A DNA stretch of 64,000 bases, from the NCBI GenBank assembly GCA_038078835.1, contig JBBTQI010000001.1, forward strand, positions 722-64,721, given 5' to 3'. The position numbers and the translations under genes are program-made. Numbering within the stretch: the first letter of the stretch is position 1; the number at the start of each line of letters is the position of its first letter. The DNA is from Patescibacteria group bacterium (GTDB lineage Bacteria > Patescibacteriota > UBA1384 > XYA2-FULL-43-10 > 1-14-0-10-43-13). Below, piece after piece: positions 1 through 64,000 of this stretch. Below the pieces are notes generated by a model that did no database searches, was not told the DNA's origin, and saw only the letters and a list, made by a program, of their open reading frames with translations.

Positions 1-707
1 AAGCCTCTGGCCTTTGGCCTCTGGCCTTTGGCCTTGGCGCTGTAAACACTATGATCCACCCCATTATAAATCACAGCAATTTTCTGCGGCGAAACCCGGT
101 ATGTCTCAATAATATCCTTCTTTGATGTTCCGGACACGGTAATAATCTTGGCCGAATCGTGTACCGCCGACTTCATCACCGCCCGGAAAGCGATACGTTT
201 GAGCGAGTTTTGCCGGTGGAGGTGGCCGAACATCGTCAGATCGTGGACGGTCACGACATATCTGCCGCGGTAGCGAAGAGGATGATTGAATTGGGTAAAG
301 TGGACAAGATCAAACTTTTTGGCGTTTAGATAGGAGAGTAGTCTCGTCTGCTCTGCCACGGAGTAGTGGGGAATATCGAGTATACAAACAGTCAAGTTAG
401 GATATCGTTTATCGGTCACGAGGTCTGTATCGTTAGGGGTCTGTCGGCCTTCGGCTCTGAGGCCGCTCAGGCTCGAATAGTTACGTAACCGCTCGATGCT
501 ACCGATACGAGCTTCGTTACCCTGACCGCTCGACGACCTGACGACCACATTTAACCACTCCTTCACCGCTTTCACTCCGGCCGGTCTGATCAGCAAAGTA
601 TATTGATTGGATTTATCTAATGCCAAAATGCCCCGCACGATCTCTAGGGTGTAGCGGCTGACCGACTCCCCCACGCCAATAAAACGACCATCAATCAAAA
701 TTTTCAT
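1..707 (-). CDS. Glycosyltransferase family 1 (GT4-like), N-terminal portion; C-terminus lies beyond window start
   Basis: Reverse translation from ATG at 705-707 reads MKILIDGRFIGVGESVSRYTLEIV...VVTVHDLTMF..., typical GT4 N-domain. The open frame runs to position 1. Codons at 1-45 are a GGCC-type tandem repeat encoding KAKGQRPKARG. Confidence 0.6.
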   Translation of the reverse strand, partial: MKILIDGRFIGVGESVSRYTLEIVRGILALDKSNQYTLLIRPAGVKAVKEWLNVVVRSSSGQGNEARIGSIERLRNYSSLSGLRAEGRQTPNDTDLVTDKRYPNLTVCILDIPHYSVAEQTRLLSYLNAKKFDLVHFTQFNHPLRYRGRYVVTVHDLTMFGHLHRQNSLKRIAFRAVMKSAVHDSAKIITVSGTSKKDIIETYRVSPQKIAVIYNGVDHSVYSAKAKGQRPKARG

Positions 708-715
708 AGAAAATT

Positions 716-848
716 CTGCAAATTCCAAATACCAAATGACAAACTACAGACAAACTTCAATTTTCAAGCACCAACGATCAAAGCGTTTGGAATTTGAGTA
801 TTCGGAGTTGTTATTTATTTGTGATTTGGAAATTATTATTTGGAATTT
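716..848. repeat. CAAAT/ATTTG-rich palindromic intergenic element (MITE-like family, copy 1)
   Basis: Left arm aattccaaataccaaatgacaaac and right arm tttgtgatttggaaattattatttggaatttcg are inverted relative to each other. The left arm is near-identical to the copy at 8688-8714. Confidence 0.6.
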
Positions 849-863
849 CGAGCCACTGGTGCT

Positions 864-2099
864 CTAATCAGCTATTTTACTGACTCGCCGATCTGCCAAA
901 CTGCTCCCCGCCAACACAAACAGGGTTATTGCCAGAGCCGGATTGTCCGCCCAAGTGTGGAGAAGGGCGGCGGCAATCGAAACAGCAACTATGCCCGCAA
1001 ACAAGCCGACCTCGCCCCGGCGGTACAACTGCCTCAAAACAAAATATATCAACAAAAGCCAAAGAAGCAAACCGATCAAACCCAACTCCAGCCAAAGCTG
1101 AAAGTACCAGCTCTCAGAGATCAAGCCACTGCCATACTTCACCGCCAGCGGTCCGGCCGTGCCCAATCCCGAACCAAGGAGAAATTGGGTTGGCTCATCT
1201 ACCCGCCGGACAATCTCGGCCCAGGAATTAATAATCGCGCTGTAATGCTCCGATTGCGAGGCGCCATGAGTCACGAGATCGCGCCAGAGACCAATGTTCT
1301 GATTCAAAAGCTCGACAGCGCCAACCGCCAAAATCAAAACCCCTCCCGCCGCCGCTCTTATCCAAACCTGCGTCGGCACTAAAAAGAGTGCCAGAAACGC
1401 ACCGCCGATTAATCCGATAAAAGTGGAGCGCGAAAAGGTAAAGATAACGGCAGTACCAATCAAGAGCAGACCAAAGAGATAGCGGCGGTTTTTATGCCGC
1501 CGATAAGCAAACCAGAGGAGGAAAAAGGCGGGCAGAAGATAGGCGCCAAGCTGGTTGGGAGTGCCGATGATGGAAGCGCTTTGGAGAATCGGATTGACGG
1601 CAAAGCCCCCCCAGCCAAAACCTTTACCTGCCGGAATCAGGCCCCACTCCGCCCAATAATTAGCCGGCAGGAATCTCTCGACAAGCGCCCAAAACGCTAC
1701 AAGAACCGCCACGATGAGATAGATTTTTTTAAAACGGTCTATCGTCCCGGCGGCATTGTCCCGCCACGCCAAAATCAGGATAATAACCGCCATTAAGTTC
1801 AAACGATAGCCTTCAAGCGCTCGCCCCGCGTCAGCCGAAAGGAAGAGAACGGAGATAATGCCCAGGATAATTAACGCGCAAGCGGCGACGATCAAGGGCA
1901 AAACCGGCCCTTTCCGGAAAAGATTCCGTTTAAAAATCACAAAAAATGCCCCAATCACAACCGGCTCATACCAGTGGGTTATCCAAAAAACTGCCGACTC
2001 GCTCCAAACCGTCTGCTTTTGCAGCAGATTGATTAAAAAACTCTGAAAGGGCAGATAAATTAAAAGAACCAAAAGAAAATTATCCGGCAGACGGTTCAT
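864..2099 (-). CDS. Polytopic membrane protein, O-antigen ligase/Wzy-like polymerase family (paralog 1 of 3)
   Basis: 411 aa ORF with about 10-12 predicted TM helices and a large loop, matching the Wzy_C / O-antigen ligase architecture. Family assignment is from pattern only. Confidence 0.45.
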   Translation of the reverse strand: MNRLPDNFLLVLLIYLPFQSFLINLLQKQTVWSESAVFWITHWYEPVVIGAFFVIFKRNLFRKGPVLPLIVAACALIILGIISVLFLSADAGRALEGYRLNLMAVIILILAWRDNAAGTIDRFKKIYLIVAVLVAFWALVERFLPANYWAEWGLIPAGKGFGWGGFAVNPILQSASIIGTPNQLGAYLLPAFFLLWFAYRRHKNRRYLFGLLLIGTAVIFTFSRSTFIGLIGGAFLALFLVPTQVWIRAAAGGVLILAVGAVELLNQNIGLWRDLVTHGASQSEHYSAIINSWAEIVRRVDEPTQFLLGSGLGTAGPLAVKYGSGLISESWYFQLWLELGLIGLLLWLLLIYFVLRQLYRRGEVGLFAGIVAVSIAAALLHTWADNPALAITLFVLAGSSLADRRVSKIAD

Positions 2100-3309
2100 T
2101 GTTTACCTCGATAAGGGCCAGGGCCAACCAGAACAGGGCGGCCAGATCATTTTTAAAATAAGTGGTGTCGAAAAAACCGTGAATTAAGATAGCAACAAGA
2201 GCCAGGACCGCCGCCCACTTCGCCGTTCCCCACTGCCGCCGCGCCCGCCGGAAAAATCGACCCAAAAGACCGAAAAAAGCCAAGAGGCCCCAAAAGCCCA
2301 GATTGAGCCAGAGGGCGAGATAGAGGTTGTGCGGATGGAGGGCGTAAGTTAAAAGATAACGCCGGAAACCGATATCGTTCTCTGTTGCGGCGGCAATCGC
2401 CCCCTCGTATCCGCCCAAGCCGAGACCGAAAAGCCAGTTCTCACGCAGAAGAGCCATTGAATAGTTATAAATATCCAGGCGTGAGCGATCAATGTCGGAG
2501 AGGGGCCGTCCCAGGGGAGTATTAAGCCCGACCCAAACCAGGGTTGCGGCCAGTCCCAAAGCAAGGGCAACTTTCGCCGCCGGCACCAGCCGCTGTCCCG
2601 GCAAATTTGCGACAAGCGCCTTTTGGCGCGAGAAGAAAACCAGGGCGCCCAAAGCCAGAGTCAGAGCCAGGGCCAGCAAACCGGCGCGGGAGAGCGCCAA
2701 AAAGATAGCGATAAGAACCGGAACCATAATGCAAGCCAGAGTCAGCCGCTCCCGGTTGTTCCTGGCCAACCCAAAAACCGGCAGCGAGAGAAAGAGCGCC
2801 GGCACCAGAAACATCGCCAAGTAGTTGGGCGATTCAAAGGGACCAAAAGCCCGGAAGTGCTCGGGGTTTAAATATTGAAAGAAGGATGAATCGCCGACCT
2901 GATAAGCCGCCAGCCGAACCGCCCCCAAACGCTGAAGAATCGCCCAGAAAGAGACCAGAAGAGTCGAGAGCAGAAGAGAGTATGACAGCTTGGAGAGATT
3001 GGCCCGGCCGATGCCATTGGCGACACTCCAGGCGTAGAGAGCCGGAATCAGAAACCAGCCCTTAAAGATGCCCAGCGCATTGTAGTGATCGCTCGCCACA
3101 GCAACCGAGACCAGAGCCGTCGTCAAAAAGAGAACAAACCGGAGTGAACTAAATCGAATCCCTGCCCTGTTCCGAATCACCCTTGTTAGAACTGCGGCGA
3201 AAGCCAGCAAAACGGCCGCTTCAAAGATATTGGTTTTGACTGCACCAAAGCTAAAACGGAAAAAATAGAAAGGAATCAAAAAGGTCGCAAGATAAATTAA
3301 CAGGTTCAT
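2080..3309 (-). CDS. O-antigen ligase/Wzy-like polymerase family membrane protein (paralog 2)
   Basis: Multi-TM ORF. Start chosen at internal MNLLIYLATF (ATG 3307-3309), which gives an ATGA overlap with the upstream gene. Similar topology to the neighbours. Confidence 0.45.
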   Translation of the reverse strand: MNLLIYLATFLIPFYFFRFSFGAVKTNIFEAAVLLAFAAVLTRVIRNRAGIRFSSLRFVLFLTTALVSVAVASDHYNALGIFKGWFLIPALYAWSVANGIGRANLSKLSYSLLLSTLLVSFWAILQRLGAVRLAAYQVGDSSFFQYLNPEHFRAFGPFESPNYLAMFLVPALFLSLPVFGLARNNRERLTLACIMVPVLIAIFLALSRAGLLALALTLALGALVFFSRQKALVANLPGQRLVPAAKVALALGLAATLVWVGLNTPLGRPLSDIDRSRLDIYNYSMALLRENWLFGLGLGGYEGAIAAATENDIGFRRYLLTYALHPHNLYLALWLNLGFWGLLAFFGLLGRFFRRARRQWGTAKWAAVLALVAILIHGFFDTTYFKNDLAALFWLALALIEVNNEPSAG

Positions 3310-4613
3310 CTCTGATTTGTCTCCGCCGCATTTTTGGCCGCCTCGGCCAGCGCCAGGAAAACCCAAATACTAAGAACGTAAAGCGTCGAGAAGGTCATAT
3401 ATTGAATAAAGATCGCCACCAGCGCCAGTGTCAGAAAAAGATTGTCAATCTGCCGCTCCGAATAATCATCGATTAGGGCAAAGAGGTTCTCGCCGATAAA
3501 TAATATCAGAAAGAGACCAAAGAGAATAAAGCCGAGCATTCCCTCCTCAACCAGAATCTCCAAATAAAGATTGTTGACAATCTGCCAGGCTGACTTTGCT
3601 CTGATCGGTTCAAACTCCGGCAGAGCACCAAAGGCGCCGGCGCCGACACCCCACGGCTGCTCTACGATCTTGTCGATCGCCACCCGCATTGTGTAGCCGC
3701 GGCTGGTAATGTAATCGTAATCTCTTGCCCCGGAAGCGGCCGTCTCGGTGTCGGGAATCGGCTCGGCCGTGCCCGACTGCTCAACGTAAGACCTGACACC
3801 CTTCTCCCCCGCCGCCAGATAGACGAGACCCATCGCCGCCCCAAAAGCAAAGGAGGCGATAGCAACAATAAGGAGAATCCGTTTGAGATGCGAACGGAAG
3901 CGCCCCAAAAGATACAGGCTAAGCAAAATAAAGCTGACGAGCAAAGACCAGAGCGCGCCGCGGGAGAGTGTCAGAAAAAAAACGGTCAAGAGGATCAGCA
4001 AAGCATAACCGTAGGGACGGCCGCGCCGGCGCATCATCTGCCGCATAGTAAGATAAACGGGGACAAGCAGAAAGTTAGCAAAGTAGAGCGGCTCCAAAAA
4101 GGTGGAGTGAACACGGGGAAACCCAAAGACCTCGCTTTGGTATGGGGAGCGGAGAAAGGAGAGGTGAGCCAGCGCGCCGCTGGCCTCGGCGACAAATTGC
4201 CAGAGAGCAAAGAGGGCGGCGGCCACGCCGACGCCGATAATAATATTATAATATCTCTCCAGCTTGGCCGGCTCGATTGACTGCTTTAGAACAAAGTAAA
4301 CTATAACGACAAAGAGGAAGAGACAGCTGGTAATCAGAGAGCGGAGCGGATTAATTGACCAGATGATTGTCAAAAAAGAGGAGGCGACAAAAGCCAGAAG
4401 AAAATAATCGGTCGCGGTGAGCTTGAGGTTGCGCCAGCTTCCCTGCAGAATATAGACGGCAACCAGCGCCAGAGCAACAAGATAAGAGAGCTTGACGGTG
4501 TAGCCAAAGAGGTCAAGGGTCGGCAGATACTCAAAGGGCAGAAGGAGAAGGAGCAGCAGAGTCAGACGATAAACAAGATTGCCCTCCCAAATTTTGCCAA
4601 GCACTTTTTTCAT
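3306..4613 (-). CDS. O-antigen ligase/Wzy-like polymerase family membrane protein (paralog 3)
   Basis: 435 aa multi-TM ORF starting MKKVLGKIWEG. It has a large soluble loop (SYVEQSGTAEPIPDTETAASGARDYDYITSRGYTMRVAIDKIVEQPWGVG). Confidence 0.45.
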   Translation of the reverse strand: MKKVLGKIWEGNLVYRLTLLLLLLLPFEYLPTLDLFGYTVKLSYLVALALVAVYILQGSWRNLKLTATDYFLLAFVASSFLTIIWSINPLRSLITSCLFLFVVIVYFVLKQSIEPAKLERYYNIIIGVGVAAALFALWQFVAEASGALAHLSFLRSPYQSEVFGFPRVHSTFLEPLYFANFLLVPVYLTMRQMMRRRGRPYGYALLILLTVFFLTLSRGALWSLLVSFILLSLYLLGRFRSHLKRILLIVAIASFAFGAAMGLVYLAAGEKGVRSYVEQSGTAEPIPDTETAASGARDYDYITSRGYTMRVAIDKIVEQPWGVGAGAFGALPEFEPIRAKSAWQIVNNLYLEILVEEGMLGFILFGLFLILFIGENLFALIDDYSERQIDNLFLTLALVAIFIQYMTFSTLYVLSIWVFLALAEAAKNAAETNQR

Positions 4614-4798
4614 CCTTCCCCCAATTATGAGACCATTAAGATTGAAAGCGAAATCTTAATTTTATGGTATCACCTCCTTCCTGAATTTTCCATTAATTTC
4701 CTTTGCGTCGCCAAGTGGTGGTATGGTAAACTAAAAGGGTAAGGATTGTTCCATTTTATAGCTCCTCTGACTCTGGAGGGGGAGTTATCGGTGTAGTT

Positions 4799-6028
4799 GT
4801 GATGATAAAATCTTTGGCCAAAATCTTGACTTTAACAGCACTAGCCAGCTTAATCATCGGTCTTAATCCCGGGCGGCTTTTAGCGTTGGATACCTCCAAG
4901 GATAATTTCTTGAGCGGCGATTATAAAAATAATCTTATTGATGATTACTCCTTTATTGACATTAACTCTGTGGATCAGGCGGCGATTCAGAAATTCCTTG
5001 ACGACAAAGAGTCGCCCCTGCGCGACTACTCCGAAGGCGGCCGCTCGGCCGCTCAAATTATTTACGACGCCGCTCACGGCGCCAATGAAGCCAGCGGCGA
5101 CTGGGGCGGTATCAGCGTCAACACAACAACCGGCACCGTCAGTCCCAAAATTATTCTAACCTATCTGGAGAAGGAACAAAGCCTCATCTCCCGCGACGAC
5201 CGGCCCGACAACGTCCTCATCAAAGCTATGGGCTACCAGTGCTACGTTGGCGTCTCCAATGACAACAACGAAAATACCTGCAACGACCGCTATGAAAATT
5301 TTACCCTCCAGATCGAAAACGCCGCCTGGCAGCTGCGCTACAACTATGAATACGCTAAACGGGGCACCAAACCGAGCGGCGTGGCCACCCACTATTTAAC
5401 CAATGATACAGAAACTTTTTATGGCGAATACAAATACAACAACCCCGACAGTGCTTACTACAACCCCAAATATTACGGCCCCTTTGAGATAACTTTCGCC
5501 AATGCCGCCACCGCTTCCATCTATAGCTACACGCCCTACATCTTTGACAGCTCTTACAACTTCTGGCAGATCTTTAACGACTACTTCACCGCCTCGCCGC
5601 CGCCGCCGCCCACCCCCACAACCAACGACACGGCCAGATTGGTCATAAAGACTTATACCAACCCCGTTACCGTGGGCGGAAGCAAGAGCGCCGAAGATGC
5701 CGTCTTCTTTAACAACACCCTTATCGAGGTCGCCGGCAAGACCGCCTGGCAGCTCACCTTTGAAACCGAGATCGGAACCAAAACCTACACCGTTGAGTAT
5801 AAGAACGGCAACAGCGAGGTTGTCGCAACCAAGGAGATTGAGGTTACCCGGCACAAGACCGCCGACATCAACGGCGATGGCAATGTTGATATCCAGGACC
5901 TCTCCCTTCTGGCCAACTATTGGGGGCAGGAGCACCCCGGCGACCCCTTTGCCAATCTGAACCCGGGCGAGGATGAGGTTGTCGACATTATCGATTTATC
6001 AATCTTGGCCAGCAATTGGAACGGCTAA
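4799..6028 (+). CDS. Secreted protein with C-terminal type I dockerin-like domain
   Basis: Signal peptide MMIKSLAKILTLTALASLIIG, a PPPPPTPTT linker, then DINGDGNVDIQDLSLLANYW ... DEVVDIIDLSILASNW, which matches the duplicated dockerin Ca-binding loop plus helix. GGAGGGGGAG RBS upstream. Confidence 0.6.
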   Translation: MMIKSLAKILTLTALASLIIGLNPGRLLALDTSKDNFLSGDYKNNLIDDYSFIDINSVDQAAIQKFLDDKESPLRDYSEGGRSAAQIIYDAAHGANEASGDWGGISVNTTTGTVSPKIILTYLEKEQSLISRDDRPDNVLIKAMGYQCYVGVSNDNNENTCNDRYENFTLQIENAAWQLRYNYEYAKRGTKPSGVATHYLTNDTETFYGEYKYNNPDSAYYNPKYYGPFEITFANAATASIYSYTPYIFDSSYNFWQIFNDYFTASPPPPPTPTTNDTARLVIKTYTNPVTVGGSKSAEDAVFFNNTLIEVAGKTAWQLTFETEIGTKTYTVEYKNGNSEVVATKEIEVTRHKTADINGDGNVDIQDLSLLANYWGQEHPGDPFANLNPGEDEVVDIIDLSILASNWNG

Positions 6029-6029
6029 T

Positions 6030-6150
6030 CTCCTACAAAATTACAAATTTATCGAAACTACAAATACTACAAAACTATGAATCAGCGATCCCTCTTTGTT
6101 TGTGATTTTGTAAGATTTGTACTTTTGTGTAATTTGTAATTTTGTAGGAG
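6030..6150. repeat. MITE-like element with perfect 19-bp terminal inverted repeats (CTCCTACAAAATTACAAAT)
   Basis: tcctacaaaattacaaatt at 6031-6049 is the exact reverse complement of aatttgtaattttgtagga at 6131-6149. Internal arms are CAAAT/ATTTG-rich. The right TIR supplies the AGGAG SD of the downstream gene. Confidence 0.7.
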
Positions 6151-6156
6151 TGGGTT

Positions 6157-7401
6157 ATGAAAAAAGTTTTGATCTTAAGCGTGGGATTGATATTAAACTT
6201 ACTCGCAATCTCAAGTGTCCGGGCGGAGGGCGGGATCTTTGCCTCCGGCGGCGGTGCCAAGACGGTCGGCCAGACCTTTACCGTTACCGTGGCGGCCAGC
6301 GGCACCAATTTTGATAGCCTTCAAGGTATAATCTCCGTTTCCGGACCGGTTGATGTCGTCTCCTTCGCCGCCGGCGGCGCCACCTGGCTGCCCGGGAAAA
6401 CCCCCTCAAACGGCGGTCAATTTGTCGGCATCACCTCGGAGAGCAGCTCCATTACCGTCGCCACAATCAAGTTGAAGGGTAAATCGGTCGGCAATGGCAA
6501 TGTCTCGGTCAGCGGCGCCAAACTGGCCAACAAGGGCAGTATTGTCGGCACCGGCGCCGGCGGCGCCACTTTTAGCATCGCGCCTGCACCTGATTACCCC
6601 GACAAGGTGGCTATAACCTCGCCGACTCACCCTGACCCCAATGTCGCTTACGAAGCGACCACGGTCACGCTTAATTGGGAAAAGGAGTCGGGCGTCACCG
6701 GCTTTGCCTACGTCCTTGACCAAACCGAGGACACCGCTCCCGCTTCCAAGGTGACCTCAGCCGAAACGACGGTCACCTATGCCGACCAGGCCATCGGCGT
6801 TTATTATTTCCATATCAAAGCCCAAAACAGGGATGGCTGGGGTCCGGTCAACCACTTTAAAATCACCATCAAGGAGCCGGAGGCCAAGATTGATCCGGCG
6901 CTCGCCCCGCCGGCAAATCTCGCCGTCAAAAAGACCGCTGAATTTACAAATGATATCGAAAGTGGTACAGTGACGGGTATCACTATCTCGGGTCAAACCG
7001 AACCCGGTTTTAGCGTCAACTTAACACTCGATCCCGCTCTCACCGTACCGGAGGGTAAAACCTTAACGGCGTTGGCCGGCGCGAACGGCTACTTTGAGCT
7101 TAATCTCGATTATCCCGTCCGAGCCGGTTTTTACAAGCTAACAGTTCAGGGTCAGAAGGACAAAATCCTCACTCCGGTGAGCAACGAACTGCGCTTCGAG
7201 ATTAATCAGGCAGCGGGCGGCACCGTGAATGTCTTGACTGATAATGACCGTTTCCCACCAGTAATCGAACCGCCCAAACCCAAGCAGTGGTACGAAAAGA
7301 TTACCAAATCAATGATTTTTTATGCCGGCGCCGGCGCTCTTGTCTTGATGATACTTTCCAACACCGGCACAGCGTTGTTTTTCAAACGGCGATATCGATA
7401 A
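6157..7401 (+). CDS. Membrane-anchored surface protein with N-terminal cohesin-like module and FN3-like domain
   Basis: Signal peptide followed by GQTFTVTVAASGTNFDSLQGIISVSGPVDVVSFAAG...ITVATIKLKGKSVGNGNVSVSG, a cohesin-like beta-sandwich pattern. C-terminal TM helix plus KRRYR stop-transfer. Confidence 0.5.
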   Translation: MKKVLILSVGLILNLLAISSVRAEGGIFASGGGAKTVGQTFTVTVAASGTNFDSLQGIISVSGPVDVVSFAAGGATWLPGKTPSNGGQFVGITSESSSITVATIKLKGKSVGNGNVSVSGAKLANKGSIVGTGAGGATFSIAPAPDYPDKVAITSPTHPDPNVAYEATTVTLNWEKESGVTGFAYVLDQTEDTAPASKVTSAETTVTYADQAIGVYYFHIKAQNRDGWGPVNHFKITIKEPEAKIDPALAPPANLAVKKTAEFTNDIESGTVTGITISGQTEPGFSVNLTLDPALTVPEGKTLTALAGANGYFELNLDYPVRAGFYKLTVQGQKDKILTPVSNELRFEINQAAGGTVNVLTDNDRFPPVIEPPKPKQWYEKITKSMIFYAGAGALVLMILSNTGTALFFKRRYR

Positions 7402-7408
7402 GCCGCAA

Positions 7409-8740
7409 ATGAAAAAAATTGTCTTAATCTCCTCCGACAAGGTGGGTAGAACGATGGCGGGACCGGGGATCCGCTATTTTGAGATGGCTCGCGCCCTGGC
7501 CCAAGATTTTAACGTCACCCTGGCCGTCCCCAACGAGTGCGATCTGGCCGGCGAGGGCTTCTCTCTTAAGACTTACAACTCGCGCTGGCCGAGCCACACC
7601 CTCAAAGCGACGGTTGCCCCAGCCGATGCGGTTGTTGCCCAAGCCCTCTGGCCCGATCTGCTTTTTTACCTCAAGCGCCATAAAATCAAATATATCGCCG
7701 ACCTCTACGATCCCGTTGTCATTGAGGTGCTTGAATATTTAAAAAACGAACCGCCGGCCCGTCAGCGTCGGACATTTGACTTCCATCGCCGCAATCTCCT
7801 GCTGCAAGTTAATACCGCCAACCACCTCCTTTGCGCCACTCCGACCCAACGCGATTTCTACCTCGGCATCCTCTCCGGCCAGGGCCTGATTACGCCGCGC
7901 GAGTACAGCCAATCGGACGATCTGACCCGCTCCATCTCTCTCTTACCCTTTGGCCTGCCCAAAGATCCGCCCAAGCCGCCCGGCCGCTTTAAATTTGAGG
8001 AACTGTATCCGGCGATTCGACTCTCTGATAAAGTTGTTTACTGGGGCGGGGGCATCTGGAACTGGTTTGATCCCTTGACCGCTATCAAGGCAATCGAGCA
8101 GATCAGCCGGAAGCGGAGTGATATTAAACTGGTTTTTCTGGGCGCCAAGCATCCCAACAAAAAGATTAAAGCCATGGCGGCGGTGACTGAGGCCGTTGAA
8201 TACTGCCGGAAGCACGATTTACTTGACCGCTTCGTCTTCTTCAATTTTGACTGGACTCCTTACGAGGAGCGCGCCGGTTATCTTGCCAGAGCCAATATAG
8301 GCATTTCGACCCACCGCCAAAATCTTGAGACTCACTTCTCCTTCCGGACACGGATTCTTGACTATCTTTGGGCCGAACTGCCGATGGTCCTCACCGAGGG
8401 CGACGCCTTAAGCGAGATGGTGCGAGAAAAAAATCTCGGAGCGGTAATCAAGGCGAGCGATGTTCCGGGTGCGGCCAGAGCCATCATCGAGCTGGCCGAC
8501 AACGGTCGGCGGCGGGACGAGATAAAGCGCAATATCAGAGCGGTCAAAGATCAATACTGCTGGGAGAGAGTCGTTGCCAACCTGGCTGATTTGATTAAGC
8601 GGGACACCCTGCCCGATCGGCCTCTTTCTTACCTCAAACTGTTGCGCCTCGCCAAAAATTTTTACTGGGCGGGAATGATTAAAAAATTAAATTCCAAATC
8701 ACAAATAACAAATGTTTGGAAATTGATAATTGGACTTTGA
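7409..8740 (+). CDS. Glycosyltransferase family 1 (GT4)
   Basis: 443 aa with a GT4-type C-terminal domain (VYWGGGIWNWFDPLTAIKAI...LGAVIKASDVPGAARAI). The last ~18 codons (KKLNSKSQITNVWKLIIGL) are encoded by the repeat element at 8688. Confidence 0.7.
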   Translation: MKKIVLISSDKVGRTMAGPGIRYFEMARALAQDFNVTLAVPNECDLAGEGFSLKTYNSRWPSHTLKATVAPADAVVAQALWPDLLFYLKRHKIKYIADLYDPVVIEVLEYLKNEPPARQRRTFDFHRRNLLLQVNTANHLLCATPTQRDFYLGILSGQGLITPREYSQSDDLTRSISLLPFGLPKDPPKPPGRFKFEELYPAIRLSDKVVYWGGGIWNWFDPLTAIKAIEQISRKRSDIKLVFLGAKHPNKKIKAMAAVTEAVEYCRKHDLLDRFVFFNFDWTPYEERAGYLARANIGISTHRQNLETHFSFRTRILDYLWAELPMVLTEGDALSEMVREKNLGAVIKASDVPGAARAIIELADNGRRRDEIKRNIRAVKDQYCWERVVANLADLIKRDTLPDRPLSYLKLLRLAKNFYWAGMIKKLNSKSQITNVWKLIIGL

Positions 8741-8778
8741 GATTTATTTGGTATTTGTTATTTGATGTTTGGAGTTTA
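8688..8778. repeat. CAAAT/ATTTG palindromic element (copy 3)
   Basis: aattccaaatcacaaataacaaatg paired with atttggtatttgttatttgatgtttgg. Overlaps the 3-prime end of the GT1 gene and precedes the flippase start. Confidence 0.6.
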
Positions 8779-8784
8779 AAGATA

Positions 8785-10224
8785 ATGGGTGAGGAAAGCA
8801 ACAAAATCGCCTCCAACACTGCGGCTCAAATTATTGGGCGGATTTTTGTGCTGGCCCTGACCCTCATCTCAATCAAGCTGATCACCAACTATCTCGGTCC
8901 GACCGGCACCGGCTATTACACCGCCATCATTACCTACCTTAGTTTCTTCATCGTCATCGCCGACTTCGGTCTCTTCTCCGTCGCCGTCCGCGAGATCTCC
9001 AAGCGGCAAAGTGAGCGGGAGAGTATTCTCCGGAACGTCTTTTTGGTTCGGCTCATTAGCGCCCTGGCCGCCACCCTTGTCGCCATCGGCGTGATCTTCC
9101 TCTCCAACTACTCCCCGGAGGTTAAATACGGCGTCTTGGCCGCCGCCCTCTTTCCGGTCTTTAATCTCATCGGCAGTGTTTACGATATGATCTTTCAGTC
9201 AAAGCTTATGATGCAGAAGGTTGCCATTGCCGAGGTTGCCTCCAAGGCTGTCGCGGTCACGGCCATCTATCTTGTCATTCTGACTCAGACGGGCTTTTAC
9301 GGTATCGTCGCCACCATCTCGCTTGCCGCTCTCACCAGCTTCCTGATCAAGGCCTGGCTCTCCCGCCGCGACCTTCCCTTTGGCTTAAAATATGACCATG
9401 AATCCAGCATCAACATCATCAAAATGGCCCTGCCGCTCGGCATTGTTTTTATCGTCAATAATATTTACTTTAAGATTGATACTCTGATGCTCTTTTACTT
9501 TAAGGGGGCGGCCGATGTCGGTATTTATTCGGTCGCTTACCGGGTTTTGGAGACAACCCTCTTTGCCGGCTCCTACCTCTCAAGCTCCCTGAAACCCCTC
9601 CTGGCCACCTCGGTCGAGAATGACAAACCCAAGGCGGAGAAGGCGGTGACGCAAGCCAACATCTTTCTCCTCTTTATGGCTCTGATCATTGCCATCATCT
9701 GCATCGTCTTTCCCCGAGAGATCATTCTCTTTTTGAGCAATAGCGACTTCCTGGCCGGCGCGCCCGCTCTCGTCATCCTCGGCTTTGCCGCCGTCTTTAT
9801 CTATGTCGGCGGTCTCTTTGGCGAGGTGATGATCGCCAAAGATATGCGCCGGACGATGATTAAGGTCTCCGGTTTTATCCTCCTCTTTAATATCGGTTTA
9901 AACCTCCTCCTCATTCCTCGCTACTCTTACCTCGGGGCGGCGATCGCCACTTTGGCCTCTGAAATTATTCTCTTGGTTATTGGCTACACGGTCGCCCGCC
10001 GCGCGCTTGACATTAACTTGGACACCGGCCGGATCTCCCGCCTCCTCGCTGTGAGCGTTGTCTCGATTTTGGTCGCCCAGTATTTGAAGCATCTTGGCCT
10101 CTACTTTATTGTTAACATTACTCTGACCGCGAGCTTCTATGTCGGATTGGCCTACATTTTTGACGCCATCCCCAAGAACCTTGTCCGCGGCTATCTCAAG
10201 TCTCTCTCACTCAAATGGCAATAG
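8785..10224 (+). CDS. Polysaccharide/oligosaccharide flippase (MOP superfamily, Wzx-like)
   Basis: About 480 aa with 12-14 TM helices and Polysacc_synt-like spacing. ATG at 8785 chosen because the longer ORF start at 8716 lies in the repeat element. Confidence 0.65.
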   Translation: MGEESNKIASNTAAQIIGRIFVLALTLISIKLITNYLGPTGTGYYTAIITYLSFFIVIADFGLFSVAVREISKRQSERESILRNVFLVRLISALAATLVAIGVIFLSNYSPEVKYGVLAAALFPVFNLIGSVYDMIFQSKLMMQKVAIAEVASKAVAVTAIYLVILTQTGFYGIVATISLAALTSFLIKAWLSRRDLPFGLKYDHESSINIIKMALPLGIVFIVNNIYFKIDTLMLFYFKGAADVGIYSVAYRVLETTLFAGSYLSSSLKPLLATSVENDKPKAEKAVTQANIFLLFMALIIAIICIVFPREIILFLSNSDFLAGAPALVILGFAAVFIYVGGLFGEVMIAKDMRRTMIKVSGFILLFNIGLNLLLIPRYSYLGAAIATLASEIILLVIGYTVARRALDINLDTGRISRLLAVSVVSILVAQYLKHLGLYFIVNITLTASFYVGLAYIFDAIPKNLVRGYLKSLSLKWQ

Positions 10225-11009
10225 AACTCTCCATCATCGTCGTCCACTACAACAGCGCCGCCGAGATCGGCGCCTGTTTAGAGTCGATTGCGGCGCATCC
10301 GCCGCACTGCCGCTATGAAATTATTATTGTTGACAATGCCTCGCCGGAGCCGCCGCCGGGCGATGTTATCGACCGAATACCGGAAGCCAGAGTGATAACC
10401 GTCACGGAAAACCGCGGCTTTGGCGCCGGCAACAACGCCGGTGTCCGGGAGGCCAAGGGGGAATATCTTTTCCTCCTCAATCCCGATACGCTCATTATTG
10501 ATGACTCAATCAACAAGATGCTGGAGTTCCTTAAAAAGCGTGACGAGATCGGCGCGCTAACCTGCTTCCAATACGATGAGGACCAAAAAACTCTCCAAAC
10601 CTTCTTCTTTGGCGATTTCCAAACACTAACACCCCTGATCTTTAAGCGCGGTTTTAAACCAAGAATTGATCTTTCTCGAGAGTATGTGCCGGCCGAAATG
10701 GTCACCGGCGCCGCCCTAATGATCAAGACTGATGTCTATCAAAAGATCGGCGGCTTTGACGAGAAATTTTTTATGTATTTTGAGGATGACGATCTCTGTC
10801 GCCGTCTGGTTGAGGCGGGCTACCAAAATGCCGTTTTAACGGCGGCGCGAATCGTCCACTTGGGCGGCAAAAGCGCTAAAAGCACCCGGCAGAAAAAACT
10901 GTACTATTATGCCAGCCAGAACCGCTACTGGCAGAAACACAACGGCGCGATCCCGACTTTAATTATGCGCCTCCTCCGCTGGCCCTACAAGCTCCGGCAA
11001 ACCCGATAA
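10215..11009 (+). CDS. Glycosyltransferase family 2
   Basis: MAIELSIIVVHYNSAAEIGACLESI...LLNPDT, GT2 DxD-type N-domain. ATGGCAATAG start/stop overlap with the flippase gene. Confidence 0.8.
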   Translation: MAIELSIIVVHYNSAAEIGACLESIAAHPPHCRYEIIIVDNASPEPPPGDVIDRIPEARVITVTENRGFGAGNNAGVREAKGEYLFLLNPDTLIIDDSINKMLEFLKKRDEIGALTCFQYDEDQKTLQTFFFGDFQTLTPLIFKRGFKPRIDLSREYVPAEMVTGAALMIKTDVYQKIGGFDEKFFMYFEDDDLCRRLVEAGYQNAVLTAARIVHLGGKSAKSTRQKKLYYYASQNRYWQKHNGAIPTLIMRLLRWPYKLRQTR

Positions 11010-11045
11010 TTTCTTCTCCTGCTTGCGATTCTTCATTACTCCGAT

Positions 11046-11083
11046 TTGACGCGATCGTTTAAAATCGGAGTAATAGGACTAAT
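11046..11083 (+). promoter_or_regulatory. Perfect 12-bp stem hairpin (TTACTCCGATTT / AAATCGGAGTAA) between GT2 and the next gene
   Basis: Inverted repeat with a 14-nt loop. Not followed by a clear U-tract, so it could be an attenuator or a processing site rather than a terminator. Confidence 0.35.
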
Positions 11084-11142
11084 CCGGTTCGACAGCGGGG
11101 AGCGGTTTTTGATATGATGCGAGTCGAATATCGAAGGATGAT

Positions 11143-12309
11143 ATGAAACAAAAGCGAACGGCGCCAATTTGGCTTAAAGTTCTAATCATCTTCCTTGCTT
11201 GGAAGGTTTTATTGCTGTTTGCCGTGATCATTTCGGTCACTGAGGTTCTGCAAATCAAAAATCCGGAGAAACAACCCAAGATCAACGCTCCGATCTTTAT
11301 CCAGGCTGCGGTCAAGTGGGACGCCGGCTACTATTTAAAGATTGCCGAGGAGGGCTATGGTAGTGAACTCAATTCCAAGCCGGCCTTCTTCCCTCTCTTT
11401 CCACTACTTTTAAAAACCGGCACCAGCTTAACTGGGATGCAGCCGGCGACCGTCGGGCTTATTATCAATACCTTCGCCGCTTACTTTGCTTGCCTCTTTC
11501 TCTATCTCCTGGCCATTGAATACTTTAGTCAAGATAAAGAGAGCGCCAACCGAACGCTTCTCCTCTTTCTCTTCTTCCCGATGTCCTTCTTTCTGACCGC
11601 CCTCTATACCGAGGCGCTAACCTGTGCCCTGACCTTTGGCGCTTTTTACTATGCCAAAAAACAACGCTGGGCTTTGGCTAACTTTCTGCTTTTACCCTTA
11701 ACCGCCCTCCGTCTGCCTGGTTTGATCGCGGCCGGGGCTATTTTTACCGAATATCTATCCTCTCAACACTTCAGTTTAAAAAAAATAGACCGCCGGATTG
11801 GCTGGTTTATTCTCGCCCCGCTTGGCCTTATCGGTTATATGACCTACCTTTATTTTCACTTTGGCGATGCTCTGGCTTTTCTCCACGCTTATAATTACGA
11901 GTGGGAGTACTATCAGCGGAACTTTAATATTCTGGCCACCGTCTGGCGGGAGACCGCTAAAATTGGCTCGCTCCTTTTGGCCGGACCGGCCGGACTCAAT
12001 GAGAACTTAACCAATGAGCTCATCTACTTTATTCCCTGGGTGGCAACATTCGTTCTGGGAATCATCGGCCTCAAAAAAATGCCGGCAAGCTATTCGGTTC
12101 TGACTTTTTTGACGCTTTTTCTTGTCTCCAGCTCCAGCCACTTTGTCGCCGTTGGCCGCTACGTTCTGCCTCTTTTCCCGAATTATCTGATCTTGACAGA
12201 TCTCCTACGTTTCCGCTCACCCGCCCTCTTTGGCGCTATTTTAGCCGCCTCGGCGATCCTGCTAGGAATCTTCCTCCTTCTCTTTAGCAACGGTTACTGG
12301 GTCTCTTAA
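11143..12309 (+). CDS. GT-C fold membrane glycosyltransferase, PIG-V/GT76-like (mannosyltransferase-like)
   Basis: 388 aa polytopic protein with WDAGYYLKIAEEGYG ... FFPLFPLLLK, reminiscent of the PIG-V / DUF2029-type GT-C families. Confidence 0.45.
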   Translation: MKQKRTAPIWLKVLIIFLAWKVLLLFAVIISVTEVLQIKNPEKQPKINAPIFIQAAVKWDAGYYLKIAEEGYGSELNSKPAFFPLFPLLLKTGTSLTGMQPATVGLIINTFAAYFACLFLYLLAIEYFSQDKESANRTLLLFLFFPMSFFLTALYTEALTCALTFGAFYYAKKQRWALANFLLLPLTALRLPGLIAAGAIFTEYLSSQHFSLKKIDRRIGWFILAPLGLIGYMTYLYFHFGDALAFLHAYNYEWEYYQRNFNILATVWRETAKIGSLLLAGPAGLNENLTNELIYFIPWVATFVLGIIGLKKMPASYSVLTFLTLFLVSSSSHFVAVGRYVLPLFPNYLILTDLLRFRSPALFGAILAASAILLGIFLLLFSNGYWVS

Positions 12310-13083
12310 TAGATCTCGAACCCGGCAAAACTGATCGGGGCCAAAAGTGTTGATGAGACGCTCGACATCGGCCAGAAGGGGCGGTCCGGTCTGGATATTG
12401 TAATAGAATGGAACATGGCGGCTCCGCATTGGGATAAACTCCCAGGAGTGGAAATAAAGAACGGGCGTAACCCCCTGCGCCAAGAGCCAGCGGCAAGCGC
12501 CGATGGTTCGCCGCACCCCCAAGACGCGGGTAAAGAGCCAGCTAATCGGCAGGCGATGACGGCTGACGGCAACCGGAATCTCGACGATCAAATGATGCGG
12601 GAGCGGCCGGAAGGGAGCCAGGGGTGAGCAGGCATGATTGTAAAATCCGGGCAGATAGGCCGGATGGAGCGAACTGTCGTAAGCAAAACCGAATTTGTCC
12701 AAGATCTCCAAAAGCTGAGTTGAATACTGCATCTGCGGCGAGCGGAAACCCAATATCTTTGTGCCGACAACCCTCTCCAGTGTCTGTTTGGCCAATTTAA
12801 TATCCGCCGCCAGATCCAGTTCTGCGTTGCCGCGATAATAGTGGCTGTGGCCATGGCAGGCGATCTCGTGTCCCGCCCCGGCGATCTTCCTCACCTGAGC
12901 CGGCTCCCCTAGAGCATAATCACCGGTGACAAAAAAAGTCGCCGGCACCTTCGTCGACCTCAATAAGCGCAAGAGTCGGATATTGCCCTCTCTGCTTTGC
13001 CGGGTTTCGCCATTCTCCGGCACATCGTGTCCCTCAAGCAGGGGACAATTCCATTGTTCGCAGTCAATCGTTAAAGCGATCAT
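12262..13083 (-). CDS. Polysaccharide deacetylase (CE4 family)
   Basis: MIALTIDCEQW, TFFVTG and HGHSHY resemble the CE4 motifs (TFDDG-like, HxxxH). Confidence 0.7.
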   Translation of the reverse strand: MIALTIDCEQWNCPLLEGHDVPENGETRQSREGNIRLLRLLRSTKVPATFFVTGDYALGEPAQVRKIAGAGHEIACHGHSHYYRGNAELDLAADIKLAKQTLERVVGTKILGFRSPQMQYSTQLLEILDKFGFAYDSSLHPAYLPGFYNHACSPLAPFRPLPHHLIVEIPVAVSRHRLPISWLFTRVLGVRRTIGACRWLLAQGVTPVLYFHSWEFIPMRSRHVPFYYNIQTGPPLLADVERLINTFGPDQFCRVRDLLRDPVTVAKEKEEDS

Positions 13084-13901
13084 CGAGCCAGAGCCTCCTC
13101 CAAACTCTCTTCCACCAATGGGATAGCCGGGTCGGCTGAAGTTTTAAGCAAGCGGTGCCGCCGCCAACGCAGGATTAAACAGTCTTTGAGCGTTCGGAGG
13201 GCTAATCTGAGCGAGGATTTGGATGCGCCCGCCAGCCGATCACAAACTTTAATCGGCATCGTTTTGATCGGGTAGCCCATCAAAGCAAAACCGATGAGCG
13301 TCTCCAGCTCAATCATGCCGTAATTGAGAGTAAAGTTAATGTTGCGCAAATCCGCCCGCGCCATCAGCTTTAAGGAGTTGGCATCGGCGGTCTTCAAACC
13401 AAAGAGGAGAGAAACATAAGCGTTGTAGGCCCGGGATTGCCAGCGGCGAAAGACCGAATAATACTTGTTTTGGGGCAAGCCGATAAGAAAGCGCAAATTC
13501 TCCCGCGTCGCCCGGTCATACATCCGCTTTAGGTCAGCCGGGCGATACTGGAGATCGGCGTCGAGGAAAGAGACGTAGTCCTTGGCGGCGGTGGCAAAGC
13601 CGGTCCGGATAGCGTGGGAGTAGCCGCGATTGGGCGAGTAGTAGAGATAGCGTACCGCCGGAAAGTGTGACAGAGTTTCGAGCATCAACCGATGGGTCCG
13701 GTCGGTACTGCCGTCATTGACGACGATAACCTCAAAATCACTGCCGGCAAATGTCCGACAGGTCTGCTTTAAGCACGGAAGGATACACTCCTCCTCATTA
13801 TAGACGGGAATGACGATTGATAGCCCCACCAGACCTCCGTTTCTTGGAACAATAACCAAGATACAAGAAACAACAATCACTAAGATGTAATAATCAAACA
13901 A
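13080..13901 (-). CDS. Glycosyltransferase family 2 (polyprenyl-phosphate sugar synthase, DPM1-like)
   Basis: LSIVIPVYNEEECI...VIVVNDGSTDRT...FLDADLQY. N-terminal start is uncertain. Confidence 0.75.
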   Translation of the reverse strand: MFDYYILVIVVSCILVIVPRNGGLVGLSIVIPVYNEEECILPCLKQTCRTFAGSDFEVIVVNDGSTDRTHRLMLETLSHFPAVRYLYYSPNRGYSHAIRTGFATAAKDYVSFLDADLQYRPADLKRMYDRATRENLRFLIGLPQNKYYSVFRRWQSRAYNAYVSLLFGLKTADANSLKLMARADLRNINFTLNYGMIELETLIGFALMGYPIKTMPIKVCDRLAGASKSSLRLALRTLKDCLILRWRRHRLLKTSADPAIPLVEESLEEALAR

Positions 13902-14070
13902 TAGTTTGTTGGCAAGTTAACAAGCCTGCTAATCTCGACGTGATTCTTCCGTCATTATAGATCAATTTTTCAGTTCAGCCAAAAGTGTCAAGCCAAGTAA
14001 TATTTCTCTCCCCCTGCTCAGCCAGTTTAATATCCTTAACTTTATAATCCATACTGCCTTCCTTCTTTGC

Positions 14071-16326
14071 TTACTTGCTGTCTTGCTTACTTGCCTGCTC
14101 CTCGGAGCCTTGGCGCAGTGGGGCTGTCTTGCTGACAAAAACGATGTCGGCAATCGCATTTTCCCCGGCGACATTGATGATTTTGATCTCGTCGTCCGCT
14201 TTAATATCGATATCGCCCAGCTTGCGCCAAACAAACTTTTCCACTCCAACATCCTTGTCAACTTGGAACTTGTCACCCTTCGGGTGATCGCCCGCAGGGC
14301 GAAAAACTGAAAACTGGAAACTTCCTGACGAGCCTCCGACAAGGTGGCGAATCCAGAGCTCATAGGAGCCGCTCTCAGTCGCTTTTCCTGACAGAACGCT
14401 CTCCGGCTTGTCGGTGTAGATAAAATCCTGCCGCAGTTGGGTAAAGAGGTGTTTGCGCCAGAAATCATACCGTCCCCGACTCCAACCATCTTCATAGTAG
14501 GCAAACCCCCTTGCCCACTCCGTTATCGGCAATTGTTTAATTGCCTTATTGCCCCACTGTCCCCTTGCCGAATTGCCAATTTTGGTTATTCGATCATTGG
14601 AATTTATTTGGGATTTGTTGTTTGGATTTTGGAATTTGAAAATATGGATATTTTCCCCGAACCTCTTTGTTTCCACCAATCCCTCCTTTGATCTCACCAA
14701 TGCCAGAAGATCGGTCTGATTCCACTTTTTGACGATAACCGGATCGGTCTCTCGCCAAAGATTGGAGGCTTGAGCAAAGCGGCTCTCCGTATCCAGACGA
14801 AGAATGACGCAATCAACGCCGCCCTCTGCCAGCAGAGAGGCAAATTCGCCCTGATCATGCTTTTCGTAAAATTGCGACACTAATTCATTGCGATAGAACC
14901 GCTCGGCCGTCGGCAAAAAAGAGAAGGTCGCGCCATCGTCAAGGCGCGGCACACCCAGCGCCAGAGCCAAGAGATCGGAGTTGGCCGCATCGCGAAATTC
15001 GGCCCGCTCATCTTTAAAGTAGACAAAGCCCAGTCCCGGCGGATAATAGGCCTTTTGACACACACCGCTATCAGCCAGATAATTTTTCAGTTCCCGATAC
15101 TCCGCCGGCACTTTGGTGAGCGGCAGGTAACCGGCATAGTCAAACGTTAAATAGGGCGCGATGATAAATAAGGCGCTGCCGGCAAGCAAGGTCTTAAGGC
15201 CGGAGGCTAAAGGCCGGAGGCTAAAGGCCGATAAGCAAGCGAAAAGATAATCCAAGCCAAAGGCAAAGAGAATAATGGCGGCGGCCGCGACAATGAATTG
15301 GAGATGATAGATCTCGCGGAAAATACCCAGCGCCGGTATCCGCTCAAACAGCGCGACAAAGATTGGCCCCAACGGTCCGCTCGGACCCTTGGGAAAGGGG
15401 GCAACCGATATTAACGTCAATATGCTGGTCAGCGCCAATTCGCGGCGGGGACGATTCCCGAGGCCGAAAAGAGCCGCCAACCAGAAGACAGCCAAACCAA
15501 AAAGATAGCGGGGATCATGCGAGAGGGCGTAAAAGAAATTATGGGTAATCTGGTGATCGGAGAAGTTCAGAAAATTCCCGGCGCTGTGGGGCATCATTCG
15601 CATATACTCCAGCGTTGTGACGGCCACTGCCCTAATCTGCTCCGCACCCTGATCATAGCTCAAAGACAAGACGAACCAGGGCAGAAGAAAGAGGACAAGA
15701 GCCGACCAAGAGAAGATCAAATTAAAGAAACGCTCTCGTCGTCGCCCGGCGGCAACGAGAAGGTTAATCATCAAAAAGAGGGTCAGAAGCAGGCCCGCCT
15801 GGACTTGGGCAAAAACAAGCGAATAAAGAAAACCCAAACCAAGATAGTGCCGCCAGTTTTTTTTCTTGATATTAAAATAAAGGTGGAGAAAAAAGGGCAA
15901 GGCGGCGAAGGCCAAAAGCGACCAGCGGAAACCAACAATTGTTCGGACAAAAAGATAAGGATTAAAGGCGTAAACCAGAGCCGAAATCGTGGCAGCGAGC
16001 CGGTTTACGCCTTGCGACTTAGCGAAAAGAAAAAACCCGGCGGCGGCCAGAGCGTGAAGAAGAATAAGAAAGAGAGCGAAACTGAACTCCGGTCGAAATA
16101 GACCCAGCGGGGCCAGAAGAATCAAGCCGTTTTTGCTGGCAAAGTCAAAGGGATTGCCGGCCCGAAAATCGCCAAACTCCCGCCAAAGATTTCTCATATC
16201 CAGAAGCGGCCAATCCCAATCATAACGAAGGGGCAGGCCGTCTGATCGCAAATGCGATAAAACCAAAACAGCAAGCATCAATAAAGATACCGCAATCACT
16301 TGTTTTGATTTGATTATGTTAAACAT
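14071..16326 (-). CDS. Large GT-C fold membrane protein (YfhO/ArnT-like) with C-terminal extracytoplasmic domain
   Basis: 751 aa with an about 12-TM N-terminal region and a soluble C-terminal domain. Carries in-frame repeat insertions at 14581-14645 and 15193-15236. Confidence 0.55.
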   Translation of the reverse strand: MFNIIKSKQVIAVSLLMLAVLVLSHLRSDGLPLRYDWDWPLLDMRNLWREFGDFRAGNPFDFASKNGLILLAPLGLFRPEFSFALFLILLHALAAAGFFLFAKSQGVNRLAATISALVYAFNPYLFVRTIVGFRWSLLAFAALPFFLHLYFNIKKKNWRHYLGLGFLYSLVFAQVQAGLLLTLFLMINLLVAAGRRRERFFNLIFSWSALVLFLLPWFVLSLSYDQGAEQIRAVAVTTLEYMRMMPHSAGNFLNFSDHQITHNFFYALSHDPRYLFGLAVFWLAALFGLGNRPRRELALTSILTLISVAPFPKGPSGPLGPIFVALFERIPALGIFREIYHLQFIVAAAAIILFAFGLDYLFACLSAFSLRPLASGLKTLLAGSALFIIAPYLTFDYAGYLPLTKVPAEYRELKNYLADSGVCQKAYYPPGLGFVYFKDERAEFRDAANSDLLALALGVPRLDDGATFSFLPTAERFYRNELVSQFYEKHDQGEFASLLAEGGVDCVILRLDTESRFAQASNLWRETDPVIVKKWNQTDLLALVRSKEGLVETKRFGENIHIFKFQNPNNKSQINSNDRITKIGNSARGQWGNKAIKQLPITEWARGFAYYEDGWSRGRYDFWRKHLFTQLRQDFIYTDKPESVLSGKATESGSYELWIRHLVGGSSGSFQFSVFRPAGDHPKGDKFQVDKDVGVEKFVWRKLGDIDIKADDEIKIINVAGENAIADIVFVSKTAPLRQGSEEQASKQDSK
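14581..14645. repeat. CAAAT-family element copy inside CDS (in-frame, encodes FKFQNPNNKSQINSNDRITKIG)
   Basis: ttggaatttatttgggatttgttgtttggattttggaatttg. Same orientation relative to the coding strand as the other intragenic copies. Confidence 0.55.
15193..15236. repeat. GGCC-type 13-mer tandem repeat (AAGGCCGGAGGCT x about 2.7) inside CDS
   Basis: cttaaggccggaggctaaaggccggaggctaaaggccg. In-frame, encodes ...SAFSLRPLASGLK.... Related copies at 1-45 and 57326-57390. Confidence 0.6.
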
Positions 16327-16694
16327 TAATCGCTCGGGGCGGCGCCGGACCTGCCGTCTTTTTCCCGTCGCAGCTCAACCAATGCCATTACTACAGCCAG
16401 GATCAAAAAATAATAGGTATAAATGGCAAACTTCTCGGCATAATCTTCTTTGCCCATTATCAACAAAACCGGCACCAAACAAAGGAAATACAGCGCGACT
16501 TTGGCGTATCGGGAGCTTGACCAAGGATTCAATATCGCCCAAATAATAAAAGCCAGGCCGGCGATATTATCTATCGACCAATTAAAATCAATACCAATTA
16601 AAATACCGATTGTGACAAACAAAAGATCAAGGTACGGCTTTGGCAGATACCGGCGATATAACTGAATTAACTTTTGCTTGATTTCCGGCAGCAT
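16326..16694 (-). CDS. Small (122 aa) 3-4 TM membrane protein, paralog of 20889..21272
   Basis: LNPWSSSRYAKVALYFLCL aligns with LNPIRSELLLKVALALMAL in the 127 aa paralog. Function unknown. Confidence 0.5.
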   Translation of the reverse strand: MLPEIKQKLIQLYRRYLPKPYLDLLFVTIGILIGIDFNWSIDNIAGLAFIIWAILNPWSSSRYAKVALYFLCLVPVLLIMGKEDYAEKFAIYTYYFLILAVVMALVELRREKDGRSGAAPSD

Positions 16695-16703
16695 CTCAAT
16701 TTT

Positions 16704-18293
16704 TTATCTCATGATCAAATCCCCTTCTAATCTCAAACTCGTCAGACCGCAAGAACCCGCCTTTGACTCCGGATAGCACTCGGCCTTTAAAAAGACAACC
16801 GACGCTTGACCATTAATCTTTATTTGTTCCTCGAACTTACCCGGAATCTCCTCTCCCTCATCGTCAAGCCTATGAGCCAGCACTCGCCAATCTTTATTGT
16901 CCAGAGAATAAAACAGTCTGACTTTCTCTTCTTTGCTTTGACTGCCATCTGCTTCAACTCTTAAGCGCTTAGCTGGATAGAGTGTGTTGACTCTAATCCG
17001 ATACGACTTGCCCTTTTTAACGCCCACTATGCCGTTTTGGCGGTTAAAGGTGTAAAACACATCGTTACTATCACGATCTTCCGGTATTATACTTAAAAAG
17101 TCGGCATAATTTCCCTGCGTTTGGTAAAAATATCTTCCTTCTCCTTGGCCAAAATCTTCAACTCTGGCTCCGTTTAATAATTCGGGGTCGCCCGATTGGC
17201 GGCGAAGGAGATGCAACTTAAAGTAAAAATCACCCAGCTCCTCCCCGCTTCCGTCAGCCAAGCGCTTTGCCCCCTGGCCGTCGGCATAATCTCCGCCCCT
17301 CCTTGAACCATGAATAGACAAATAGCTCCAAGGAGTCACCTTGGCATTAGCGGCATCAATACCGATAAAATAATACTTGTCCCGCTCCAGATTATAGCTC
17401 AAAGGTAAACGATACACCCCGCTCCCGTTCTCCTCTTCGTAGTACTTGAGGCTCTTTAAATTAAAGAAGTACTGGGTGAGAACCTTCGGCTTCATTATAA
17501 AACGGCCATCAACATACTCCGCCTCGTTTAATTGCAAAACATAATTGTCCTCGCTTTGGCCGCGATAGGATAGTTTCAGGCTAATGCCAGTCAGTATCCC
17601 ATCGCTCACCTTAAAGGTCTGGCCGGCGACCCGGCGGCTACGCCAGAAGCGGTAAAGGGAAGCAAGATTCTTGGGCTCGACCGGAGCGATTAACTCGTAA
17701 TTGTAAAGATTGTTTTCCAGATACGGCTTCAATTTTTCGGCTTCCTCCAGCGAGGATGTCTCCAGTTTGACGAGGTGAAAATTTCTTAAAAATACCCTGT
17801 TGTCATCATAATTTTCTGCTCGCCTAATCATGATATTTTGATAGTTATCATCGGTTTGGAAGTAGAGTTCATGCCGGCTGTAAAACGGCTGATTCTTGCC
17901 GACTATCTCGCCAATCTTTTGCTGGCCATTAAACTTTGAGTCGGTCAGTATCTCCAAAGGAGAATCATCCAGCTCCTCGGGTGAGAAAATCTCGGCATAA
18001 GACACTCTCTCAAAAAAATCTTCTGGGTACAACATTCCGTTTGGACGAACTTTTAAATCAAAGACTAATCGATATGTTTCCCCGGCGCCACTACCAATAA
18101 CGTTAATGAATTTATAATCATTTTTTGCGCTATCAAGAACAAGGTTTCCGTCCCCGAATAACTGTTTCGACGAGGCGATATTGACTTTGGGACGATCATA
18201 AAAAACAACCGTTGACAACAAGATAGCGATCACTAATAAATAGCGGCCGTTTCCTTTTATCGCTTTTACAACAAAATCATATCTGCTCTTCAT
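16704..18293 (-). CDS. Signal-anchored secreted protein (529 aa), paralog of 21279..22874, function unknown
   Basis: N-terminal TM/signal anchor then a Y/N/D/G-rich beta-type extracytoplasmic domain. Shares the motif RLVFDLKVRP versus RLLFDLEAVP with its paralog. Confidence 0.5.
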   Translation of the reverse strand: MKSRYDFVVKAIKGNGRYLLVIAILLSTVVFYDRPKVNIASSKQLFGDGNLVLDSAKNDYKFINVIGSGAGETYRLVFDLKVRPNGMLYPEDFFERVSYAEIFSPEELDDSPLEILTDSKFNGQQKIGEIVGKNQPFYSRHELYFQTDDNYQNIMIRRAENYDDNRVFLRNFHLVKLETSSLEEAEKLKPYLENNLYNYELIAPVEPKNLASLYRFWRSRRVAGQTFKVSDGILTGISLKLSYRGQSEDNYVLQLNEAEYVDGRFIMKPKVLTQYFFNLKSLKYYEEENGSGVYRLPLSYNLERDKYYFIGIDAANAKVTPWSYLSIHGSRRGGDYADGQGAKRLADGSGEELGDFYFKLHLLRRQSGDPELLNGARVEDFGQGEGRYFYQTQGNYADFLSIIPEDRDSNDVFYTFNRQNGIVGVKKGKSYRIRVNTLYPAKRLRVEADGSQSKEEKVRLFYSLDNKDWRVLAHRLDDEGEEIPGKFEEQIKINGQASVVFLKAECYPESKAGSCGLTSLRLEGDLIMR

Positions 18294-20892
18294 CTCTCTG
18301 TCCTCGCCTTACCAGTAGGTACCGCAAACTTGCCAACATGGCTAACGCTGATATAATCAATCCCAGATAGAATAATCTCTGTGGCCAGAACTCAATAATT
18401 AATTCGAGGCTCTTGGTGCCATCGGGATTGGTTTGACAATGGCCGCTCTCTTGGCAAAACCTTTCTGCATTGACAATCCATGCATTAGCGTAACCGTTTA
18501 CTTTAAGATGGGTTTGAGCATCGCCAAGAGGAGCCTTAAACCAGGTTTCGGCAACTCCACCATTACCTAGATTATCATTTTGAATGGTTCCTTGGAAGTT
18601 TTTGGACACAAAGTCAATCTTGTTCCGATCGCCTAAAGTTGACACCAAACCTCGATTAACATAATCAGCCAGCTCCTCCCGAGTTGCCCCATCCGCCTCA
18701 TTCCCCCCTGGAATTTGATAAGAATTCAGCAGGTCAGCAGGTAAGCTAGTAAGCGAGTCAGCTGTCTTGCTATCTTGCTGTCTTGCTATCTTGCTTATAT
18801 AAATCTTCCACCCCCTATGGTACGCCTCATTAAAAACCAGCAGGAAGTCTTCCCTGGCCTGATGTGCAACAACGCGATATTTGACCGGGGAGATTTTCTT
18901 GAATTCAATTGCCGGAGGATTAACCGTTTCTTCCGCCAAGCGCGCCATGGATTCGGCTTTATTCGGATTGTCGCCGCCAAAGACTACTGCCGATGCCGTC
19001 TCCTTCGGCCAAATATCCAGAATTTTGGCCGGCACTTCATTTGATTTGACGATTTTTCGAGGAACGTAAATATGCGGGAGGAAAGATTGGCCGTTCAGGC
19101 GGTAGAGAAAAAAGTCGCCCCAGATTTGTACTAAAGAGAAGCGTTCACTTCTGAGCATGCTTGCGATCATCTCTCTGTTAATCTTGTTTTTATAGACTTC
19201 CTCATTGACATTATCCCGACGGAAAATAACATAACGCGTATTCAAAATCGCCAAATAGCGATCGATCTCTTCGGAGAAATTCTGAAATTCATTCTCGTAC
19301 CGACGATAAAGATCGGCTAATAGTGGTGACGATTGCGGATTAAGACCGATGCTGTTACCGTACTGGTTCAAAATTAAATAGGGGGCGGGACCGAGTAAAT
19401 TCCAGAGCGGGTCAACACCGACGCTTGACCAGCGGTAAATCGTCCAGGAGCCGGAGGGAGAGCCGGCATTATCGGGCAAAATCAGGTTGCGTTGGTCAAG
19501 GCGAATCCGCTTAACTCGCTCTGCCCCTGCATAATAATCCACCGGAATAGAGTAGTAGCGTTTAAGAAATTTATTGGGGATCACCTCGTTCCGGGGAATG
19601 ATGCCATTAATAAAGAAGGGGTAGGCGTTAATGGCAATCGCTCCCAATGTTAGAGCCAGAGCCAGCCAGCCCAACTTCCTCCGATAAGCAAATACTGCTG
19701 ATAGAGCGAGCGCCAAGAAAATCGACAGGACAAGAATGAGAATCGGATAGAATTTTTCCATCGAGAAACGGAAGATCCGAAAGGGCGTGTTGTCAATCAG
19801 CCAGGCAAAGGGAGCAGCCAGAGGATCATGAATGCCCTTAATAAGAAAGATTAAAACTAGCGCTGTTACCGCCCACACAAAGTATCTCTTCAAGTACTTG
19901 CCCTTTTCCCAGAGAAAAAAAGTCCAGGGCAACAAAGCCAAAAAGTATCCGGCCAGGATTATAAGCGGTTTGGTAAAGTAATATTTCCCGAAGAGATAAT
20001 AATTGGGATCACGTGTCGCCCAGAATCCTTGAAGGCGCAAAACCTCAAAAAAGGAAGTGAAGCGAAACTCATAATTCCGCAAGTTTCCATTGTCAACCCC
20101 GGCGCTCTGGCCCATAAACTTGCTCGATTCAAAAAAAGAGAGTGGGCGCAGAATCCACCATAGGTTGGCTAGTAGGTAAATCAGGGTAAATTGGAGATAA
20201 GTCGTTTTATTCTGCCAAATATCCCGCCGGTAGATGATGCCTAAGGGAATTAAGATCATAAAGAAGGCCAAAAAGTAAGCCGGATTCTCAAAAGCCGGGA
20301 CAGCTAAGATGTTTACAAAAATAAAATATAGAAAATAACGTGACTTAACCCTTTTCTCCTTCGCTTCAAATATCCTGATCAGATAATAAATAAGCAAGGG
20401 GGCGATGCTGTATATGAACATGGCGATCAGGAAACCGTGTCCCCAGCGATAGTTATAGAGAAAGGGATTAAGGGAGTAAAACAGGGCACCAACTAAACTG
20501 ATCAAGTTCAGTGCCGGCTGTTTCGCTAAGTTCTTTCTGACAAAATGCCGCACCAGAACAAATGCCGAGAGGCCCGAAAAAAAGAACCAGATTAAAAAAA
20601 GCATCTTCTCGGTGAGAGAGATATTGCGGGTGAAAAAGTGAATCAAGACAAGCAATGAGGTATAAATAAGCGAAGCAGCGTTCCGGTCTTGGGAAACACC
20701 CAGACCGCGAGTGTGATCCCAGCGATACCAGAGTTTCTCCGTGTCAGTGATCGGCTCAAGCATAAAGGAGAAATCGGCCACGTTGATAATGTTATTACCG
20801 TGAAACCAGAAAAAGACCTGACTGGCCAGAACGGCCAAAAGCAGGACATAAAACCAATCTCGGCTGAGAATTTTCTTGAACTTATCGATCAT
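18277..20892 (-). CDS. Large GT-C fold membrane glycosyltransferase-like protein (871 aa) with C-terminal beta domain and terminal TM anchor
   Basis: About 13 TM helices then a soluble domain. The C-terminus ...NGYANAWIVNAERF...LELIIEFWPQRLFYLGLIISALAML mirrors the YfhO-type C-terminus. Paralog of the 832 aa protein. Confidence 0.55.
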   Translation of the reverse strand: MIDKFKKILSRDWFYVLLLAVLASQVFFWFHGNNIINVADFSFMLEPITDTEKLWYRWDHTRGLGVSQDRNAASLIYTSLLVLIHFFTRNISLTEKMLFLIWFFFSGLSAFVLVRHFVRKNLAKQPALNLISLVGALFYSLNPFLYNYRWGHGFLIAMFIYSIAPLLIYYLIRIFEAKEKRVKSRYFLYFIFVNILAVPAFENPAYFLAFFMILIPLGIIYRRDIWQNKTTYLQFTLIYLLANLWWILRPLSFFESSKFMGQSAGVDNGNLRNYEFRFTSFFEVLRLQGFWATRDPNYYLFGKYYFTKPLIILAGYFLALLPWTFFLWEKGKYLKRYFVWAVTALVLIFLIKGIHDPLAAPFAWLIDNTPFRIFRFSMEKFYPILILVLSIFLALALSAVFAYRRKLGWLALALTLGAIAINAYPFFINGIIPRNEVIPNKFLKRYYSIPVDYYAGAERVKRIRLDQRNLILPDNAGSPSGSWTIYRWSSVGVDPLWNLLGPAPYLILNQYGNSIGLNPQSSPLLADLYRRYENEFQNFSEEIDRYLAILNTRYVIFRRDNVNEEVYKNKINREMIASMLRSERFSLVQIWGDFFLYRLNGQSFLPHIYVPRKIVKSNEVPAKILDIWPKETASAVVFGGDNPNKAESMARLAEETVNPPAIEFKKISPVKYRVVAHQAREDFLLVFNEAYHRGWKIYISKIARQQDSKTADSLTSLPADLLNSYQIPGGNEADGATREELADYVNRGLVSTLGDRNKIDFVSKNFQGTIQNDNLGNGGVAETWFKAPLGDAQTHLKVNGYANAWIVNAERFCQESGHCQTNPDGTKSLELIIEFWPQRLFYLGLIISALAMLASLRYLLVRRGQRDEEQI
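18721..18806. repeat. About 80-nt segment near-identical to 23296..23372, containing 8-mer tandem repeat (RTCTTGCT x4)
   Basis: gaatttgataagaattcagcaggtcagcaggtaagctagtaagcgagtcagctgtcttgctatcttgctgtcttgctatcttgct. Encodes QQDSKTADSLTSLPADLLNSYQI in-frame. Confidence 0.6.
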
Positions 20893-21272
20893 CTGCCTGG
20901 CTTCCGAGACTTTTTTAACTTAGGTGTCTCGTTTCTCATTTCGACCATCGCCGCGAGGGCCGCCAGAGTCAAGAAAAGAAACGCCCAATTTACTACCTCC
21001 TCGGCGCGTCCGCTCCGATTACCGATAAGTAACATTGGAGAGAGCGCCATTAACGCCAGGGCGACTTTTAACAACAGCTCGCTCCGGATTGGATTTAAGA
21101 TTAACCAGGACACCAAGACAAAAGCAGCAATTGTAGTCAACTCCCAATTGAGATAAGCGCCAAGCAGGAAAACGAACCCCAGTAGAGCCAAATCGATATT
21201 GCGCTTGGAAAAAATCTTCTGCCGATCAGATTTGATTATAAAGTCGTCAATTTTTATCTTCAGGTGTGCCAT
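20889..21272 (-). CDS. Small (127 aa) membrane protein, paralog of 16326..16694
   Basis: 3-4 TM helices. Sits between the GT-C gene and the 531 aa secreted protein, as its paralog does. Confidence 0.5.
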   Translation of the reverse strand: MAHLKIKIDDFIIKSDRQKIFSKRNIDLALLGFVFLLGAYLNWELTTIAAFVLVSWLILNPIRSELLLKVALALMALSPMLLIGNRSGRAEEVVNWAFLFLTLAALAAMVEMRNETPKLKKSRKPGR

Positions 21273-21278
21273 AGGATA

Positions 21279-22874
21279 TTATTTGATAACCAACTCGGCT
21301 TCGGCGGTCAGCTCCTTCAAGCCAAAGAGCGGGATCTTCTGCTCCATTGTGTCGGCGGGATCATAAGTAACTTTAAGGTAGAGTGTTCTAGTCGCGCCAT
21401 CTCCGGTGATCATCTCAGAGAAAATCTGTTGAGAGGCGTCCGCGCTGTCCTTTTTGACTGTGATCGCCTGCCAGTTTTGGCCGTCGGCTGAATAAGAAAT
21501 AAGGCAGTTCGTGAACTGATTTGAAGTCGGTTTGGCCCTGATAGCAAAGCGTTTATAAGGGTAGAGGGTGTTAAATTTGTAGGTGAAGTCGGCTTTATCG
21601 ATGATCCGGCCGGAGATGCCGCGCTGAACGTTATCGTAAAAAACCAGATTATCGCTCGTTTGGCGGAAATCAGTCAAGTCGAGAAAATCACTAGAGCTGC
21701 CTGAGGTACGATAAGTGTAACGGCCCTCGCCGCCGCCCAGATCTTCGATAATGGCGCCGGTCAACACCGGCTCACCCTGAGTTTGGATAAAGTCAGCGCC
21801 GTAAGCTTTGAAATAAATATCGCCCGAGGCTTTCTTCGGCTTGTTGCGGACAAAGACCTTGGCCTCGCCCGGAGAGTAATTATCCGCCCTCGACCCCTTG
21901 AGGCTTAGGATGTTCAAGTAATTAAAATTGGCTGCTTCATTACTAATGCCGATATAATAAAGTTTGCCCGCCTCGAGCCGGGCGGCCAGCGGAAAGCGAT
22001 AAATGCCCCGATTCGGATCGATCAATAACCGGTTGGCCTGCTCTTTGTTGAAATAATAGTATGCTTTGCGGTCGCGGCTGAAATCAACCTCCCCGCGATC
22101 GTTCGCTTCGCGCAGTTCAAGAAAATAATTTCCGCCGCCGCCGCTACCAGAGAACTTTAGCGCCAGATCAACTTGAGAAATGATATCGGCTTCGGCCCGA
22201 AGGGTCTGGCCGATCCTCTGACCCTTGCGCCAAAATCGATACTCTTTATTAAGATCAACCGAACCCGCTCCGGCAATGACGCCGTTGAAATCGGATTGAC
22301 CAACGATCGTCGGCTTCAAGCCGGCAAGAGAACTGCCATCAAGGCGGAGAGGATAAGAGCGCAGATTAGAGATACGGAGCCGTCCGGGAAAATCAAGGTT
22401 GCCTTTACCGAGTTTTAGCTTCGTTGCTCCAAATCTTGAAACAAAAGTCGTCTCAGTAATCATTTTCCCCTGATTCAGTCCAACCTGCGTCCAACCAAGT
22501 ACCTGCTCCTCACCAAAATCAGAGAGTAGGGACGCTGTCATCTCAACGCGAGGCATCTCCGACGGCAGAGCTTTGCCGTCATACTCCGGAACCGCTTCAA
22601 GATCAAAGAGAAGACGATAAGCTTGGTCCGGTCTGACCGATATCTCCCGAGTGAGGGTTATCACCTCCACCGAAGAAGCAATGTCAAATGTTCCCCGCTC
22701 GGCGCTTTTGAGTTCCTCAATCTGGCGGACCATGATTTCCTCGCTCTGGCGGGGCGGATTAAAATCTTTGCCGAAAAGAAACGCCAGCCCCGATATTAAA
22801 AAGAAGAGCAAATAGCGTTTGTTCTCTCTAACTAAGCAATAAAGATTGCTAGACATTTGCAACTTTCTGACCAT
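21279..22874 (-). CDS. Signal-anchored secreted protein (531 aa), paralog of 16704..18293
   Basis: Same architecture and length as the 529 aa protein. Confidence 0.5.
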   Translation of the reverse strand: MVRKLQMSSNLYCLVRENKRYLLFFLISGLAFLFGKDFNPPRQSEEIMVRQIEELKSAERGTFDIASSVEVITLTREISVRPDQAYRLLFDLEAVPEYDGKALPSEMPRVEMTASLLSDFGEEQVLGWTQVGLNQGKMITETTFVSRFGATKLKLGKGNLDFPGRLRISNLRSYPLRLDGSSLAGLKPTIVGQSDFNGVIAGAGSVDLNKEYRFWRKGQRIGQTLRAEADIISQVDLALKFSGSGGGGNYFLELREANDRGEVDFSRDRKAYYYFNKEQANRLLIDPNRGIYRFPLAARLEAGKLYYIGISNEAANFNYLNILSLKGSRADNYSPGEAKVFVRNKPKKASGDIYFKAYGADFIQTQGEPVLTGAIIEDLGGGEGRYTYRTSGSSSDFLDLTDFRQTSDNLVFYDNVQRGISGRIIDKADFTYKFNTLYPYKRFAIRAKPTSNQFTNCLISYSADGQNWQAITVKKDSADASQQIFSEMITGDGATRTLYLKVTYDPADTMEQKIPLFGLKELTAEAELVIK

Positions 22875-25347
22875 CCGATCTCACTCTGTCTCGCCGATAA
22901 TACCAAATTAGAAATCCCAAACAAGACAAAAAAGTAATTCCGCTTATAGCCAAGCCCAAATAAAAAACTCTCTGAAGCCAATATTCGATCACGATCTCCA
23001 TTTCGTAACCGCCATCTGAATTTAGCGCACAACCGCCGTTTTGGCAAGCCGCCGCCGGGTCAATTACCCAGGCGTTGGCGAAACCGTTGGCCGTAAGATG
23101 CGGCGTCTCAAAGGAAGGCTTAAAATACGTCTCGTAAAATGGCCCCCCCCCTAGATTATCATTCTGTATTGTACCCCGATTCTCCCGGGAGATAAACTTA
23201 ATCGTGCCCTTCTCCCCCAACGTCGTCACCAAATCTTTGGCAATGTAATCTTTAAGCTCATCTCTACTCGCCTGTTCCCCCTCATTTCCCTTCAGAATTT
23301 GATAAGAATTCAGCAGATCAGCAGGTAAGCTAGTAAGCAAGTCATCTGTCTTGCTGTCTTGCTGTCTTGCTAATTTATAGATTTTCCACTTCTCGTCAAA
23401 GCTTTCATTGAGCACAAGGCTAAAAGGTTTGCGGACGCTACTGATCTTCAGTCGGTATTTAACCGGCGAGATTTTTTTGTATTCAATCCGCGGTGCTTGC
23501 TTCCCGTCAATTTGACTTACCAGTTGATCGATTCCCCTAGGGTTTTGGCTGCGTAAAAAGACGGCTGGCGAAGTATTTTTATTAATATCGCCGCCAAAGC
23601 CTTGCAAAGCAGCTATCTCCCCGTTGATAATCCGGGCGTCGCCGGTCGCATATAAATGCGGCCGGGTATTTTTCAGGCGATAGATGACCGTTTGCCCCTC
23701 GGCAAACACCTGCTCCAGCCGACCGCCTAAAACCTCCTTCTCGAGCGCTTGCCACATTTGCCGGCGGCCATCGTTATTAAGATCGTAATTTGAGATATTT
23801 TTTCGCAAAACGATATATCTAACCCCTGTCGGCCATAAGGCGTCCGCAATATTGCCCTCGACGGTTGACTTCTTTAACATATCCAGAAAGTCAGTCGGGC
23901 CAAGGTGGCGATCGGTGGCGGTTAATAAGCCGGGAATGGGAGAGTAGATGGCAAAGATATCGCGAATGCCGCGGGAATATTTCGGGTCATCGTCAACAAC
24001 CATACCACTATAGGAATAGGGCAAATAAAGCACCTTGATATCAGCCTCTTGCCGCGCCATAAACTCCTCGGCCCGATACGCCTCAGGCGGGAAGATCTTG
24101 GTTGTCAGGCGACTGTCGTTGCCGGCGCGATGCTCCCAGGCCGCGAGCTCCCCCGACCACCAAGGGACAAGATAGGTAATCCAAATAGTAAAAAGAAGGA
24201 TGATCGCTATTCTATATTTGCGGTACGAAAGCCAAAAATGATCTACCGCCAGGGCAATCAGAACAGAGAAAGCAAAAACCGATAGCACGCTAAAACGGGC
24301 CAAATCCCGTATCACATTTGAGAAGGGAATATTGAGGAGCACTTCCCGATGCAAGCTAAGATAATACATCTCCAGAGGCACCAGGGCTACAAGCCAGAGT
24401 GAGACAATCAGCCTTCTTCTCTCTTTAATAAAAAGGGTTGGCAGCACTAACAGGGGCACTAAAAATGACAGGAGTGAAAGACCATAGTTGTTAATGATTG
24501 TTTCGTACTGCATATTGTAGAGCGAGCCCCAAAGACGAATTATATTAAGAGGATAAAAATTAAGCGTTGTTCCCCGACTTGTAGTAGCAAAGACATATTC
24601 CGAGCCGGCCACTCCCTCATCCGAGAAAAAAATCTGTTGCAAAAGAGTCGGAGACAATAGGAGAAGGGCAATTATATTGACACTTAAAAGGACCTTTATT
24701 ATTCTGCCGGGACTACCGGCCGTCTTGTAACGGTAGTATGTAAACGCTAACAGAATAATATTGAGCCAAACAAGCGATTGGGGCTGCAGAAAAGAAATTG
24801 CTATCAAAAAAGAAGTGATGACAACCGCCCGGTTGTTTCCGTTAGCCACAGCCTCAATAAAGTACTTTGCCGCCAGCGGTGCAATACCCAAGAACAAGAT
24901 AGCGTAAAACCAGCCGATGATCGCGTAGTTAAACATCACCGGAGTTGTGACATAAAATACCGCCATCAGAGCAGCAACCGGATAGCCAAACTTCAAGTAC
25001 CTGAGAAAGTTAAAGAAAGAATATCCGGCTAGGGCAAACAGGGTGAGAATTAATAATTTTATATGAACCTCGCCGCCCAGCCCGATCAAAGACATGGCGT
25101 TGTTAACAAGTTGCCTCGATAGATCAAATCCAACGGTTTGATTGCGAAACGCGACAATACTGTTAAAGTCCCAAGCGTAAAATGCCATCTGCAGGGATTT
25201 GTATGTCTGAATTTTAGTTAAGGGAAAAGCAATATCTTCACCGATAATAAATCCGGGGAGAGCAACAACGCGGAAGAGAAGCGCAACTGATATCGCGGCA
25301 AAAAAGATGAGGGGTAACAATATTTTTACTTTAGGGAAAATCTTCAT
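22849..25347 (-). CDS. Large GT-C fold membrane glycosyltransferase-like protein (832 aa), paralog of 18277..20892
   Basis: C-terminal region ARQQDSKTDDLLTSLPADLLNSYQI...NGFANAWVIDPAAAC...EIVIEYWLQRVFYLGLAISGITFL is collinear with the 871 aa protein. Confidence 0.55.
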   Translation of the reverse strand: MKIFPKVKILLPLIFFAAISVALLFRVVALPGFIIGEDIAFPLTKIQTYKSLQMAFYAWDFNSIVAFRNQTVGFDLSRQLVNNAMSLIGLGGEVHIKLLILTLFALAGYSFFNFLRYLKFGYPVAALMAVFYVTTPVMFNYAIIGWFYAILFLGIAPLAAKYFIEAVANGNNRAVVITSFLIAISFLQPQSLVWLNIILLAFTYYRYKTAGSPGRIIKVLLSVNIIALLLLSPTLLQQIFFSDEGVAGSEYVFATTSRGTTLNFYPLNIIRLWGSLYNMQYETIINNYGLSLLSFLVPLLVLPTLFIKERRRLIVSLWLVALVPLEMYYLSLHREVLLNIPFSNVIRDLARFSVLSVFAFSVLIALAVDHFWLSYRKYRIAIILLFTIWITYLVPWWSGELAAWEHRAGNDSRLTTKIFPPEAYRAEEFMARQEADIKVLYLPYSYSGMVVDDDPKYSRGIRDIFAIYSPIPGLLTATDRHLGPTDFLDMLKKSTVEGNIADALWPTGVRYIVLRKNISNYDLNNDGRRQMWQALEKEVLGGRLEQVFAEGQTVIYRLKNTRPHLYATGDARIINGEIAALQGFGGDINKNTSPAVFLRSQNPRGIDQLVSQIDGKQAPRIEYKKISPVKYRLKISSVRKPFSLVLNESFDEKWKIYKLARQQDSKTDDLLTSLPADLLNSYQILKGNEGEQASRDELKDYIAKDLVTTLGEKGTIKFISRENRGTIQNDNLGGGPFYETYFKPSFETPHLTANGFANAWVIDPAAACQNGGCALNSDGGYEMEIVIEYWLQRVFYLGLAISGITFLSCLGFLIWYYRRDRVRSDGQKVANV
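23296..23372. repeat. Second copy of the about 80-nt conserved segment / 8-mer repeat (GTCTTGCT x3)
   Basis: gaatttgataagaattcagcagatcagcaggtaagctagtaagcaagtcatctgtcttgctgtcttgctgtcttgct. Confidence 0.6.
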
Positions 25348-25361
25348 AAACTAAATCAAAT

Positions 25362-27662
25362 TTAATCGCCTCTCCCTTTGAATCTCCGAGAAAGGATGGC
25401 GGAGGCAAATGCCAATATAATCAAAGATAAAATTACTTGAAGATAAATATAAAACTGCGGCAGGAAAAATAAGACCACCTCCAAATCAAGCGAACCATCG
25501 GGATTTTCTTTATAATAATCGGTTGAAAATTTACCCCTTATATCGTCAGCAGTCAATATCCAGCCGTTCGCATACTCATCACTGAGAAAATGATCTGTCA
25601 GCCGATTCCTGTTCACGGCGTATTCCGCATCTCCCCACTCAAAAAAGGAGTCTTTTTTAACAACGCACTCCTTCGTTTTGGAGAGCGAATAATTAATTTC
25701 GCCGCCGCAAGAAAAATGATTTGATCCCGTTTTTTTAACAAAAGCCGACCATTGCGAATTAAACGATTGATTAAGCACAATCGCACCGTTGCCGCTCAAC
25801 CCGGTCAGTCTGATTTTGTATTTAACCGGGTTGACCCGCGCAAATTCAACATTTTGGACATTACCCTGAAAAGAAATTACCGGTCTTATATATTCAGGGG
25901 AAACTCGGTAGAGGTCAAAAAGGCCGTTCTCGTTTATTTTATCGACTACTTTCTGGTCTTCCAGCTTTTTCAAGGTTGAAGATACCACTTTTGAGCGCTC
26001 ACTAAACCTTTTATCAATGTCTCTGTGGAAGATCACGTATTCTCCGCTAAATTTTTGAATCAGATAAATAAGCCTGTCCGTGTCAACCCTTTTTTGTCGG
26101 TCAAAATTTTCAAAGGAGGATTCGCTGCCGGCATTCGGATGATCGAAAGTGTTAGCAGAAATATAGTTTTTATCAAAGAGGAGGTGCAAGATGTCTTGGC
26201 CGACAAAACCCCATTTGGGGTAATTCGCCCAATTGATGGAATTAACAACCGAGAAGGGCAACGAAATAACAGATGTGCTCTTACTGCCATTGTTTACTGT
26301 GCCCCTAATAGACTCGTATTCCGCCGGGATTTTTTGAACATAACTGTAATCGCTCCCCTTATTTGACAACATACCGACTATTTTGCCCGTATAGAAAGGG
26401 TGGGGAATGAGCAAGAGCAAGAGAAAAATTATCCGAATAGGCCACTTTCTTATTCTAAGCTCGAGAATTAGGCCCAATAAAACCATTAAATAGACGAAGG
26501 GGATAAAACTAAATAATTTCTCCGGGGATCTGAAAAAACTAAAGAGGGGCAGAAGGTAAAAAGATAAATTCATCTCCTTTACCGGACCGTATGCCCGAAC
26601 CGAAAGAGTGATTAATAGGAGAAAGATTAATATGAAAACAATGGTTAGGTTATGGTTGCTTGTTCCGGTCAACCTTTCTTTGCGGTTACGATAATTCGCG
26701 GCGGCATATTTAACCATCAACCCGACCAGAATGATCATATACGAAGCGGACAAGATCACAGATGAGCCAAGAGTGGCCATCGGGAAGCGATATTTATCAA
26801 CGGCGAAGAAAAAAGAATTGACAAAATCACTGCTTGTTGCCGTAATCCACCCCTCCAGGTCAGAAATAACGGCTGAGGTGGCAATCCCGCCCAGAGAAAC
26901 GGTGGACGCGATCGAAGAAAAATAGAAACCCGCAGCCGCCGGCAAGAGTACTACAAAATAAATGGCGGCTATTTTGCTGATCTTCCGGCACAGCTCAATG
27001 TTAATTCTAACCTTTTCCTTACAAAAAATCAGTAACAATGACAACATTAAAAAATAGATCGGCAACAGTGCCCCCAGGAAAGCCAGATTATTAAAAGCGA
27101 GAAGCGACAACAGCAAAACCAACGAAAAAAGAGCATAATTAGAACCTCTCTCTGGAGCAAGAATAATCTTTAAAGGCAGGGCAACCAATGGGGGGATAAA
27201 TATATAGAAAAGAAAGTGATGAGTAAATCCCCAAGGGTAGGTAAATATCGTGAGAGTGAAATTATTAAGAGCGTAAACTAAACCACCCCAGATTGTAATT
27301 TCTTTAGAGATTTTAGATAAAATAAGATTGACAGAAAAATAAAAACTTAAAAAGGAGCCGTACAGAAGAAAGAAAAGATAAAAACTGCCTATGACACCCG
27401 AACTCGCACCAAAGTAATCCAGAACGGCCAATAAAGAATAAAATGGTGCGTCCACCCACATATTGTTGTATGCCCCCTGACCGATTTGATTTATCCAGGC
27501 GTAAAAATAGCGGCCAAAGTGTTCGGCTGGATCAATCAGCTGGTAGAAGTCTCCCCCGGCGATGAAACGGTCCGGCGGAACAGCATTAATCCAAAATGCA
27601 ATAATAATAAAAAAAAGGAAGAACCCTATGTGTAAGACAATGCTCTTATTTCGCTTGTGCAT
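25362..27662 (-). CDS. Large GT-C-like polytopic membrane protein (766 aa) with C-terminal extracytoplasmic domain and terminal TM
   Basis: About 14 TM helices, a soluble C-terminal domain (NQSFNSQWSAFV...ANGWILTAD) and a final TM (LQVILSLIILAFASAIL). Same overall plan as the other GT-C proteins. Confidence 0.5.
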   Translation of the reverse strand: MHKRNKSIVLHIGFFLFFIIIAFWINAVPPDRFIAGGDFYQLIDPAEHFGRYFYAWINQIGQGAYNNMWVDAPFYSLLAVLDYFGASSGVIGSFYLFFLLYGSFLSFYFSVNLILSKISKEITIWGGLVYALNNFTLTIFTYPWGFTHHFLFYIFIPPLVALPLKIILAPERGSNYALFSLVLLLSLLAFNNLAFLGALLPIYFLMLSLLLIFCKEKVRINIELCRKISKIAAIYFVVLLPAAAGFYFSSIASTVSLGGIATSAVISDLEGWITATSSDFVNSFFFAVDKYRFPMATLGSSVILSASYMIILVGLMVKYAAANYRNRKERLTGTSNHNLTIVFILIFLLLITLSVRAYGPVKEMNLSFYLLPLFSFFRSPEKLFSFIPFVYLMVLLGLILELRIRKWPIRIIFLLLLLIPHPFYTGKIVGMLSNKGSDYSYVQKIPAEYESIRGTVNNGSKSTSVISLPFSVVNSINWANYPKWGFVGQDILHLLFDKNYISANTFDHPNAGSESSFENFDRQKRVDTDRLIYLIQKFSGEYVIFHRDIDKRFSERSKVVSSTLKKLEDQKVVDKINENGLFDLYRVSPEYIRPVISFQGNVQNVEFARVNPVKYKIRLTGLSGNGAIVLNQSFNSQWSAFVKKTGSNHFSCGGEINYSLSKTKECVVKKDSFFEWGDAEYAVNRNRLTDHFLSDEYANGWILTADDIRGKFSTDYYKENPDGSLDLEVVLFFLPQFYIYLQVILSLIILAFASAILSRRFKGRGD

Positions 27663-27663
27663 C

Positions 27664-28254
27664 TCACCTTGCCTTTTTCATAACCAGAGAGATCTCGGCC
27701 GCGCCACCAACCCAATAACACCAAACTCTCTCAAAGAAGATCGGTGACAATTTTATTAAGAAATTCACCATTCTGACAAAGGGGCGGGTAAACTGGGGGC
27801 ACTGGTTGGGATGAATATGTTTGGCATATATACCGGAGTTCGGGTAAAGACCAAGGTATTTTATTTCTTTTAAGAGAACCACAAAATCGACCTTGGTATA
27901 AAAGTGGTGATAATGACCCTGCTCCAAACAATCAAACGACAAATAACCAAATGGCCTGATGTGAGTTAAATCCGTAAAGGCTGCCATAGATGAGAAATGC
28001 GGCACGCGCACATACAATAGTCCTCCCGGCTTTAGAATTCGGTACAACTCTTCCAATTTCGCGATGGGGTCATGGAAATGTTCTAGGACATGATACAGGT
28101 GAATCTCATCAACCGAACCTCCCCTAAAAGGGTATGGCAAAACATTAAGGTTATGGACAACATCAACAAACCCCTCAATCTTAACCCTATCAACCCCGAT
28201 GGCGCCAGGGATTTTGGTTTTACCGCATCCCAGATTTAAAATCACTTTTTTCAT
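27664..28254 (-). CDS. Class I SAM-dependent methyltransferase
   Basis: MKKVILNLGCGKTKIPGAIGVD...ILKPGGLLYV (Methyltransf_11/23 motifs I and post-I). ATG at 28252-28254 abuts the stop of the upstream YfhO gene. Confidence 0.75.
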   Translation of the reverse strand: MKKVILNLGCGKTKIPGAIGVDRVKIEGFVDVVHNLNVLPYPFRGGSVDEIHLYHVLEHFHDPIAKLEELYRILKPGGLLYVRVPHFSSMAAFTDLTHIRPFGYLSFDCLEQGHYHHFYTKVDFVVLLKEIKYLGLYPNSGIYAKHIHPNQCPQFTRPFVRMVNFLIKLSPIFFERVWCYWVGGAAEISLVMKKAR

Positions 28255-28255
28255 A

Positions 28256-30580
28256 TTATTTATTTCGAGCAAATAGATATACCCCGATAAGAATCGAGGC
28301 GAGAGATAAGACGCCCCCAACTAGCAAATAGGGCTGCTTATATTGCAGTGTGATCTCGTGCTCTCCCCGATTAAGACAAAATCCCATAAGACCGCCGTCT
28401 ATTTTGTAAACATCGGCTTTTTCTCCATCAATCTCAACCTTCCACCCCTTGTCATAAGGAAGGGATAAGAACATCATACCAGGAATATCGGCGCTCAGTC
28501 TCCCCCTGAGTCGTGTCGGGCTCTGCTCGTAAAGTTCCACCCCGTTGGAACGTGCTTTTTTAAGCTCCCGATTAAAGTCAAAATTAGTTAAAAACTTATT
28601 GAGCTCCCCTTGGCCACTTTTTTTCAGACCGCAAACCGTCTCCCCTGCGTCCGAGACAAAATGGCCGAGGAGAGCGATGTCTTTTTGCGAATCGCTCAGA
28701 TTCTTAAAGGTTGGCGAATTGATAAAGCGATCGTAAACAAAGCCGGTTGGCAAAATATTATTATTGCGATAGAGATAAAGATCACCAAAAGATCCTATCA
28801 GTTCATGGCCATCATATGTTGCGGTTGGCAGTTTGCTTAAAAAGTATTTAACGCCCAACAGGTTTCTGACAAGATTCCTGTTGCCAAAACCGGCGAACGC
28901 CCGGTAAGCAAAACTGCCGTCAATCATATTCAAGCTCCTCAAAAAATCAACATAGGATCTCTGGACGAGAGATTGATAAAAATCCGTGCCTTTGTATGCC
29001 TGAATAAGAGAATCGTTGCAGCAAAAAACCGATTTGTAATCCTTGTCAACCCGGTAAAAGCTCGGATCGGCATTTTTAATGTAGTCGATCGCCTCGTTGG
29101 AATAGTCGTTGTACCCCGCCTTTTCCTTGAGCGTGAGCGGAGTAAGCGTCTCGCGGAAATTCACCACGCCAAAAGAAAAGAATATCAATTCGGTCACAAA
29201 AGCAAACAGGAGCAAACCCCTAACCATCCGCTTTTTCTCGCCGTGAAGCAAGAGAAGCAAAATCAGATAAATCAGTAAAAAGATATCAGCGGCAGCCAGC
29301 ATTCTGACGTTAATGATTGATCTCTCGGGTGCAAGAAGGTAGAGAAGGATCGGGATAAGCGAGAGAAAGAGAAAGGTCATCGTCAAAACTCTTTTATTCA
29401 GTACATCAGTCTTAAGAATCCTATCCAGGACAATGACGGCGGCAAAGATCAAAATAAAATCTACGAAGAAGGAGTTTAATTTGTAGTAATCGGCCGAAAA
29501 ACCGATTGTTGCCGACCGGAAAAGAGGAACAAAAAGATAGAGAAGAACGAAAACGAAGAGGGGGAGAAACGGCAAGATTTTTTTCCTGTTGGCCGCGGTC
29601 AATAATTGCGACAGCAGCAACAGCGGCAACACTCCGATGTAGAGACCGGGACCCTCAAAATAATTTGACCAGCCTCTATAATTATTGATCCCGCCCAAAG
29701 CGTCATTTGAGAAAAAACGAAGAAATTGCGTGTAAAACTCTTGGAAGCCAATAAAAAATCTGAAATCCAGCAGGATGGAGGATTCAGCAAATCGCAAACT
29801 GCTCAAAAGAGTTACGAGGTTGGGTAAAAAAATGATAAATCCCCCCCCCACACCCAAAGTGCAGTAAAAAAGTAATCTGAGGTGAAAAGCGCAAAACTCT
29901 CTCAGAATCAAATGTTGCGTCGCCCCAAAACGATAAATGGAATAAACTATCAGGAGAAGAAAGTAAGCAAATACCAGAAACGGACTATAACCAGCCAACC
30001 AAAGAAAAGCCAGGGAAAGATACAACCGTTTTTTTCTCTGCAGGAAAACCTCATAAGCCATAAGGAGCAAGGGGAAGAAGGCCATCTCGGTACCATAATA
30101 ATACCAGCCAGAGCGGATGATCATCGGACCGGAGAAGACATAGGCCAGTGCTCCAACTAGGGCTGCAAATCCGGAAATTCTAATATAATTCTTCAGGTAA
30201 AGATAAAAGAAAATTCCGGCCAGAAATATTTTTAGGACTATGACATAAGATAACAGGTAAACTAAAGAGTCGGGGCGAAAAAGGAAGAGAAGCAGGTTAA
30301 AGGGATCGAACGGGCTGCCTCCGTACAGTGCACCGGAAAAAATGTTTGAACCCAATCCGACACTGTGTGACCAGAGAGGAAAGTGACCAGCTCTGACCAA
30401 ACCGGAAAAGTATTCCAAATTCGGCCAAAGCTGGAGCCAAACATCCTTTCCGGCGTCGGTATAGATAAACACCCTCTTTAATGTCAAGAAGTCCCAAAAA
30501 AGAATGACGAGAGCGGCCAAGATAATCACCGCCGCTAAAACAAACGGCCGACCTCTCAATTTTTTCCAAAATATGATCAT
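28256..30580 (-). CDS. YfhO-family GT-C membrane glycosyltransferase
   Basis: 774 aa polytopic protein. C-terminus YDKGWKVEIDGEKADVYKIDGGLMGFCLNRGEHEITLQYKQPYLLVGGVLSLASIL matches the characteristic YfhO C-terminal pattern. Confidence 0.65.
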   Translation of the reverse strand: MIIFWKKLRGRPFVLAAVIILAALVILFWDFLTLKRVFIYTDAGKDVWLQLWPNLEYFSGLVRAGHFPLWSHSVGLGSNIFSGALYGGSPFDPFNLLLFLFRPDSLVYLLSYVIVLKIFLAGIFFYLYLKNYIRISGFAALVGALAYVFSGPMIIRSGWYYYGTEMAFFPLLLMAYEVFLQRKKRLYLSLAFLWLAGYSPFLVFAYFLLLIVYSIYRFGATQHLILREFCAFHLRLLFYCTLGVGGGFIIFLPNLVTLLSSLRFAESSILLDFRFFIGFQEFYTQFLRFFSNDALGGINNYRGWSNYFEGPGLYIGVLPLLLLSQLLTAANRKKILPFLPLFVFVLLYLFVPLFRSATIGFSADYYKLNSFFVDFILIFAAVIVLDRILKTDVLNKRVLTMTFLFLSLIPILLYLLAPERSIINVRMLAAADIFLLIYLILLLLLHGEKKRMVRGLLLFAFVTELIFFSFGVVNFRETLTPLTLKEKAGYNDYSNEAIDYIKNADPSFYRVDKDYKSVFCCNDSLIQAYKGTDFYQSLVQRSYVDFLRSLNMIDGSFAYRAFAGFGNRNLVRNLLGVKYFLSKLPTATYDGHELIGSFGDLYLYRNNNILPTGFVYDRFINSPTFKNLSDSQKDIALLGHFVSDAGETVCGLKKSGQGELNKFLTNFDFNRELKKARSNGVELYEQSPTRLRGRLSADIPGMMFLSLPYDKGWKVEIDGEKADVYKIDGGLMGFCLNRGEHEITLQYKQPYLLVGGVLSLASILIGVYLFARNK

Positions 30581-30654
30581 TTTTTGTGTTGGCGGATGGA
30601 AAACTATCTTATCGATTGTACAGTCACCACCAGAGGTGGTGGATAGATATCATT

Positions 30655-31629
30655 CTATTCAGCCAATTTAATTGATTTTAACCATCTCCTGTTTTCTTTA
30701 TACCACTCTAGGGTCATCTTAAGCCCTTCATCGAAGGTTACTTTTGGGCTCCAACCGAGAAGTTTCTTCGCTTTGGTAATGTCGGCCTGGGTATTGGGTA
30801 TATCGGCTTTATCGATCGGCTTTCGGATAATCTTAGCTCTCTTGCCAAGATACTCCTCAGTTTTGGCAATCAGATAATTAATCGCCACCGGATTGTTGCT
30901 TCCACCAAGATTAATAATTTCGTACCCAATTTTTTTTAATGCCAGAATGGTTCCCAGCGCCACGTCGTCGACATAGGTAAAATCCCGCCCTTGGGAACCG
31001 TCGCCATAGAGCACAATCGGAAACCCCTCATCTATTGATTTGATAAAGCGAAAATAACTCATATCCGGCCGGCCGGCCGGCCCGTAGACAGTAAAATAGC
31101 GCAAGATTGAGACATCTATTTGGTGCAAGTAATGATACGTGTATGACATTACCTCCGCCGCTTTTTTAGAAGCGGCATAAGGTGAAATTGGCAGACTTGT
31201 GTCGTTTACTTCACTAAATGGCAATTCCTGGCCGGCGTACAGAGAAGACGTTGAGGCCGTTACCAGCTTCTTAACCCCCGAGACTCTCATTCCCTCCAAG
31301 ATATTAAGTGTGCCGAGAACGTTTGCCTGCACATAAATATGTGGATCCTTGACGCTCTGTCTCACCCCGGCCATGCCGCCTAGGTGGATGACGGCGGCAA
31401 AATCATTCTCCTCGAAGAGTTTGTCAATCGAAATTCTGTTTAGAAAATCGATCTTTTTAAATCTGAAGTCGTTCCACCTTTTAAGCCTTTTCAGGCGATA
31501 ATTTTTTAATCTGACGTCGTAGTAATCATTTAAATTATCTATGCCAAAAACAGCACTCCCTTTTTCGAGAAGCATTTCGGTCGTTCGGTGTCCGATAAAG
31601 CCACAGCAACCCGTGACTAAGATTCTCAT
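30655..31629 (-). CDS. NAD-dependent nucleotide-sugar epimerase, UDP-glucuronate 4-epimerase-like (WbnF/Cap1J type)
   Basis: MRILVTGCCGFIGHRTTEMLL...NDYYDVRLKNYRL...YAASKKAAE (GxxGxxG, YxxxK). The DYYDVxLK motif is typical of UDP-GlcA 4-epimerases. Confidence 0.7.
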   Translation of the reverse strand: MRILVTGCCGFIGHRTTEMLLEKGSAVFGIDNLNDYYDVRLKNYRLKRLKRWNDFRFKKIDFLNRISIDKLFEENDFAAVIHLGGMAGVRQSVKDPHIYVQANVLGTLNILEGMRVSGVKKLVTASTSSLYAGQELPFSEVNDTSLPISPYAASKKAAEVMSYTYHYLHQIDVSILRYFTVYGPAGRPDMSYFRFIKSIDEGFPIVLYGDGSQGRDFTYVDDVALGTILALKKIGYEIINLGGSNNPVAINYLIAKTEEYLGKRAKIIRKPIDKADIPNTQADITKAKKLLGWSPKVTFDEGLKMTLEWYKENRRWLKSIKLAE

Positions 31630-31704
31630 TGTCGATTAATCCCCCAAATCAATAAATCTCTGCTACTTAATTCGCATAGTGGGATTATAACAAAATTCTG
31701 GTTG

Positions 31705-32820
31705 TTATAAAATATGATTTAAAATATCAAGGATTCTTTGGGCTGAATTTCCGTCACCATACGGATTAACAATGCGAGACATTGCCAAGTATCCCTCCTT
31801 TTCCCGAAAGAGCTCTGAAACCACATCAACTATCTTCTTGCTGTGCAGCCCGACAAGGAGGGCGCTACCGGCTTTGATACCCTCGCTTCTCTCGGTGTTC
31901 ACTCTGGTGATCAGCACGGGCTTGCCCAAAGACGGCGCTTCCTCTTGGATACCGCCGGAGTCGGTTATTATCAAATAAGACTGCTTCATCAGCCAAATAA
32001 AACTGGGGTAATCGAGAGGCCCTAAAAGATGCACGCGCTTAACACCCTCCAATATCTCCTTTGTGGCGGCACGAACGTTGGGATTGGGATGAACCGGGTA
32101 GATTATCTCGGCGGAGAATTTTCGGCTGATCTCCTTAATTGCCATGCAAACCTCCCGCAAAGGCTGCCCGAAACTCTCACGGCGATGGCCGGTCACAAGG
32201 ATTATCCTCTTACCAAAATCAATCATTCGAAACGAGTCTTTAATCGCCTCTTCCTTCTTGCCTTTTATAATATTCAGCCCTAAAAATAAAGCGTCGATAA
32301 CCGTGTTTCCGGTGAGCCAGACATTTTTGGTTATCCCCTCTCGGCTTAGATTTTTCACCGACTGCTCCGTCGGAGCAAAGTGCAGGTCGGCCAATCTGGA
32401 AATTAAACAACGGTTCATCTCCTCCGGAAAGGGCGAGTATTTAGCGTGACTTCTTAGGCCCGCTTCAATATGGCCAACTCTAACTTTTTCATAATAGGCA
32501 GCTAGGGCGGCGGCAAAGGCGGTGGCAGTATCGCCCTGAACCAAAACCAGATCCGGTTTTGTTCTCCTGATAACCCCCTTGACCTGAAGCAGACAGGCGG
32601 AGGTGATGTCAAATAAGTCCTGATTCTGCCGCATTAAATTCAACTCAAAATCCGGCTTGATGCCGAAAAAATCCAGAACTTGCTTTAGCATCTCCTGATG
32701 CTGGCCTGTCGAACAGATTACCGCCCTCAAACTATGACTCGGTTTCAATTTTTTGATTAGAGGCGCTACTTTAATCGCTTCCGGCCTCGTTCCGAAGATG
32801 AATAATATTCTTTTCATCAA
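31705..32820 (-). CDS. wecB: UDP-N-acetylglucosamine 2-epimerase (non-hydrolysing)
   Basis: MMKRILFIFGTRPEAIKVAPL...VGHIEAGLRS...DSGGIQEEAPSLGKPVL, hallmark WecB/MnaA motifs. Confidence 0.85.
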   Translation of the reverse strand: MMKRILFIFGTRPEAIKVAPLIKKLKPSHSLRAVICSTGQHQEMLKQVLDFFGIKPDFELNLMRQNQDLFDITSACLLQVKGVIRRTKPDLVLVQGDTATAFAAALAAYYEKVRVGHIEAGLRSHAKYSPFPEEMNRCLISRLADLHFAPTEQSVKNLSREGITKNVWLTGNTVIDALFLGLNIIKGKKEEAIKDSFRMIDFGKRIILVTGHRRESFGQPLREVCMAIKEISRKFSAEIIYPVHPNPNVRAATKEILEGVKRVHLLGPLDYPSFIWLMKQSYLIITDSGGIQEEAPSLGKPVLITRVNTERSEGIKAGSALLVGLHSKKIVDVVSELFREKEGYLAMSRIVNPYGDGNSAQRILDILNHIL

Positions 32821-33686
32821 TCCTCGTCTTTTCTGGCGACAATATTAGCAGGGTAATGCATCTCCAGTAAACTCAGGAGGCTGGCAAGCAAACGATTCAG
32901 TTTTAGGCGGATAAAAATGCTGGCAACTCTCTTGAGAGTTGCGGTTTGTCCCCAGCCGGGTACCTTGCCTGGCCGGAATCGGTATTTAAACAACCCTTTT
33001 CCGGTATCAATAACTTCATAAGAGGCTTTTTTTAGTAATTTTTTTACCTTTCCGATCGTGACAAAATTAACTTCATCTAGAAACTTGATATTTTTGCCAT
33101 GGATTGTAAGCCATAATTTAAAACAGGACTTGCCTAAAAAGAGAGGAAAAAAAATGGCGTAATGAGGCTCCCAAAAGGAGTTGTAATTGGGAAAAACAAG
33201 GTACAAATACGAACCTTTTTTTGACACCCTTTTACACTCCTCAATAACTTTATCTACGTCCTGAACGTGTTCTAGTGCTTGAAAAGAAATAACGAGATCA
33301 AAGATATCTTTGCCAAAAGGCAAATCCTCGCCGGGTGCCTGCCAAACCGGCACCTTCTTGATACCCTCCAGTTTAAATCGCCTTTGAATTATTTCAAAAC
33401 ATTCGCGATCAGGTTCTATCCCCGAGTATAAATAACCTTTTTTGGTTAAAAAGAGACCCATGTTTCCAAACCCGGCGCCAACTTCTAATATTTTCCATTT
33501 TTTGCTTATAGGAATATATTTCTCAAGTATTGAAAGCCGTTCCTCTTCCTTCTTGTCGTTCAGGGTTTCGTTAACCAATATTTTCCAGTCAGCAGCAATA
33601 CCCTGATAATTCATCTTATAGAAACGCATGATTAGGTTTCTTGTCTCCTTGATTTTCTCCTTACTTGCCGAATCGATCTTGCTCAT
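32817..33686 (-). CDS. Class I SAM-dependent methyltransferase
   Basis: ILEVGAGFGNMGLFL...FDLVISFQALEHVQD (motifs I and II). Confidence 0.75.
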   Translation of the reverse strand: MSKIDSASKEKIKETRNLIMRFYKMNYQGIAADWKILVNETLNDKKEEERLSILEKYIPISKKWKILEVGAGFGNMGLFLTKKGYLYSGIEPDRECFEIIQRRFKLEGIKKVPVWQAPGEDLPFGKDIFDLVISFQALEHVQDVDKVIEECKRVSKKGSYLYLVFPNYNSFWEPHYAIFFPLFLGKSCFKLWLTIHGKNIKFLDEVNFVTIGKVKKLLKKASYEVIDTGKGLFKYRFRPGKVPGWGQTATLKRVASIFIRLKLNRLLASLLSLLEMHYPANIVARKDED

Positions 33687-35248
33687 CTTTTTCCTACTCT
33701 GCTTAAATCAGTAAAGTTTAGCGCCTGACTGTTTTTATTTATAGTTCGGCAGATTTCTTTCAGATTTTCTATAACCATCGGCTGGGCGAGACCACTCAAG
33801 GGATTAACGGGATAAACATGGCAGTGGGCCGGGTTACCGCCAATAACTTTTGTGTGACTTACGATTGTTAAAACAGTCCCGTGGTATTGAAATATTTTAT
33901 TAAGATAATTTAACAATTGGTTTAATTTTTTTCTGTTTTTTGTCCTGAGATACTCATCAATGAAAAGGCAGGGGTATTCCTGTAAATTTGCCAAAGAGAG
34001 CTTGCCGGCTTTCTCACTGAACAAATAGTAAGGAATAGGAGGCGAGGGGTTCTCTATTTTAAGAAGATCGGAAGAATCAGCATATCCCATTTCGGCCAAG
34101 TAACCGACCACTTGACTGGAGCGTCGAAAACCAGGGTGACGATGAAATCTTGTAAATTTAATCCCCTCCTTACCGAAAAAATTTGCCAAACCTTTTATTT
34201 GTCGATTTAATTCCCCCCTACTAAACTCACCCCTAATTCCCAACTTCGCTTTTGGAACATGATTTTTAACACTCCAAATCAGGAGACGAAATAATTGTGG
34301 CAGATCCCCCCCCGAATTAAAAAAATATTTCATCTTTGGCAAAAACCCCATCGGTTGGCAGTGAGAGTTGCCATAAAGAAGCCATCTTTGATGATCCAGG
34401 GAGTGGGTTCCAACCGAAACTTGCTCGCTTGACGAGAGTGATCTCAAAAAGGAAACATTATCTTCCGGTTTGGCAAGCGCGTTTCCAAAGGCGTCTTTGG
34501 ACTCCTGACGCAGATCGCTCCCTGTTACCATGAACGTCGGGCGGATTCCCAGGTTGGTCAACCTCTTGATACTTTCCCTAACCAAAACATTCGATCGCAT
34601 GTCGTCGCATTCGTTTTTGTCTCCTTTTAACTCGGTGCAAACCGCATTTTTATTATCATAATAGATGTGCTGATCTTCGGCGTCAACGGTAAAAAGTGTA
34701 ATCGGTTCCTGATTTGACAGAGATAGATTCCAAAATTTTTCCAGAAGTGATCGATGGAAATGAAGAATAGCACAAACCCTGCTGGGATTAATCTTGCCTG
34801 ACGCATATGCGAGAATTTCCTCAAAATAATCAGCTAAAAACTGGGGGCGTACCCAAGCATTATCATCCCTTTTAATAACTAAACTGTCTCCAGAGAAAAA
34901 AAATTCTCCGGGAACTTCCTCTGTCAATCTGGTTTCGCCCAGATTATAATCAAATGACCTGCTTTTGGTTAAATTGCACATCTTCCCCTTAAGAGATATT
35001 GGAAAAAAAATTGCCTTATTTACTTTTTCAAGATAAGGACGGAGATCACTCTCAAATCCGATAAAAAAACTGCTTCTTTTCTTGTTTTTTATTAATTTAA
35101 GTGAGCAAAATTCTGGAACCTCGGCAATACTCCTTAAAATCGAGGCCAGAGCTAAAGCAGATTTTTTAACTGTCAGGTCATCACTTGTTAGGAAACAACA
35201 AAATTGTCTTGAGTTGCCTTTCGGTAATATTATCTCTATTTTGTTCAT
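33683..35248 (-). CDS. Unknown 520 aa protein with divergent CE4 (NodB-like) deacetylase motifs
   Basis: FTVDAEDQ and GTHSLDHQ resemble the TFDDG and HSxxH motifs of CE4. ATG at 35246-35248 forms an ATGA overlap with the upstream methyltransferase stop. Confidence 0.4.
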   Translation of the reverse strand: MNKIEIILPKGNSRQFCCFLTSDDLTVKKSALALASILRSIAEVPEFCSLKLIKNKKRSSFFIGFESDLRPYLEKVNKAIFFPISLKGKMCNLTKSRSFDYNLGETRLTEEVPGEFFFSGDSLVIKRDDNAWVRPQFLADYFEEILAYASGKINPSRVCAILHFHRSLLEKFWNLSLSNQEPITLFTVDAEDQHIYYDNKNAVCTELKGDKNECDDMRSNVLVRESIKRLTNLGIRPTFMVTGSDLRQESKDAFGNALAKPEDNVSFLRSLSSSEQVSVGTHSLDHQRWLLYGNSHCQPMGFLPKMKYFFNSGGDLPQLFRLLIWSVKNHVPKAKLGIRGEFSRGELNRQIKGLANFFGKEGIKFTRFHRHPGFRRSSQVVGYLAEMGYADSSDLLKIENPSPPIPYYLFSEKAGKLSLANLQEYPCLFIDEYLRTKNRKKLNQLLNYLNKIFQYHGTVLTIVSHTKVIGGNPAHCHVYPVNPLSGLAQPMVIENLKEICRTINKNSQALNFTDLSRVGKR

Positions 35249-36039
35249 TGGCACCTTTGTTTTCTAAATTTTATTATTACCTCTGTCCCGAAAGTAGAGA
35301 AAAATAACTGGCAAAACGAAGCTAGAAATAAAAAACTCGGATAGAGTACAGCTATAGCTGTTTCATATTTGAACCCCAATCTGGAGAGCAGATAAGCGCC
35401 TTTTGACATGTGATAGAAAAGATTAAATGGTAGATACTTTTTCAACAATTCAGTCCGGAATCCCTCTTTGGCCACGATACCCTTAATCTTCTCCAAATCA
35501 AATCCCCAGTGAAGAGTTTTTGCTCCGGACAACTTTTTGTATGGTAAATAAGTTTTACGAAAATTAAGAGGAATTCCCAAATAATAAGTACCGCCGGGAT
35601 TCACGAGTCTGGCTGTCTTTTTTAGAAAATCTTTCGGTTCCACAAGGTAGTCAAGCACACCCAAACACAGTACGGTGTCAAACCGCTGAGTCAAACCTAG
35701 ATCTTGATCGAGGTTTTTTTGAATCGTTTTTATGGGCAACGAATGAAGTTTGGCGTAACCAGAGAGTAAGCTGAGAGTCTTTTTAGAAATATCAATTGCC
35801 ATTACTCTCTTACGGCTTAAGCCGTAAAGCAGACTAAACTCCCCCAGACCGCAACCGACATCCAGAACATTTTTAATTTGAGACATGTCCCCTTGCATTT
35901 TCGGCCACAACATCTTTAACCGGAAGTGTTTTCCCAAAAACGGTAAACCCCAAAGGGATAGATATAGATTTATTAATAATGATGATTTCTTCTCTCCGGC
36001 CAAGACGTAACGATAATATTTTTTAAGCCCTGCTTTCAC
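35245..36039 (-). CDS. Class I SAM-dependent methyltransferase
   Basis: VLDVGCGLGEFSLLYG...FDTVLCLGVLDYLVEP...VNPGGTYYL. Confidence 0.75.
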   Translation of the reverse strand: MKAGLKKYYRYVLAGEKKSSLLINLYLSLWGLPFLGKHFRLKMLWPKMQGDMSQIKNVLDVGCGLGEFSLLYGLSRKRVMAIDISKKTLSLLSGYAKLHSLPIKTIQKNLDQDLGLTQRFDTVLCLGVLDYLVEPKDFLKKTARLVNPGGTYYLGIPLNFRKTYLPYKKLSGAKTLHWGFDLEKIKGIVAKEGFRTELLKKYLPFNLFYHMSKGAYLLSRLGFKYETAIAVLYPSFLFLASFCQLFFSTFGTEVIIKFRKQRCQ

Positions 36040-37267
36040 TCTCTCTTCTTTCGTTCTCTTTTATTATTTGCCAATAAAGATCAATCAATCTCTTACTGTT
36101 CTCCTCCCAAGAAAAACTTTTCGCCCTCAATCTTGCTTTGTTCTGATAGCTTTTCCAATTATTCTTCTCTCTTATAGCCTTAACTATTCCCTCTGCCAGC
36201 GCCTGAGAGCTATTTGGCCGAACTAATATGCCGACATTATCACTGAGCATTTTGTCGCAGTCGGAAATTGATGTTGCCACAATAACTTTGCCCATAGCCA
36301 TATACTCGGGAAGTTGTGAAACGAAACCGCCGCGGGTAATTTCATTATCTTTACGGGGAGAAACGAGAATATCGGCAATCGTTAAATACTCTTTAACCTC
36401 ATTATGAGGCACCATCCCTAAGAAAGTGCAATGTTTTACAATACCCAGCCTCTCTGTCATCTGCTGATAATATTCCTTGCCCAAGCCCCCATCACCCAAA
36501 ATTGCCAAACGAAAGCGCACCCTCTGTCTTTTTAGTTTCGTCAATGCTTTGAGTAAAATATCCAAACCCTGATAATCTTTGAGGGTGCCAGCATACATAA
36601 TCAGCGGGGCATTATCCGGCTTAAGTTGCCCAATTTCCGACGGTACCCCCGAAGACAAAGCAAAACGCCTTAAAAGAACATAATCAGAAAACACCTCTGC
36701 TTTAGATTTATTCTTAATCCGAGTAGACACATATGTGCGAAGTCCCTCCGATGTTACCAGTAACCGACTGCAAAATGCATACATTACCTTCTCGGCAACA
36801 ACAAACATCCAGATGATCGGGCGAAAGTTGGGGATCATTTTATAATGCATCAACTCGGGTAGCAACGGCCCGTGTAAGTCAGCAATGATAGGTAAGCGGC
36901 GCCAAGCACGCATGGAGGCCAATATGGCAATCAGGACACCTTCGGGGGTATGCCCATGGAGAAGACTTAATCTTCCTTGACGAATATCACTAGCCACCAA
37001 TCCGGCCAACTCCCAATCAAGCATCAGTTTGCCCAACCAAGAGTAGTATCGATAATAATCATCCGTTTTAAGTTGTCGTCTGGCGAACACGATTGTCGCC
37101 CCGGAAATGCGAATTGATTTTGTCCTTGTCGCCGCTTGGGCACAATAGAGTCTCATTGCAACTCTTCTACCAAGTACTTCAACTTCATTTTGGACTCTGA
37201 TGCCGGCCGCTTTGTGCGGCGGAAAAGGCATCGCGGCGATCATGCCTACAGTGATTTTTTGCTTCAT
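36023..37267 (-). CDS. Glycosyltransferase family 1 (GT4)
   Basis: C-terminal GT4 domain (LIMYAGTLKDYQGLDIL...VSPRKDNEITRGGFVSQLPEYMAMGKVIV). N-terminal start uncertain. The annotated ORF overlaps the upstream gene by about 80 nt. Confidence 0.7.
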   Translation of the reverse strand: MKQKITVGMIAAMPFPPHKAAGIRVQNEVEVLGRRVAMRLYCAQAATRTKSIRISGATIVFARRQLKTDDYYRYYSWLGKLMLDWELAGLVASDIRQGRLSLLHGHTPEGVLIAILASMRAWRRLPIIADLHGPLLPELMHYKMIPNFRPIIWMFVVAEKVMYAFCSRLLVTSEGLRTYVSTRIKNKSKAEVFSDYVLLRRFALSSGVPSEIGQLKPDNAPLIMYAGTLKDYQGLDILLKALTKLKRQRVRFRLAILGDGGLGKEYYQQMTERLGIVKHCTFLGMVPHNEVKEYLTIADILVSPRKDNEITRGGFVSQLPEYMAMGKVIVATSISDCDKMLSDNVGILVRPNSSQALAEGIVKAIREKNNWKSYQNKARLRAKSFSWEENSKRLIDLYWQIIKENERRESESRA

Positions 37268-38222
37268 TTAATCTCCATTGATAAATCGCTCGAACCACAT
37301 AAGGCTGTTTGCCCTGAGATTCGTAATAAGTCCTCATCAATAACTCTGCTAAAATACCGGTTAAAACGAGCTGGGCACCAACAATTAAAAACATCGCTCC
37401 AACCACCGGCAGTGGAGTCGCGATAAATGAGCGGCCATCAACCACCTTCAGTATCACCGCCCAAAACTCAAAACCTGATCCTACAGCAAAAGCACAAAAA
37501 CCATATTTACCAAAAAAGTGAACCGGCCGACTCATATAAGAGTGAAGAAAACGTATAACCAACAAATCAAGTATTACCTTAAAGACCCGGGAAAAACCAT
37601 AATTACTCTTGCCAAAACGACGAGGCCGATGATTGACAATAATCTCGGTTACTCGTCCTCCCGACCAAGCAGCGAAAACCGAGATAAACCGATGCATCTC
37701 ACCGTAAAGAGGGACACCCTCAATTATCTCTCGCTTGTAGGCTTTGAGCGAGCAACCATTGTCGTGTAGCCTTACTCTGGTTGCCCGAGTAATAATCCAG
37801 TTAGCTATCTGTGATGGCAAAACACGCAAAAAAGAATCTTTTCGTTTTTTCCGCCAACCTGAAACAACAGAGTAACCCTTACTGATTTCTTTTAATAGCC
37901 TTGGGATATCTTTGGGGTCATTCTGAAGATCCCCATCTATTGGTATTATAATATCGCCGCTTGAAAGAGCGATGCCGGCTGAAAGTGCAGCAGTCTGGCC
38001 GAAATTCCTAGCGAAATCAATGATTTTAATTTTATCATTCTTCTTGGCCGCTTTAATTAACTCACTCAAACTATCGTCCGTTGAAGCATCGTTAATGCAT
38101 ACTATTTCATAAGAACTTTTAAGATTATCAAGAACACTTCGCAATTCTCGAAGAAGAATGGGGAGATTTTTCTCCTCATTAAAGACGGGTATTATTACAG
38201 AAATATCCTGATTGCTTTTCAT
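37185..38222 (-). CDS. GT2 polyprenyl-phosphate glycosyltransferase (GtrB/CsbB/ArnC-like) with C-terminal TM helices
   Basis: ISVIIPVFNEEKNLPIL...VCINDASTDDS...IPIDGDLQNDP plus two C-terminal TM helices, as in bactoprenol glucosyltransferases. Confidence 0.75.
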   Translation of the reverse strand: MKSNQDISVIIPVFNEEKNLPILLRELRSVLDNLKSSYEIVCINDASTDDSLSELIKAAKKNDKIKIIDFARNFGQTAALSAGIALSSGDIIIPIDGDLQNDPKDIPRLLKEISKGYSVVSGWRKKRKDSFLRVLPSQIANWIITRATRVRLHDNGCSLKAYKREIIEGVPLYGEMHRFISVFAAWSGGRVTEIIVNHRPRRFGKSNYGFSRVFKVILDLLVIRFLHSYMSRPVHFFGKYGFCAFAVGSGFEFWAVILKVVDGRSFIATPLPVVGAMFLIVGAQLVLTGILAELLMRTYYESQGKQPYVVRAIYQWRLNEAKNHCRHDRRDAFSAAQSGRHQSPK

Positions 38223-39265
38223 ATGATATTAACAATTTCTATCAATCGAGCTACCCTGTTATGATAAGTATGATGTTGTAATACTTTCCGTCGGGCTTTT
38301 TGAATAAAAGTATGGCGTTTCTCGGGATTTTTAAGATAATAGTTAATTTTTTGCAACCAATCATTACCATCTTTAGCCACAATCATTTCATCACTAGTGA
38401 AGTATTGCCTGATACATCTGACATTGTCGGTTATCTCGAATCCGCCGGCGAGGGGGATTTTAAATGTTCTTTCATTGCAATCACCCCCATATTTTTTCTG
38501 GTAATCTTCGTGAATGTTAATTGAAATCAGCGAAGAGTTATAAATCGTAGCCTCATCCTCCAATTGCAATTTTGGTTTTTGGATTGCAGCCAGGGAATGA
38601 ATATTGAAATATTGACCGAAGCGCTGAACCCAACCCTTGCTCCGATCCAGTAAAGTCCAGTCCTGACCATATAGTCTAAGATTATATTTTTTAGCAAGAG
38701 GAAAGACATATTTCTTAAAATATGCCCTCTTTTCAGGAAGGTTGGTGCCAATAAAAGAAATATCAGCCTTAAATTTATTATCAAAATGCCCCTTAATAAT
38801 CATTTTATCAGCCGCCAGCGGGACAGTGTGGTATTTGCAACCTGTTCCCTTTTCAAACCCGGCCATTCTCTCATCAAATTGTTCACAGGGGCTGATGTAG
38901 GCGTCGGCAAAAAGACCATTTTTAATCAGATTTACATACTCGCTATTATTTTCAAGGCCCGAAGTCTCATTGATCCTTAGTTTAGAAAGGGGGGACCGCC
39001 AAAAGGGAGTGTTGGCTAAGACATTGAGGCCTTTCTTTCGATATTTTTTTAAGAGATTGATGTCCAAATAGCGCAGAGACCAGCGGGTAAGACCGGTAAT
39101 CAAAATATCCGGATGGTAGTCCTCCATAATCTCTTTAAAATTGTCATCGGCAGTATAAGGCTTAAATTTGTGTCCTAGGTCCAAAAAAGCATTTTTATAG
39201 CCATTGTAGATAGTCCGGCCGGCATATATCGTCGTCAAACTGGGAATTTGATAAAGAATCTTCAT
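38219..39265 (-). CDS. Glycosyltransferase, CgeB-like (DUF3880 / Glyco_trans_1_2-type)
   Basis: 348 aa soluble protein. The C-terminal half (TFKIPLAGGFEITDN...VAKDGNDWLQKINYYLKNPEKRHTFIQKARRKV) resembles the CgeB-family GT1-like fold. Confidence 0.45.
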   Translation of the reverse strand: MKILYQIPSLTTIYAGRTIYNGYKNAFLDLGHKFKPYTADDNFKEIMEDYHPDILITGLTRWSLRYLDINLLKKYRKKGLNVLANTPFWRSPLSKLRINETSGLENNSEYVNLIKNGLFADAYISPCEQFDERMAGFEKGTGCKYHTVPLAADKMIIKGHFDNKFKADISFIGTNLPEKRAYFKKYVFPLAKKYNLRLYGQDWTLLDRSKGWVQRFGQYFNIHSLAAIQKPKLQLEDEATIYNSSLISINIHEDYQKKYGGDCNERTFKIPLAGGFEITDNVRCIRQYFTSDEMIVAKDGNDWLQKINYYLKNPEKRHTFIQKARRKVLQHHTYHNRVARLIEIVNII

Positions 39266-39311
39266 CCAATCTTTCCTTCCCTTTACAAAAATTTCACTCG
39301 CCGATAAAAAC

Positions 39312-40424
39312 TCAGGGCATTAACAGATCACTGAGCAATCTCGAATGGATGCCCTGATATTTTGCGGCCAACCCATACGATTTTTTTGAGTACTCATTGT
39401 AGTCATTTAATATGGCAACGATTGCTCGTTTATAGTCGTCTTTCTTCATTCGGCAAACCACGCCGGCGCCGGACAGCTTAATCTCATCAACTGTTGAGTG
39501 GGTATCTGTTGTAATCACAGGCAAACCATAACAAAAAAATTCTCGGCACTTCATGCTGTCGCCATAGTAATTAAAATTCCACTTGCCATTATAGAGAGCG
39601 AGGCCGATCCCGCTTCTGGAGATCTCGTCTAGTGCCCGGTGGTGGTTAAGATAACCCAAAAACTGAATGGTGTCATCCAATTTTTTTGCTTTAACGTAAT
39701 CTTGGCAGTAGCGTTCTTTCGGTCCGCTTCCAATAATCTTTAGGGACAATTTGGGATATTTTATTTTTAAGTCGAAAAACGCATTAATAATTCCCTTAAA
39801 ATCCAATTGATCGCCAATTACCCCAAGGGTGATAAGCTGATACTTATCCCTCTTGTTATTAAGATACTTTTTGTAATCATCGGAGGGGACATTTGGTACA
39901 AACAAGTTCCGGTCATCGGACAAAAATTTTCGGCGTTGTAGTATTCGGGAAGAAACATTCCAGACACTATCAGCATAGTTGGCGCAAATTCTATCTATAA
40001 GGCGATAGAAATAATTTAGGATTTTGTTCCCAAATCTCTTGTCAGCATAATCAGCTGAATAAAAAATAATTCTTTTGGTTCTTCCTATCTTTTTTAATAA
40101 GATACCGCAAAGAGCATTTAACGGATCAACCCCGATAAAAACCAGGTCGCTTCGTCTGGCGTGAACGGCAAGATGAAGACAAGTTGAGATCAATTCGGTT
40201 GCATACCTGAAAATTGAAATTTTTGATAAAACCCAAAGTTTTTTTTCACTAAAGACTTTTCCGCCACTGCAAATATAGCAAAATGAAGACATCTTCCCAT
40301 CTATTGAGTGTCTAATAAGAATAAAATCTTCCTTTTTTCTTTCAAGCACTTCTATTAGTGTACTGGTTGGAACTTCATGAATCTTTCCACACACCAAATA
40401 AGCGTGAGTTGCAATTACTATCAT
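39312..40424 (-). CDS. Glycosyltransferase family 1 (GT4)
   Basis: KIIGSGPKERYCQDYVKAKKLDDTIQFLGYL...GLALYNGKWNFNYYGDSMKCREFFCYGLPVITTD. Start taken at the internal Met. The ORF as listed overlaps the upstream epimerase tail. Confidence 0.65.
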   Translation of the reverse strand: MIVIATHAYLVCGKIHEVPTSTLIEVLERKKEDFILIRHSIDGKMSSFCYICSGGKVFSEKKLWVLSKISIFRYATELISTCLHLAVHARRSDLVFIGVDPLNALCGILLKKIGRTKRIIFYSADYADKRFGNKILNYFYRLIDRICANYADSVWNVSSRILQRRKFLSDDRNLFVPNVPSDDYKKYLNNKRDKYQLITLGVIGDQLDFKGIINAFFDLKIKYPKLSLKIIGSGPKERYCQDYVKAKKLDDTIQFLGYLNHHRALDEISRSGIGLALYNGKWNFNYYGDSMKCREFFCYGLPVITTDTHSTVDEIKLSGAGVVCRMKKDDYKRAIVAILNDYNEYSKKSYGLAAKYQGIHSRLLSDLLMP

Positions 40425-41475
40425 AGATTTTGCGCCAACTAATTTGCGGCGTCTCATTATTGCAATATTTTTGCCCAGCTTGGCGGCATCTTTTCCACAA
40501 TTTCAATCGCACCAAACTTTCTGGGTTCTCGGGGACCAACTTTAACCGCCCAATCCACCATTCTATTAACACCTTCATCCAACCCAACTGTCTTATTGAT
40601 GCCAAATACCCCCTTGCCTTTTCGTGACTGGAATACGCGTGTGCGACCTCATTACGGGCAGGCAAAAACTCAATTTGGGGCTCTCTCTGCATTGCCTTCG
40701 CGATTGTTCGAGCCAGATGCAAAATAGTGTAGGGCTTGTCGGCACCAATATTAAAAGTTTCATTCCTGGCACCATTAATATCAACGCTTTTGGCAATGTA
40801 GGGAGCGACATCATCAATGTGAGTGAATGCCCTGGTCTGTCGGCCATCTCCAAACACCGTCATCGGCTTTCCGCTCATAATATTATTTACAAAAATACCT
40901 AGAACGTTTCGATAGGGATCGCCGTGGTTCTGCCGCTCACCATAAACATTATGCGACCTGAAAATAGTGTGATTCAAACCGAACATCTCTGCGACCGTTC
41001 GCAAATCTAATTCGATAGCATATTTAGCAATACCATATGGATCTTCGGGTTTAGGCGCCAATGTTTCCAGCATGGGAAGTTGGTTGCGTCCATACACAGC
41101 AATACTGGAGGTAAAGACGAAATGCTTGACCTTAAACTTAATTGCCCTATTGATAAGATTAATCGAACCAATAAGATTATTCTCGTAGTTAAACCTTCTT
41201 ATGAAGTGGCTGAGACCCTCGGCGGCATAAGCTGCAAGATGATAAATATAAGAAACCTTATGTTGTTGAAATATCTTATCCAAAATATTCTCATCCACAA
41301 CTGACCCTTTAACAAAAATGGACTTAAAATTAACATTTTCTCGAAAACCGCCGCTTAAATCGTCGAGTACTATGACCTTATGCTTCATTTTTATAAGATG
41401 ATCAACAACATGTGAACCAATAAAACCCGCCCCGCCGGTAACAAGTGAGATTTTTGTTTGCATATTCGCTCCCAT
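40375..41475 (-). CDS. NAD-dependent epimerase/dehydratase (GalE-like SDR) with atypical about 50 aa C-terminal extension
   Basis: ISLVTGGAGFIGSHVVDHL...YGIAKYAIE (GxxGxxG, YxxxK). The tail WWIGRLKLVPENPES... is unlike SDR C-termini and may come from a frameshift or gene overlap. Confidence 0.65.
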   Translation of the reverse strand: MGANMQTKISLVTGGAGFIGSHVVDHLIKMKHKVIVLDDLSGGFRENVNFKSIFVKGSVVDENILDKIFQQHKVSYIYHLAAYAAEGLSHFIRRFNYENNLIGSINLINRAIKFKVKHFVFTSSIAVYGRNQLPMLETLAPKPEDPYGIAKYAIELDLRTVAEMFGLNHTIFRSHNVYGERQNHGDPYRNVLGIFVNNIMSGKPMTVFGDGRQTRAFTHIDDVAPYIAKSVDINGARNETFNIGADKPYTILHLARTIAKAMQREPQIEFLPARNEVAHAYSSHEKARGYLASIRQLGWMKVLIEWWIGRLKLVPENPESLVRLKLWKRCRQAGQKYCNNETPQISWRKIYDSNCNSRLFGVWKDS

Positions 41476-42426
41476 CTAAAGACGATTATGTATTGTTATT
41501 TTATTCATGCCCCTAATAACCTGAAGGTGTCTCTTTAGGGAATATGTCCTTTTTTTAAATTTTGACAGAAGGAAAAGGCCAAGAGAGAGCCCTTTAAATC
41601 TGGCGACTAAGTTCCTGGGGTGTCGAACATCTGAAACCAGCAGAACCATTCTTAACAAAAGTAGTAGCGGTAAATATAAGAAAAAAAGTAGATTGGGTAG
41701 ATTCTGCCAATAATTCAAAATCCGGTTCTTCTCACACAAGAAAACCTGAAAGCTGGAGGGGAGCCTAGACCCTCCCTGTAAGTGTTTGACGAAAGTGGCA
41801 TCAGTTGAAACCACAGCCATTCCATAATTATTTACTCTCCAAGAAATGTCAACATCTTCATAATACATAAAATAGTCGTGAAAATAACCGAGTTGTTTAA
41901 AGAGCGATGATCTTATCGCTAGCGCACAACCACTTGCCCAGAAACATTTGTGTAATGAATTTCCTCTAACAAAATCAACTCTTCTCTTTTCGCCCAGTGT
42001 TGTCCCGGTCCAAAACAAAAATCTGCCCCCCTTAATATCAATCTTCATATTGCCATCAACGACGGTTGGCATAATAATTCCAACCTCTTTGTTTTTGTCT
42101 AAGACACCGGTGATCTTCTCAATGAGGTATCTGTCACTTTCGGTGTCATTATTGAGCAATAAGTAATACGAATAACGACCTTTTTTTTTGTCCAGATATC
42201 TGCAGACAAAATTGTAGGCACCAGTAAAACCAAGGTTGTCCCCAGTGTTAATTATCTTAACACAGTCATAATTTTTTATTGTAAATTCCCTTGATCCGTC
42301 TGTAGAATTATTATCTACGAGAAAAATATCAAGGTCTTTTGATGTTTGGCACAGAAGAGAGTTAAAACACTTTTTCAAGTATTTTTTCCCGTTGTAATTT
42401 AAAACCAAGACCGCTATTTTTTTCAT
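41476..42426 (-). CDS. Glycosyltransferase family 2
   Basis: MKKIAVLVLNYNGKKYLKKCFNSLLCQTSKDLDIFLVDNNSTDGS. Confidence 0.8.
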   Translation of the reverse strand: MKKIAVLVLNYNGKKYLKKCFNSLLCQTSKDLDIFLVDNNSTDGSREFTIKNYDCVKIINTGDNLGFTGAYNFVCRYLDKKKGRYSYYLLLNNDTESDRYLIEKITGVLDKNKEVGIIMPTVVDGNMKIDIKGGRFLFWTGTTLGEKRRVDFVRGNSLHKCFWASGCALAIRSSLFKQLGYFHDYFMYYEDVDISWRVNNYGMAVVSTDATFVKHLQGGSRLPSSFQVFLCEKNRILNYWQNLPNLLFFLYLPLLLLLRMVLLVSDVRHPRNLVARFKGLSLGLFLLSKFKKRTYSLKRHLQVIRGMNKITIHNRL

Positions 42427-42513
42427 TACTTTCCTTTTCTTAAAACCACATGGAAGCGCGTGGCAAATCTGCGATCCGGACAAAGGTCAATCAGATAGCC
42501 CAGTATGTTAGCG

Positions 42514-43218
42514 CTAAAAAAAAGGGGGGGGAGCAATTAAGAACAAAAAAATACGCATCCAGGGATTACCATTTTTAATTCGACAGACCAACCATTGATT
42601 TGTCATTGCCGCCAAAGTTGTGCCATATCCCGTGTTTGACACTATTTTTACAACCTTTAGGTGGTTTTTTTCTGCAATATAGTAAAAAAAACCTTGGGCA
42701 TACCTAAAATAATCCAGCCGATGATCGGGATCCCCTCCGTGCATTCGGTAGAGAAAGGGGGAGGAAAAAATAATTTTACCGCCCGGCTTAACCACCCTGG
42801 TCGCTTCTAAAAAATATTTAAGCGGGTTATTTATGTGTTCAAGCACCTCAAAACTCAAATGGGCATCAAATGAGTTATCGTTGTGCGGCAAGCTTGTGGC
42901 GCTGCATATATTATCCAGTTTAATTCTCTGGCTGTAGCCAAAAAAAATTTCCGCGAGTTTCCCCCATTTTTTATTCAGTTGATTAAAATGTTCAAACTCC
43001 CTATCCCAATCCGCACAATCGGTTGCCAGGTATCTCCTGATATTTTTTTGAGTTGCTAAAAAATAGGCTTTTCTGGATCCGTCGCCCGCCCCAACTTCCA
43101 AAATATCACCCCTTAAATTTTGCGTGACCGCCCTATCGCCTTCAATCTTCTTCCTCACCTCCAACCAATGAGGATAAAGGGGGGAGTGCACCAACAGCGA
43201 AAGTAAGTGCAAAATCAT
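42514..43218 (-). CDS. Class I SAM-dependent methyltransferase
   Basis: ILEVGAGDGSRKAYF...FDAHLSFEVLEHINNP...VKPGGKIIF. Confidence 0.75.
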   Translation of the reverse strand: MILHLLSLLVHSPLYPHWLEVRKKIEGDRAVTQNLRGDILEVGAGDGSRKAYFLATQKNIRRYLATDCADWDREFEHFNQLNKKWGKLAEIFFGYSQRIKLDNICSATSLPHNDNSFDAHLSFEVLEHINNPLKYFLEATRVVKPGGKIIFSSPFLYRMHGGDPDHRLDYFRYAQGFFYYIAEKNHLKVVKIVSNTGYGTTLAAMTNQWLVCRIKNGNPWMRIFLFLIAPPPFF

Positions 43219-44030
43219 AGCGATAACTCCTTTTGCTCGGCCTCAAAGCCAAGCATTTGTTTGGCTTTGCTGACATCAAGAAGCAAATCTCTTAAATTAT
43301 TATTCGTTGGGGCACATTTAACAGTAAAACGATACTTCTTTTTTAAAATACCGATCAGATCGTTAATGGAGACCTTGACTGGATTAGATATATTAAAGAT
43401 TCCCGAGCCGTCGTAGTGCAAAGACTTTTCGATGGCCAAACAAGCATCTGAAACATGAAGGAAGTTCCTTGATTGGGTCCCGTCGCCGTTTATTGTGACC
43501 TCCCCTCTCTCTTTGATGTCGCTGATAAAATTATGAATTACCCCCTTGTCGTTCTCCGGACCGTAAACGTTGGGAAAACGCAAAATGACATATTCAATCC
43601 CCGAATTATGATGATGGTAAAGTAAGTACTCCTCGGCATATTTTTTCGAAAGCCCATAGTAAGTATTCGGCCTCAACTGGTCATCCTCTTTCGACTCTCC
43701 GGCCAACGGTTCGCCATAAACGGCGCCAGTTGAGGTAAGGATGATTTTTTTAATGTTGTTTTGCGGCGCGGCCCACAAGAGATTGGCTAGGGTTACGACA
43801 TTTACCCTGACTAAATCCTCAAAGCTCCCAGCAAAGAGGCCGACGAGATGAATAATTTGGTTGATATCTTTATTTTTAACAAAAAACTTAACGGCATCAT
43901 CCTTCTTCAGGAGGTCACCGGCAAAGGGGATAACCTCGATCTTCGGATTAGAATCTAATCTTTGCACAAGATTCCGTCCGATAAAACCATTGCTCCCTGT
44001 GATGCAGACTCTTAGTCTCTCCATAGCCAA
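43215..44030 (-). CDS. NAD(P)-dependent nucleotide-sugar epimerase/reductase (SDR)
   Basis: RVCITGSNGFIGRNLVQRL...YGLSKKYAE. Adjacent to a PseB/CapD-like dehydratase, as in 6-deoxy-hexosamine pathways. Confidence 0.65.
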   Translation of the reverse strand: MAMERLRVCITGSNGFIGRNLVQRLDSNPKIEVIPFAGDLLKKDDAVKFFVKNKDINQIIHLVGLFAGSFEDLVRVNVVTLANLLWAAPQNNIKKIILTSTGAVYGEPLAGESKEDDQLRPNTYYGLSKKYAEEYLLYHHHNSGIEYVILRFPNVYGPENDKGVIHNFISDIKERGEVTINGDGTQSRNFLHVSDACLAIEKSLHYDGSGIFNISNPVKVSINDLIGILKKKYRFTVKCAPTNNNLRDLLLDVSKAKQMLGFEAEQKELSL

Positions 44031-45028
44031 TCCTCTTTTTTTAAGATGGCGGTAAACTCCTCATCGCTCAGCCGTCTGGCATTATTGGAGTTAAACTCTT
44101 CAAACTCAATCGGTTTCAGAGAGCTGTATTTTTTCTCCAGCCCGGGCCTGTTATATTGCGGCAAAATGACATAATACTTATCACTAAAAACCCTGGTTTG
44201 GGGAGATTCGTTTTTTGAGACCAGCACTTCGTGAAACTTTTCGCCCGGTCTCACCCCGATGATTCGCCGTTTGGTCTTTTTGTTGCCAAATATAGAAGTC
44301 ATCACATTGGCAATGTTCTCCACCTTGGTTGCCGGCATTCTCATCACAAAAATCTCGCCGCCGACGGCATTTTGAACGGCTTCAAAAACCAAGCCGATCG
44401 CCTCCTTGGTGCTCATTAAATATCGAGTCATCTCGGGATCGGTAACAGTGATCTCGTTGCCGCTTATAATTTGATTCTTAAACAGGGGCAAAACACTCCC
44501 GTTCGTTCCCATAACGTTTCCGCCCCGAATGCAGACGAACTTAGTGTTGCTAATGTAATTTTGGTTCGCGTTGATCATAAGTTTCTCGCCGCACGCCTTA
44601 GTCACACCATATAAATTAAAGGGGTCAACTGCTTTATCGGTTGAAATATCGATAACTATTTTAATATCATTTTCAATCGCACACTCGATAATATTTTGCG
44701 TTCCGTAAATATTAGTCAGAACGGCTTCCCAGCAATTCTCCTCGCAGACAGGCACATGCTTCAATGCCGCCAAATGAAAAACATAATCAACGCTCTTCAT
44801 TGCCAAACCAAGAATATTTTTATCTCTGACGTCTCCGATAATAAATTTAAGTTTCGGATTGTGGCCAAATTGGCGCTTCATCTCAACCTGTTTGTGCTCT
44901 CCCCGCGAATAAATTATCACTCTCTTGGAATAATATCTATCCAGGAGTTGTCGAACCAGTTCGCATCCCCACGAGCCGGTCCCGCCGGAAACAAAGATTG
45001 TTTTGCCGTTAAAAATTGTTTCGTTCAT
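44012..45028 (-). CDS. UDP-N-acetylglucosamine 4,6-dehydratase (CapD/PseB/FnlA-like)
   Basis: MNETIFNGKTIFVSGGTGSWGCELVRQLL...KRVIIYSRGEHKQ...GDVRD, the Polysacc_synt_2 signature. Confidence 0.75.
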   Translation of the reverse strand: MNETIFNGKTIFVSGGTGSWGCELVRQLLDRYYSKRVIIYSRGEHKQVEMKRQFGHNPKLKFIIGDVRDKNILGLAMKSVDYVFHLAALKHVPVCEENCWEAVLTNIYGTQNIIECAIENDIKIVIDISTDKAVDPFNLYGVTKACGEKLMINANQNYISNTKFVCIRGGNVMGTNGSVLPLFKNQIISGNEITVTDPEMTRYLMSTKEAIGLVFEAVQNAVGGEIFVMRMPATKVENIANVMTSIFGNKKTKRRIIGVRPGEKFHEVLVSKNESPQTRVFSDKYYVILPQYNRPGLEKKYSSLKPIEFEEFNSNNARRLSDEEFTAILKKEDWLWRD

Positions 45029-45699
45029 TTGCTCCTCTCAGGTTGCGTCCTCTGTAAAAGAAAAACGAATTGAAGTGTAAAGAGGGTTGGCCAAATATAT
45101 TTTAGAATATGAAAAAAGAAAAACCTCGACGCTACTTCGTTGTGTCTGGTCGTTTTAATTATCTTCAGATCGACTTCCTTGAAAAGTTCTCGCATTGTTT
45201 TGAGGGTATAAAATTTGACATGCGTCTTGTCCATCACTCCGATCTCCTTATAGTCAAAGAAACCCAAGAGGAGCTTCAATCTGTATAAAATAAAGCCTAT
45301 GTTTGGCAAAGAGACGACAATGAAACCGTTCTTCTTGAGGTGTTTTAAATAATAAAATAAAACTTCTTTCGGAAAGAGCAGGTGTTCCAACACATCGGCA
45401 AATACGATCACATCATATTGATTCTCGCCGATACCAGGATCTTTAATTTGATTTAAGTCAACCCTAAAAACCCTTCGGTATCCTCTTTTCTGAGCTAGTT
45501 GGAGAGCTCTGTCACAGTTGTCAATTCCGTCCACCTCGCACTTTTTTTCTCTTATCAATTTGACACCAAGCGAGCCGCTCCAACAGCCCACGTCCAAGAC
45601 AGAAAAATTGTCCGGGACGAGGCCATAAACAGATGAATTAACGTGCTCGTACTTTGAAAGACGTGTCGTTTGGGTTTTTTTATTCTTCACCATAATCAC
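45025..45699 (-). CDS. Class I SAM-dependent methyltransferase
   Basis: VLDVGCWSGSLGVKL...YDVIVFADVLEHL. Confidence 0.75.
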   Translation of the reverse strand: MIMVKNKKTQTTRLSKYEHVNSSVYGLVPDNFSVLDVGCWSGSLGVKLIREKKCEVDGIDNCDRALQLAQKRGYRRVFRVDLNQIKDPGIGENQYDVIVFADVLEHLLFPKEVLFYYLKHLKKNGFIVVSLPNIGFILYRLKLLLGFFDYKEIGVMDKTHVKFYTLKTMRELFKEVDLKIIKTTRHNEVASRFFFFHILKYIWPTLFTLQFVFLLQRTQPERSK

Positions 45700-46514
45700 T
45701 CTTTTGAGTTTCTTATCGAATTAAACAACCAGATTTTAATTCTAGGCGGAATCAAAAAGATCGAAACATACTGCAAATAACAGTACACCCTATCCCTTAA
45801 GCTCATTTTATAACCATATTTCTTTGCATATTTTTTTCTAATGCGTATGGTATTAATTTCTATTCTTTTTAACTTGCTATAAGTCGCCGAATCAGGGTGC
45901 ACTCTATATTCAAGAAGCACTTCCGGGATATTGGCAAATTTATACTTGGTGCCAATGCGAAATGCCATATCAAGATCTTCAGCGGGAGGGCAACTTAAAT
46001 CATACTGTCCCAGCTCTTTGAAACACTTCGTTCTGATCATTGCCGTCGGCTGAGCCACCGGTGAATATAAAAATATTTTCGACCTGACAGTTGAATCGTT
46101 AACAGCATATTTTCTCACTCCGATGACCCCTTTCTCATTAAAGAAACGAATATACCCTCCGCACATTCCGACAGACGAATGTTTCTCCAAAAACCTATAT
46201 TGCTTTTTAACGCGATCCGGTAAAGAAATATCATCCGCGTCCTGCCAGGCAATATATTTTCCCTTGGCTAAAGAAATGCCCCTATTTCGGTTGCCGGCGA
46301 TTCCAAGGTTTTCTTTATTTCTAACAAAAACTATTCTATTATCAATCCGGGAATATTTTTTGATAATATTCCAAGTATTATCGGTGGAACGGTCATCAAT
46401 AATAATATATTCAAAATCTTTAAACGACTGACCGAGGATACTTTGAATTGTTTCGTTCAGATAGCGCCCGGCATTGTAAGCAGGCGTTATCACGGATACT
46501 TTTGGTGGTTCCAT
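45696..46514 (-). CDS. Glycosyltransferase family 2
   Basis: VSVITPAYNAGRYLNETIQSILGQSFKDFEYIIIDDRSTDNT. Confidence 0.8.
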   Translation of the reverse strand: MEPPKVSVITPAYNAGRYLNETIQSILGQSFKDFEYIIIDDRSTDNTWNIIKKYSRIDNRIVFVRNKENLGIAGNRNRGISLAKGKYIAWQDADDISLPDRVKKQYRFLEKHSSVGMCGGYIRFFNEKGVIGVRKYAVNDSTVRSKIFLYSPVAQPTAMIRTKCFKELGQYDLSCPPAEDLDMAFRIGTKYKFANIPEVLLEYRVHPDSATYSKLKRIEINTIRIRKKYAKKYGYKMSLRDRVYCYLQYVSIFLIPPRIKIWLFNSIRNSKE

Positions 46515-46528
46515 TGTTTTGGGTTATC

Positions 46529-47258
46529 TTAAGTTGTTCCCCGATATCTTCCTAATTCAAGATCGGCAATACCCTTCGCCTCTGCGGTTACGCGACCCTG
46601 ATAAGCCTCCGTTTGCGCCAACTGTTCATCCAGATTGGCATATAAACGATGTCTTACCGCCAAAATATCTTCAGCTGCAACGAAAATAACTTCGACCGAT
46701 CCGCTTGAAATATATTGGAGAGATTGCTTTAAGTCTTCGTCGCTAGGTAGCGCTAATTCGGACAACATTTTAAACATCTTGTTGACCCGGGGAATATGGT
46801 ATCGATTTGTCACTACCCCAACCTGCCGCCAACCCTTCTCACGACACAATTTACACAGCTCGAAAAGTTCAGTCAAAGTTGAATATGATTTCTCCTCCAA
46901 CACGATACGCTCTCTTGCAATGTGATATATTTCGGTGAGTTCATTTCCCGATAACCGTTGCATGGGTCGGTTCCGATTGCGTTTTGGAATGAATTGACCG
47001 GCTCGTCGTCACAATGTTTACCTCGGGAAAAGCCGCGGCAATTTCCGCCGCGGCAATCACCCTCGCCCTCCCCCCGGTTACACCGAAATCATCCTGGTCG
47101 CTGTATGAAGTTGATCGATATTTTAATTCGCTTTGCTTCACCTCTTTTATACCCCCACTCAAAACGAAAATAACCTCCGGAACAACACCGAAAACATCTT
47201 TGATCTCATTACGCCTCTCGTCCTGTTCGCCCTGCATTGTCGGCAACGATTCCGCCAT
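46529..47258 (-). pseudogene. DUF218 (YdcF/ElyC-like) gene split by a +1 frameshift near 46941-46963
   Basis: The upstream piece (VIFVLSGGIKE...) and downstream piece (STLTELFELCKLCREKGWRQVGVVTNRYHIPRV) together make one about 249 aa DUF218 protein. The two ORFs overlap by 23 nt in different frames. Confidence 0.5.
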
Positions 47259-47320
47259 TTATTCTCCACCTTTCACTTCGCCGGCTAACCTACGGCCGAT
47301 CCTCATATCTATTATTTAAG

Positions 47321-48469
47321 TTAACGCTGGCATTTGATTAGGCGACTAATCATCCTCTTCTCCGCTACGGCCAAGTTATCACACGAATACCGTCTGGTAA
47401 AATTATGGCCGTTATCACCAAAACCTTTGGCTTGCTGGTTGTCAGTCAACAGATTTATCACTGCTTGAGCAAAAGAGTCTATATCATTCTCTTTAACTGC
47501 AGTTATGCGACTGCCAAAAATTGAATGATAAACCGGCAGGTTCCAAGCAACGACCGGCACGCCGCAAGCCATTGCTTCGGCAATAGCGATGCCCCACCCC
47601 TCCTCGTGGCTGGGAAAAACAAAAACCTGGCTAGATTTGAGAAGAGCGTAAGCCTTTTCGTCCGGCAGATAGCCGCAAATTTCAATGTTTTTCCCAAGCC
47701 CTCGCGCCAAAATCCTGTTCTGCAAACTACGCTTAATCTCCTCTCCGCCGCCACCGATGATCTTCAGCTGGACCTTGGGTAAACTCTCCGCAACCTTGGC
47801 CCAAATTTCCACCAGATCATAGATCCCCTTAGTCAGATTAAGCCGGGCCAGAAAGCAAGCCTGAAGAGGCACCTTTTTCACTTTTATCCGATCAAAGTAT
47901 TTGGTGTCAACCCCGTTGGGATTAACCTTAATCTTGCCGGGGTCGAAGCCGGCAGTTATTAATTCCATCTTAACTGAATTATTAACGGTAATGATTAAAT
48001 CGGCGTGTTTTTTAATTAAGCGGAAGGAGTATTGCTGCAATATCTGAGCTAGGAGATTTTTTAACTTGTTGCCGGGACGCCGGCGCCAGTCCGTGTAGAT
48101 ATGGTGGATAACTTGTACCCATCTAGTCTTTCGGTGACACTGGCGATACCTTGTCGCCGGCCAAACGTCGGGGAAAAAATCGGAGGTAGCGTAAATCAAA
48201 TCGTAATTACATTTCAACATCTCATCGCCGGCCCATCGGCTTCTCCGACAATAAGCTCTTAAAACATTGCCCCTATTGAATTGATCGGGAGAAACAACAT
48301 AGTCTACTCCCTTTGTCCCCTTTGCAAGATAACTCTTGGCCAGCCGGGAAACATAACAATCAATTTCAAAATCATTGCTTATTCTTTTTAAAATTTGCTT
48401 TGCGCGCTGATCGCCGCCACTCACCGTCCAGAAGGCATTCATCAAAACAGCGATTCTCTTTTTTGACAT
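47321..48469 (-). CDS. Glycosyltransferase family 1 (GT4)
   Basis: C-terminal GT4 motifs (ACFLARLNLTKGIYDL...FVFPSHEEGWGIAIAEAMACGVPVV). Start at MSKKRIAVLMN (ATG 48467-48469). Confidence 0.75.
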   Translation of the reverse strand: MSKKRIAVLMNAFWTVSGGDQRAKQILKRISNDFEIDCYVSRLAKSYLAKGTKGVDYVVSPDQFNRGNVLRAYCRRSRWAGDEMLKCNYDLIYATSDFFPDVWPATRYRQCHRKTRWVQVIHHIYTDWRRRPGNKLKNLLAQILQQYSFRLIKKHADLIITVNNSVKMELITAGFDPGKIKVNPNGVDTKYFDRIKVKKVPLQACFLARLNLTKGIYDLVEIWAKVAESLPKVQLKIIGGGGEEIKRSLQNRILARGLGKNIEICGYLPDEKAYALLKSSQVFVFPSHEEGWGIAIAEAMACGVPVVAWNLPVYHSIFGSRITAVKENDIDSFAQAVINLLTDNQQAKGFGDNGHNFTRRYSCDNLAVAEKRMISRLIKCQR

Positions 48470-48473
48470 TTTA

Positions 48474-49490
48474 TTATTGTTTCCAGCCATCCCTGTTAAA
48501 CTCTTTTGGTTGGAAAAAAAACTGGCTCATAAAACCTAGGCTGTAAATCCAAACCGATAGCCAGCAAGCAAGCGGATGAAAAAACCAGGCTCGGTCGGGC
48601 CTCTTAATATATCCGCGACAAGACTGGAGAAAAGCAGGAATTACTAAAGTCGAGAATAGAATGAATTTGACGAAACCGATCTTGTTAAATTTAGTCCAGG
48701 GATACTTTCGGATATTTAATCTCTTGTGGTACGCGTAGTCTGTGATCCGCCGTTTCTGCTTACGAATGAAGGTGTGAACATCGCCCGAAAATACATGGAT
48801 AATTCCGACTTTGACTTTGGCGAATTTATTTTTACCCCGCGACACGAGTTCCGGAATAGCATCAATATCAAAAAGATAGTCCCTCACTTCATGAATAATA
48901 ACCTCCCTTCGGAACAAAGTCCCGTTTGCGCCGATAGTCGGAATTTTATATTTTTCGAGGGTTAGCTTAAGATAATTTCCCTTATTTTCATTAATAACGG
49001 GCAAATCTGTCCAACGACCGGTCAGGTAATTTTTGCGGTCATAATTACCCAAAAAGAGACAGATCGGGTCGTTCATCCCCATCAAGGCGCAATAGCGGGT
49101 AATATAGCCGTCCTCTTTCCGATAGGTATATTCGATCGGCTCCGAACCGATGATCTCCGGATCAGCAAAGGGCTCGACCATCCGCTTTAGCCAGTCCTTG
49201 GAGGACAGGTAGTTGTCAGAATCAATCAGAGCAATAATCTCATTTTTAGCCGCCCTAACACCGGCGGCCTTGCCAGCCTCGCCGGTTTTAAGCTTATTCT
49301 CAACAATCTTGGCACCAAATTTTTTGGCGATCTTTCTTGTTGTGTCAGTTGAGCCGCCATCAGCAACAATAATCTCCACCTTGCCTTTAGGATAGTCTTG
49401 ATCGACAATGCGCCTCAAGCACTCCGGTAGTGGTCCGGCGGCATTGAGAGTGGGAATAATGATCGAAATTGTGGGCAGATTGTCTTTCAT
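48474..49490 (-). CDS. Glycosyltransferase family 2
   Basis: ISIIIPTLNAAGPLPECLRRIVDQDYPKGKVEIIVADGGSTDTT...LIDSDN. Confidence 0.8.
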   Translation of the reverse strand: MKDNLPTISIIIPTLNAAGPLPECLRRIVDQDYPKGKVEIIVADGGSTDTTRKIAKKFGAKIVENKLKTGEAGKAAGVRAAKNEIIALIDSDNYLSSKDWLKRMVEPFADPEIIGSEPIEYTYRKEDGYITRYCALMGMNDPICLFLGNYDRKNYLTGRWTDLPVINENKGNYLKLTLEKYKIPTIGANGTLFRREVIIHEVRDYLFDIDAIPELVSRGKNKFAKVKVGIIHVFSGDVHTFIRKQKRRITDYAYHKRLNIRKYPWTKFNKIGFVKFILFSTLVIPAFLQSCRGYIKRPDRAWFFHPLACWLSVWIYSLGFMSQFFFQPKEFNRDGWKQ

Positions 49491-49523
49491 TGTTATTGAA
49501 CTACGATTAGAACTGCTGGCAGC

Positions 49524-51152
49524 CTATCTCGTCTTGGCGGTTTTTTCCCTCGGCGAGAAATCCATTAAGTGGCCCAAGACTTTGCCGGCCGCTCTAAAGA
49601 GAAATTTGACATCGCTAAGATTTCTGACGCCCAGAATTTTTCTCAAGATAAACTTCGGCGTGATAAATGATTTATAAAGACCTTGCGTCAACTCTTTGAT
49701 GTCCTCCTCTGTCAAAGGTGATTTCATCACTGCCATGCGCTGGTCGTAATCCTCCCAGTCCTCCGTTAAGAGCCAGCCATTCTTTTTGCACTCGGCAAAG
49801 AGCGGCGTGCCCGGGTAAGGGATAACGATGGTTGCCTGAAGAGTGTCGACATAACCTTTATCAAAAAGCTTCTTTGACAATTCGATTGTTCTTTCGGCGT
49901 CTCTCTTGCTCTCCCAGGGATACCCCATCATCGTCGTTATATGGGGCTCAAGTCCGCCCTTCTTGGCCATCCGGACACCTTTTTCGATTTCCGCTACCTT
50001 GAGGTTTTTATTGATCCGGTCGAGCGTCTTTTGGTTCGCCGATTCCAAGCCGTAGAGAATAAAGCGAAAACCGGCCTTCCCCATCAGATTATACTCCTCC
50101 TGATTTAGAGCTTTAAGGCGCATATTGCAGTCGATTTTGATCTTCTTGTTGTAACCGCGCTCAATCATCCCCTCACAGAACTCTTTGAGCCATGATCCGA
50201 TGGGAAAGGAGCCGGAGTCGTCCATAATCTCCTTAATGTGATATTTTTCAATCAATGTGCCGATTTCGTCCAGCACTCGCTTGACCGAGTGCTTGCGGTA
50301 ATCCTTACCGGGATAAAGGGTGGTCCAGCTGCAGAACCCACATTTTCCCCACCAGCAATCGCGAGCGGCATAAGTGTAGGTCCCAGGTGTTCGCTTGTAG
50401 TTACCGTTCTTGTAGGCGTAAAGATGCCACTTGGTGAGATCCCGGTCGATCAACGGGAGCTCATCAAGATCGTGATTAAGCTCAAAATGCCCCGTGTTTT
50501 GGTAGTTGGTAGCCAGTGATTGGTATTTGGTATTTAGGGATTGAGTTTTGGAACTTATTTGGGATTTGGGATTTGGGATTTGGGATTTTCCAGAGCGGTA
50601 CCAAATTCCCGGCTCGAGTGATTCGCCGTGATTAAGATGATTAGCGATATTCAATAGAAGAAAATCATAATCGCCGCCGGTGGCAATATAATCTACCTTT
50701 GAATTTTCCATTGATTCCCGCGGCAAAGCAGTCACATGATCACCGACCAGGACAATTTTCAAATTCCAGTCTTCAGTTTTCAATGATTCTTCTTTGAGAA
50801 CATCGATTACCTTCCAGTGGCGCTTGACTACCGGCGCTTTGGTTTCCAGCATTATAAGATCCGGCTTAAACCGCTTAATCCGCTCCAGCCACTCCTCCTG
50901 TGTCAACTCCTCGGCAATACCGTCATCCCACATCACTTCATAACCCTGATCCTGAAGCAGTGAGGCCGCGTATGAGGGGACCATCGGATAAATATAGGTC
51001 GGATTATTAAACCATTGAAACTGGCGGTTCTGGCCCAAACAGGGGGTGCCCTTCTCGTCCGGCATCGGCGGATAGGAAATCGCTACCTTGAATTTCGCGT
51101 TCTTCCTCCGCTGATCTTCTGTTGGTTTGGCAATATGTTTAATTGGTCTCAT
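49524..51152 (-). CDS. B12-binding domain radical SAM enzyme (class B rSAM, probable sugar methyltransferase/modifier)
   Basis: N-terminal cobalamin-binding-like domain (KPDLIMLETKAPV...KIVLVGDHVT), then CWWGKCGFC (Cx4Cx2C) and an rSAM core. Contains an in-frame CAAAT-family element at 50497-50590 in the interdomain linker. Confidence 0.6.
   Translation of the reverse strand: MRPIKHIAKPTEDQRRKNAKFKVAISYPPMPDEKGTPCLGQNRQFQWFNNPTYIYPMVPSYAASLLQDQGYEVMWDDGIAEELTQEEWLERIKRFKPDLIMLETKAPVVKRHWKVIDVLKEESLKTEDWNLKIVLVGDHVTALPRESMENSKVDYIATGGDYDFLLLNIANHLNHGESLEPGIWYRSGKSQIPNPKSQISSKTQSLNTKYQSLATNYQNTGHFELNHDLDELPLIDRDLTKWHLYAYKNGNYKRTPGTYTYAARDCWWGKCGFCSWTTLYPGKDYRKHSVKRVLDEIGTLIEKYHIKEIMDDSGSFPIGSWLKEFCEGMIERGYNKKIKIDCNMRLKALNQEEYNLMGKAGFRFILYGLESANQKTLDRINKNLKVAEIEKGVRMAKKGGLEPHITTMMGYPWESKRDAERTIELSKKLFDKGYVDTLQATIVIPYPGTPLFAECKKNGWLLTEDWEDYDQRMAVMKSPLTEEDIKELTQGLYKSFITPKFILRKILGVRNLSDVKFLFRAAGKVLGHLMDFSPREKTAKTR
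50497..50590. repeat. CAAAT-family element inside CDS with TTGGGA x4 hexamer run (encodes KSQIPNPKSQISSKTQSLNTKYQSLATNYQ)
   Basis: tttggaacttatttgggatttgggatttgggatttgggatttt. In-frame within the rSAM gene. Confidence 0.6.
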
Positions 51153-51159
51153 TGGCTCC

Positions 51160-52185
51160 TCAATCGTTAAATTGCTGGCTGGCTAATTTTCTGGTCAAAA
51201 ACCCTTGTCCGAATCTGATCCCATACCACACGTGGGTTAATAATATCATAAGCGGCGTCAAGATTCCAAGCAGAGGGTTGCGCCAGCGCCAAACGGCCAC
51301 CGAACCATCAACTAAAACACCAACCAGATAGAGAAGCAGGGGAATTAAGACCAAACCAAGAGGAAACCCTGAACTTGAAAATTGAACTATGAGTCCTAAA
51401 AGATATAAATCAAAAAGTAGGGGCACAAAGTAAAAAAGGCGGCGGGAGGTCTCCGGATATATTCGGGCGAAGTGGCCGCGATGCAGGGCATAGTTGCCAA
51501 TCTGGTAAAAATGTTTGCGCAAATTGCTCCGGCGATGGTGATAAACTATCGCCTTGGGCTCATAGACAATCTCGTAACCGGCATTAATCAGATCAAGACA
51601 AAGCTTGGTGTCCTCGCCGGGCCAGTAGCTGCTGTCAAATCCGCCCAACTGCGCAAAAGCATCAAACCTAACCAGAAAGTTAACGGTCGGCCAGTCATCA
51701 ATCCGCCGTGGTTTGCCAATGGGCAGATAGCGGCTGCGGGCGCCGCCCGCGCCGAGGAATGATTCAAAAACAGCGCCGGAGGTTTTCTGCAAAACATCAT
51801 CATCGGCCGGCGTCATTGCTGGCCCGCCCACCGCCGCGACTTTTTTCCGGCGAAAGTGTTTGACCGCCCTCCGAAGCCAATCGGGTTCCGGATAGGCGTC
51901 ATCATCCAAAAAAGCCAAGATCTCGCCGCGAGCATACTTGAGGGTCATATCGCGCTTCTCGGCCGGGCCAACCTTTCCCGAAGCAATAATCTTTGTTTTG
52001 GGCCAGCGGTGCTTTCTGTCCGGCTTATCCGGAATCACAATAATTTCATAGTCCGGCCAGTCCAACTCTAAAATCTTCGGGATCGATTCCTGAATATAAT
52101 CGTTGACGGCAACAACCGGAATGACAATTGAGACGGAGGGTAATTTACTCTTCACGCGATCACCTTTTAAAGGAGTCGAAGCCAA
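51160..52185 (-). CDS. Glycosyltransferase family 2 with C-terminal TM helices (polyprenyl-phosphate sugar synthase-like)
   Basis: VSIVIPVVAVNDYIQESIPKILELDWPDYEIIVIPD...FLDDDAYPEPDW. C-terminal TM segments (LFYFVPLLFDLYLLGLIVQF, LGLVLIPLLLYLVGVLV). Confidence 0.75.
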   Translation of the reverse strand: MASTPLKGDRVKSKLPSVSIVIPVVAVNDYIQESIPKILELDWPDYEIIVIPDKPDRKHRWPKTKIIASGKVGPAEKRDMTLKYARGEILAFLDDDAYPEPDWLRRAVKHFRRKKVAAVGGPAMTPADDDVLQKTSGAVFESFLGAGGARSRYLPIGKPRRIDDWPTVNFLVRFDAFAQLGGFDSSYWPGEDTKLCLDLINAGYEIVYEPKAIVYHHRRSNLRKHFYQIGNYALHRGHFARIYPETSRRLFYFVPLLFDLYLLGLIVQFSSSGFPLGLVLIPLLLYLVGVLVDGSVAVWRWRNPLLGILTPLMILLTHVWYGIRFGQGFLTRKLASQQFND

Positions 52186-52318
52186 TATAAAACACCCCTA
52201 GCTTGCGCCGCGGGGTATTTTTTAACGCACTGAATACACCTGCGGCGTTTACTATCTTATTTACCCCGCCCTTACGGGCATGGGTCTCTCTTGTTATAGC
52301 GTAAATGGGCCGGAACGT

Positions 52319-53230
52319 CTACCCCGCCTGATTCAAGATTGATTCGAGGTGAGATCTGATGGCCTGACCGGTTTCGGGATTTTTGAGAGCGAAATCAATA
52401 TTGGTTTTAATGTAATCAATCTTATTACCAATATCATAGCGCTGGCCGTTAATCTCGTAAGCGTAGAGTCCCTCTTTCTTGGCCAGCATCCTCATCGAAT
52501 CGGTAATCTGAATCTCACCGCCCTTGCCGGGCTTTGTCCGCTCGATATAGCCGAAGATCGCCGGCGCGAAAAGATAGCGCGAGGCCACCGCCAGCCGTGA
52601 AGGCGCCCGCGCCGCCGCCGGCTTTTCAACAAGATCATGGACATCAAGATATTTCACTCCGGCGGAAGTTTTTTGCGATTTGTTTTCGCCCGGATCAATG
52701 ATGCCGTAGCGGCTGACATCAGCGGGATTTTGAACATATTCCGTTGCCACGACCGATTTATCGGTTTCGTTAAAGATCTCGATCATCTCACTTAGACAGG
52801 GATCGCAGCCGTTCGAGTCGATAATCGTGTCGCCAAGAAGGACAACAAAGGAATCAGCGCCGACAAAACTTTTACCCTGATAAATGGCATCGGCCAAACC
52901 GAGCTGACGGCGTTGGCGAGTGAATTGGATCTTGGCCAGGTTGGCGATCTGCCGCACCTCTTGTAAAAGTTCGGTCTTTCCCTTGGCTTCAAGTAAATTC
53001 TCCAATTCAAAGGGGGGATCAAAGTGATCCTCGACCGCTCGCTTGCTTCGGCCGGTGATAATAAGAATCTCGGTGATGCCGGCGGCAACCGCCTCCTCAA
53101 CCACATATTGAATAACCGGCTTGTCTACCACCACCAACATCTCCTTGGGTTGAGCAATCGTTGCCGGCAAAAAACGGGTCCCCAGGCCCGCCGCCGGAAT
53201 AATGGCTTTTTTAATTCGGCATCGTTTCAT
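52319..53230 (-). CDS. galU: UTP--glucose-1-phosphate uridylyltransferase
   Basis: KAIIPAAGLGTRFLPATIAQPKEMLVVVDKPVIQYVVEEAVAAGITEILIITGRSKRAVEDHFD, a near-canonical GalU N-terminus. Confidence 0.85.
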   Translation of the reverse strand: MKRCRIKKAIIPAAGLGTRFLPATIAQPKEMLVVVDKPVIQYVVEEAVAAGITEILIITGRSKRAVEDHFDPPFELENLLEAKGKTELLQEVRQIANLAKIQFTRQRRQLGLADAIYQGKSFVGADSFVVLLGDTIIDSNGCDPCLSEMIEIFNETDKSVVATEYVQNPADVSRYGIIDPGENKSQKTSAGVKYLDVHDLVEKPAAARAPSRLAVASRYLFAPAIFGYIERTKPGKGGEIQITDSMRMLAKKEGLYAYEINGQRYDIGNKIDYIKTNIDFALKNPETGQAIRSHLESILNQAG

Positions 53231-54574
53231 TTAATTAGTTGCGACAACCTTTTCCTTGCTTCGTCCCGCCTGTTTGGATGTCCCGAACCGGCCGACGGAA
53301 TAATACTCAAAGCCCAGCTCTTTCATTCGGGCCGGGGCGTAAATGTTCCGACCATCGAGAATTACCGGCCGGCTCATTATCCCTCTAACCTCGGAAAGAT
53401 TAATTTGTTTGAATTCATCCCACTCGGTAATGACCAGGAGGGCGTCAGCGCCACGGCAGGCTTCTATTGATTTTTTTGCCAAAGAAGCTTGCGGAAAAAT
53501 TTTTGCGATGTTCTCCGCCGCAACCGGATCGTAAACCGTGATCTTGGCGCCAAGAGAGAGCAAACTTTCAATAATACTGACGGCCGGCGCATCGCGAATA
53601 TCATCGGTTTTCGGTTTAAAGGCGATTCCCCAGACCGCAATCCGTTTCCCCTTAAGATCACCTAGCGTTTCTTTCACCTTTAGCACAAACCGCTGGCGCT
53701 GCTCTTTGTTGACCGCCTCCACCTCCTCCAGTATCCGAAAGTCAACTTTGTTTTCCCTGGCAATCTGGATCAGGGCGGAGACATCCTTGGGGAAGCAGGA
53801 GCCGCCGTAACCAAGACCAGCGGAAAGAAACGCCCGTTGACCGATTCGTTTATCGAGCTTCATCCCGCGAGCGACATCAGCGACATCGGCCCCAACCTGT
53901 TCACAGACATTGGCAACCGAATTGATGAAGGAAATTTGCGTTGCTAAATATGAGTTTGAAGCGTATTTAATCATCTCGGCCGTCTCTAAGTTGGTAATCA
54001 GAATCGGAGCGCCCAGCACCATATAGAGTTCGGCAACTTTATAGGCTGCTGTTTTGCCATTGTTGCAACCAATGACCACGCGGTCCGGGTGCATAAAGTC
54101 ATCAATGGCCGATCCCTCCCGCAAAAATTCGGGGTTTGAAACAACATCAAAATCGCCGCGATAATATTTTTTAATTGTGTTCCGAACGAGTTCCCCCGTG
54201 CCAATGGGAACGGTGCTTTTGTTAACGATAACAGCATAATGGTCGAGACACTTGCCAATCTCCGCCGCCGCCGCCAGGACATATTTTAGGTCGGCCCGCC
54301 CCGATTCGTCCGGCGGGGTACCAACAGCGATAAAAATAATTTTTGTCCCCTTGATCTGCTGAGCCAGCGAAGTGTTAAAGCCGATTCGTCCTGCTCCGAG
54401 ATTCTTTCGGATCAACTCCTCAATTCCAGGTTCATAGATCGGCGAGACACCTCGCCGCAGTTTGGCGATTTTCTCCTCGTCAATATCAACACAAACAACC
54501 TCATTGCCAAGTTCTGCCAAACAAACACCCTGGACTAAACCGACATAACCCGTGCCGACAACAGCAATCTTCAT
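53231..54574 (-). CDS. ugd: UDP-glucose 6-dehydrogenase
   Basis: MKIAVVGTGYVGLVQGVCLAELGNEVVCVDIDEEKI...GGSCFPKDV (active-site Cys motif). Start at the internal Met rather than the TTG ORF start. Confidence 0.85.
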   Translation of the reverse strand: MKIAVVGTGYVGLVQGVCLAELGNEVVCVDIDEEKIAKLRRGVSPIYEPGIEELIRKNLGAGRIGFNTSLAQQIKGTKIIFIAVGTPPDESGRADLKYVLAAAAEIGKCLDHYAVIVNKSTVPIGTGELVRNTIKKYYRGDFDVVSNPEFLREGSAIDDFMHPDRVVIGCNNGKTAAYKVAELYMVLGAPILITNLETAEMIKYASNSYLATQISFINSVANVCEQVGADVADVARGMKLDKRIGQRAFLSAGLGYGGSCFPKDVSALIQIARENKVDFRILEEVEAVNKEQRQRFVLKVKETLGDLKGKRIAVWGIAFKPKTDDIRDAPAVSIIESLLSLGAKITVYDPVAAENIAKIFPQASLAKKSIEACRGADALLVITEWDEFKQINLSEVRGIMSRPVILDGRNIYAPARMKELGFEYYSVGRFGTSKQAGRSKEKVVATN

Positions 54575-54698
54575 TGCACCTCCAAATGAAAAAATCCCGA
54601 ATATGATGACAGTCAAGATAGTTGAATATCTCGCTTATATCTTAGTTCGATTCACCTGTTCACAATATTATCAAAACTGAAAATTTTAAGGAAGGACC

Positions 54699-54735
54699 CC
54701 CGCCACTCGTGAGTGGCAGGGGTCCATAGGTTGTC
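54699..54735 (-). terminator. GC-rich hairpin (GGACCCCCGCCACTC / GAGTGGCAGGGGTCC) followed on minus strand by T-rich tract
   Basis: 14/15 bp stem immediately downstream (minus strand) of the 54741..55121 ORF. The minus-strand continuation is ttccttaaaattttcagtttt. Confidence 0.55.
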
Positions 54736-54740
54736 CCTGT

Positions 54741-55121
54741 CTAGAGACGAAGGAGCTCAAAGCTGTTGGCGGAGTCTCTGATCTCGTTCTCCAGCCGCCC
54801 GAACTCGTCCCTGAGCACTCTGGCAAAAGCCAGGCTTGTGCCGCGAAAGAGCCGCTCGGCATCGTCAACGCCCTCGCAGCGGGTAGCGTTGACGAAATCG
54901 CTAAAGCTCCAGTGTGTCGGCTCCGGTCCCCTGATGTAGAACCGATCGCTCGGCAAGAAGCTCACCGTCGCCTGCAAGCCCCAGAGCGGCATCGCCAGCA
55001 CGGCGCCGATGCCGGCCTCCATCGCCAAATCCGAGGGATTGCCGGCCAGCGCCGCCCGCGCCGGCACCGAATATAAGAGTGATCGGATCGGCCAATCGTT
55101 CCCTGTGATCTCCATCTCCAT
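54741..55121 (-). CDS. Hypothetical protein (126 aa) in a GC-rich islet
   Basis: ORF in a locally GC-rich segment (54.7-55.1 kb) bounded by its own terminator hairpin. No recognisable family. Alternative overlapping frames exist, so coding status is uncertain. Confidence 0.3.
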   Translation of the reverse strand: MEMEITGNDWPIRSLLYSVPARAALAGNPSDLAMEAGIGAVLAMPLWGLQATVSFLPSDRFYIRGPEPTHWSFSDFVNATRCEGVDDAERLFRGTSLAFARVLRDEFGRLENEIRDSANSFELLRL

Positions 55122-55257
55122 CTCCTCTCATCAGAGACCATCGAGAGTGAAGATAACCGATTGTGCAAAAATAAGCAAGTAAAGCTCGTAGAGCAATAAG
55201 ACTATATAAAATAAATGCCTTACCAGCTTTACTGCGGATCTATTGATTCATCCTTTA

Positions 55258-56196
55258 TCATTTTGATTTTTGACGCTTAAACCACTCTATTGTCTTCTTC
55301 AGTCCCTCCTTCAATTTCACCTTTGGCTCCCAATCGAGTTCTTTTTTGGCCAATGATATATCGGGGCGGCGCTGGCCGGGGTCATCTTCGGGCAGGGGTT
55401 TGTGAATGATCTTCGATTTCGAGCCGGTCAGAGCCAGCACCTTTTCGGCCAGCTCCAGCATGGTAAACTCCTCCGGATTGCCAATGTTGATCGGACCCTC
55501 GATATCAGAGCGAATCATTCTTAAGTTGGCTTCGATTTGGTCGTCGACATAACAAAAGGAGCGTGTTTGCCTACCCTCGCCAAAAACAGTTAAATCCTTG
55601 CCGGCCAACGCTTGCCGGATAAAAGTTGAGACAACGCGGCCGTCAAAAGGCTTCATCTTGGGGCCGTAGGTGTTAAAGATGCGAATAAGACCGGTGTTGA
55701 CGCCAAAATCCTTACGGTAAATGTAGATTAGAGCCTCGGCATAGCGCTTAGCCTCGTCGTAGCAGGACCGTTCGCCATAGGAATTAACACGCCCCCAATA
55801 TTTCTCGGTCTGGGGATGTTCCAGGGGGTCGCCGTACACTTCCGAGGTAGAGGTGTGAAAAAAACGGGCTTGATGTTTCTTGGCTAATTCGAGCAAGTTT
55901 TTTACGCCGACCGAACTCACTTCCAGCGTCTCGACCGGATAGCGACGGTAATCGAGCGGCGAGGCCGGGCAGGCATAATTTAGGACGTAATCAATTTTGT
56001 CGTTGATTGGTAACGGCCTTCTGACATCATGTTCTAAAAAACGGAAGTTGGGATTGCTTTTAAATTCCTCAATATTGGAGAGCAGGCCGGTGATGAGATT
56101 GTCGACGATGGTAACCCGCTCTCCCTCATTCAATAGCCGATCAACTAAATTGGCGCCCAAAAAACCGGCGCCGCCGCAAACGAGGTAATGCTTCAT
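55258..56196 (-). CDS. UDP-glucuronate decarboxylase (UDP-xylose synthase, UXS/ArnA-C-like SDR)
   Basis: MKHYLVCGGAGFLGANLVDRL...FFHTSTSEVYGDPLEHPQTE...SCYDEAKRYAE...INIGNPEEFTMLELAEKV, hallmark UXS motifs. Confidence 0.75.
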   Translation of the reverse strand: MKHYLVCGGAGFLGANLVDRLLNEGERVTIVDNLITGLLSNIEEFKSNPNFRFLEHDVRRPLPINDKIDYVLNYACPASPLDYRRYPVETLEVSSVGVKNLLELAKKHQARFFHTSTSEVYGDPLEHPQTEKYWGRVNSYGERSCYDEAKRYAEALIYIYRKDFGVNTGLIRIFNTYGPKMKPFDGRVVSTFIRQALAGKDLTVFGEGRQTRSFCYVDDQIEANLRMIRSDIEGPINIGNPEEFTMLELAEKVLALTGSKSKIIHKPLPEDDPGQRRPDISLAKKELDWEPKVKLKEGLKKTIEWFKRQKSK

Positions 56197-56975
56197 TGTT
56201 CCGCCTCCACAATTTTGATCGCTCGAAAAGTCTTTGTCTGATCCGGCTGGCGGCGATAATAGTTGAGGACCCGGGCCCGGTAAAAGATCGCCAAGGTGTC
56301 AACCAGCATCCTTTTGATCGTGCCAAAGGTGGCCGCGCCAACTTTGCCGGCGTTAAACTTCATCTCCACCGGCGCCTCAAAGATACGGTGGAAGCCCAGC
56401 TGGCGGGCAATCACCAGCATCTCCAGATCAAAGGCATAGCGCTTGACCAGAACTCGCAGCATAACATCCTTGGCCGCCTTCTTGCGCAGAAACTTCAGAC
56501 CGGTTTGGGTGTCGGTCACATTCAAGCCAAAGAGAATTCGCACCATCTTGTGATAAGCATAGGAGTAGAGGCGGCGAGCCGGAGGATAATTAATCTTTGA
56601 GGCAGGATGGCGCTTGGAGCCGATCACAAAATCGGCATCAAAGATCTCCATCAGCTTGACGCACTTATCGAACTGGCCCGGATCAAAGTCGCCGCCGGCA
56701 TCGGTAAAGGTGATAATCTCCCCCTTGGCAATTCTTGTTCCGACCTTTAAGGCATAACCCTTGCCATGATTTTTGTCGTACTCAAAAACTCTGACCTTTT
56801 TGGAGCGATGGCGCCGTGCCTCTTTGGCGGTGTTGTCAGGCGAGCCGTCAACAATCACAATCACCTCGTAGTCATAGTCCAGAATATCGTGCGCCTTCAA
56901 AATATGATCTACCGTCTGATAGATGTTCTTCTCCTCCTTATACGCCGGAATGATGATTGAGAGTTTCGGATTCAT
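56193..56975 (-). CDS. Glycosyltransferase family 2
   Basis: LSIIIPAYKEEKNIYQTVDHI...VIVIVDGSPDNT...TFTDAGGDFDP. Confidence 0.8.
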   Translation of the reverse strand: MNPKLSIIIPAYKEEKNIYQTVDHILKAHDILDYDYEVIVIVDGSPDNTAKEARRHRSKKVRVFEYDKNHGKGYALKVGTRIAKGEIITFTDAGGDFDPGQFDKCVKLMEIFDADFVIGSKRHPASKINYPPARRLYSYAYHKMVRILFGLNVTDTQTGLKFLRKKAAKDVMLRVLVKRYAFDLEMLVIARQLGFHRIFEAPVEMKFNAGKVGAATFGTIKRMLVDTLAIFYRARVLNYYRRQPDQTKTFRAIKIVEAEQ

Positions 56976-57003
56976 CGTAAACCAATCAAGAATGGATAAC
57001 TAA

Positions 57004-57080
57004 TTTTCCAAATGACTAATGACGAATATGACGATCCCCTTATTGGTTATTCGTTATTTGGATAATTTGTCATCCATTTG
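57004..57080. repeat. CAAAT/ATTTG palindromic element (intergenic, between GT2 and rmlD)
   Basis: ttccaaatgactaatgacgaatatgacg paired with ttattcgttatttggataatttgtcatccatttg. Confidence 0.5.
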
Positions 57081-58056
57081 TGGCGCGATTGCGTAAGTAA
57101 TCGCCCAGCATTTCTTGCCACGGCCTAACCTCGATCCCTAATGCTGATTTAATCTTCTCTTTGGAGAGATAGGAGTAAGCCGGACGCCTGGCCACCTGAG
57201 GATATTCTGCACTAGAGATAGGCTTTAAGTCAAGAGTTGTCCCGGTTTGAGCGAAAATTTCTTTGGCAAAATCATACCAGGAGCACGCCCCCTCGCCGGA
57301 GAAGTGGTAGATACCACATGGCAAGCTTAAGGCCGGAGGCTTAAGGCCGGAGGCTACATCAATACTGCCTTCGGCCTTTGGCCTTAGGCCTTCGACGATC
57401 TGGTTAATGAAACTGACCAGATCCCCCGTATAAGTCGGCGAGCCGACTTGATCATTGACGACCGACAACGAATCGCGCTCTTTGGCCAAGTGCAGCATTG
57501 TCTCAACGAAATTTGTGTCGGGATGTCCCTCCGGCAATTCGCCGAATATCCAGGCTGTCCGGATAATGTAATAGCCGCCCTTCGGGGACTGTCCCCCTGA
57601 GAGCCTGCCCCGTACTCGATACGGGGGGACTGTCCCCTTGTATGCTCTCTCAACCGCCAGCTCCCCTTCATACTTTGTCATACCGTACACCGAGAGCGGA
57701 TGGGGCTCGTCGGTTTCGACGTACGGGACGCCATTTTCGCCGTCAAAGACATAATCGGTGGAGATGTAAATCAGGTTTACTCCGGCCGCAGCCGCGGCTT
57801 TGGCGACATTCTCGGTGCCGGCAACATTGATCCGGCGGCACAGCGCCTCGTTCTCCTTGGCCTTGTCAACTTGAGTGTAAGCCGCCCCGTGGATAATCCA
57901 ATCCGGTTTCTCCCTTGATATGACCGCGCTGACTTTATCCGGATCGGTGATATCCATATCATCGGAATCAGTCAAAATCAGCCGGTACTTAGTACCCAGT
58001 AATTCGGAAATCTTATGGCCAAGCTGGCCTTTTGCGCCGGTAACCAGAACCTTCAT
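57070..58056 (-). CDS. rmlD: dTDP-4-dehydrorhamnose reductase with two in-frame repeat-element insertions
   Basis: MKVLVTGAKGQLG...IHGAAYTQVDKAE...NVAGTENVAKAAAAAGVNLIYISTDYVFDG, the RmlD signature. 328 aa versus about 290 typical. Extra segments coincide with the repeats at 57326-57390 and 57581-57640. Confidence 0.8.
   Translation of the reverse strand: MKVLVTGAKGQLGHKISELLGTKYRLILTDSDDMDITDPDKVSAVISREKPDWIIHGAAYTQVDKAKENEALCRRINVAGTENVAKAAAAAGVNLIYISTDYVFDGENGVPYVETDEPHPLSVYGMTKYEGELAVERAYKGTVPPYRVRGRLSGGQSPKGGYYIIRTAWIFGELPEGHPDTNFVETMLHLAKERDSLSVVNDQVGSPTYTGDLVSFINQIVEGLRPKAEGSIDVASGLKPPALSLPCGIYHFSGEGACSWYDFAKEIFAQTGTTLDLKPISSAEYPQVARRPAYSYLSKEKIKSALGIEVRPWQEMLGDYLRNRATNG
57326..57390. 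repeat. GGCC-type element: TTAAGGCCGGAGGC x2 plus inverted copy (GCCTTCGGCCTTTGGCCTTAGGCC)
   Basis: In-frame within rmlD, encoding GLRPKAEGSIDVASGLKPPALSLP. Same 13-mer as at 15193-15236, and a one-mismatch variant at 1-45. Confidence 0.6.
57581..57640. repeat. Palindromic element: GGGGACTGTCCCC x2 flanking a CCCGTACTCGATACGGGG hairpin
   Basis: ggggactgtcccc at 57584-57596 and 57625-57637. In-frame in rmlD, encoding TVPPYRVRGRLSGGQSPKGG, which is absent from canonical RmlD. Confidence 0.55.
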
Positions 58057-58057
58057 C

Positions 58058-59050
58058 TCACTTGCCCCAATTCTTATATAATGCCTCGCTCTTTTTTTTC
58101 AACGGTTTCCACCAATTCGAGTTATTGGCATACCATGAAACAGTCTTCTTTAGTGCCTCATTAAACCCGTATTCCGGTTTCCAACCAAGTTCGCCTCTTA
58201 ATTTGTTCGAATTCACAGCATAGCGGACATCATGACCGGGCCGGTCTTTGACGTATTCAATTTCGTCTTCGTTTTTGTGAAAGAGTTTGATGATTTTTTT
58301 GGTGATCTCTAAATTGGTTTTGCGATATCCCGTACCAATATTATAAATCTCCCCGATTTGCCCCCTGTGCAAAATTGCATCGATGGCGCTGCAATGATCT
58401 TCGGTAAAAATCCACTCTCGGATCTGATTACCGGGAGTATAAACCGGCACTTTTTTCCCTTCTAAAAGATTAGTGATAAAACGAGGAATTAATTTTTCCG
58501 GAAACTGATAGGGGCCAAAGAAATTGCAAGAGTGAGTAATGATAACCGGGGCATTGTATGTCGTAAAGTAAGCATAAGCCAAGTGGTCGGCTCCGGCCTT
58601 AGAGGCAGAGTAAGGACTTCTTGGTTTGAAGGGTGCCTCTTCGTTAGTTGTTCCCTTTAAAACGGCGCCGAAAACCTCATCGGTTGAGATCTGAATAAAT
58701 CTTTTAATCCCGAATTTTCTTATCGCCTCAAGCAAAACACAGGTTCCCAGAACATTAGTTTTGACAAATTGATCGGGATGCAACAAGGATTGATCAACAT
58801 GTGTTTCTGCGGCGTAATTGATTATCGCATCCACACCCTCAATGGCTTTTTTAACATCATTTTCATTTGCAATATCGCCGCAAACAAACTGATAATTCGG
58901 ATTATCGTCAATATCTTTTAGGTTCTCCGGGTTGCCGGAGTAAGTTAATTTATCCAGGTTGACTATTTTGTAGTCAGGATATTTTTGAAGAATGTAGCGG
59001 ATAAAATTGGAAGCCATAAACCCGGCCCCGCCGGTGACTAATATTTTCAT
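58058..59050 (-). CDS. rmlB: dTDP-glucose 4,6-dehydratase
   Basis: MKILVTGGAGFMASNFIRYIL...VNLDKLTYSGN...YAAETHVDQS...YSASKAGADHL. Confidence 0.9.
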   Translation of the reverse strand: MKILVTGGAGFMASNFIRYILQKYPDYKIVNLDKLTYSGNPENLKDIDDNPNYQFVCGDIANENDVKKAIEGVDAIINYAAETHVDQSLLHPDQFVKTNVLGTCVLLEAIRKFGIKRFIQISTDEVFGAVLKGTTNEEAPFKPRSPYSASKAGADHLAYAYFTTYNAPVIITHSCNFFGPYQFPEKLIPRFITNLLEGKKVPVYTPGNQIREWIFTEDHCSAIDAILHRGQIGEIYNIGTGYRKTNLEITKKIIKLFHKNEDEIEYVKDRPGHDVRYAVNSNKLRGELGWKPEYGFNEALKKTVSWYANNSNWWKPLKKKSEALYKNWGK

Positions 59051-59051
59051 A

Positions 59052-59537
59052 TTACTCCTCTGTTGTCAAAGAGTCCCAATTAAAGTTAATGCTTTTATCA
59101 TAGGGGTCGATACGCTCCTCGTCAGGATTATCGCGATTGTAAGCTTTGGTCGTATGATAAAAAAGCAGGCAGGGCTCGTCAGATAAGACTTTATAACCGT
59201 GAACAACACCAACCGGAATCAAAACCAACTTGTAATCATTGCTCCCGCCATAGATAATCTCCGTTTGACCATAAGTAGGTGAATTTTTGCGTTGATCGTG
59301 CAAAACGATCGCTGCTCGACCGGAGGCCAAGAACCAAAGATCGTCCTGGTGTTTGTGCCAGTGAAAAGCCTTGATCGTACCCTTGCCGGCAATGGTAAAG
59401 TTACTCTGGCCAAACTTCGACAACAATTTGTCATCATCGCGCAGGATCTCCATAAAAATGCCCGGCTCGATATCCTGATCGAGATCGGGTTTATCGCGAT
59501 GCACCACTAACTCCTTAATTTTAACACCTTGTATCAC
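59052..59537 (-). CDS. rmlC: dTDP-4-dehydrorhamnose 3,5-epimerase (cupin)
   Basis: ...FHWHKHQDDLWFLASGRAAIVLHD...GVVHGY. True start probably GTG/TTG near 59534. The longer ATG ORF extends into the repeat element. Confidence 0.75.
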   Translation of the reverse strand: MIQGVKIKELVVHRDKPDLDQDIEPGIFMEILRDDDKLLSKFGQSNFTIAGKGTIKAFHWHKHQDDLWFLASGRAAIVLHDQRKNSPTYGQTEIIYGGSNDYKLVLIPVGVVHGYKVLSDEPCLLFYHTTKAYNRDNPDEERIDPYDKSINFNWDSLTTEE

Positions 59538-59540
59538 AAT

Positions 59541-59625
59541 GACTCCCAAATCCGATGCTAATTTACGAATGCATGCTAATGATACGAATATTCGCAATAT
59601 TCGTGTACCGATTTGTTATTCGCAT
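59541..59625. repeat. AT-rich palindromic element between rmlC and rmlA (ACGAATATTCGCAATATTCGT core)
   Basis: cccaaatccgatgctaatttacgaatgcatgctaatgatacgaatattcgcaatattcgtgtaccgatttgttattcg. Confidence 0.45.
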
Positions 59626-60335
59626 CGCCTGTTTTTCTCCGCCATGATCATATTGGCCCGCAACAGGCTGTCGAATGTTCCGGCATCCTCCCAGACACCG
59701 TCGATAATGTTGACGGAGAGTTCCCTGTTTTTAAGATAAATATTGTTTAGGTCGGTAATTTCAATCTCGCCTCGCCCTGATGGTTTCAAATTCTTAGCAT
59801 AGTTAACAACCCGATTGTCATAGACATAAAGCCCGACTACCGCATAATCGCTCTTGGGTTTCTTGGGCTTCTCCTCGATGGAGAGGGCCCGCATCTTCTC
59901 GTCAAATTCCACCACCCCAAACCGCTCCGGATCATGAACCTTTTTGGCAAAGACGCAGGCGCCGGACTTAAACGACTTGATCTGTCGAGAAAAATCGCGA
60001 TCAAAGATATTGTCCCCCAGAATCATCGTCACGCTGTCTTTGCCGATAAAAGTATCGCCGACAATAAAGGCATCGGCCAAGCCGCGCGGTTCCTCCTGGA
60101 TCTCATAACTGAACTTGGCGCCAAACTCCCGGCCGCTGCCCAGAAGGTGCAGGAACTGGCCGGCGTTATCCGGAGAGATGATAATCAAAATATTCTTGAT
60201 GCCGGCCTTAATCAGCGTCTGGATCGGATAATAGATCATCGGTTTGTCAAAAACCGGCAGAAGCTGTTTTGAGGTTACTTTAGTCAAAGGCCGAAGACGC
60301 GTCGCCCGCCCGCCCGCTAAAACGATGCCCTTCAT
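59616..60335 (-). CDS. rmlA: Glucose-1-phosphate thymidylyltransferase (short form)
   Basis: [41 protein letters not shown]... Confidence 0.8.
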
Positions 60336-60458
60336 AATATCTCCTTTGTTAATCCTGCACCTCAGAGTCCAAACTTTAGTTTGTGGGAAACGGCCCTTCG
60401 CCCAACAATCCCATTCTGCACACTAAAGTGTGTTCTCTGGCGAGTAAAAAGTGAATTA

Positions 60459-61760
60459 TTAACTTGCCTCGTCAAAATCATAGTCGCCTCTTATGACCGC
60501 TGAGAGCTGCTCCTTTTTTGTATAGAGATAATAGCCGATCATCTGGATAAAAAGCAAGCACAGACTGACAATCAAAATCCTGACCACTGCCAAAATTGAG
60601 GGGTGCCAAAGAGTTATGGCGACAATCTCCACCGCCATAACCAAACCGAATACCCAAAGAAAGAAAAAGTTCCGCACCGCCAAGTAATAACTGACAATCA
60701 GGCTGATCAGCGAATACAGGAGGACAACCATGCCTATCTCCGGCAAAATATAATGGAGACCAGTGTAAGATTGACCGTAAAGAAGGCCAATCACCTTTGC
60801 CGGCATCACGATATAAATTCCCAGTATGACCAGCGAACCCAGCAGGGTAAAGAGCAGGGAAAAAAGGAAGAGCCGATAGTGCTTCTGCCCAATCGTCCGC
60901 TGCTCGGCAATCATCGGAAACATTACGGCCACGATCGGAGTGGTAGCGTAAGTAATAATTTTGGCGATTGTTGAGACAGCGGCATAAGTGCCGGCCTCGT
61001 CGGCGGGGAAATAATGTTTGACCAGAATAACATCGACATTTAGGGCGAGGACAAGCAGGAAGGAGGCCAGCAAAGCCGGCAGAGAATAGTTGATTATCTC
61101 TTTCTTGTCAAACCGGAAGGCCTCTTTCTTGCCAGTTTTATCTCGGCTGGCCAGAATTTTTCTTAAGCTCACCAGGGAATAACCGTAAGCGATCGCCGTG
61201 GCCAAAACCCCCGCGCCGATGGCGCCACTGACGGAGAAGCCCAGCCACACCAGAGCGATACCCAGAGTCAGCCGCAAGATCATCTCTAAAATTCCCAGAA
61301 ACGAGAGAGGAACAAAGCGCTGTGTTCCCTGAAGGATGCCGCGGCTGACGACAATCAAAAAACTGAAAAAGAGGCCGGCGAAAGCCAAAATTAGCGGCGA
61401 GATCTGATCGATCGTCAAAAAGCGGCCGATTACTTTGGAGAACACTAAGCCGACCAAGAAAAGGCCGGCCGCCAAAATGAAAATATAGCGCGAGAAGATA
61501 CGAAAAAGTTTCCTTAGCGCCCGATACTCGCCCAGAGCATAGAGCTCGCCCGAGTAGCGCATTGTAACAGTTAAAATACCGCCGCCAATAACCGAGATGA
61601 TCGTCAGGAAGGAAAAGATCGCCGTCATCTCGCCGTATTGCGCCGGACCGAGCATCCGGCCCATAATCATATTAAAGAGATAAGAAAAGAAACTGGCAAT
61701 CAGGGTGCCGCCAAAGACAATCGAACTGCTGGAGAGCAGCTTTTTAGCACTGGAACTCAT
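60459..61760 (-). CDS. Polysaccharide flippase (MOP/Wzx-like)
   Basis: About 430 aa with 12-14 TM helices. Start taken at MSSSAKKLL (ATG 61758-61760) to avoid a divergent overlap with the gtrA-like gene. Start uncertain. Confidence 0.6.
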   Translation of the reverse strand: MSSSAKKLLSSSSIVFGGTLIASFFSYLFNMIMGRMLGPAQYGEMTAIFSFLTIISVIGGGILTVTMRYSGELYALGEYRALRKLFRIFSRYIFILAAGLFLVGLVFSKVIGRFLTIDQISPLILAFAGLFFSFLIVVSRGILQGTQRFVPLSFLGILEMILRLTLGIALVWLGFSVSGAIGAGVLATAIAYGYSLVSLRKILASRDKTGKKEAFRFDKKEIINYSLPALLASFLLVLALNVDVILVKHYFPADEAGTYAAVSTIAKIITYATTPIVAVMFPMIAEQRTIGQKHYRLFLFSLLFTLLGSLVILGIYIVMPAKVIGLLYGQSYTGLHYILPEIGMVVLLYSLISLIVSYYLAVRNFFFLWVFGLVMAVEIVAITLWHPSILAVVRILIVSLCLLFIQMIGYYLYTKKEQLSAVIRGDYDFDEAS

Positions 61761-61863
61761 CGCGCCTTTTACTTTAGCAGAAAGCGCCGCCAAATCCAAC
61801 GCTTGATTTCGGAGTTTTGCTTTGGTTATAATGGACTGGAATATCATAACTCAAGGAGGCAAA

Positions 61864-62325
61864 GTGGCGGAGAAAACGCAATCATTACTGGGACAGATGT
61901 TTAAGTATGCCCTGGTCGGCGGAGTCAGTACCACCATTGATATTGTTATTCTTCGCCTTCTGCACAACAATCTCGGCCTGGTTCTCTGGCTCTCTGTTGC
62001 TCTCGCCTTCCTCGCCGGCACGATTAACGGCTACTATATGAACTCGCGCTGGACATTCGGTTATAATACAAAGGGCAAGGAGGCGATCAAGTTCAGCCAG
62101 TTCGCCACCGTTTCGCTCATCGGCCTCGGCCTTACCGAGCTGATAGTCAATTTTTACGTCGCCAACATCAGTCAGAGTCTCAGTGTTGCCGGCAGATTGA
62201 TATCAGCCTATATGGTCGGGAAACTCATTGCCGTCGCTATTGTCTTTTTCTGGAACTTTGGCGCCAACAAACTCTGGACCTTCCGCGAAAAACCTACCGG
62301 TATTGCCATCGATAAGCTAAACTAG
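61864..62325 (+). CDS. gtrA: GtrA-family membrane protein (lipid-linked sugar translocation helper)
   Basis: MFKYALVGGVSTTIDIVILRLL...NKLWTFREKP with 4 TM helices. AAGGAGG RBS then GTG at 61864. Confidence 0.75.
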   Translation: MAEKTQSLLGQMFKYALVGGVSTTIDIVILRLLHNNLGLVLWLSVALAFLAGTINGYYMNSRWTFGYNTKGKEAIKFSQFATVSLIGLGLTELIVNFYVANISQSLSVAGRLISAYMVGKLIAVAIVFFWNFGANKLWTFREKPTGIAIDKLN

Positions 62326-62374
62326 ATTACAAGGTAAAACTTAGCACAATGACTTAAGGCAATAGTGATAGATG

Positions 62375-62464
62375 CTCCTGCAAAATTACAAATTCAACAA
62401 AATTACGAATCTTACAAATATTTGTAATATTTGTAGTTTCGGGAGATTTGCAATTTTGTAGGAG
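62375..62464. repeat. MITE-like element, same TIR family as 6030..6150 (CTCCTGCAAAATTACAAAT ... ATTTGCAATTTTGTAGGAG)
   Basis: TIRs match with 2 mismatches. The internal acaaattcaacaaaattacgaat is near-identical to the copy at 63694-63716. Confidence 0.65.
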
Positions 62465-62477
62465 ATTGGAGGTAGTG

Positions 62478-63101
62478 ATGCTCGAGGTCAATGTTGAAAA
62501 AATTATGCCGGTGACGGAGGCAAGAGACACGCTTAATAAGATCGTCGACGAGGTTGCGGCGGGCGATGAGCTCTACGTCTTAACGGTGAACGGCAAACCC
62601 AGCGCCGTCCTGGTCGGTGTCCATCATTTAGAGAAACTGACCGGTACCAAAGAAGAGGATCTGGTAGTGACGGCGGCAACATTGCCGGCACCAACCGTCG
62701 AAACGGACACATCAATCCCGCTTAACTCTATAACCGAGTCAGCCCCGACACCCCCTGTTGCGCCGGCGGCATCAACTGTGCCCGAACAGCCGGTCGGGCC
62801 AGCCCCGGCATCAATATCCTCGCCGCTTAATAATACCGATCTTTTTGGCGAGGACGCACTATCAACCCCCGCATTCGACACCGTTTCGCCGGCCGCGCCG
62901 ACAGCTTCGCCAACCCCTCCCGCTCCGCCCGCACTGGAACCGGCGCCGCCGCCCGAAATTAATCCCGCTGACGTTTTTCCCTCAACCGACAATATGGCAA
63001 CACCGCCGCCGGCCGCGCCGGCAACCGGCCAAATGGGAATTCCAGCCGTGACGAACAATCAAAATCCGCTGCCGGCAATTAACAATCCCCTAAATCAATA
63101 A
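62478..63101 (+). CDS. Phd/YefM-type antitoxin-like N-terminal domain fused to about 140 aa Pro/Ala/Thr-rich low-complexity tail
   Basis: MLEVNVEKIMPVTEARDTLNKIVDEVAAGDELYVLTVNGKPSAVLVGVHHLEKL then a P/A-rich tail. GGAGATTGGAGG RBS upstream. Confidence 0.5.
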   Translation: MLEVNVEKIMPVTEARDTLNKIVDEVAAGDELYVLTVNGKPSAVLVGVHHLEKLTGTKEEDLVVTAATLPAPTVETDTSIPLNSITESAPTPPVAPAASTVPEQPVGPAPASISSPLNNTDLFGEDALSTPAFDTVSPAAPTASPTPPAPPALEPAPPPEINPADVFPSTDNMATPPPAAPATGQMGIPAVTNNQNPLPAINNPLNQ

Positions 63102-63113
63102 GACGGAAGAACG

Positions 63114-63347
63114 ATGACACCAGCAAACACTCGGGGAAACAAGAAGAAGACCACTGTTAAAATTGATCAGGATCTCTGCGCCCGCTGTCTAAACTGCACC
63201 CAAATTGTCGAGGAGGTTTTCTTCTACGACGAGAAGGAAGATGAGGTTAAGGTCGACAACTCTGCCATCACCGACGAGAACATCGATCTGGTGAGAGAGG
63301 CCGCGGAGTGCTGCCCCTCCCAGGCAATTATTATCAATGAGGATTAA
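63114..63347 (+). CDS. Small ferredoxin (CxxCxxC...CP single-cluster type)
   Basis: DQDLCARCLNCTQIVEEVFFYDE...AAECCPSQAI. Confidence 0.6.
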   Translation: MTPANTRGNKKKTTVKIDQDLCARCLNCTQIVEEVFFYDEKEDEVKVDNSAITDENIDLVREAAECCPSQAIIINED

Positions 63348-63667
63348 TTGGGACCAAGTCCCAGCTCGCGCCTGATCTCCTCCGGAATCATCTCCGGCGA
63401 CCAGGGCGGATCAAAGACCACGTCGGTCACAACTTCTTCTATCTCTTCTATCTCCGCTGCTTTATCTTTGACATCATCCACGATCATCGCCGCCATCGGG
63501 CAGTGCGGCGTTGTCAGCGTCATTGTCACAATGGCCTTGTTTTTGTTAATTTCAACGCCATAAATCAGACCCATATCATAGACCGAGATCCCGATCTCCG
63601 GATCGGTCACCTCTTTGATCTTTGCTAAAACCGCGAGAGCCAATTTATCATTTTTGTCAATCTTCAT
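63344..63667 (-). CDS. DUF59/SufT-like Fe-S cluster assembly protein (MIP18 family)
   Basis: VTDPEIGISVYDMGLIYGVEI...TMTLTTPHCPMAAMIVDDV. Confidence 0.75.
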   Translation of the reverse strand: MKIDKNDKLALAVLAKIKEVTDPEIGISVYDMGLIYGVEINKNKAIVTMTLTTPHCPMAAMIVDDVKDKAAEIEEIEEVVTDVVFDPPWSPEMIPEEIRRELGLGPN

Positions 63668-63680
63668 TGTACCTCCAGTC

Positions 63681-63769
63681 CTCCGACAAAACTACAAATT
63701 CAACAAAATTACGAATTTTACAAATACATGTGGCGAGCAGAGTCGAATCCATTTGTAAATTTACAAGAG
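63681..63769. repeat. MITE-like CAAAT element copy (ACAAATTCAACAAAATTACGAAT core) between DUF59 gene and SOD gene
   Basis: ctccgacaaaactacaaattcaacaaaattacgaattttacaaatac paired with atttgtaaatttacaagag. Confidence 0.55.
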
Positions 63770-63775
63770 AAGTAA

Positions 63776-64000
63776 TTATTTAGCAAACCGCTCTGAAACT
63801 TTTTCCCAATTGATGATATTCCAGATACTATTAACATAATCAGCCCGCATGTTCTTGTACTTCAGATAATAAGCATGCTCCCAGACATCAATCAAGAGAA
63901 GCGGAGTGTGGCCCAGCGACAGAGGCGAATCCTGGTTGGGTAAACCATAAATTTTCAACTTGCCATTGCTTCCTTTAACCAACCAGCCGTAACCGCTGCC
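63776..64000 (-). CDS. Fe/Mn superoxide dismutase, C-terminal part (gene runs past window end)
   Basis: [37 protein letters not shown], the SOD C-terminal domain signature. The open frame continues to position 64000. Confidence 0.8.

What the first reader, a model, noticed from the sequence alone, without database searches (positions are those of the whole stretch)
716..63769. MITE-like CAAAT/ATTTG palindromic element family with 19-bp TIRs, dispersed at gene boundaries
At least nine copies were found: 716-848, 6030-6150, 8688-8778, 14581-14645, 50497-50590, 57004-57080, 59541-59625, 62375-62464 and 63681-63769. Copy 6030-6150 has perfect terminal inverted repeats, CTCCTACAAAATTACAAAT and ATTTGTAATTTTGTAGGAG. 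Copy 62375-62464 has the same TIRs with two mismatches, and it shares a near-identical internal 23-mer (ACAAATTCAACAAAATTACGAAT) with copy 63694-63716. Copies 716 and 8688 share AATTCCAAAT.C.AAAT.ACAAA. The elements sit between co-directional genes, and their GGAG-containing end lies 6-9 nt upstream of the downstream start codon (6157, 62478). They therefore appear to supply Shine-Dalgarno sequences, and possibly hairpin terminators or promoters, as Correia or ERIC elements do. No transposase is present, so the elements are non-autonomous.
Basis: seen in the sequence. Interest (0 to 1): 0.75.

Follow-up and report, generated by a model that had tools for sequence, protein, structure and literature searches.

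The report
Palindromic repeat elements in CPR bacterium
A tiny-genome groundwater bacterium (Patescibacteria/CPR) carries a family of short AT-rich hairpin repeats that fill the gaps between genes and sometimes sit in frame inside genes, much like the 'selfish' palindromic elements of Rickettsia; relatives carry the same repeats, and I found no published description of them.

Summary
The four longest local inverted repeats in the window are four of the nine claimed copies. Six sites fold as strong hairpins (z -2.6 to -9), and three are single-arm tracts, two of them inside genes. Only three copies (6030, 62375, 63681) carry the 19-nt terminus CTCCTACAAAATTACAAAT. The others are related CCAAAT- or TACGAAT-unit subfamilies.

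The window comes from a Hainich groundwater Patescibacteria (CPR) contig. The 19-nt terminus plus further TACAAAT units recurs in about 16 other metagenomic contigs (GC 0.31-0.49). These copies lie between rplB/rpsS, rpsS/rplV, rplA/rplJ and atpH/atpA, and in frame inside tsaD. One relative has at least 5 copies in its ribosomal-protein operon, while another has an empty rplB/rpsS junction.

Copies keep the asymmetry between their two arms and occur in both orientations, so whole elements are copied. I found no consistent target-site duplication, no transposase in the window, and no promoter or terminator signature. The C/A-rich strand is depleted in stop triplets.

Verdict: a dispersed palindromic repeat family, closer to Rickettsia RPEs and REPINs than to a classical MITE. 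The mobility mechanism and any host function remain inferred.

The parts
716..848 (.). B-type hairpin element (CCAAAT / ATTTGG 7-mer arms). It fills the spacer between the stop of the Wzy-like gene 864-2099(-) and the start (707) of the next (-) gene.
   Evidence: I3 (35-nt arms, 74% complementary). (-38 kcal/mol, z -4.75). (gene calls).
6030..6150 (.). A-type full element with perfect 19-nt termini CTCCTACAAAATTACAAAT / ATTTGTAATTTTGTAGGAG. It starts 1 nt after the stop codon (TAA, 6026-6028) of gene 4802-6028(+) and ends 6 nt before the ATG at 6157.
   Evidence: I1; -46.5 kcal/mol, z -9.0.
8687..8779 (.). B-type hairpin. Its left arm is translated as the C-terminal ~17 aa of the GT1 gene (7454-8740), the stop codon lies in the loop, and the right arm carries a GGAG 10 nt before the ATG at 8785.
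   Evidence: I4; -27.2 kcal/mol, z -4.7.
14581..14645 (-). Single-arm CAAAT-unit tract in frame inside the 751-aa ORF 14071-16326(-). It encodes ...KFQNPNNKSQINSN... and is not a hairpin.
   Evidence: (z +0.99).
50497..50590 (-). Single-arm CCCAAAT heptamer tract in frame inside the B12/radical SAM gene 49524-51152(-). It encodes KSQIPNPKSQISSKTQSLNTKYQSLATNYQ at a site that is variably expanded in relatives.
   Evidence: (z -0.12).
57002..57067 (.). Hairpin element with CCAAATGACTAATGACGAAT arms, lying between the rmlD stop (57070) and the GT2 start (56975). A relative (L135 5519-5589) has a hairpin containing the related GACTAATAACGAATAT sequence.
   Evidence: (-25.4 kcal/mol, z -4.95).
59553..59627 (.). 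Weaker hairpin built on TACGAAT / ATTCG units, between the rmlA stop (59616) and the rmlC start (59537).
   Evidence: -20.7 kcal/mol, z -2.6.
62375..62464 (.). A-type full element, a near-perfect palindrome, in inverted orientation relative to 6030. It lies between gtrA (ends 62325) and the Phd-like gene (ATG 62478).
   Evidence: I1 and I2: 89% to the opposite arms of 6030; I2; -36.1 kcal/mol, z -8.1.
63681..63769 (.). Decayed A-type copy. The left arm is intact and 88% identical to the 62375 left arm. The loop is homologous to that of L109 10282-10412. The right arm is truncated. Its GGAG end faces the start (63667) of the FeS-assembly gene on the minus strand.
   Evidence: D5; z -0.45.
57325..57392 (-). 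Related feature: a GC-rich heptamer hairpin (xAAGGCC / GGCCTTx units) in frame inside rmlD, at a site that carries variable inserts in most CPR homologues.
   Evidence: (D10, D13).
55178..55233 (.). Related feature: an intergenic hairpin with GTAAAGC / GCTTTAC units, the same unit type as hairpins in L109 (11292-11381) and L097 (4612-4738).
   Evidence: (I12).

Best explanation
These are members of a family of short (65-135 bp), AT-rich, non-coding palindromic repeat elements found in a clade of Patescibacteria (CPR). Each arm is a run of degenerate 7-9-nt units: xTACAAAT in the A type, xCCAAAT in the B type, and TACGAAT in another subfamily. In the A type the outer 19 nt, CTCCTACAAAATTACAAAT, is the conserved terminus.

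Whole elements, both arms together, are copied to new sites in either orientation, and no target-site duplication is detectable. Copies persist where they do little harm. One such place is the few nucleotides between a stop codon and the next ribosome-binding site in operons. Another is a surface loop of a protein, with the C/A-rich strand, which is poor in stop triplets, as the sense strand.

The following points are inferred, not shown. Once inserted, the elements are co-transcribed and form long AU-rich stem-loops without U-tails. They should therefore not terminate transcription, and they may act as mRNA processing or stability sites. The T/G-rich arm supplies stop codons in two or three frames and a terminal GGAG, which in some copies can act as a Shine-Dalgarno sequence. 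After insertion the arms evolve in place by gain and loss of units. The copying enzyme is unknown.
For: The family is real in the window.
- Searches show top-ranked inverted repeats, fold z-scores down to -9, and 6 pattern matches against 0.28 expected.

Whole elements are copied.
- The 6030 left arm matches the 62375 right arm at 89%, and the 6030 right arm matches the 62375 left arm at 89%. Each element's own two arms match at only 84% and 78% (I1-I4).
- 63681 shares its arm and loop with L109 10282-10412.
- In L135, two copies share the same nested GC hairpin.

The family extends beyond this genome.
- A metagenome scan with the 19-mer returned 46 stretches. About 16 of them continue with TACAAAT units, and many have a complementary arm.
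- A profile search found further, unseeded copies in L109, L081, L066, L097 and L086.
- The exact 19-mer lies before an ATG in L087.
- An alignment of 10 copies from at least 5 genomes conserves both arms, and 4 of 21 predicted pairs show compensatory change.

Placement is consistent.
- Copies lie between rplB/rpsS and rpsS/rplV (L109), rplA/rplJ (L097) and atpH/atpA (L104).
- L135 has at least 5 copies in its S10/spc operon, while L136 has an overlapping TAATG rplB/rpsS junction.
- The UDP-glucose dehydrogenase to NTP-transferase junction is filled in L087 and has 0 nt in the window.

Copies occur in frame inside genes.
- The tsaD gene of L096 has 4 inserts relative to PDB 8iey. Two of them encode PT(N/K)LQIKRNYEITN, which is an A-type arm.
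- The radical SAM and RmlD insert sites are variable across homologues.

Other supporting results.
- The C/A strand is depleted in stop triplets: 28 observed against 59.4 +/- 5.7 in shuffles. Seven of the nine A-type arms tested have none, and their T/G strands carry 3-6.
- There is no transposase in the window.
- There is no Rfam family match.
- No terminator-like or promoter-like site coincides with an element.
Against: - No insertion polymorphism between close strains could be examined. All Hainich copies are 99.98-100% identical, and the nearest other genomes are only about 70-79% identical in conserved proteins. The 'empty' sites therefore come from distant relatives.
- No mobilising enzyme and no transposition signature were found.
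- The whole genome could not be counted. The genome-contig scan used an over-strict pattern and returned only chance hits.
- The many different unit sequences, and the different tracts at one orthologous protein site, could arise locally by slippage without any transposition.
- The exact 19-mer conserved across genomes of GC 0.31-0.49, and single arms abutting start codons, could instead mean a host function.
- The better-folding strand does not follow the gene strand: the sense strand folds better in 4 of 7 hairpins. There is thus no evidence for selection on the RNA structure.
Confidence: 0.6

Rival explanations
1. The elements are a host regulatory signal. Arrays of ATTTGTA / ATTTGG units just upstream of start codons would be binding sites for an RNA- or DNA-binding protein that controls translation or operon stoichiometry. 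This is what has been proposed for the TAACTGA heptamer repeats of Beggiatoaceae. On this reading the hairpin form is simply two such arrays serving neighbouring genes.
For: - Single-arm copies lie with the ATTTGTA strand as sense, ending 1-13 nt before an ATG: window 63681, plus L088 (ychF), L090, L113, L129/L066 and L081.
- The exact 19-mer is shared by genomes of very different GC content.
- Copies occur in ribosomal-protein and ATP synthase operons.
- The published parallel is PMC4679880.
Against: - Full elements occur in both orientations relative to the downstream gene.
- Half-elements also sit directly after stop codons, with the CTCC end towards the upstream gene (L091, L119, L123).
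- Copies lie inside coding sequences, including twice within one tsaD gene.
- Presence at orthologous junctions is patchy.
- The distance from GGAG to the ATG varies from 1 to 15 nt.
Confidence: 0.15
2. The elements are not mobile. They would be 'palindromic microsatellites' generated in place by replication slippage of 7-9-nt units and by template switching across a hairpin. Similarity between loci would then be convergence on a favoured unit.
For: - There is a clear 7-8-nt periodicity.
- Many unrelated unit sequences form the same architecture: AAGGCCx, GCAAGTAA, GTAAAGC, TACTAAT and AGGGAGT.
- At one orthologous loop of the radical SAM protein, each lineage has a different tract.
- Heptamer tracts are known to be over-represented in some bacteria (Mrazek 2007, as summarised in PMC4679880).
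Against: - Copies share 45-50-nt arms at 88-89% identity, including non-periodic positions and arm asymmetry.
- Copies share loops and share a nested insert.
- The same 19-nt terminus, which is not a simple repeat, recurs in many genomes.
Confidence: 0.15
3. This is a classical MITE: a deletion derivative of a DDE-transposase insertion sequence, moved in trans by cut-and-paste and generating target-site duplications.
For: - Terminal inverted repeats, small size, multiple copies, and no coding capacity.
- Weak sub-threshold Rfam similarity to plant miRNA hairpin families, which shows only a long AU-rich hairpin shape.
Against: - There is no consistent target-site duplication in 12 full copies, allowing +/-4 nt boundary shifts.
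- No transposase is present in the window or seen next to any copy examined.
- The whole element is a hairpin rather than short TIRs flanking unique DNA.
- In-frame intragenic copies are common.
Confidence: 0.07

Closest known systems
Rickettsia palindromic elements (RPE-1 to RPE-8; Ogata et al. 2000, from my own knowledge; mentioned in PMC1779305 and PMC10969869)
   Same: Short palindromic repeats in a reduced-genome bacterium. They are found in intergenic DNA and also in frame inside conserved protein genes at tolerated positions. There is no associated transposase and no clear target-site duplication.
   Different: There is no sequence relationship. The arms here are iterated 7-9-nt units. 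Most intragenic copies here are single C/A-rich arms or direct arrays rather than whole palindromes. The host is CPR, not Rickettsia.
REP / REPIN elements mobilised by RAYT transposases (PMC3116915, PMC3733652)
   Same: Hairpin-forming inverted doublets between genes. They are non-autonomous, lack target-site duplications, and are proposed to move as single-stranded hairpins. The A-type terminus contains GTAG (…TTTTGTAGGAG).
   Different: REPs are 20-40-nt, GC-rich, strictly extragenic, and linked to a RAYT gene. Here the stems are 30-50 nt and AT-rich, copies occur inside genes, and no RAYT has been seen. The genome could not be searched for one.
TAACTGA heptamer direct repeats of Beggiatoaceae, cyanobacteria and Bacteroidetes (PMC4679880), and cyanobacterial STRR heptamer repeats or small dispersed repeats (Mazel 1990 and Elhai 2008, from my own knowledge; papers not held)
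   Same: Tandem heptamers placed a few nucleotides upstream of start codons, also in ribosomal-protein operons and occasionally in ORFs. One strand gives stop codons and the other is open. The distribution across taxa is patchy.
   Different: Those are mostly direct arrays of one exact unit. Here the units are degenerate, arranged as inverted arms that form hairpins, and carry a conserved non-repetitive terminus.
   Same: Elements of about 100-150 bp with inverted ends at gene boundaries. They are co-transcribed and can influence the expression of neighbouring genes.
   Different: Correia elements have a TA duplication, an IHF site and defined promoter elements, and they are RNase III targets. 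None of these was found or could be tested here, and there is no sequence similarity.

Membership tests
MITE | Small, non-coding and multi-copy | tested here: met
   The elements are 65-135 bp. There are three A-type copies in the window, two on L109 (probably the same genome), and further subfamily copies.
MITE | Terminal inverted repeats | tested here: met
   6030 has perfect 19-nt termini, and 62375 has one mismatch per arm. However, the whole element is one long hairpin.
MITE | Target-site duplication of fixed length | tested here: not met
   No consistent flanking direct repeat was found in 12 full copies, with boundaries shifted by up to +/-4 nt.
MITE | A cognate autonomous insertion sequence with the same termini | tested here: inconclusive
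   None is present in the window (Pfam) or next to the copies examined. The complete genome was not available.
Rickettsia palindromic elements (RPE) | Palindromic repeat inserted in frame in conserved protein genes | tested here: met
   tsaD in L096 has 4 inserts, two of them A-type arms. In the window, the radical SAM gene, the 751-aa ORF, the GT1 C-terminus and rmlD carry such tracts.
Rickettsia palindromic elements (RPE) | Sequence membership in RPE-1 to RPE-8 and a Rickettsia host | tested here: not met
   The host is a Patescibacteria MAG. The Rfam search found no family match, although RPE consensus sequences were not compared directly.
REP / REPIN | Short GC-rich imperfect palindrome with a GTAG or CGTC head, strictly extragenic | tested here: not met
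   The elements have GC 0.22-0.33 and 30-50-nt arms, and copies occur inside genes. GTAG is present but 3 nt from the end.
REP / REPIN | Association with a RAYT (Y1 HUH) transposase gene in the genome | not testable with these tools
   Only about 87 kb of the presumed genome could be read.
Heptamer simple-sequence repeats (STRR / LSSR / TAACTGA type) | Head-to-tail tandem copies of one 7-nt unit | tested here: inconclusive
   TRF finds period-7 or period-8 tracts in most copies, at 70-100% match. The units are degenerate, and the elements also have non-periodic termini and loops.
Intrinsic terminator or sigma-70 promoter | GC-rich stem plus T-run, or -35/-10 hexamers | tested here: not met
   None of the 14 terminator-like or 22 promoter-like sites in 55-64 kb coincides with an element.

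The most novel reading that the evidence does not exclude
A clade of CPR bacteria may harbour a previously undescribed system of hairpin elements built from 7-9-nt units, in several sequence families. On this reading the elements spread without target-site duplication, by an unknown mechanism that does not use a DDE transposase. Candidates are a single-strand hairpin route (HUH-type) or reverse-transcriptase mediation. The elements would have colonised both the stop-start junctions of core operons (ribosomal proteins, ATP synthase) and surface loops of essential enzymes (TsaD, RmlD, radical SAM). They would work as self-contained 'stop codons + hairpin + GGAG' cassettes that reshape operon architecture and protein length in genomes otherwise thought to be streamlined.
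Probability: 0.3. Interest if true: 0.8.

Novelty: new variant of a known kind. Interest (0 to 1): 0.62.

Why it matters
CPR/Patescibacteria genomes are about 1 Mb and are regarded as streamlined. Here, 100-145-bp palindromic repeats sit between ribosomal-protein genes, and in-frame repeat tracts sit in essential enzymes. This suggests that selfish or semi-domesticated DNA shapes these genomes much as RPEs shape Rickettsia genomes.

There are practical consequences. Such repeats break assemblies, extend or fuse ORF calls, and lengthen proteins with low-complexity loops, which affects annotation and structure prediction for CPR proteins.

If the elements prove mobile without target duplications, they point to a transposition route not yet characterised in this phylum. 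If they prove regulatory, they would be a widespread intercistronic signal. No paper in the searchable library describes them.

Tried and rejected
1. The genome-contig scan with CTCCNNCAAAAYTACAAATT returned 74 single hits in unrelated taxa, and none of the 15 best-folding contexts printed was a CAAAT/ATTTG hairpin. A later profile search rescued L066 as a true copy.
2. A viral-contig scan with the 19-mer gave 0 hits.
3. Strain comparison for insertion polymorphism failed. The other Hainich assemblies are identical or 99.98% identical, with no indels.
4. Looking for close relatives through RplB, radical SAM and RmlD found nothing closer than 71%, 79% and 60% identity. True empty-site and filled-site pairs were therefore not available.
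5. I tested for RNA-level selection by comparing the folding of sense and antisense strands. Sense was better in 4 of 7, so there is no trend. Six of the seven fold better on the window + strand, which is unexplained.
6. The loop motif CGATC is shared by 5 copies, but CGATC is common in the window (93 sites), so I did not pursue it.
7. A B-type 14-mer hit in L066 turned out to be ordinary coding sequence and was discarded.
8. Rfam gave nothing at gathering thresholds. At E <= 1 it gave only far-sub-threshold plant miRNA hairpins.
9. TIGR arrays, CRISPR and r-protein leaders were considered and dropped. There are no arrays with spacers, no associated genes, and the elements occur between many unrelated gene pairs.
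10. Elhai 2008 (SDR elements) could not be read.

Full report
**Source and setting.** The window is the reverse complement of positions about 1639-65638 of ENA contig ERZ1292638 NODE_18 (179 kb). This contig comes from the Hainich H43 groundwater 0.1-µm fraction. Its proteins are labelled 'Patescibacteria group bacterium' at NCBI. Nearly every gene in the window is for glycan or cell-envelope biosynthesis: Wzy-like proteins, glycosyltransferases, flippases, rmlABCD, methyltransferases and YfhO. Pfam finds no transposase.

**Check of the observation.** All nine sites exist at the stated coordinates.
- A scan for local inverted repeats over the whole window ranks 6030, 62375, 720 and 8687 as the four longest.
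- Six sites fold far better than shuffled sequence: 6030 at -46.5 kcal/mol (z -9.0), 62375 at -36.1 (z -8.1), 716 at -38.0 (z -4.8), 8688 at -27.2 (z -4.7), 57004 at -25.4 (z -5.0), and 59541 at -20.7 (z -2.6).
- Three sites do not fold: 63681, 14581 and 50497.
- The 19-nt termini of 6030 are perfect. The pattern gives 6 matches against 0.28 expected.
- Tandem Repeats Finder shows that the arms are runs of degenerate 7-8-nt units.
- Only 6030, 62375 and 63681 carry the 19-nt terminus; I call these the A type. Sites 716, 8688, 14581 and 50497 are CCAAAT-unit relatives (B type). Sites 57004 and 59541 use GACTAAT or TACGAAT units.
- Sites 14581 and 50497 lie in frame inside genes. The left arm of 8688 is the 3' end of a glycosyltransferase ORF.
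- Of 19 spacers examined, seven contain strong hairpins of this kind and one contains the decayed copy. The elements have GC 0.22-0.33 in a region of about 50% GC.
- A tenth copy lies just beyond the left end of the window on the same contig (L083 18406-18541).

**The copies are homologous, not merely similar in composition.**
- The left arm of 6030 is 89% identical to the right arm of 62375, and the right arm of 6030 is 89% identical to the left arm of 62375. The two arms within each element match at only 84% and 78% (I1-I4).
- The two arms are therefore distinguishable, and the whole element has been copied in inverted orientation.
- Copy 63681 has an intact left arm that is 88% identical to the 62375 left arm. 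Its loop is homologous to the loop of a copy on another Hainich contig, L109. Its right arm is truncated.
- L109 has similar coverage and GC, so it is probably from the same genome. It carries two A-type elements that flank rpsS, in the rplB/rpsS and rpsS/rplV spacers.

**Distribution beyond this genome.**
- My first scan of representative genomes used a pattern with one base too many and returned only chance hits.
- The exact 19-mer then turned up directly in front of a start codon in a relative (L087), with a degenerate partner arm 100 nt upstream. In the window, the orthologous gene junction has 0 nt of spacer.
- A metagenome scan with the 19-mer returned 46 stretches. About 16 of these continue with further (nnn)TACAAAT units, which the pattern did not require, and many have a complementary arm. 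Their GC ranges from 0.31 to 0.49.
- The contexts of these copies are: between rplA and rplJ; between atpH and atpA; after gatA; after rbfA; 1 nt before the ATG of ychF and of a DUF167 gene; and inside tsaD.
- A profile built from the arms found additional, unseeded copies in L109, L081, L066 (Candidatus Moraniibacteriota), L097 and L086.
- In a relative with 69% RplB identity (L135), at least five A-type variants occupy intercistronic spacers of the S10/spc operon. Two of them share the same nested GC-rich hairpin, so a composite element was copied.
- In another relative with 71% RplB identity (L136), rplB and rpsS overlap as TAATG. Other spacers in L136 hold hairpins built from GCAAGTAA units.
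- An alignment of ten copies from at least five genomes conserves both arms, and 4 of 21 predicted pairs show compensatory change.

**Copies inside genes.**
- The tsaD ORF of L096 has four inserts relative to a solved TsaD structure (8iey). Two of them encode PT(N/K)LQIKRNYEITN, which is the translation of an A-type arm. The other two are CAAAT-unit arrays around small GC hairpins.
- At the site of the window's radical SAM tract, about half of 26 homologues carry inserts of 10-60 aa rich in K, S, Q, N and P. The underlying DNA is heptamer arrays, and in one case (L086) a heptamer hairpin.
- RmlD in the window has two extra segments. One is unique among 30 homologues. The other lies at a site that is expanded in most CPR homologues.
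- In every intragenic case examined where the tract is a single-arm array of the CAAAT or related A-rich type, the sense strand is the C/A- or A-rich one. The two hairpin-type inserts (L086 and RmlD Ins2) necessarily have both arms on the sense strand.
- Across 21 arms, that strand has 28 stop triplets, against 59.4 +/- 5.7 in shuffles. Seven of the nine A-type arms tested have none, while their complements carry 3-6.
- The 3' half of full A-type elements has stops in two or three frames.

**What the elements are not.**
- There is no consistent target-site duplication.
- There is no Rfam family match.
- No sigma-70-like promoter or intrinsic terminator site coincides with an element, and no T-run follows the stems.
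- The better-folding strand does not track the gene strand, so I see no evidence for selection on the RNA structure.
- The terminal GGAG lies 1 to 15 nt from the start codon in different copies. It can serve as a ribosome-binding site only in some, such as 6157. Elsewhere a separate GGAGG or AGGA follows the element.

**Interpretation.** The best-supported reading is a dispersed, non-autonomous palindromic repeat family specific to a CPR clade, copied as whole elements in either orientation. Copies are retained at stop-start junctions and in tolerant protein loops, and are afterwards remodelled by gain and loss of units. Its behaviour is closest to Rickettsia RPEs and to REPIN-type hairpin repeats. 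It shares its heptamer build and start-codon proximity with the TAACTGA repeats of Beggiatoaceae (PMC4679880). It fails the MITE test on target-site duplication, and the transposase partner could not be assessed. What is shown is homology among copies, their dispersal, their placement, their in-frame occurrence, and the stop-codon asymmetry between strands. What is inferred is the mobility mechanism, co-transcription, and any role in mRNA processing or translation.

**Rival readings.** The rivals are a host regulatory array, purely local slippage, or a classical MITE. Each explains part of the data and is contradicted by other parts, as set out in the rival section. Literature searches of the held library found no description of such elements in Patescibacteria. 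I therefore rate this as a new variant of a known kind, with moderate to high interest.

Noticed in passing
window 57570-57636 (inside rmlD, minus strand): An in-frame 20-aa insert (GTVPPYRVRGRLSGGQSPKG) contains two copies of the palindrome GGGGACAGTCCCC. It is absent from all 29 aligned RmlD homologues. The unit resembles the cyanobacterial STRR1 unit (CCCCAGT/AGTCCCC); that resemblance is from memory.
   Followed up: partly
window 57325-57392; also 3-38 and 15193-15237: GC-rich heptamer tracts (xAAGGCC / GGCCTTx, and the 14-mer AAGGCCGGAGGCTA) lie inside coding sequences: rmlD, the GT4 gene that runs off the left end of the window, and the 751-aa ORF. The rmlD tract is a hairpin, at a site where most CPR homologues carry LGLRTQD...PKTQDL-type inserts.
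   Followed up: partly
window 14051-14094, 18759-18802, 23343-23378; L136 840-919 and 2044-2164: GCAAGTAA-type 8-mer tracts (TTGCTTAC on the + strand) form the C-terminal tail of the 751-aa ORF and lie in two large paralogous ORFs. The same unit builds intercistronic hairpins in the ribosomal operon of a different CPR genome (L136).
   Followed up: no
window 16000-49500: About 33 kb has lower GC (0.39-0.46, against about 0.50 in the flanks). It consists of tightly packed, often overlapping minus-strand glycan genes, with no hairpin elements and almost no spacers. It may be a horizontally acquired glycan island.
   Followed up: no
window 16326-27662: Seven consecutive ORFs (122-871 aa) have no Pfam match. 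ORFs 18277-20892 and 22849-25347 are paralogues sharing a 185-nt stretch at 76% identity (D3).
   Followed up: no
window 11035-11074: A 40-nt near-perfect palindrome (ATTACTCCGATTTGACGCGA / TCGTTTAAAATCGGAGTAAT) lies in the 133-nt spacer before gene 11143-12309. It is not built from CAAAT units.
   Followed up: no
window hairpins 716, 6030, 8688, 57004, 59541, 62375: In six of seven hairpins tested, the window + strand folds more stably than the - strand, whatever the gene strand. The exception is the copy on L083. The loops of five copies carry CGATC on the + strand. This may be a chromosome-strand bias, but the sample is too small to tell.
   Followed up: partly
L134 2631-2993 and 5516-5872; L081 248-598; the contig carrying P0179: Small bAvd / 23S_rRNA_IVP-family genes are inserted at different places within the rml operons of relatives. 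TsaD is enlarged to 408-416 aa in two relatives, which suggests the same kind of inserts as in L096.
   Followed up: no
L098 795-860: In this relative, a textbook TTGACA-N17-TATACT promoter and an AGGAGG lie just downstream of an A-type hairpin. Here the element sits upstream of the promoter rather than next to the start codon.
   Followed up: no
window 62478-63101 and relatives L078-L080, L086, L134: A Phd/YefM-domain protein of 146-222 aa is conserved next to the flippase/gtrA genes in the window and in five relatives. No obvious toxin partner is called beside it.
   Followed up: no

What the first reader, a model, noticed from the sequence alone, without database searches (positions are those of the whole stretch)
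4799..7401. Adjacent dockerin-bearing secreted protein and membrane-anchored cohesin-like protein
The 409 aa protein ends in a duplicated dockerin-type Ca-binding segment (DINGDGNVDIQDLSLLANYW ... DEVVDIIDLSILASNW). The next gene encodes a signal peptide, a cohesin-like beta-sandwich (GQTFTVTVAASG...ITVATIKLKGKSVGNGNVSVSG), FN3-like domains and a C-terminal TM anchor. A self-contained cohesin-dockerin pair beside a glycan locus suggests a surface tethering system rather than a cellulosome. The anchored protein may display the secreted partner on the glycosylated envelope.
Basis: partly seen in the sequence, partly recalled or inferred. Interest (0 to 1): 0.6.

Follow-up and report, generated by a model that had tools for sequence, protein, structure and literature searches.

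The report
Dockerin cargo with membrane cohesin anchor
Two neighbouring genes of an uncultivated ultra-small (Patescibacteria) bacterium encode a secreted protein ending in a dockerin "plug" and a membrane-anchored protein tipped with a very divergent cohesin "socket"; this plug-and-socket pair is conserved next to surface-sugar synthesis genes and probably holds an unknown enzyme on the cell surface.

Summary
ORF A (4799-6028, 409 aa) has a signal peptide, an uncharacterised domain with an invariant Glu, an Ig-like module and a real two-repeat dockerin. The dockerin scores above the Pfam threshold, and the family profile matches solved dockerins at E=2.8e-14. ORF B (6157-7401, 414 aa) has a signal peptide, three beta-sandwich domains and a C-terminal membrane helix. 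Pfam's Cohesin model misses B's first domain. However, its family profile aligns full-length with Pfam-validated cohesins (hhalign 98.75%, E=1.5e-16). The best solved-structure match to the model is the cohesin-FN3 module of Clostridium perfringens GH84C.

The window holds one dockerin and one cohesin. In 40 of 40 species-representative genomes carrying a B homologue, a dockerin gene lies directly upstream. The dockerin stays constant while its cargo changes. In 4 of 4 loci found from A homologues, a B-type gene follows.

Binding itself and the cargo's activity remain inferred. I class it as a new variant of a known kind, of moderate interest.

The parts
4799..6028 (+). ORF A: secreted dockerin-bearing cargo protein (409 aa; GTG 4799, alternative ATG 4802; stop 6026-6028)
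   Evidence: ORF list. 100% identical to NCBI 'hypothetical protein AAB360_00025 [Patescibacteria group bacterium]'. AF2 model pLDDT 91.
4799..4885 (+). A signal peptide (aa 1-29, ...GRLLA | LDTS)
   Evidence: Most hydrophobic 19-aa windows lie at the N-terminus. Predicted N-terminal helix 2-22. The cleavage site is read from the sequence and is inferred.
4886..5593 (+). A cargo domain (aa 30-265), mostly alpha-helical and uncharacterised. Invariant Glu126 lies in the EKEQS motif (nt 5168-5182). Other conserved motifs are AMGY, two Cys, and YxYTP (nt 5522-5539).
   Evidence: Conservation across three subtypes. No hit in Pfam, NCBIfam, PHROGs, PDB sequences or Foldseek against PDB and BFVD.
5594..5623 (+). 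Pro/Thr linker SPPPPPTPTT (aa 266-275)
   Evidence: Read from the sequence.
5624..5851 (+). Ig-like 'X' module directly preceding the dockerin (aa 276-351)
   Evidence: AF2 beta strands 281-351. Foldseek hits to CbhA FN3-like modules 3pe9. The module is found immediately before the dockerin in 27/42 upstream dockerin ORFs and with all four cargo types.
5852..6025 (+). Dockerin (aa 352-409). Repeat 1 is DINGDGNVDIQDLSLLANYW (nt 5864-5923). Repeat 2 is NLNPGEDEVVDIIDLSILASNW (nt 5954-6019).
   Evidence: Pfam PF00404 25.6 bits against a cut-off of 22.9. Family profile against PDB dockerins: 2y3n_B 2.8e-14, 4fl4_A 6.4e-9, 5nrk_B, 2jnk_A, 1ohz_B. AF2 helices 365-373 and 397-405.
6029..6156 (+). A-B spacer: 45-nt-arm imperfect palindrome (6030-6074 / 6106-6150) whose 3' arm contains B's Shine-Dalgarno GGAG
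   Evidence: the repeat finder. RNA fold -46.1 kcal/mol, z=-9.1. The 16-nt unit recurs at two other gene starts in the window.
6157..7401 (+). ORF B: membrane-anchored cohesin-FN3-Ig protein (414 aa)
   Evidence: ORF list. 100% identical to NCBI AAB360_00030. AF2 pLDDT 93.
6157..6225 (+). B signal peptide (aa 1-23, ...SSVRA | EGG)
   Evidence: Hydrophobicity. Predicted helix 2-16. Conserved ...A-AGG junction in the family. Cleavage is inferred.
6226..6594 (+). Divergent cohesin domain (aa 24-146), membrane-distal
   Evidence: No Pfam Cohesin hit. hhalign against Pfam-validated cohesins gives 98.75%, E=1.5e-16 over 120 columns. An intermediate profile hits R. flavefaciens cohesins 5m2o_A and 5aoz_A. 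Foldseek top PDB hit is 2w1n, a cohesin+FN3 module.
6604..6876 (+). FN3 domain (aa ~150-240)
   Evidence: phmmer against integrin beta-4 FN3, 6gvl_A E=0.007. Foldseek FN3 tandems. Homologues are named 'fibronectin type III domain-containing' or carry PF00041.
6889..7236 (+). Third beta-sandwich (Ig/FN3-like) stalk domain (aa ~245-360)
   Evidence: AF2 strands 253-360. No specific family match.
7312..7398 (+). Transmembrane helix MIFYAGAGALVLMILSNTGTALFF (aa 386-409) followed by the cytoplasmic tail KRRYR
   Evidence: Sequence. AF2 helix 384-413. A hydrophobic stretch followed by basic residues is conserved across 50 homologues.

Best explanation
This is a two-gene, non-cellulosomal cohesin-dockerin docking cassette of a Berkelbacteria-like Patescibacteria (CPR) bacterium.

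ORF B is a type I membrane protein. After signal-peptide cleavage it is held by one C-terminal helix with a basic tail inside the cell. It projects a stalk of two FN3/Ig-like domains with a single, very divergent cohesin at the far end.

ORF A is exported by its signal peptide. Its C-terminal Ig-like module plus two-repeat dockerin plugs, presumably with calcium, into B's cohesin. This keeps A's N-terminal cargo domain about 10 nm above the membrane rather than letting it diffuse away from a cell with no outer membrane.

The cargo domain has no known relatives. It keeps an invariant glutamate, two cysteines and several aromatic residues. In other species the same dockerin tail carries a C39-like cysteine peptidase or a large glycosidase-like protein. 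The cargo is therefore most likely an extracytoplasmic hydrolase acting on the cell's own envelope polymers: the polysaccharide made by the neighbouring Wzy/flippase/glycosyltransferase genes, or peptidoglycan.

What is shown: domain identities, topology signals, conserved adjacency and cargo swapping. What is inferred: cohesin-dockerin binding, calcium dependence, enzyme activity and substrate.
For: Dockerin:
- Pfam hit above threshold.
- Profile against solved dockerins E=2.8e-14 across both repeats.
- Two predicted F-hand helices.

Cohesin:
- A search of 1.84 billion representatives with B domain 1 finds remote relatives.
- The matched regions of those relatives are Pfam Cohesin in 11 of 40. 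Of nine checked individually, five pass the gathering score and those five cover from model position 3-11 to position 118-127 of 139.
- hhalign of B domain 1 against that validated set gives 98.75%, E=1.5e-16.
- The intermediate profile hits R. flavefaciens cohesins full-length.
- Foldseek top PDB hit of the B model is the Coh-FN3 module 2w1n.

Pairing:
- One dockerin and one cohesin in 64 kb.
- 40/40 species-representative loci with B have a dockerin ORF immediately upstream on the same strand. Two loci have two tandem dockerin genes.
- 4/4 loci retrieved from A homologues have a B-type gene downstream although the other neighbours differ.
- Cargo varies among three divergent subtypes of the A domain, Peptidase_C39_2+He_PIG, and a 1105-aa protein with a weak arabinofuranosidase-C hit. 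The X-module/dockerin tail is retained throughout.

Context: Wzy_C x3, GT4, flippase, GT2, PIG-V-like glycosyltransferase and deacetylase, conserved in relatives.
Against: - Pfam Cohesin does not detect B.
- B's own profile does not reach solved cohesins. It gives only weak antibody-VH-like matches.
- The cohesin link is transitive, and the validated set was chosen from hits to B's profile.
- The domain is about 120 aa, shorter than the 139-position Pfam model.
- No domain-level structural superposition and no complex prediction could be run.
- All loci come from one CPR clade, so conserved adjacency is partly shared ancestry.
- CPR genomes carry other cohesin-like domains, 16 of 84 of them in proteins that also carry dockerins. 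These could be alternative partners.
- The enzyme role of the cargo rests only on conserved residues, cargo swaps and context. No fold or family match was found.
Confidence: 0.66

Rival explanations
1. The two modules are real but are not partners. A's dockerin binds a different cohesin-like domain, elsewhere in the genome or on a host or neighbour cell. B's tip domain binds something else. The genes are adjacent only because both belong to the envelope/glycan locus.
For: CPR genomes encode many other cohesin-like domains, 16 of 84 of them in proteins that also carry dockerins. Only 64 kb of this genome was visible. Binding was not tested.
Against: A-B adjacency is 40/40 and 4/4, and it survives changes in cargo and in other neighbours. 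The dockerin is the constant element of the upstream gene. There is only one of each module in the window.
Confidence: 0.14
2. B is an adhesin or envelope stalk protein whose tip is a generic Ig-like, possibly glycan-binding, domain rather than a functional cohesin. A's dockerin-like tail is only a calcium-stabilised C-terminal module.
For: No Pfam Cohesin hit. Weak Big_7 and BatD hits among family members. Most Foldseek hits are FN3/Ig tandems. The domain is short, about 120 aa.
Against: Full-length profile-profile match to Pfam-validated cohesins. PDB cohesins are reached by the intermediate profile. A cohesin-FN3 structure is the top fold hit. This reading does not explain why the gene upstream always ends in a dockerin.
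Confidence: 0.1
3. It is a minimal cellulosome-like system for degrading external plant or microbial polysaccharide as a nutrient source.
For: Cohesin-dockerin systems are best known from cellulosomes. One relative (L040) carries a large glycosidase-like cargo.
Against: There is a single cohesin, no CBM, and no recognisable CAZyme in A. The neighbours are biosynthetic: Wzy_C, flippase and glycosyltransferases. The cargo in most species is the same uncharacterised domain.
Confidence: 0.04

Closest known systems
Clostridium perfringens non-cellulosomal cohesin-dockerin toxin complexes (GH84C/NagJ cohesin-FN3 module, PDB 2w1n; dockerin-bearing mu-toxin/NagH, 2jnk/2ozn)
   Same: Non-cellulosomal. 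One cohesin is followed directly by an FN3 domain. 2w1n is the best fold hit. The C. perfringens dockerin 2jnk_A is among the profile hits. It is a one-to-one docking of an enzyme.
   Different: There the cohesin sits inside a secreted multimodular glycosidase, not on a membrane-anchored stalk. The partners are known CAZymes. Here the cargo domain is unknown, the genes are adjacent, and they are embedded in a glycan biosynthesis locus of a CPR bacterium. Details of the C. perfringens system are from my own knowledge apart from the PDB descriptions.
Single-cohesin anchoring scaffoldins of cellulosomes (C. thermocellum SdbA/OlpA with SLH repeats; R. flavefaciens ScaE with a sortase signal)
   Same: A cell-bound protein with one cohesin retains a dockerin-bearing partner at the surface. 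An X-module+dockerin dyad sits on the partner, as in type II/III X-Doc. The intermediate profile reaches R. flavefaciens cohesins.
   Different: The anchor here is a C-terminal transmembrane helix, with no SLH or LPXTG visible in the sequence. The partner is a single enzyme-like protein rather than a multi-cohesin scaffoldin. The cohesin is too divergent for Pfam. There are no cellulases. Properties of SdbA, OlpA and ScaE are from my own knowledge.
Non-cellulosomal cohesin- and dockerin-like modules surveyed across Bacteria and Archaea (Peer et al. 2009, from memory; not retrieved here)
   Same: The general class is the same: cohesin and dockerin modules in organisms with no cellulosome, often single copies on hypothetical proteins.
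   Different: I found no paper describing this syntenic CPR cassette, its cargo domain or its link to Wzy/flippase loci. A Saccharibacteria Tn-seq study mentions only an unrelated 927-aa essential dockerin-domain protein (PMC10633639).
Hydrolases encoded within exopolysaccharide operons (BcsZ, PslG, PelA, AlgL) and modular autolysins with swappable catalytic domains
   Same: This is a functional analogy only. An extracytoplasmic enzyme is encoded among polysaccharide assembly genes. Across species a constant anchoring module is combined with interchangeable hydrolase-type domains.
   Different: There is no sequence or fold relationship. Anchoring here is non-covalent, to a dedicated membrane protein. 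Activity is untested. The analogy rests on my own knowledge.

Membership tests
Dockerin (Pfam PF00404, type I-like) | Significant match to the family model | tested here: met
   25.6 bits against a gathering score of 22.9, E=1.4e-5. Family-tail profile against PDB dockerins down to E=2.8e-14.
Dockerin (Pfam PF00404, type I-like) | Two tandem ~22-residue F-hand repeats, each a 12-residue Ca-binding loop followed by a helix | tested here: met
   Repeat 1 is D356-x-N-x-D-x-x-x-D-x-x-D367. Repeat 2 reads N390-P-G-E-D394-x-x-x-D398-x-x-D401, so positions 1, 5, 9 and 12 are kept and position 3 is Gly. Homologues often have the canonical DLNGDGxVD. AF2 helices 365-373 and 397-405.
Dockerin (Pfam PF00404, type I-like) | Ca2+-dependent binding to a cohesin | not testable with these tools
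   No multimer prediction or experiment was available. Support is only genomic.
Cohesin (Pfam PF00963) | Significant match to the family model | tested here: not met
   No Cohesin hit for B at E<=1, nor for 26 family members of domain 1 at E<=10.
Cohesin (Pfam PF00963) | Homology to bona fide cohesins over the whole domain | tested here: met
   hhalign of B-domain-1 profile against eight relatives that are Pfam Cohesin positive (five above the gathering score): 98.75%, E=1.5e-16, 120 columns. The intermediate profile hits PDB cohesins 5m2o_A at 1.4e-4 and 5aoz_A at 2.4e-4, full-length. Caveat: the comparison set was drawn from hits to B's own profile.
Cohesin (Pfam PF00963) | Nine-stranded beta-sandwich with jelly-roll topology | tested here: inconclusive
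Cohesin (Pfam PF00963) | Binds a dockerin | not testable with these tools
   Inferred from the invariant upstream dockerin gene.
Cellulosome | Multi-cohesin scaffoldin with CBM, plus several dockerin-bearing plant-cell-wall CAZymes | tested here: not met
   One cohesin and one dockerin in 64 kb. No CBM or CAZyme domain in A or B. The neighbours are biosynthetic.
Cell-surface anchoring scaffoldin (SLH- or sortase-anchored) | SLH repeats or an LPXTG sorting signal | tested here: not met
   No SLH hit in Pfam. The C-terminus is a hydrophobic helix followed by KRRYR, with no LPXTG.
Fibronectin type III domain (B aa ~150-240) | Sequence or fold match to FN3 | tested here: met
   phmmer against integrin beta-4 FN3, E=0.007. 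Numerous Foldseek FN3 tandem hits at E about 1e-7 to 1e-8. Homologue P0119 carries PF00041.
Lysozyme-like / lytic transglycosylase superfamily (considered for A's cargo domain) | Fold or profile match; catalytic Glu at the end of a helix | tested here: inconclusive
   Invariant Glu126 lies at the C-terminal end of helix 116-127 in an E-x-S motif. No Pfam, PDB-sequence, PHROG or Foldseek match appears in the lists returned. I do not file it there.

The most novel reading that the evidence does not exclude
Berkelbacteria-like CPR bacteria use a dedicated plug-and-socket cassette to hold interchangeable extracytoplasmic enzymes at the site of envelope-glycan assembly. The socket is a membrane-anchored cohesin too divergent for current models. 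The plug is an X-module plus dockerin. In effect the cassette substitutes for a periplasm. The commonest cargo, A's N-terminal domain, would be the founding member of a new enzyme family, possibly with a new fold, that acts on CPR cell-wall or surface polysaccharide through an invariant glutamate.
Probability: 0.3. Interest if true: 0.68.

Novelty: new variant of a known kind. Interest (0 to 1): 0.5.

Why it matters
Cohesin-dockerin docking is well understood in cellulosomes. Its roles elsewhere are mostly unknown. Here it appears as a compact, syntenic cassette in organisms that cannot be cultured, next to the genes that build their surface sugars.

If the pairing is real, it matters in three ways:
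- It shows how a cell without an outer membrane keeps a secreted enzyme at its surface.
- It provides a naturally orthogonal, very divergent cohesin-dockerin pair for protein engineering.
- It points to an abundant domain family (hundreds of clusters) with an invariant glutamate and no detectable relatives, a candidate new envelope-processing enzyme.

It also shows that Pfam's Cohesin model misses this CPR lineage, so censuses of cohesins probably undercount them.

Tried and rejected
- **Direct Pfam/NCBIfam scans of B for Cohesin.** No hit.
- **B-domain-1 profile against PDB sequences.** This gave only weak antibody-VH matches caused by an 'SGGG..G.S..V..ASG..F' motif resembling VH framework 1. 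I judged this compositional or convergent, not homology.
- **Cargo domain of A.** Pfam, NCBIfam, PHROGs, PDB phmmer/hmmsearch with two different alignments, and Foldseek against PDB and BFVD returned only Ig-like hits to the X module or nothing. A lysozyme-like reading (E-x-S at a helix end) stays a guess.
- **Covariation between dockerin repeat-2 type and the cohesin loop type (WLPGK against short).** The two types tended to co-occur in my manual reading of the listing (the script's own repeat-2 labels were partly wrong). But both track clades, so this is not independent evidence.
- **Literature.** No description of this cassette was found. The essential dockerin-domain protein SEML1_0315 of Southlakia is 927 aa and is not an A homologue by size or architecture.
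- **Consensus promoter/terminator scan of 4500-7600.** Nothing above shuffles.
- **Cellulosome reading.** Rejected (see rivals).
Full report
**Observation.** ORF A is 4799-6028 (+), 409 aa from a GTG; NCBI calls it from the next ATG as a 408-aa 'hypothetical protein AAB360_00025' of a Patescibacteria-group MAG. ORF B is 6157-7401 (+), 414 aa, and is 100% identical to AAB360_00030. The window has no tRNA or Rfam hit.

**ORF A anatomy.**
- The N-terminus is hydrophobic and ends in ...RLLA|LDTS.
- A mostly helical domain spans aa 30-265.
- A Pro/Thr linker (SPPPPPTPTT) spans aa 266-275.
- An Ig-like beta module spans aa 276-351.
- The tail spans aa 352-409 and has two helices at 365-373 and 397-405 (AF2 model, pLDDT 91).

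**The tail is a dockerin.** Pfam Dockerin_1 scores above its gathering threshold (25.6 against 22.9 bits). A profile of 29 family tails hits solved dockerins across both repeats: 2y3n_B at E=2.8e-14, 4fl4_A at 6.4e-9, then 5nrk_B, 2jnk_A and 1ohz_B. Repeat 1 is a canonical loop (D-x-N-x-D...D...D). Repeat 2 (N-P-G-E-D-E-V-V-D-I-I-D) keeps loop positions 1, 5, 9 and 12. Many homologues have the canonical DLNGDGxVD instead. Within each protein the two repeat helices are near-identical (DLS[IL]LA..W twice). They change together between lineages, as in dual-binding-mode dockerins; that comparison is from my own knowledge.

**ORF B anatomy.** The AF2 model (pLDDT 93) shows:
- a signal-peptide helix;
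- three beta-sandwich domains at about 24-146, 150-240 and 245-360;
- a linker;
- a C-terminal helix at 384-413. The hydrophobic stretch is aa 386-409, followed by KRRYR.

The hydrophobic-then-basic C-terminus is conserved in 50 aligned homologues. The predicted topology therefore has a small cytoplasmic tail, one membrane span and a stalk, with domain 1 furthest from the membrane. Domain 2 is FN3.

**Is domain 1 a cohesin?**

Direct tests fail. There is no Pfam Cohesin hit for B or for 26 family members. The family profile does not reach solved cohesins. It finds only weak antibody-VH-like matches, which I attribute to a short framework-like motif.

Three further lines support cohesin identity.
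1. **Fold.** The best Foldseek PDB match of the whole model is 2w1n, the cohesin+FN3 double module of C. perfringens GH84C. The match has E=4.7e-9 and all 228 residues aligned, ahead of many FN3 tandems.
2. **Remote relatives.** An HMMER search of 1.84 billion representatives with the domain-1 profile found remote single-stretch relatives beyond the family itself. Cut to the matched region only, 11 of 40 are Pfam Cohesin, best 1.8e-9. Nine were checked individually. Five of them pass the gathering score, and those five cover from model position 3-11 to position 118-127 of 139.
3. **Profile-profile comparison.** hhalign of B's domain-1 profile against eight such validated cohesins gives 98.75% probability, E=1.5e-16, over 120 columns. 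The broader intermediate profile reaches R. flavefaciens cohesins 5m2o_A and 5aoz_A full-length at about 1e-4.

**Are A and B partners?**
- Local HMMs built from the family alignments find exactly one dockerin and one B-type cohesin in the 64-kb window.
- A scan of one genome per species (185,579 species) with the B alignment returned 40 loci carrying a B homologue. Their records are labelled Berkelbacteria, 'Saccharibacteria' (pipeline labels), Patescibacteria-group, or in a few cases only 'bacterium'.
- In 40 of 40 of these loci, an ORF ending in a dockerin lies immediately upstream on the same strand. L008 and L019 have two such ORFs in tandem.
- Starting instead from four A homologues on long contigs, 4 of 4 have a B-type cohesin gene downstream. 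In one case a small gene intervenes. This holds although the other neighbours differ: a pilin/T2SSE region in L050 and a divergent flippase in L052.

The upstream gene's cargo is not constant.
- Most loci carry A's N-terminal domain or one of two divergent subtypes. The motifs are KEQS, RESS or DKES, then GY, then YxYTP, and all three subtypes are alignable.
- L019 carries Peptidase_C39_2 with He_PIG repeats.
- L040 carries a 1105-aa protein with a weak arabinofuranosidase-C match.

The Ig-like module directly precedes the dockerin in 27 of 42 of these ORFs and with every cargo type. This resembles the X-Doc dyads of type II/III systems.

A constant plug on varying cargo, always next to the same socket gene, is what a docking pair predicts. 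It is hard to explain otherwise. Physical binding itself remains inferred.

**Context.** Upstream and divergent are three Wzy_C (O-antigen ligase/polymerase-like) paralogues. Downstream are a GT4, a Polysacc_synt/MurJ-like flippase, a GT2, a PIG-V-like GT-C, a polysaccharide deacetylase and another GT2. The same arrangement recurs in relatives. This is a surface-glycan assembly locus, not a degradative one.

**Cargo function.** The A domain has about 336 database relatives. It has no match in Pfam, NCBIfam, PHROGs, PDB sequences (two profiles) or Foldseek against PDB and BFVD. Across all three subtypes the invariant residues are one Glu (E126, at the end of helix 116-127), two Cys, a Gly-Tyr, a Gln and the YTP motif.

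Three observations guide my best guess: the invariant acidic residue, the swaps with a cysteine peptidase and a glycosidase-like protein, and the biosynthetic glycan setting. From these I suggest an extracytoplasmic hydrolase or transglycosylase acting on the cell's own envelope polymer. Known analogies are the hydrolases encoded in EPS operons and modular autolysins. I give this sub-claim about 35%.

**Comparison with known systems.** In how it works, this is closest to two things:
- single-cohesin anchoring proteins of cellulosomes (SdbA, ScaE);
- the non-cellulosomal C. perfringens cohesin-FN3/dockerin complexes.

It differs in five ways:
- a transmembrane anchor instead of SLH or sortase;
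- a cohesin invisible to Pfam;
- a cargo domain of unknown kind;
- strict two-gene synteny;
- a biosynthetic CPR context.

It is not a cellulosome. Literature searches found no description of this cassette. A Saccharibacteria Tn-seq paper reports an unrelated essential dockerin-domain protein (PMC10633639).

**Verdict.**
- Observation: confirmed.
- Interpretation: supported.
- Mechanism: cohesin-dockerin surface tether at about 0.66 confidence.
- Novelty: new variant of a known kind.
- Interest: 0.5.

The most useful next step is a multimer prediction or a simple pull-down of the two modules.

Noticed in passing
window 6029-6156: The 128-nt spacer between A and B is a long imperfect palindrome, with arms 6030-6074 and 6106-6150 (45 nt, 84% complementary). 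As RNA it folds at -46.1 kcal/mol (z=-9.1). The 5' arm starts 2 nt after A's stop. The 3' arm ends in GTAGGAG, the Shine-Dalgarno of B, so the hairpin would mask B's ribosome-binding site.
   Followed up: partly
window 6033-6147, 62378-62461, 63684-63716: The 16-nt unit CTACAAAATTACAAAT recurs 11 times (up to 3 mismatches) against 1.2 expected. In two of the three clusters the copies are 17 nt apart (34 nt in the A-B spacer), and all three clusters lie just upstream of a start codon: B, a Phd/YefM-like ORF starting at ATG 62478, and ORF 63344-63667 on the minus strand. This could be a genome-specific operator array, a 5'-UTR element or a REP-like repeat.
   Followed up: partly
L003, L007, L015, L036 (spacer between the dockerin gene and the cohesin gene): Related loci also have strong hairpins in the same spacer (z -4 to -7), in at least two loci (L007, L036) visibly built from short tandem units. 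The sequences are unrelated to the window's. Other loci have spacers of under 55 nt with no hairpin.
   Followed up: partly
window 864-4613 (- strand): Three consecutive Wzy_C (O-antigen ligase/polymerase or PglL-like) paralogues are transcribed divergently from A. The triplet recurs in relatives, sometimes with a DUF4012 gene. Whether they polymerise a glycan or glycosylate proteins such as A and B is open.
   Followed up: no
window ~16000-48000: G+C drops from about 0.50-0.53 to 0.39-0.46 across roughly 32 kb of minus-strand genes and then returns to about 0.50. The region includes several 750-870-aa ORFs. ORF 14071-16326, which lies just before the drop, has no Pfam match. This may be an acquired or fast-evolving glycan island.
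   Followed up: no
L009 5535-6500, L015 5738-6793 versus L008, L016, L034: A small module (consensus I..FL...GS.LA.Y.I.E.I.VPYP) sits N-terminal to the cargo domain in some dockerin proteins and C-terminal to it in others. This looks like a domain permutation within the cargo family.
   Followed up: no
window 6226-6300 (B aa 24-50): The start of B's cohesin (ASGGGAKTVGQTFTVTVAASGTNF) mimics antibody VH framework 1 (ESGGG..PG.SL.LSCAASGFTF). This is enough to pull hundreds of Fab heavy chains as weak PDB hits. It is a likely source of spurious 'immunoglobulin' annotations.
   Followed up: no
proteins P0276-P0371 (remote hits): A large family of cohesin-like domains (consensus ...FNAAQATVSVSSNL...GDCNF...NPSFAGAILGGSS..CTVYTL.LK...GTGT...) is mostly not recognised by Pfam Cohesin. 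16 of 84 proteins also carry a dockerin, which suggests a wider, under-annotated cohesin-dockerin network.
   Followed up: partly
window 62478-63101: An ORF has a Phd/YefM-antitoxin-like N-terminus (MLEVNVEKIMPVTEARDTLNKIVDEV...) fused to a Pro/Ala/Thr-rich low-complexity tail of about 140 aa. No toxin partner was examined.
   Followed up: no

What the first reader, a model, noticed from the sequence alone, without database searches (positions are those of the whole stretch)
12262..61760. Exceptionally large single-orientation glycan locus combining Rha, Xyl, ManNAc, GalA and 6-deoxy-hexosamine precursor pathways with six GT-C enzymes and six methyl-transfer enzymes
About 45 consecutive minus-strand genes show frequent start/stop overlaps (ATGA), which implies operon-like co-expression. 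The content covers four separate nucleotide-sugar routes: rmlABCD; galU-ugd-UXS; wecB; and PseB/CapD plus SDRs plus a UDP-GlcA 4-epimerase-like enzyme. It also includes 13 or more Leloir GTs, 3 polyprenyl-P-sugar synthases, 2 flippases, 5 SAM methyltransferases, a B12-rSAM and 2 CE4-like proteins. The enzyme set predicts a heavily methylated heteropolysaccharide, or protein or lipid glycans assembled partly on the outer face of the membrane. The extent of GT-C involvement is unusual for an O-antigen or capsule locus.
Basis: partly seen in the sequence, partly recalled or inferred. Interest (0 to 1): 0.55.

Follow-up and report, generated by a model that had tools for sequence, protein, structure and literature searches.

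The report
Giant surface-glycan gene island in CPR bacterium
This is a real 50-63 kb block of cell-surface sugar-polymer genes from an ultra-small groundwater (Patescibacteria/CPR) bacterium; most of it is ordinary in kind, but it contains a row of five membrane glycosyltransferases with two previously undescribed partner proteins that may show how these poorly understood bacteria build their surface outside the membrane.

Summary
Positions 12262-61847 hold 44 consecutive minus-strand ORFs with 98% coding density. Twenty of 43 junctions overlap, nine by 4 nt, and the largest gap is 169 bp. All but a few of the 44 ORFs have a glycan-related assignment.

The source is a Hainich groundwater Patescibacteria MAG. 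The glycan region extends beyond the stated coordinates to about 63 kb and about 55 genes.

- dTDP-Rha
- GalU-Ugd-UXS
- a UDP-GlcA 4-epimerase-like enzyme
- WecB
- PseB/FnlA-like enzyme plus reductase
- five SAM methyltransferases and one B12-rSAM

Some counts need correcting:
- 11 GT-A/GT-B enzymes, not 13 plus 3
- one strong and two weak polyprenyl-P-sugar synthases
- one Wzx inside the coordinates
- one CE4 plus one probable CE4
- five GT-Cs inside the coordinates, plus a PIG-V-like one that straddles the edge

No priming phosphoglycosyltransferase, LCP ligase or chain-length regulator lies in the region.

The new result concerns the five GT-Cs. All belong to the YfhO superfamily. Two of them sit in an anciently duplicated trio with a membrane-anchored triple β-sandwich (CBM-like) protein and a small 3-TM protein. 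Both partner families lack any Pfam/NCBIfam model and co-occur with these GT-Cs in many CPR genomes.

Best reading: a Gram-positive-style multi-component transmembrane glycosylation array. Function and operon structure are untested.

The parts
1..707 (-). 5' part of a GT4 glycosyltransferase gene (431 aa) that runs off the left end of the window; outermost glycan gene on this side
   Evidence: Source-contig gene table, (L088 11393-12688; Glyco_transf_4/Glycos_transf_1). The next genes are an H+-PPase, VanW and a P-type ATPase.
864..4613 (-). Three tandem Wzy_C-type (O-antigen polymerase/ligase-like) membrane proteins: 864-2099, 2080-3366, 3306-4613
   Evidence: Pfam Wzy_C: 57.1 and 52.7 bits for two of them (above cut-off); 20.1 bits for the third (below cut-off). 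8-12 predicted TM segments.
4799..7401 (+). Dockerin-containing protein (4799-6028) and a 414-aa protein of unknown family (6157-7401)
   Evidence: Pfam Dockerin_1 25.6 bits. No family found for the 414-aa protein.
7409..11009 (+). GT-B glycosyltransferase (7409-8740), second Wzx-type flippase (8716-10224), GT2 (10215-11009)
   Evidence: Pfam: Glyco_trans_1_4, Polysacc_synt 93.5 bits, Glycos_transf_2 88.2 bits.
11143..12309 (+). PIG-V-like (Mannosyl_trans2, GT76-type) GT-C membrane protein; its 3' end overlaps the 3' end of the minus-strand run by 48 bp
   Evidence: Pfam PF04188 52.1 bits against a 22.4 cut-off; 7 predicted TM segments.
12262..13901 (-). CE4 polysaccharide deacetylase (12262-13083) and GT2 with ArnC/PgfS/DPMS-like catalytic domain (13080-13901), joined by a 4-nt overlap; an ArnC/ArnD-like pair
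   Evidence: Polysacc_deac_1 66.1 bits. TIGR03006-like 95 bits, and ArnC 68 bits / PgfS 67 bits for the GT2. PDB ArnC E = 1.5e-15.
14071..16326 (-). GT-C membrane glycosyltransferase, 751 aa, YfhO superfamily; the 'second, ~720-aa type' that lacks the C-terminal TM helix
   Evidence: hhalign against the 871-family profile: 94.9%. Against the deep profile: 99.9%. Weak AftD GT-C and MmpA matches at residues 86-229. The EL1 Asp and Trp are conserved.
16326..20892 (-). Trio B: GT-C 871 aa (18277-20892), membrane-anchored triple β-sandwich protein 529 aa (16704-18293), small 3-TM protein 122 aa (16326-16694)
   Evidence: AF2 model of the 871-aa protein has pLDDT 71.5. Foldseek top four hits are all STT3. 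Paralogy to trio A. Orthologous trios occur in L005 and L006.
20889..25347 (-). Trio A: GT-C 832 aa (22849-25347), triple β-sandwich protein 531 aa (21279-22874), small 3-TM protein 127 aa (20889-21272)
   Evidence: AF2 model of the 531-aa protein has pLDDT 92.9 and pTM 0.87: an N-terminal TM helix plus three β-sandwich domains. Foldseek hits include CBM22, CBM16, a porphyran CBM and a phage receptor-binding protein. The family has 248 representatives and no Pfam model.
25362..28320 (-). GT-C 766 aa (25362-27662), preceded by a 218-aa SAM methyltransferase (27664-28320)
   Evidence: hhalign 97.5% and 100%. Methyltransf_23/11. An MT-GT-C pair also occurs in L008.
28256..30580 (-). YfhO-family GT-C, 774 aa
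   Evidence: Pfam YfhO 232.4 bits. NCBIfam PgfM2 98.8 bits and PgfM1 79.1 bits, both far below cut-off.
30655..32820 (-). UDP-GlcA 4-epimerase-like SDR (30655-31629) and WecB UDP-GlcNAc 2-epimerase (31705-32820)
   Evidence: PDB 5u4q E = 2e-74; 6zl6 (BcUGAepi) E = 1e-52; MoeE5. TIGR00236 447.6 bits.
32817..36039 (-). SAM methyltransferase (32817-33686), 523-aa probable divergent CE4-fold protein (33683-35254), SAM methyltransferase (35245-36039)
   Evidence: Pfam methyltransferase domains. The 523-aa family has 4 proteins and no Pfam model. hhalign to the window CE4: 66%, E = 5.6e-5, with invariant CE4-like motifs.
36023..40457 (-). GT4 (36023-37267); full-length ArnC/GtrB/DPMS-type polyprenyl-phosphate sugar synthase with 2 C-terminal TM segments (37185-38222); Glyco_trans_1_2 GT-B (38219-39265); GT4 (39312-40457)
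   Evidence: Pfam. PDB ArnC E = 4.6e-53, GtrB sll0501 E = 1e-43, DPMS E = 3e-16. NCBIfam ArnC 206 bits, PgfS 157 bits.
40375..45699 (-). 6-deoxy-hexosamine/epimerase block: GalE-like SDR (40375-41475), rhamnosyltransferase-like GT2 (41476-42483), MT (42514-43218), 271-aa SDR reductase-like (43215-44030), PseB/FnlA-like UDP-GlcNAc 4,6-dehydratase (44012-45028), MT (45025-45699)
   Evidence: PseB 330.9 bits (cut-off 407.75). Polysacc_synt_2 320 bits. GalE-like 4zrm E = 1.7e-55.
45696..52185 (-). GT2 (45696-46514); frameshifted DUF218 (46529-46963 and 46941-47258); GT4 (47321-48490); GT2 (48474-49490); B12-binding radical-SAM protein (49524-51152); GT2 with 4 TM segments (51160-52185)
   Evidence: Pfam. 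NCBIfam HpnJ-like 154 bits, below cut-off. MftF-like 124 bits for the GT2 at 51160.
52319..56975 (-). UDP-sugar supply: GalU (52319-53230), Ugd (53231-54616), 126-aa orphan ORF (54741-55121), UDP-xylose synthase (55258-56196), GT2 with DPMS/PpgS-like catalytic domain (56193-56975)
   Evidence: GalU 340.1 bits against a 326.8 cut-off; Ugd TuaD-like 549.8 bits. UXS1 E = 5e-95. DPMS E = 5.7e-12.
57070..60335 (-). dTDP-L-rhamnose genes: RmlD (57070-58056), RmlB (58058-59050), RmlC-like cupin (59052-59597), short RmlA (59616-60335)
   Evidence: RmlD 299.3 bits against 224; RmlB 449.8 against 365; RmlC 52.9 against 155.75 in NCBIfam, but Pfam 65 against 27. RmlA 316 against 360.65.
60459..61847 (-). 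Wzx-type (Polysacc_synt) flippase; first gene of the minus-strand run
   Evidence: Pfam Polysacc_synt 67.7 bits; 12 predicted TM segments.
61822..62325 (+). GtrA-family small membrane protein (putative polyprenyl-P-sugar flippase), transcribed divergently from the run
   Evidence: Pfam GtrA_DPMS_TM 76.9 bits. ENA calls it as 153 aa.

Best explanation
The region is one contiguous cell-envelope glycan biosynthesis island. The minus-strand run is about 50 kb. With its flanks the island is about 63 kb and about 55 genes. It belongs to a groundwater Patescibacteria (CPR) bacterium.

**Proposed mechanism**

1. Cytoplasmic enzymes supply dTDP-L-rhamnose, UDP-Glc, UDP-GlcA, UDP-Xyl, UDP-GalA, UDP-ManNAc and a UDP-6-deoxy-HexNAc. 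This is shown at homology level.
2. Eleven GT-A/GT-B enzymes, five SAM methyltransferases and a B12-radical-SAM enzyme assemble and modify one or more oligosaccharides on a polyprenyl carrier. This is inferred.
3. Wzx exports the product, and the flanking Wzy_C proteins polymerise or ligate it. This is inferred. The priming enzyme must be encoded elsewhere.
4. On the outer face of the membrane, five consecutive YfhO-superfamily GT-C enzymes, and possibly the PIG-V-like one, add further sugars. The donors would be polyprenyl-monophosphate sugars made by the ArnC/GtrB-like GT2 (or GT2s) and flipped by GtrA. This follows the multi-component transmembrane glycosylation systems of Gram-positive bacteria. 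The components are shown; the activity is inferred.
5. Two of the GT-Cs each work with a dedicated membrane-anchored triple β-sandwich (lectin/CBM-like) protein and a small 3-TM protein. I propose that these bind or position the acceptor polymer. This rests on conserved adjacency and on the fold, and is an inference.

The terminal GT2-CE4 pair may make a de-N-acylated polyprenyl-P-amino-sugar donor, as ArnC/ArnD do. This is speculative.
For: **Source and boundaries**
- The contig is ENA ERZ1292638 NODE_18. NCBI names its proteins 'Patescibacteria group bacterium'.
- The left boundary comes from the source-contig gene table.

**Gene packing**
- Junction statistics.

**Enzyme assignments**
-.

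**GT-C evidence**
- The 774-aa protein hits Pfam YfhO at 232 bits.
- The AF2 model of the 871-aa protein has STT3 as its top four Foldseek PDB hits (probability 1.0, E = 8.5e-4 to 6.5e-3).
- A 97-sequence profile of the 871/832/766/751 superfamily aligns to the YfhO protein at 95.5% probability and E = 1.4e-8 over 650 columns. Wzy_C and PIG-V controls score at most 3.2%.
- The conserved EL1 Asp and Trp align with the YfhO 'GxD...PlWs..G.G' region.

**Accessory proteins**
- The 531-aa model has pLDDT 92.9. It has one N-terminal TM helix and three β-sandwich domains that match CBM22, CBM16 and phage receptor-binding domains.
- The family has 248 representatives among 1.84e9 proteins, and no Pfam or NCBIfam model.
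- In 87 held loci, 28 of 32 genes of this family lie directly next to a GT-C-family gene on the same strand.
- The small 3-TM protein is found in 56 ORFs of those loci. In some it is fused to extracytoplasmic LytR_C, CBM_4_9 or TIG domains.
- The duplicated trio is also present in L005 and L006.

**Literature**
- The review PMC8035078 describes the system type. It explicitly speculates that a second protein may bind the acceptor.
Against: - No biochemical, transcript or glycan-composition data exist for this organism.
- The region has no priming phosphoglycosyltransferase, no LCP ligase, no Wzz-type regulator and no ABC exporter. The product, its anchor and the number of distinct products are therefore unknown.
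- Four of the five GT-Cs do not hit the Pfam YfhO model at all.
- Only one GT2 is a convincing polyprenyl-P-sugar synthase, set against six GT-Cs.
- No fusion of the β-sandwich family with a GT-C was found. Physical interaction therefore rests on adjacency alone.
- GC content drops to 0.39-0.45 between 24 and 50 kb, against about 0.50 at the edges. There are also nine gaps over 50 bp. Both are compatible with a mosaic of several units.
Confidence: 0.65

Rival explanations
1. The region is a protein glycosylation system rather than a wall or free polysaccharide system. The YfhO/PgfM-like GT-Cs and the Wzy_C (PglL/PilO-like) enzymes would O-glycosylate surface proteins on the outer face of the membrane. 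Candidate targets are pilins, S-layer proteins, or the adjacent dockerin-bearing protein.
For: - The closest NCBIfam models for the 774-aa YfhO protein are PgfM2 and PgfM1 of the S. mutans adhesin O-glycosylation system. The GT2s match PgfS.
- The top structural hits of the 871-aa model are oligosaccharyltransferase STT3 and the AglB C-terminal domain.
- Wzy_C is also the domain of the O-oligosaccharyltransferases (my own knowledge).
- A dockerin protein and an unknown exported protein lie inside the region.
- CPR genomes encode abundant type IV pili (PMC5220378).
Against: - The PgfM matches are far below cut-off (99 and 79 bits against 1500 and 1400).
- The accessory proteins look like carbohydrate-binding modules. 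That points to a glycan acceptor rather than a protein acceptor.
- Three Wzy_C proteins, two Wzx proteins and 14 Leloir GTs fit polymer synthesis.
- No acceptor protein has been identified.
Confidence: 0.15
2. The region is a mosaic of several independent glycan pathways that are merely co-located and co-oriented. For example, it could hold a Wzx/Wzy heteropolysaccharide, a separate rhamnan-type polymer, and separate decoration systems. These would be transcribed from several promoters rather than as one functional locus.
For: - There are two Wzx proteins, three Wzy_C proteins, six GT-Cs, and three orientation blocks in the window.
- GC heterogeneity.
- Nine gaps exceed 50 bp. Promoter-like sites lie in the gaps at 31711-31684 and 13982-13954.
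- Only sub-blocks are syntenic elsewhere: MT-WecB-...-SDR-GT-C trios in L005, and MT-GT-C in L008.
Against: - All genes with an assignment are glycan-related. No unrelated gene interrupts about 63 kb.
- Twenty of 43 junctions overlap.
- Terminator-like sites do not exceed the number expected from shuffled sequence.
- The precursor genes at one end are needed by transferases at the other end.
Confidence: 0.2

Closest known systems
Multi-component transmembrane glycosylation systems of Firmicutes (CsbB-GtcA-YfhO; GtlA/GtlB; L. lactis CsdAB/CD/EF), reviewed in PMC8035078
   Same: All three component types are present: a membrane-linked GT-A polyprenyl-P-sugar synthase (37185-38222), a GtrA-family protein and Wzx proteins, and YfhO-type GT-C enzymes with a conserved acidic residue in the first outer loop.
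   Different: Here five YfhO-superfamily GT-Cs lie in tandem inside the main biosynthesis locus. Four of them are too divergent for the Pfam YfhO model. Two come with a separate membrane-anchored triple β-sandwich protein and a 3-TM protein that are not part of the described systems. The host is a CPR bacterium, not a Firmicute.
Streptococcal and lactococcal rhamnose-rich cell-wall polysaccharide loci (gac/rgp/cwps, with GacI-GacJ-GacK-GacL)
   Same: Both combine rml genes, many GT2/GT4 enzymes, a Wzx-type flippase, a small membrane partner protein and a GT-C decorating enzyme. In both, the priming WecA-type enzyme is encoded outside the cluster (the last point is my own knowledge).
   Different: No ABC exporter (RgpCD/GacDE type) and no LCP ligase is present. 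There are far more GT-Cs and methyltransferases. The small 3-TM protein shows no detectable similarity to GacJ/DUF2304 or GtrA.
Mycobacterial arabinogalactan/LAM GT-C set (AftA-D, EmbA-C)
   Same: Several GT-Cs build much of a polymer outside the membrane from polyprenyl-P-sugar donors. AftD carries its own carbohydrate-binding modules for acceptor binding (PMC8035078).
   Different: Here the CBM-like domains sit on a separate polypeptide. The only sequence link is a weak AftD GT-C match of the 751-aa protein (E = 1). No decaprenyl-P-arabinose pathway genes are present.
ArnC-ArnD-ArnE/F-ArnT lipid A aminoarabinose pathway
   Same: Both have a GT2 polyprenyl-P-sugar synthase, a CE4-family deacylase, a small-membrane-protein flippase and a GT-C. 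The GT2 (13080) and CE4 (12262) genes overlap by 4 nt directly after the GT-C block. A UXS/ArnA-like decarboxylase is present.
   Different: There is no ArnA formyltransferase, no ArnB aminotransferase, no lipid A and no ArnT-family (PMT_2) hit. The window CE4 is closest to XrtA-system deacetylases (95 bits, below cut-off).
S. mutans Pgf protein O-glycosylation machinery (PgfS, PgfM1, PgfE, PgfM2)
   Same: Both have a GT2 (PgfS-like, 157 bits), a 4-epimerase and two or more YfhO-like membrane proteins.
   Different: All scores are far below the equivalog cut-offs. The locus is about ten times larger. No Cnm/WapA-type substrate is evident.

Membership tests
Multi-component transmembrane glycosylation system (GT-A / flippase / GT-C) | Membrane-linked GT-A that makes a polyprenyl-monophosphate sugar | tested here: met
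   The protein at 37185-38222 aligns full length to ArnC (E = 4.6e-53), GtrB sll0501 (E = 1e-43) and DPMS. It has 2 C-terminal TM segments. Activity was not tested.
Multi-component transmembrane glycosylation system (GT-A / flippase / GT-C) | GtrA-type or Wzx-type flippase | tested here: met
   GtrA_DPMS_TM 76.9 bits at 61822-62325. Polysacc_synt at 60459-61847 and 8716-10224.
Multi-component transmembrane glycosylation system (GT-A / flippase / GT-C) | Polytopic GT-C-fold transferase with an acidic motif in an extracytoplasmic loop | tested here: met
   YfhO Pfam 232 bits for the 774-aa protein. Top Foldseek hits of the 871-aa model are STT3. The conserved Asp at position 40 of the 871-aa protein is present in all four paralogues and in 79% of 97 homologues.
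Multi-component transmembrane glycosylation system (GT-A / flippase / GT-C) | Transfer of a sugar from a polyprenyl-P-sugar to a wall polymer outside the membrane | not testable with these tools
   Requires biochemistry or genetics. The organism is uncultured.
YfhO family (Pfam PF09586) | Match to the family model above the gathering score | tested here: met
   Met only for the protein at 28256-30580 (232.4 bits against 28.5).
YfhO family (Pfam PF09586) | The same match for the 751-, 766-, 832- and 871-aa proteins | tested here: not met
   No YfhO hit even at E up to 10. The relationship appears only at profile level: 95.5%, E = 1.4e-8. They are best described as a sister family within a YfhO superfamily, not as members of PF09586.
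Wzx/Wzy-dependent O-antigen or capsule locus | Wzx flippase and Wzy polymerase | tested here: met
   Wzx is inside the coordinates. The Wzy_C proteins are only in the flank, at 864-4613.
Wzx/Wzy-dependent O-antigen or capsule locus | Initiating phosphoglycosyltransferase (WbaP/Bac_transf or WecA/MraY type) in the locus | tested here: not met
   No such domain was found in any ORF of at least 100 aa across the window, nor in the source contig's gene table beyond the left edge.
Wzx/Wzy-dependent O-antigen or capsule locus | Chain-length regulator (Wzz/PCP) and/or export (Wza) components | tested here: not met
   No Wzz, PCP or Wza domain was found.
dTDP-L-rhamnose pathway (RmlABCD) | All four enzymes at equivalog level | tested here: inconclusive
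   RmlB (449.8 against 365) and RmlD (299.3 against 224) pass. RmlA scores 316 against 360.65; it is a short 239-aa form. RmlC scores 52.9 against 155.75 in NCBIfam but passes Pfam dTDP_sugar_isom (65 against 27).
CE4 (NodB-fold) polysaccharide deacetylases | Polysacc_deac_1 domain with Asp-His-His metal-binding and catalytic motifs | tested here: met
   12262-13083: 66.1 bits against 23.1.
CE4 (NodB-fold) polysaccharide deacetylases | The same feature for the 523-aa protein (33683-35254) | tested here: inconclusive
   No Pfam hit. A 4-sequence profile against the window CE4 gives hhalign 66%, E = 5.6e-5. Invariant residues are T187/D189/E191/D192, H282/H286, R370/P372 and H465.
Class B (cobalamin-dependent) radical-SAM methyltransferases | N-terminal B12-binding domain plus a radical-SAM core | tested here: met
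   PF02310 35.7 bits and PF04055 56.8 bits. The best NCBIfam match is HpnJ at 154 bits against 577, so the chemistry (methylation or rearrangement) is unknown.

The most novel reading that the evidence does not exclude
The conserved trio consists of a YfhO-superfamily GT-C, a membrane-anchored triple β-sandwich protein and a small 3-TM protein. It may be a previously undescribed multi-subunit extracytoplasmic glycosyltransferase centred on CPR bacteria. In this reading, acceptor recognition is delegated to a separate lectin-like subunit. That is the arrangement speculated about, but never identified, in the 2021 review of Gram-positive systems. The five-GT-C array would then build a large part of the CPR surface polymer outside the membrane, in the manner of mycobacterial arabinogalactan. 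This would explain how bacteria with minimal metabolism make a complex envelope.
Probability: 0.3. Interest if true: 0.7.

Novelty: new variant of a known kind. Interest (0 to 1): 0.45.

Why it matters
The envelope of CPR/Patescibacteria is an acknowledged unknown. [quoted passage not shown] This contig devotes about 63 kb to surface glycans. That would be several percent of a typical ~1 Mb CPR genome. The size of this genome was not measured here.

The locus gives a concrete, testable parts list:
- the predicted sugars: Rha, Xyl, GalA, ManNAc, 6-deoxy-HexNAc and methylated sugars
- a Gram-positive-type extracytoplasmic glycosylation logic
- two uncharacterised protein families that travel with GT-C enzymes in many CPR genomes

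If the β-sandwich protein is an acceptor-binding subunit, it would fill a gap postulated for GT-C systems in general.

Tried and rejected
**Searches that found nothing**
- Direct sequence searches of the 871- and 531-aa proteins against PDB gave no useful hit.
- Pfam at E up to 10 gave only noise for the four divergent GT-Cs, the β-sandwich proteins and the 3-TM proteins.
- phmmer of the YfhO 774-aa protein against the ORFs of the related loci found no homologues. YfhO proper is therefore not part of the conserved cassette.

**Methods that were too insensitive at first**
- Single-sequence and 8-sequence hhalign failed to link the 871 family to YfhO (0.1-5.6%). The link appeared only with a 97-sequence profile. 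My first hhalign run used global mode by mistake and was discarded.
- Single-sequence hhalign of the 523-aa protein against the CE4 gave 0.6%. It improved to 66% with a 4-sequence profile.

A1 was used instead.

**Hypotheses tested and rejected**
- A Rosetta-stone fusion of a GT-C with the β-sandwich family: none was found in 10 large GT-C ORFs or in P0005 and P0007. The 1400-aa P0005 carries an internal insertion, not a 531-family domain.
- The small 3-TM protein as a GtrA or GacJ homologue: no hit.
- The L008 554-aa neighbour as a member of the 531 family: rejected from the alignment.

**Operon and literature checks**
- Terminator scans were uninformative. Counts equalled the number expected from shuffled sequence.
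- Literature searches for CPR together with YfhO, GT-C or glycan loci found nothing specific.

Full report
**1. Observation**

The window has 44 consecutive minus-strand ORFs of at least 100 aa between 12262 and 61847. With longest-ORF starts, they cover about 98% of the span. Twenty of 43 junctions overlap. Nine overlaps are 4 nt (seven ATGA, one GTGA, one TTGA). Nine gaps exceed 50 bp, and the largest is 169 bp.

Such a run cannot be a chance arrangement of gene orientation. That gene's longest ORF, and its public gene call (462 aa), both begin at 61847.

**2. Source**

Exact-sequence look-ups place the window on ENA ERZ1292638 NODE_18, a 179,340-bp contig. Near-identical pieces occur in Hainich groundwater samples, including a record named 'Hain_H43_01um'. 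NCBI labels the same proteins 'MAG... [Patescibacteria group bacterium]'. The organism is therefore a CPR bacterium from a groundwater well. That well is described as anoxic and was sampled on 0.1-µm filters (PMC8672522).

The closest GT-C relatives in GTDB species representatives are only 45% identical, and they come from Falkowbacteria MAGs. I could not place the organism more precisely.

**3. Extent of the region**

The glycan region is larger than the finding's coordinates.

- Left of the run, on the plus strand (4799-12309), lie a dockerin-bearing protein, a 414-aa unknown protein, a GT-B, a second Wzx, a GT2 and a PIG-V-like (Mannosyl_trans2) GT-C.
- Further left, on the minus strand, lie three Wzy_C proteins (864-4613) and a GT4 that runs off the window edge.
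- Beyond these, the source contig carries an H+-PPase, VanW and a P-type ATPase, so the region ends there.
- On the right, a GtrA-family gene (61822-62325) diverges from the run. A Phd-like antitoxin and Fe-S genes follow.

In total the region is about 63 kb and about 55 genes.

**4. Content of the run, in transcription order**

- Wzx.
- RmlA (short form), an RmlC-like cupin, RmlB and RmlD.
- GT2 (260 aa, DPMS/PpgS-like catalytic domain).
- UDP-xylose synthase (E = 5e-95 to human UXS1).
- A 126-aa orphan ORF.
- Ugd (TuaD-like, 550 bits) and GalU (above cut-off).
- GT2 with four TM segments.
- B12-binding radical-SAM protein. Its best match is HpnJ, far below cut-off.
- GT2, then GT4.
- A DUF218 gene split into two frames.
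- GT2, then a methyltransferase.
- PseB/FnlA-like UDP-GlcNAc 4,6-dehydratase (331 bits; Polysacc_synt_2 320 bits).
- A 271-aa SDR, then a methyltransferase.
- A rhamnosyltransferase-like GT2.
- A GalE-like SDR.
- GT4, then a Glyco_trans_1_2 GT-B.
- A full-length ArnC/GtrB/DPMS-type GT2 with two C-terminal TM helices (E = 4.6e-53).
- GT4, then a methyltransferase.
- A 523-aa protein, then a methyltransferase.
- WecB (448 bits).
- A UDP-GlcA 4-epimerase-like SDR (6zl6 E = 1e-52, MoeE5).
- YfhO (774 aa, 232 bits).
- A methyltransferase (218 aa).
- Four large membrane proteins (766, 832, 871 and 751 aa), interleaved with two ~530-aa and two ~125-aa proteins.
- A GT2 (273 aa, ArnC/PgfS-like) and a CE4 deacetylase.

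**5.

The four precursor routes are supported by homology. So are the five SAM methyltransferases plus the B12-rSAM.

The transferase counts are too high. Inside the coordinates there are 7 GT2 and 4 GT-B enzymes, 11 in all, and this includes the polyprenyl-P-sugar synthase candidates. Only one of those candidates is convincing. Only one Wzx lies inside the coordinates.

One CE4 is certain. The 523-aa protein belongs to a four-member family with no Pfam model. A small profile of that family aligns to the window's CE4 at 66% probability (E = 5.6e-5). The CE4-like motifs are invariant: TxDxED, HxxxH, RxP and a late His. It is therefore a probable, very divergent CE4-fold protein with a ~180-aa N-terminal extension.

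**6. The GT-C block**

None of the 751-, 766-, 832- and 871-aa proteins hits Pfam or NCBIfam convincingly. Simple hydropathy counts give 7 to 14 N-terminal TM segments. The AF2 model of the 871-aa protein shows a β-rich extracytoplasmic domain. All except the 751-aa protein also have a final C-terminal TM helix.

The evidence that they are GT-C enzymes related to YfhO is as follows.

- BLAST and hhalign tie the four together: 871 against 832 gives 100%; the 871-family profile gives 97.5% against 766 and 94.9% against 751.
- The AF2 model of the 871-aa protein has pLDDT 71.5 and pTM 0.60. Its top four Foldseek PDB hits are the oligosaccharyltransferase catalytic subunit STT3 (probability 1.0, E = 8.5e-4 to 6.5e-3, TM-scores 0.29-0.38). 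The AglB C-terminal domain appears lower in the list.
- A 97-sequence profile of the superfamily aligns to the Pfam-positive YfhO protein of the same locus at 95.5% probability and E = 1.4e-8 over 650 columns. It scores at most 3.2% against the Wzy_C and PIG-V-like proteins, which served as controls.
- That alignment places the conserved first-loop Asp and Trp (D40 and W58 of the 871-aa protein) on the N-terminal 'GxD ... PlWs..G.G' region of the YfhO protein. Both residues are present in all four paralogues.

I conclude that the run contains five consecutive YfhO-superfamily GT-Cs. Four of them form a sister family to PF09586 rather than belonging to it.

**7. The accessory proteins (the new element)**

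The order 832-531-127 / 871-529-122 is a tandem duplication of a three-gene unit. Protein identities between the copies are 42% (C-terminal part), 31% and 36%. The duplication is old. Both paralogue lineages are present, in the same order, on unrelated metagenome contigs L005 and L006/L007.

The ~530-aa family:
- It has 248 cluster representatives among 1.84 billion proteins, nearly all about 500 aa long.
- It has no Pfam model. Seven of 80 members give weak F5/8-type-C hits.
- Its AF2 model is confident (pLDDT 92.9, pTM 0.87). It shows one N-terminal TM helix followed by three β-sandwich domains.
- Foldseek matches tandem CBM22, CBM16, a porphyran-binding CBM, phage phi812 baseplate proteins, reelin repeats and the accessory domains of GH101. 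No catalytic domain is evident.

Conservation in other genomes:
- A scan of GTDB species genomes with the GT-C alignment found 370 loci. The best 79 are mostly from CPR lineages.
Of 32 such genes, 28 lie directly next to a GT-C-family gene on the same strand.
- The usual order is GT-C (~880 aa), β-sandwich protein, second GT-C (~720 aa, the 751 type), then the 3-TM protein.

The small 3-TM protein:
- Its HMM finds 56 ORFs in those loci.
- In some loci the domain is fused to extracytoplasmic LytR_C (five cases), CBM_4_9 or TIG domains.
- This suggests that it is a membrane module which carries or docks envelope-binding domains. It shows no similarity to GtrA or GacJ.

**8. Mechanism**

The component set matches the 'multi-component transmembrane glycosylation systems' of Gram-positive bacteria. 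In those systems a GT-A makes C55-P-sugar, a GtrA- or Wzx-type protein flips it, and a GT-C transfers the sugar to a wall polymer outside the cell (PMC8035078). That review notes that AftD, and perhaps YfhO, carry their own carbohydrate-binding domains. [quoted passage not shown] The trio described here is a good candidate for that arrangement.

Upstream, the Leloir enzymes, methyltransferases, Wzx and the flanking Wzy_C proteins fit cytoplasmic assembly, export, and polymerisation or ligation of a heteroglycan.

What is shown is the folds, the family relationships, the conserved adjacency and the topology predictions. What is inferred is the donors, the acceptors, physical interaction, the product and co-expression.

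**9. What argues for caution**

- The region has no priming phosphoglycosyltransferase, LCP ligase, Wzz or ABC exporter. The anchor (wall, lipid or protein) and the number of products are therefore open.
- GC content falls to 0.39-0.45 between 24 and 50 kb, against about 0.50 at the edges.
- Two gaps carry good promoter-like sites. Several transcription units are possible.
- Terminator-like sites are at chance level.
- No GT-C-β-sandwich fusion was found.
- A protein-glycosylation reading cannot be excluded. It is suggested by weak PgfM/PgfS similarity, the role of Wzy_C in O-oligosaccharyltransferases, and the dockerin protein.

**10. Novelty and verdict**

As a glycan locus, this is a large new member of a known kind. 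The CPR literature already notes many glycosyltransferases and rml genes, and states that the envelope is not understood (PMC5220378). I found no paper linking CPR to YfhO or GT-C arrays.

The tandem YfhO-superfamily array, with its conserved and unannotated β-sandwich and 3-TM partners, is a new variant of the multi-component transmembrane glycosylation theme. It gives concrete targets for structure prediction of the complex, for metatranscriptome mapping and for biochemistry.

Interest is moderate (0.45). It would be higher if the accessory-subunit model proves true.

Noticed in passing
window 46529-47258 (minus strand): A DUF218 (SanA/YdcF-like) gene is split into two overlapping ORFs in different frames: 105 aa at 46941-47258 and 144 aa at 46529-46963. 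Pfam matches only profile positions 54-119, in the downstream half. The cause could be a frameshift, a pseudogene or an assembly error.
   Followed up: no
window 54741-55121 (minus strand): A 126-aa ORF has no family hit. It sits between UXS and Ugd and is flanked by two of the largest gaps in the run (136 and 124 bp). Public annotation also calls it as a gene (124 aa, no Pfam). It may be a gene remnant.
   Followed up: partly
window 24000-50000: GC content drops to 0.39-0.45 in the central transferase, methyltransferase and GT-C part, against about 0.50 at both ends of the window. This is typical of variable or horizontally exchanged glycan loci.
   Followed up: no
window 4799-6028 (+); L008 7878-9110: A dockerin-domain protein lies inside the glycan region. 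A weak cohesin-domain protein lies next to a homologous GT-C in another metagenome contig. Together they hint at cohesin-dockerin surface display in these bacteria.
   Followed up: no
window 12262-12309: The convergent 3' ends of the plus-strand PIG-V-like gene and the minus-strand CE4 gene overlap by 48 bp. No terminator-like hairpin lies between them.
   Followed up: partly
window 61822-61864: The Wzx gene (first gene of the run) and the divergent GtrA gene have start codons only about 16 bp apart, or overlapping if the longest ORFs are used. Their promoters must therefore lie inside each other's coding sequence, or the true starts lie further in. One sample calls Wzx as 446 aa.
   Followed up: partly
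window 59616-60335: RmlA is a short form: 239 aa against about 290, and it matches only positions 1-237 of the 286-position model. It therefore lacks the usual C-terminal region, and it falls below the NCBIfam cut-off for that reason.
   Followed up: partly
L062 13614-19487: One related genome has a 1957-aa ORF that contains two complete GT-C units of this family in tandem. It is a natural fusion of two of these transferases.
   Followed up: partly
L030, L046, L055, L027, L056 (ORFs listed): In other CPR genomes the small 3-TM domain of the trio is fused to a C-terminal LytR_C domain. In L031 it is fused to a CBM_4_9 domain, and in L013 to a TIG domain.
   Followed up: yes
window 62448-63101 (+); contig beyond the right end (L001 200-856): A 217-aa protein has only an N-terminal Phd/YefM antitoxin domain. 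A recombinase gene lies about 3 kb beyond the window, at the contig end. These may be mobile-element or toxin-antitoxin remnants beside the island.
   Followed up: no
window 13962-14504 (minus strand): A 180-aa ORF in another frame overlaps the 3' end of the 751-aa GT-C gene. It has no family hit and is most likely spurious.
   Followed up: partly
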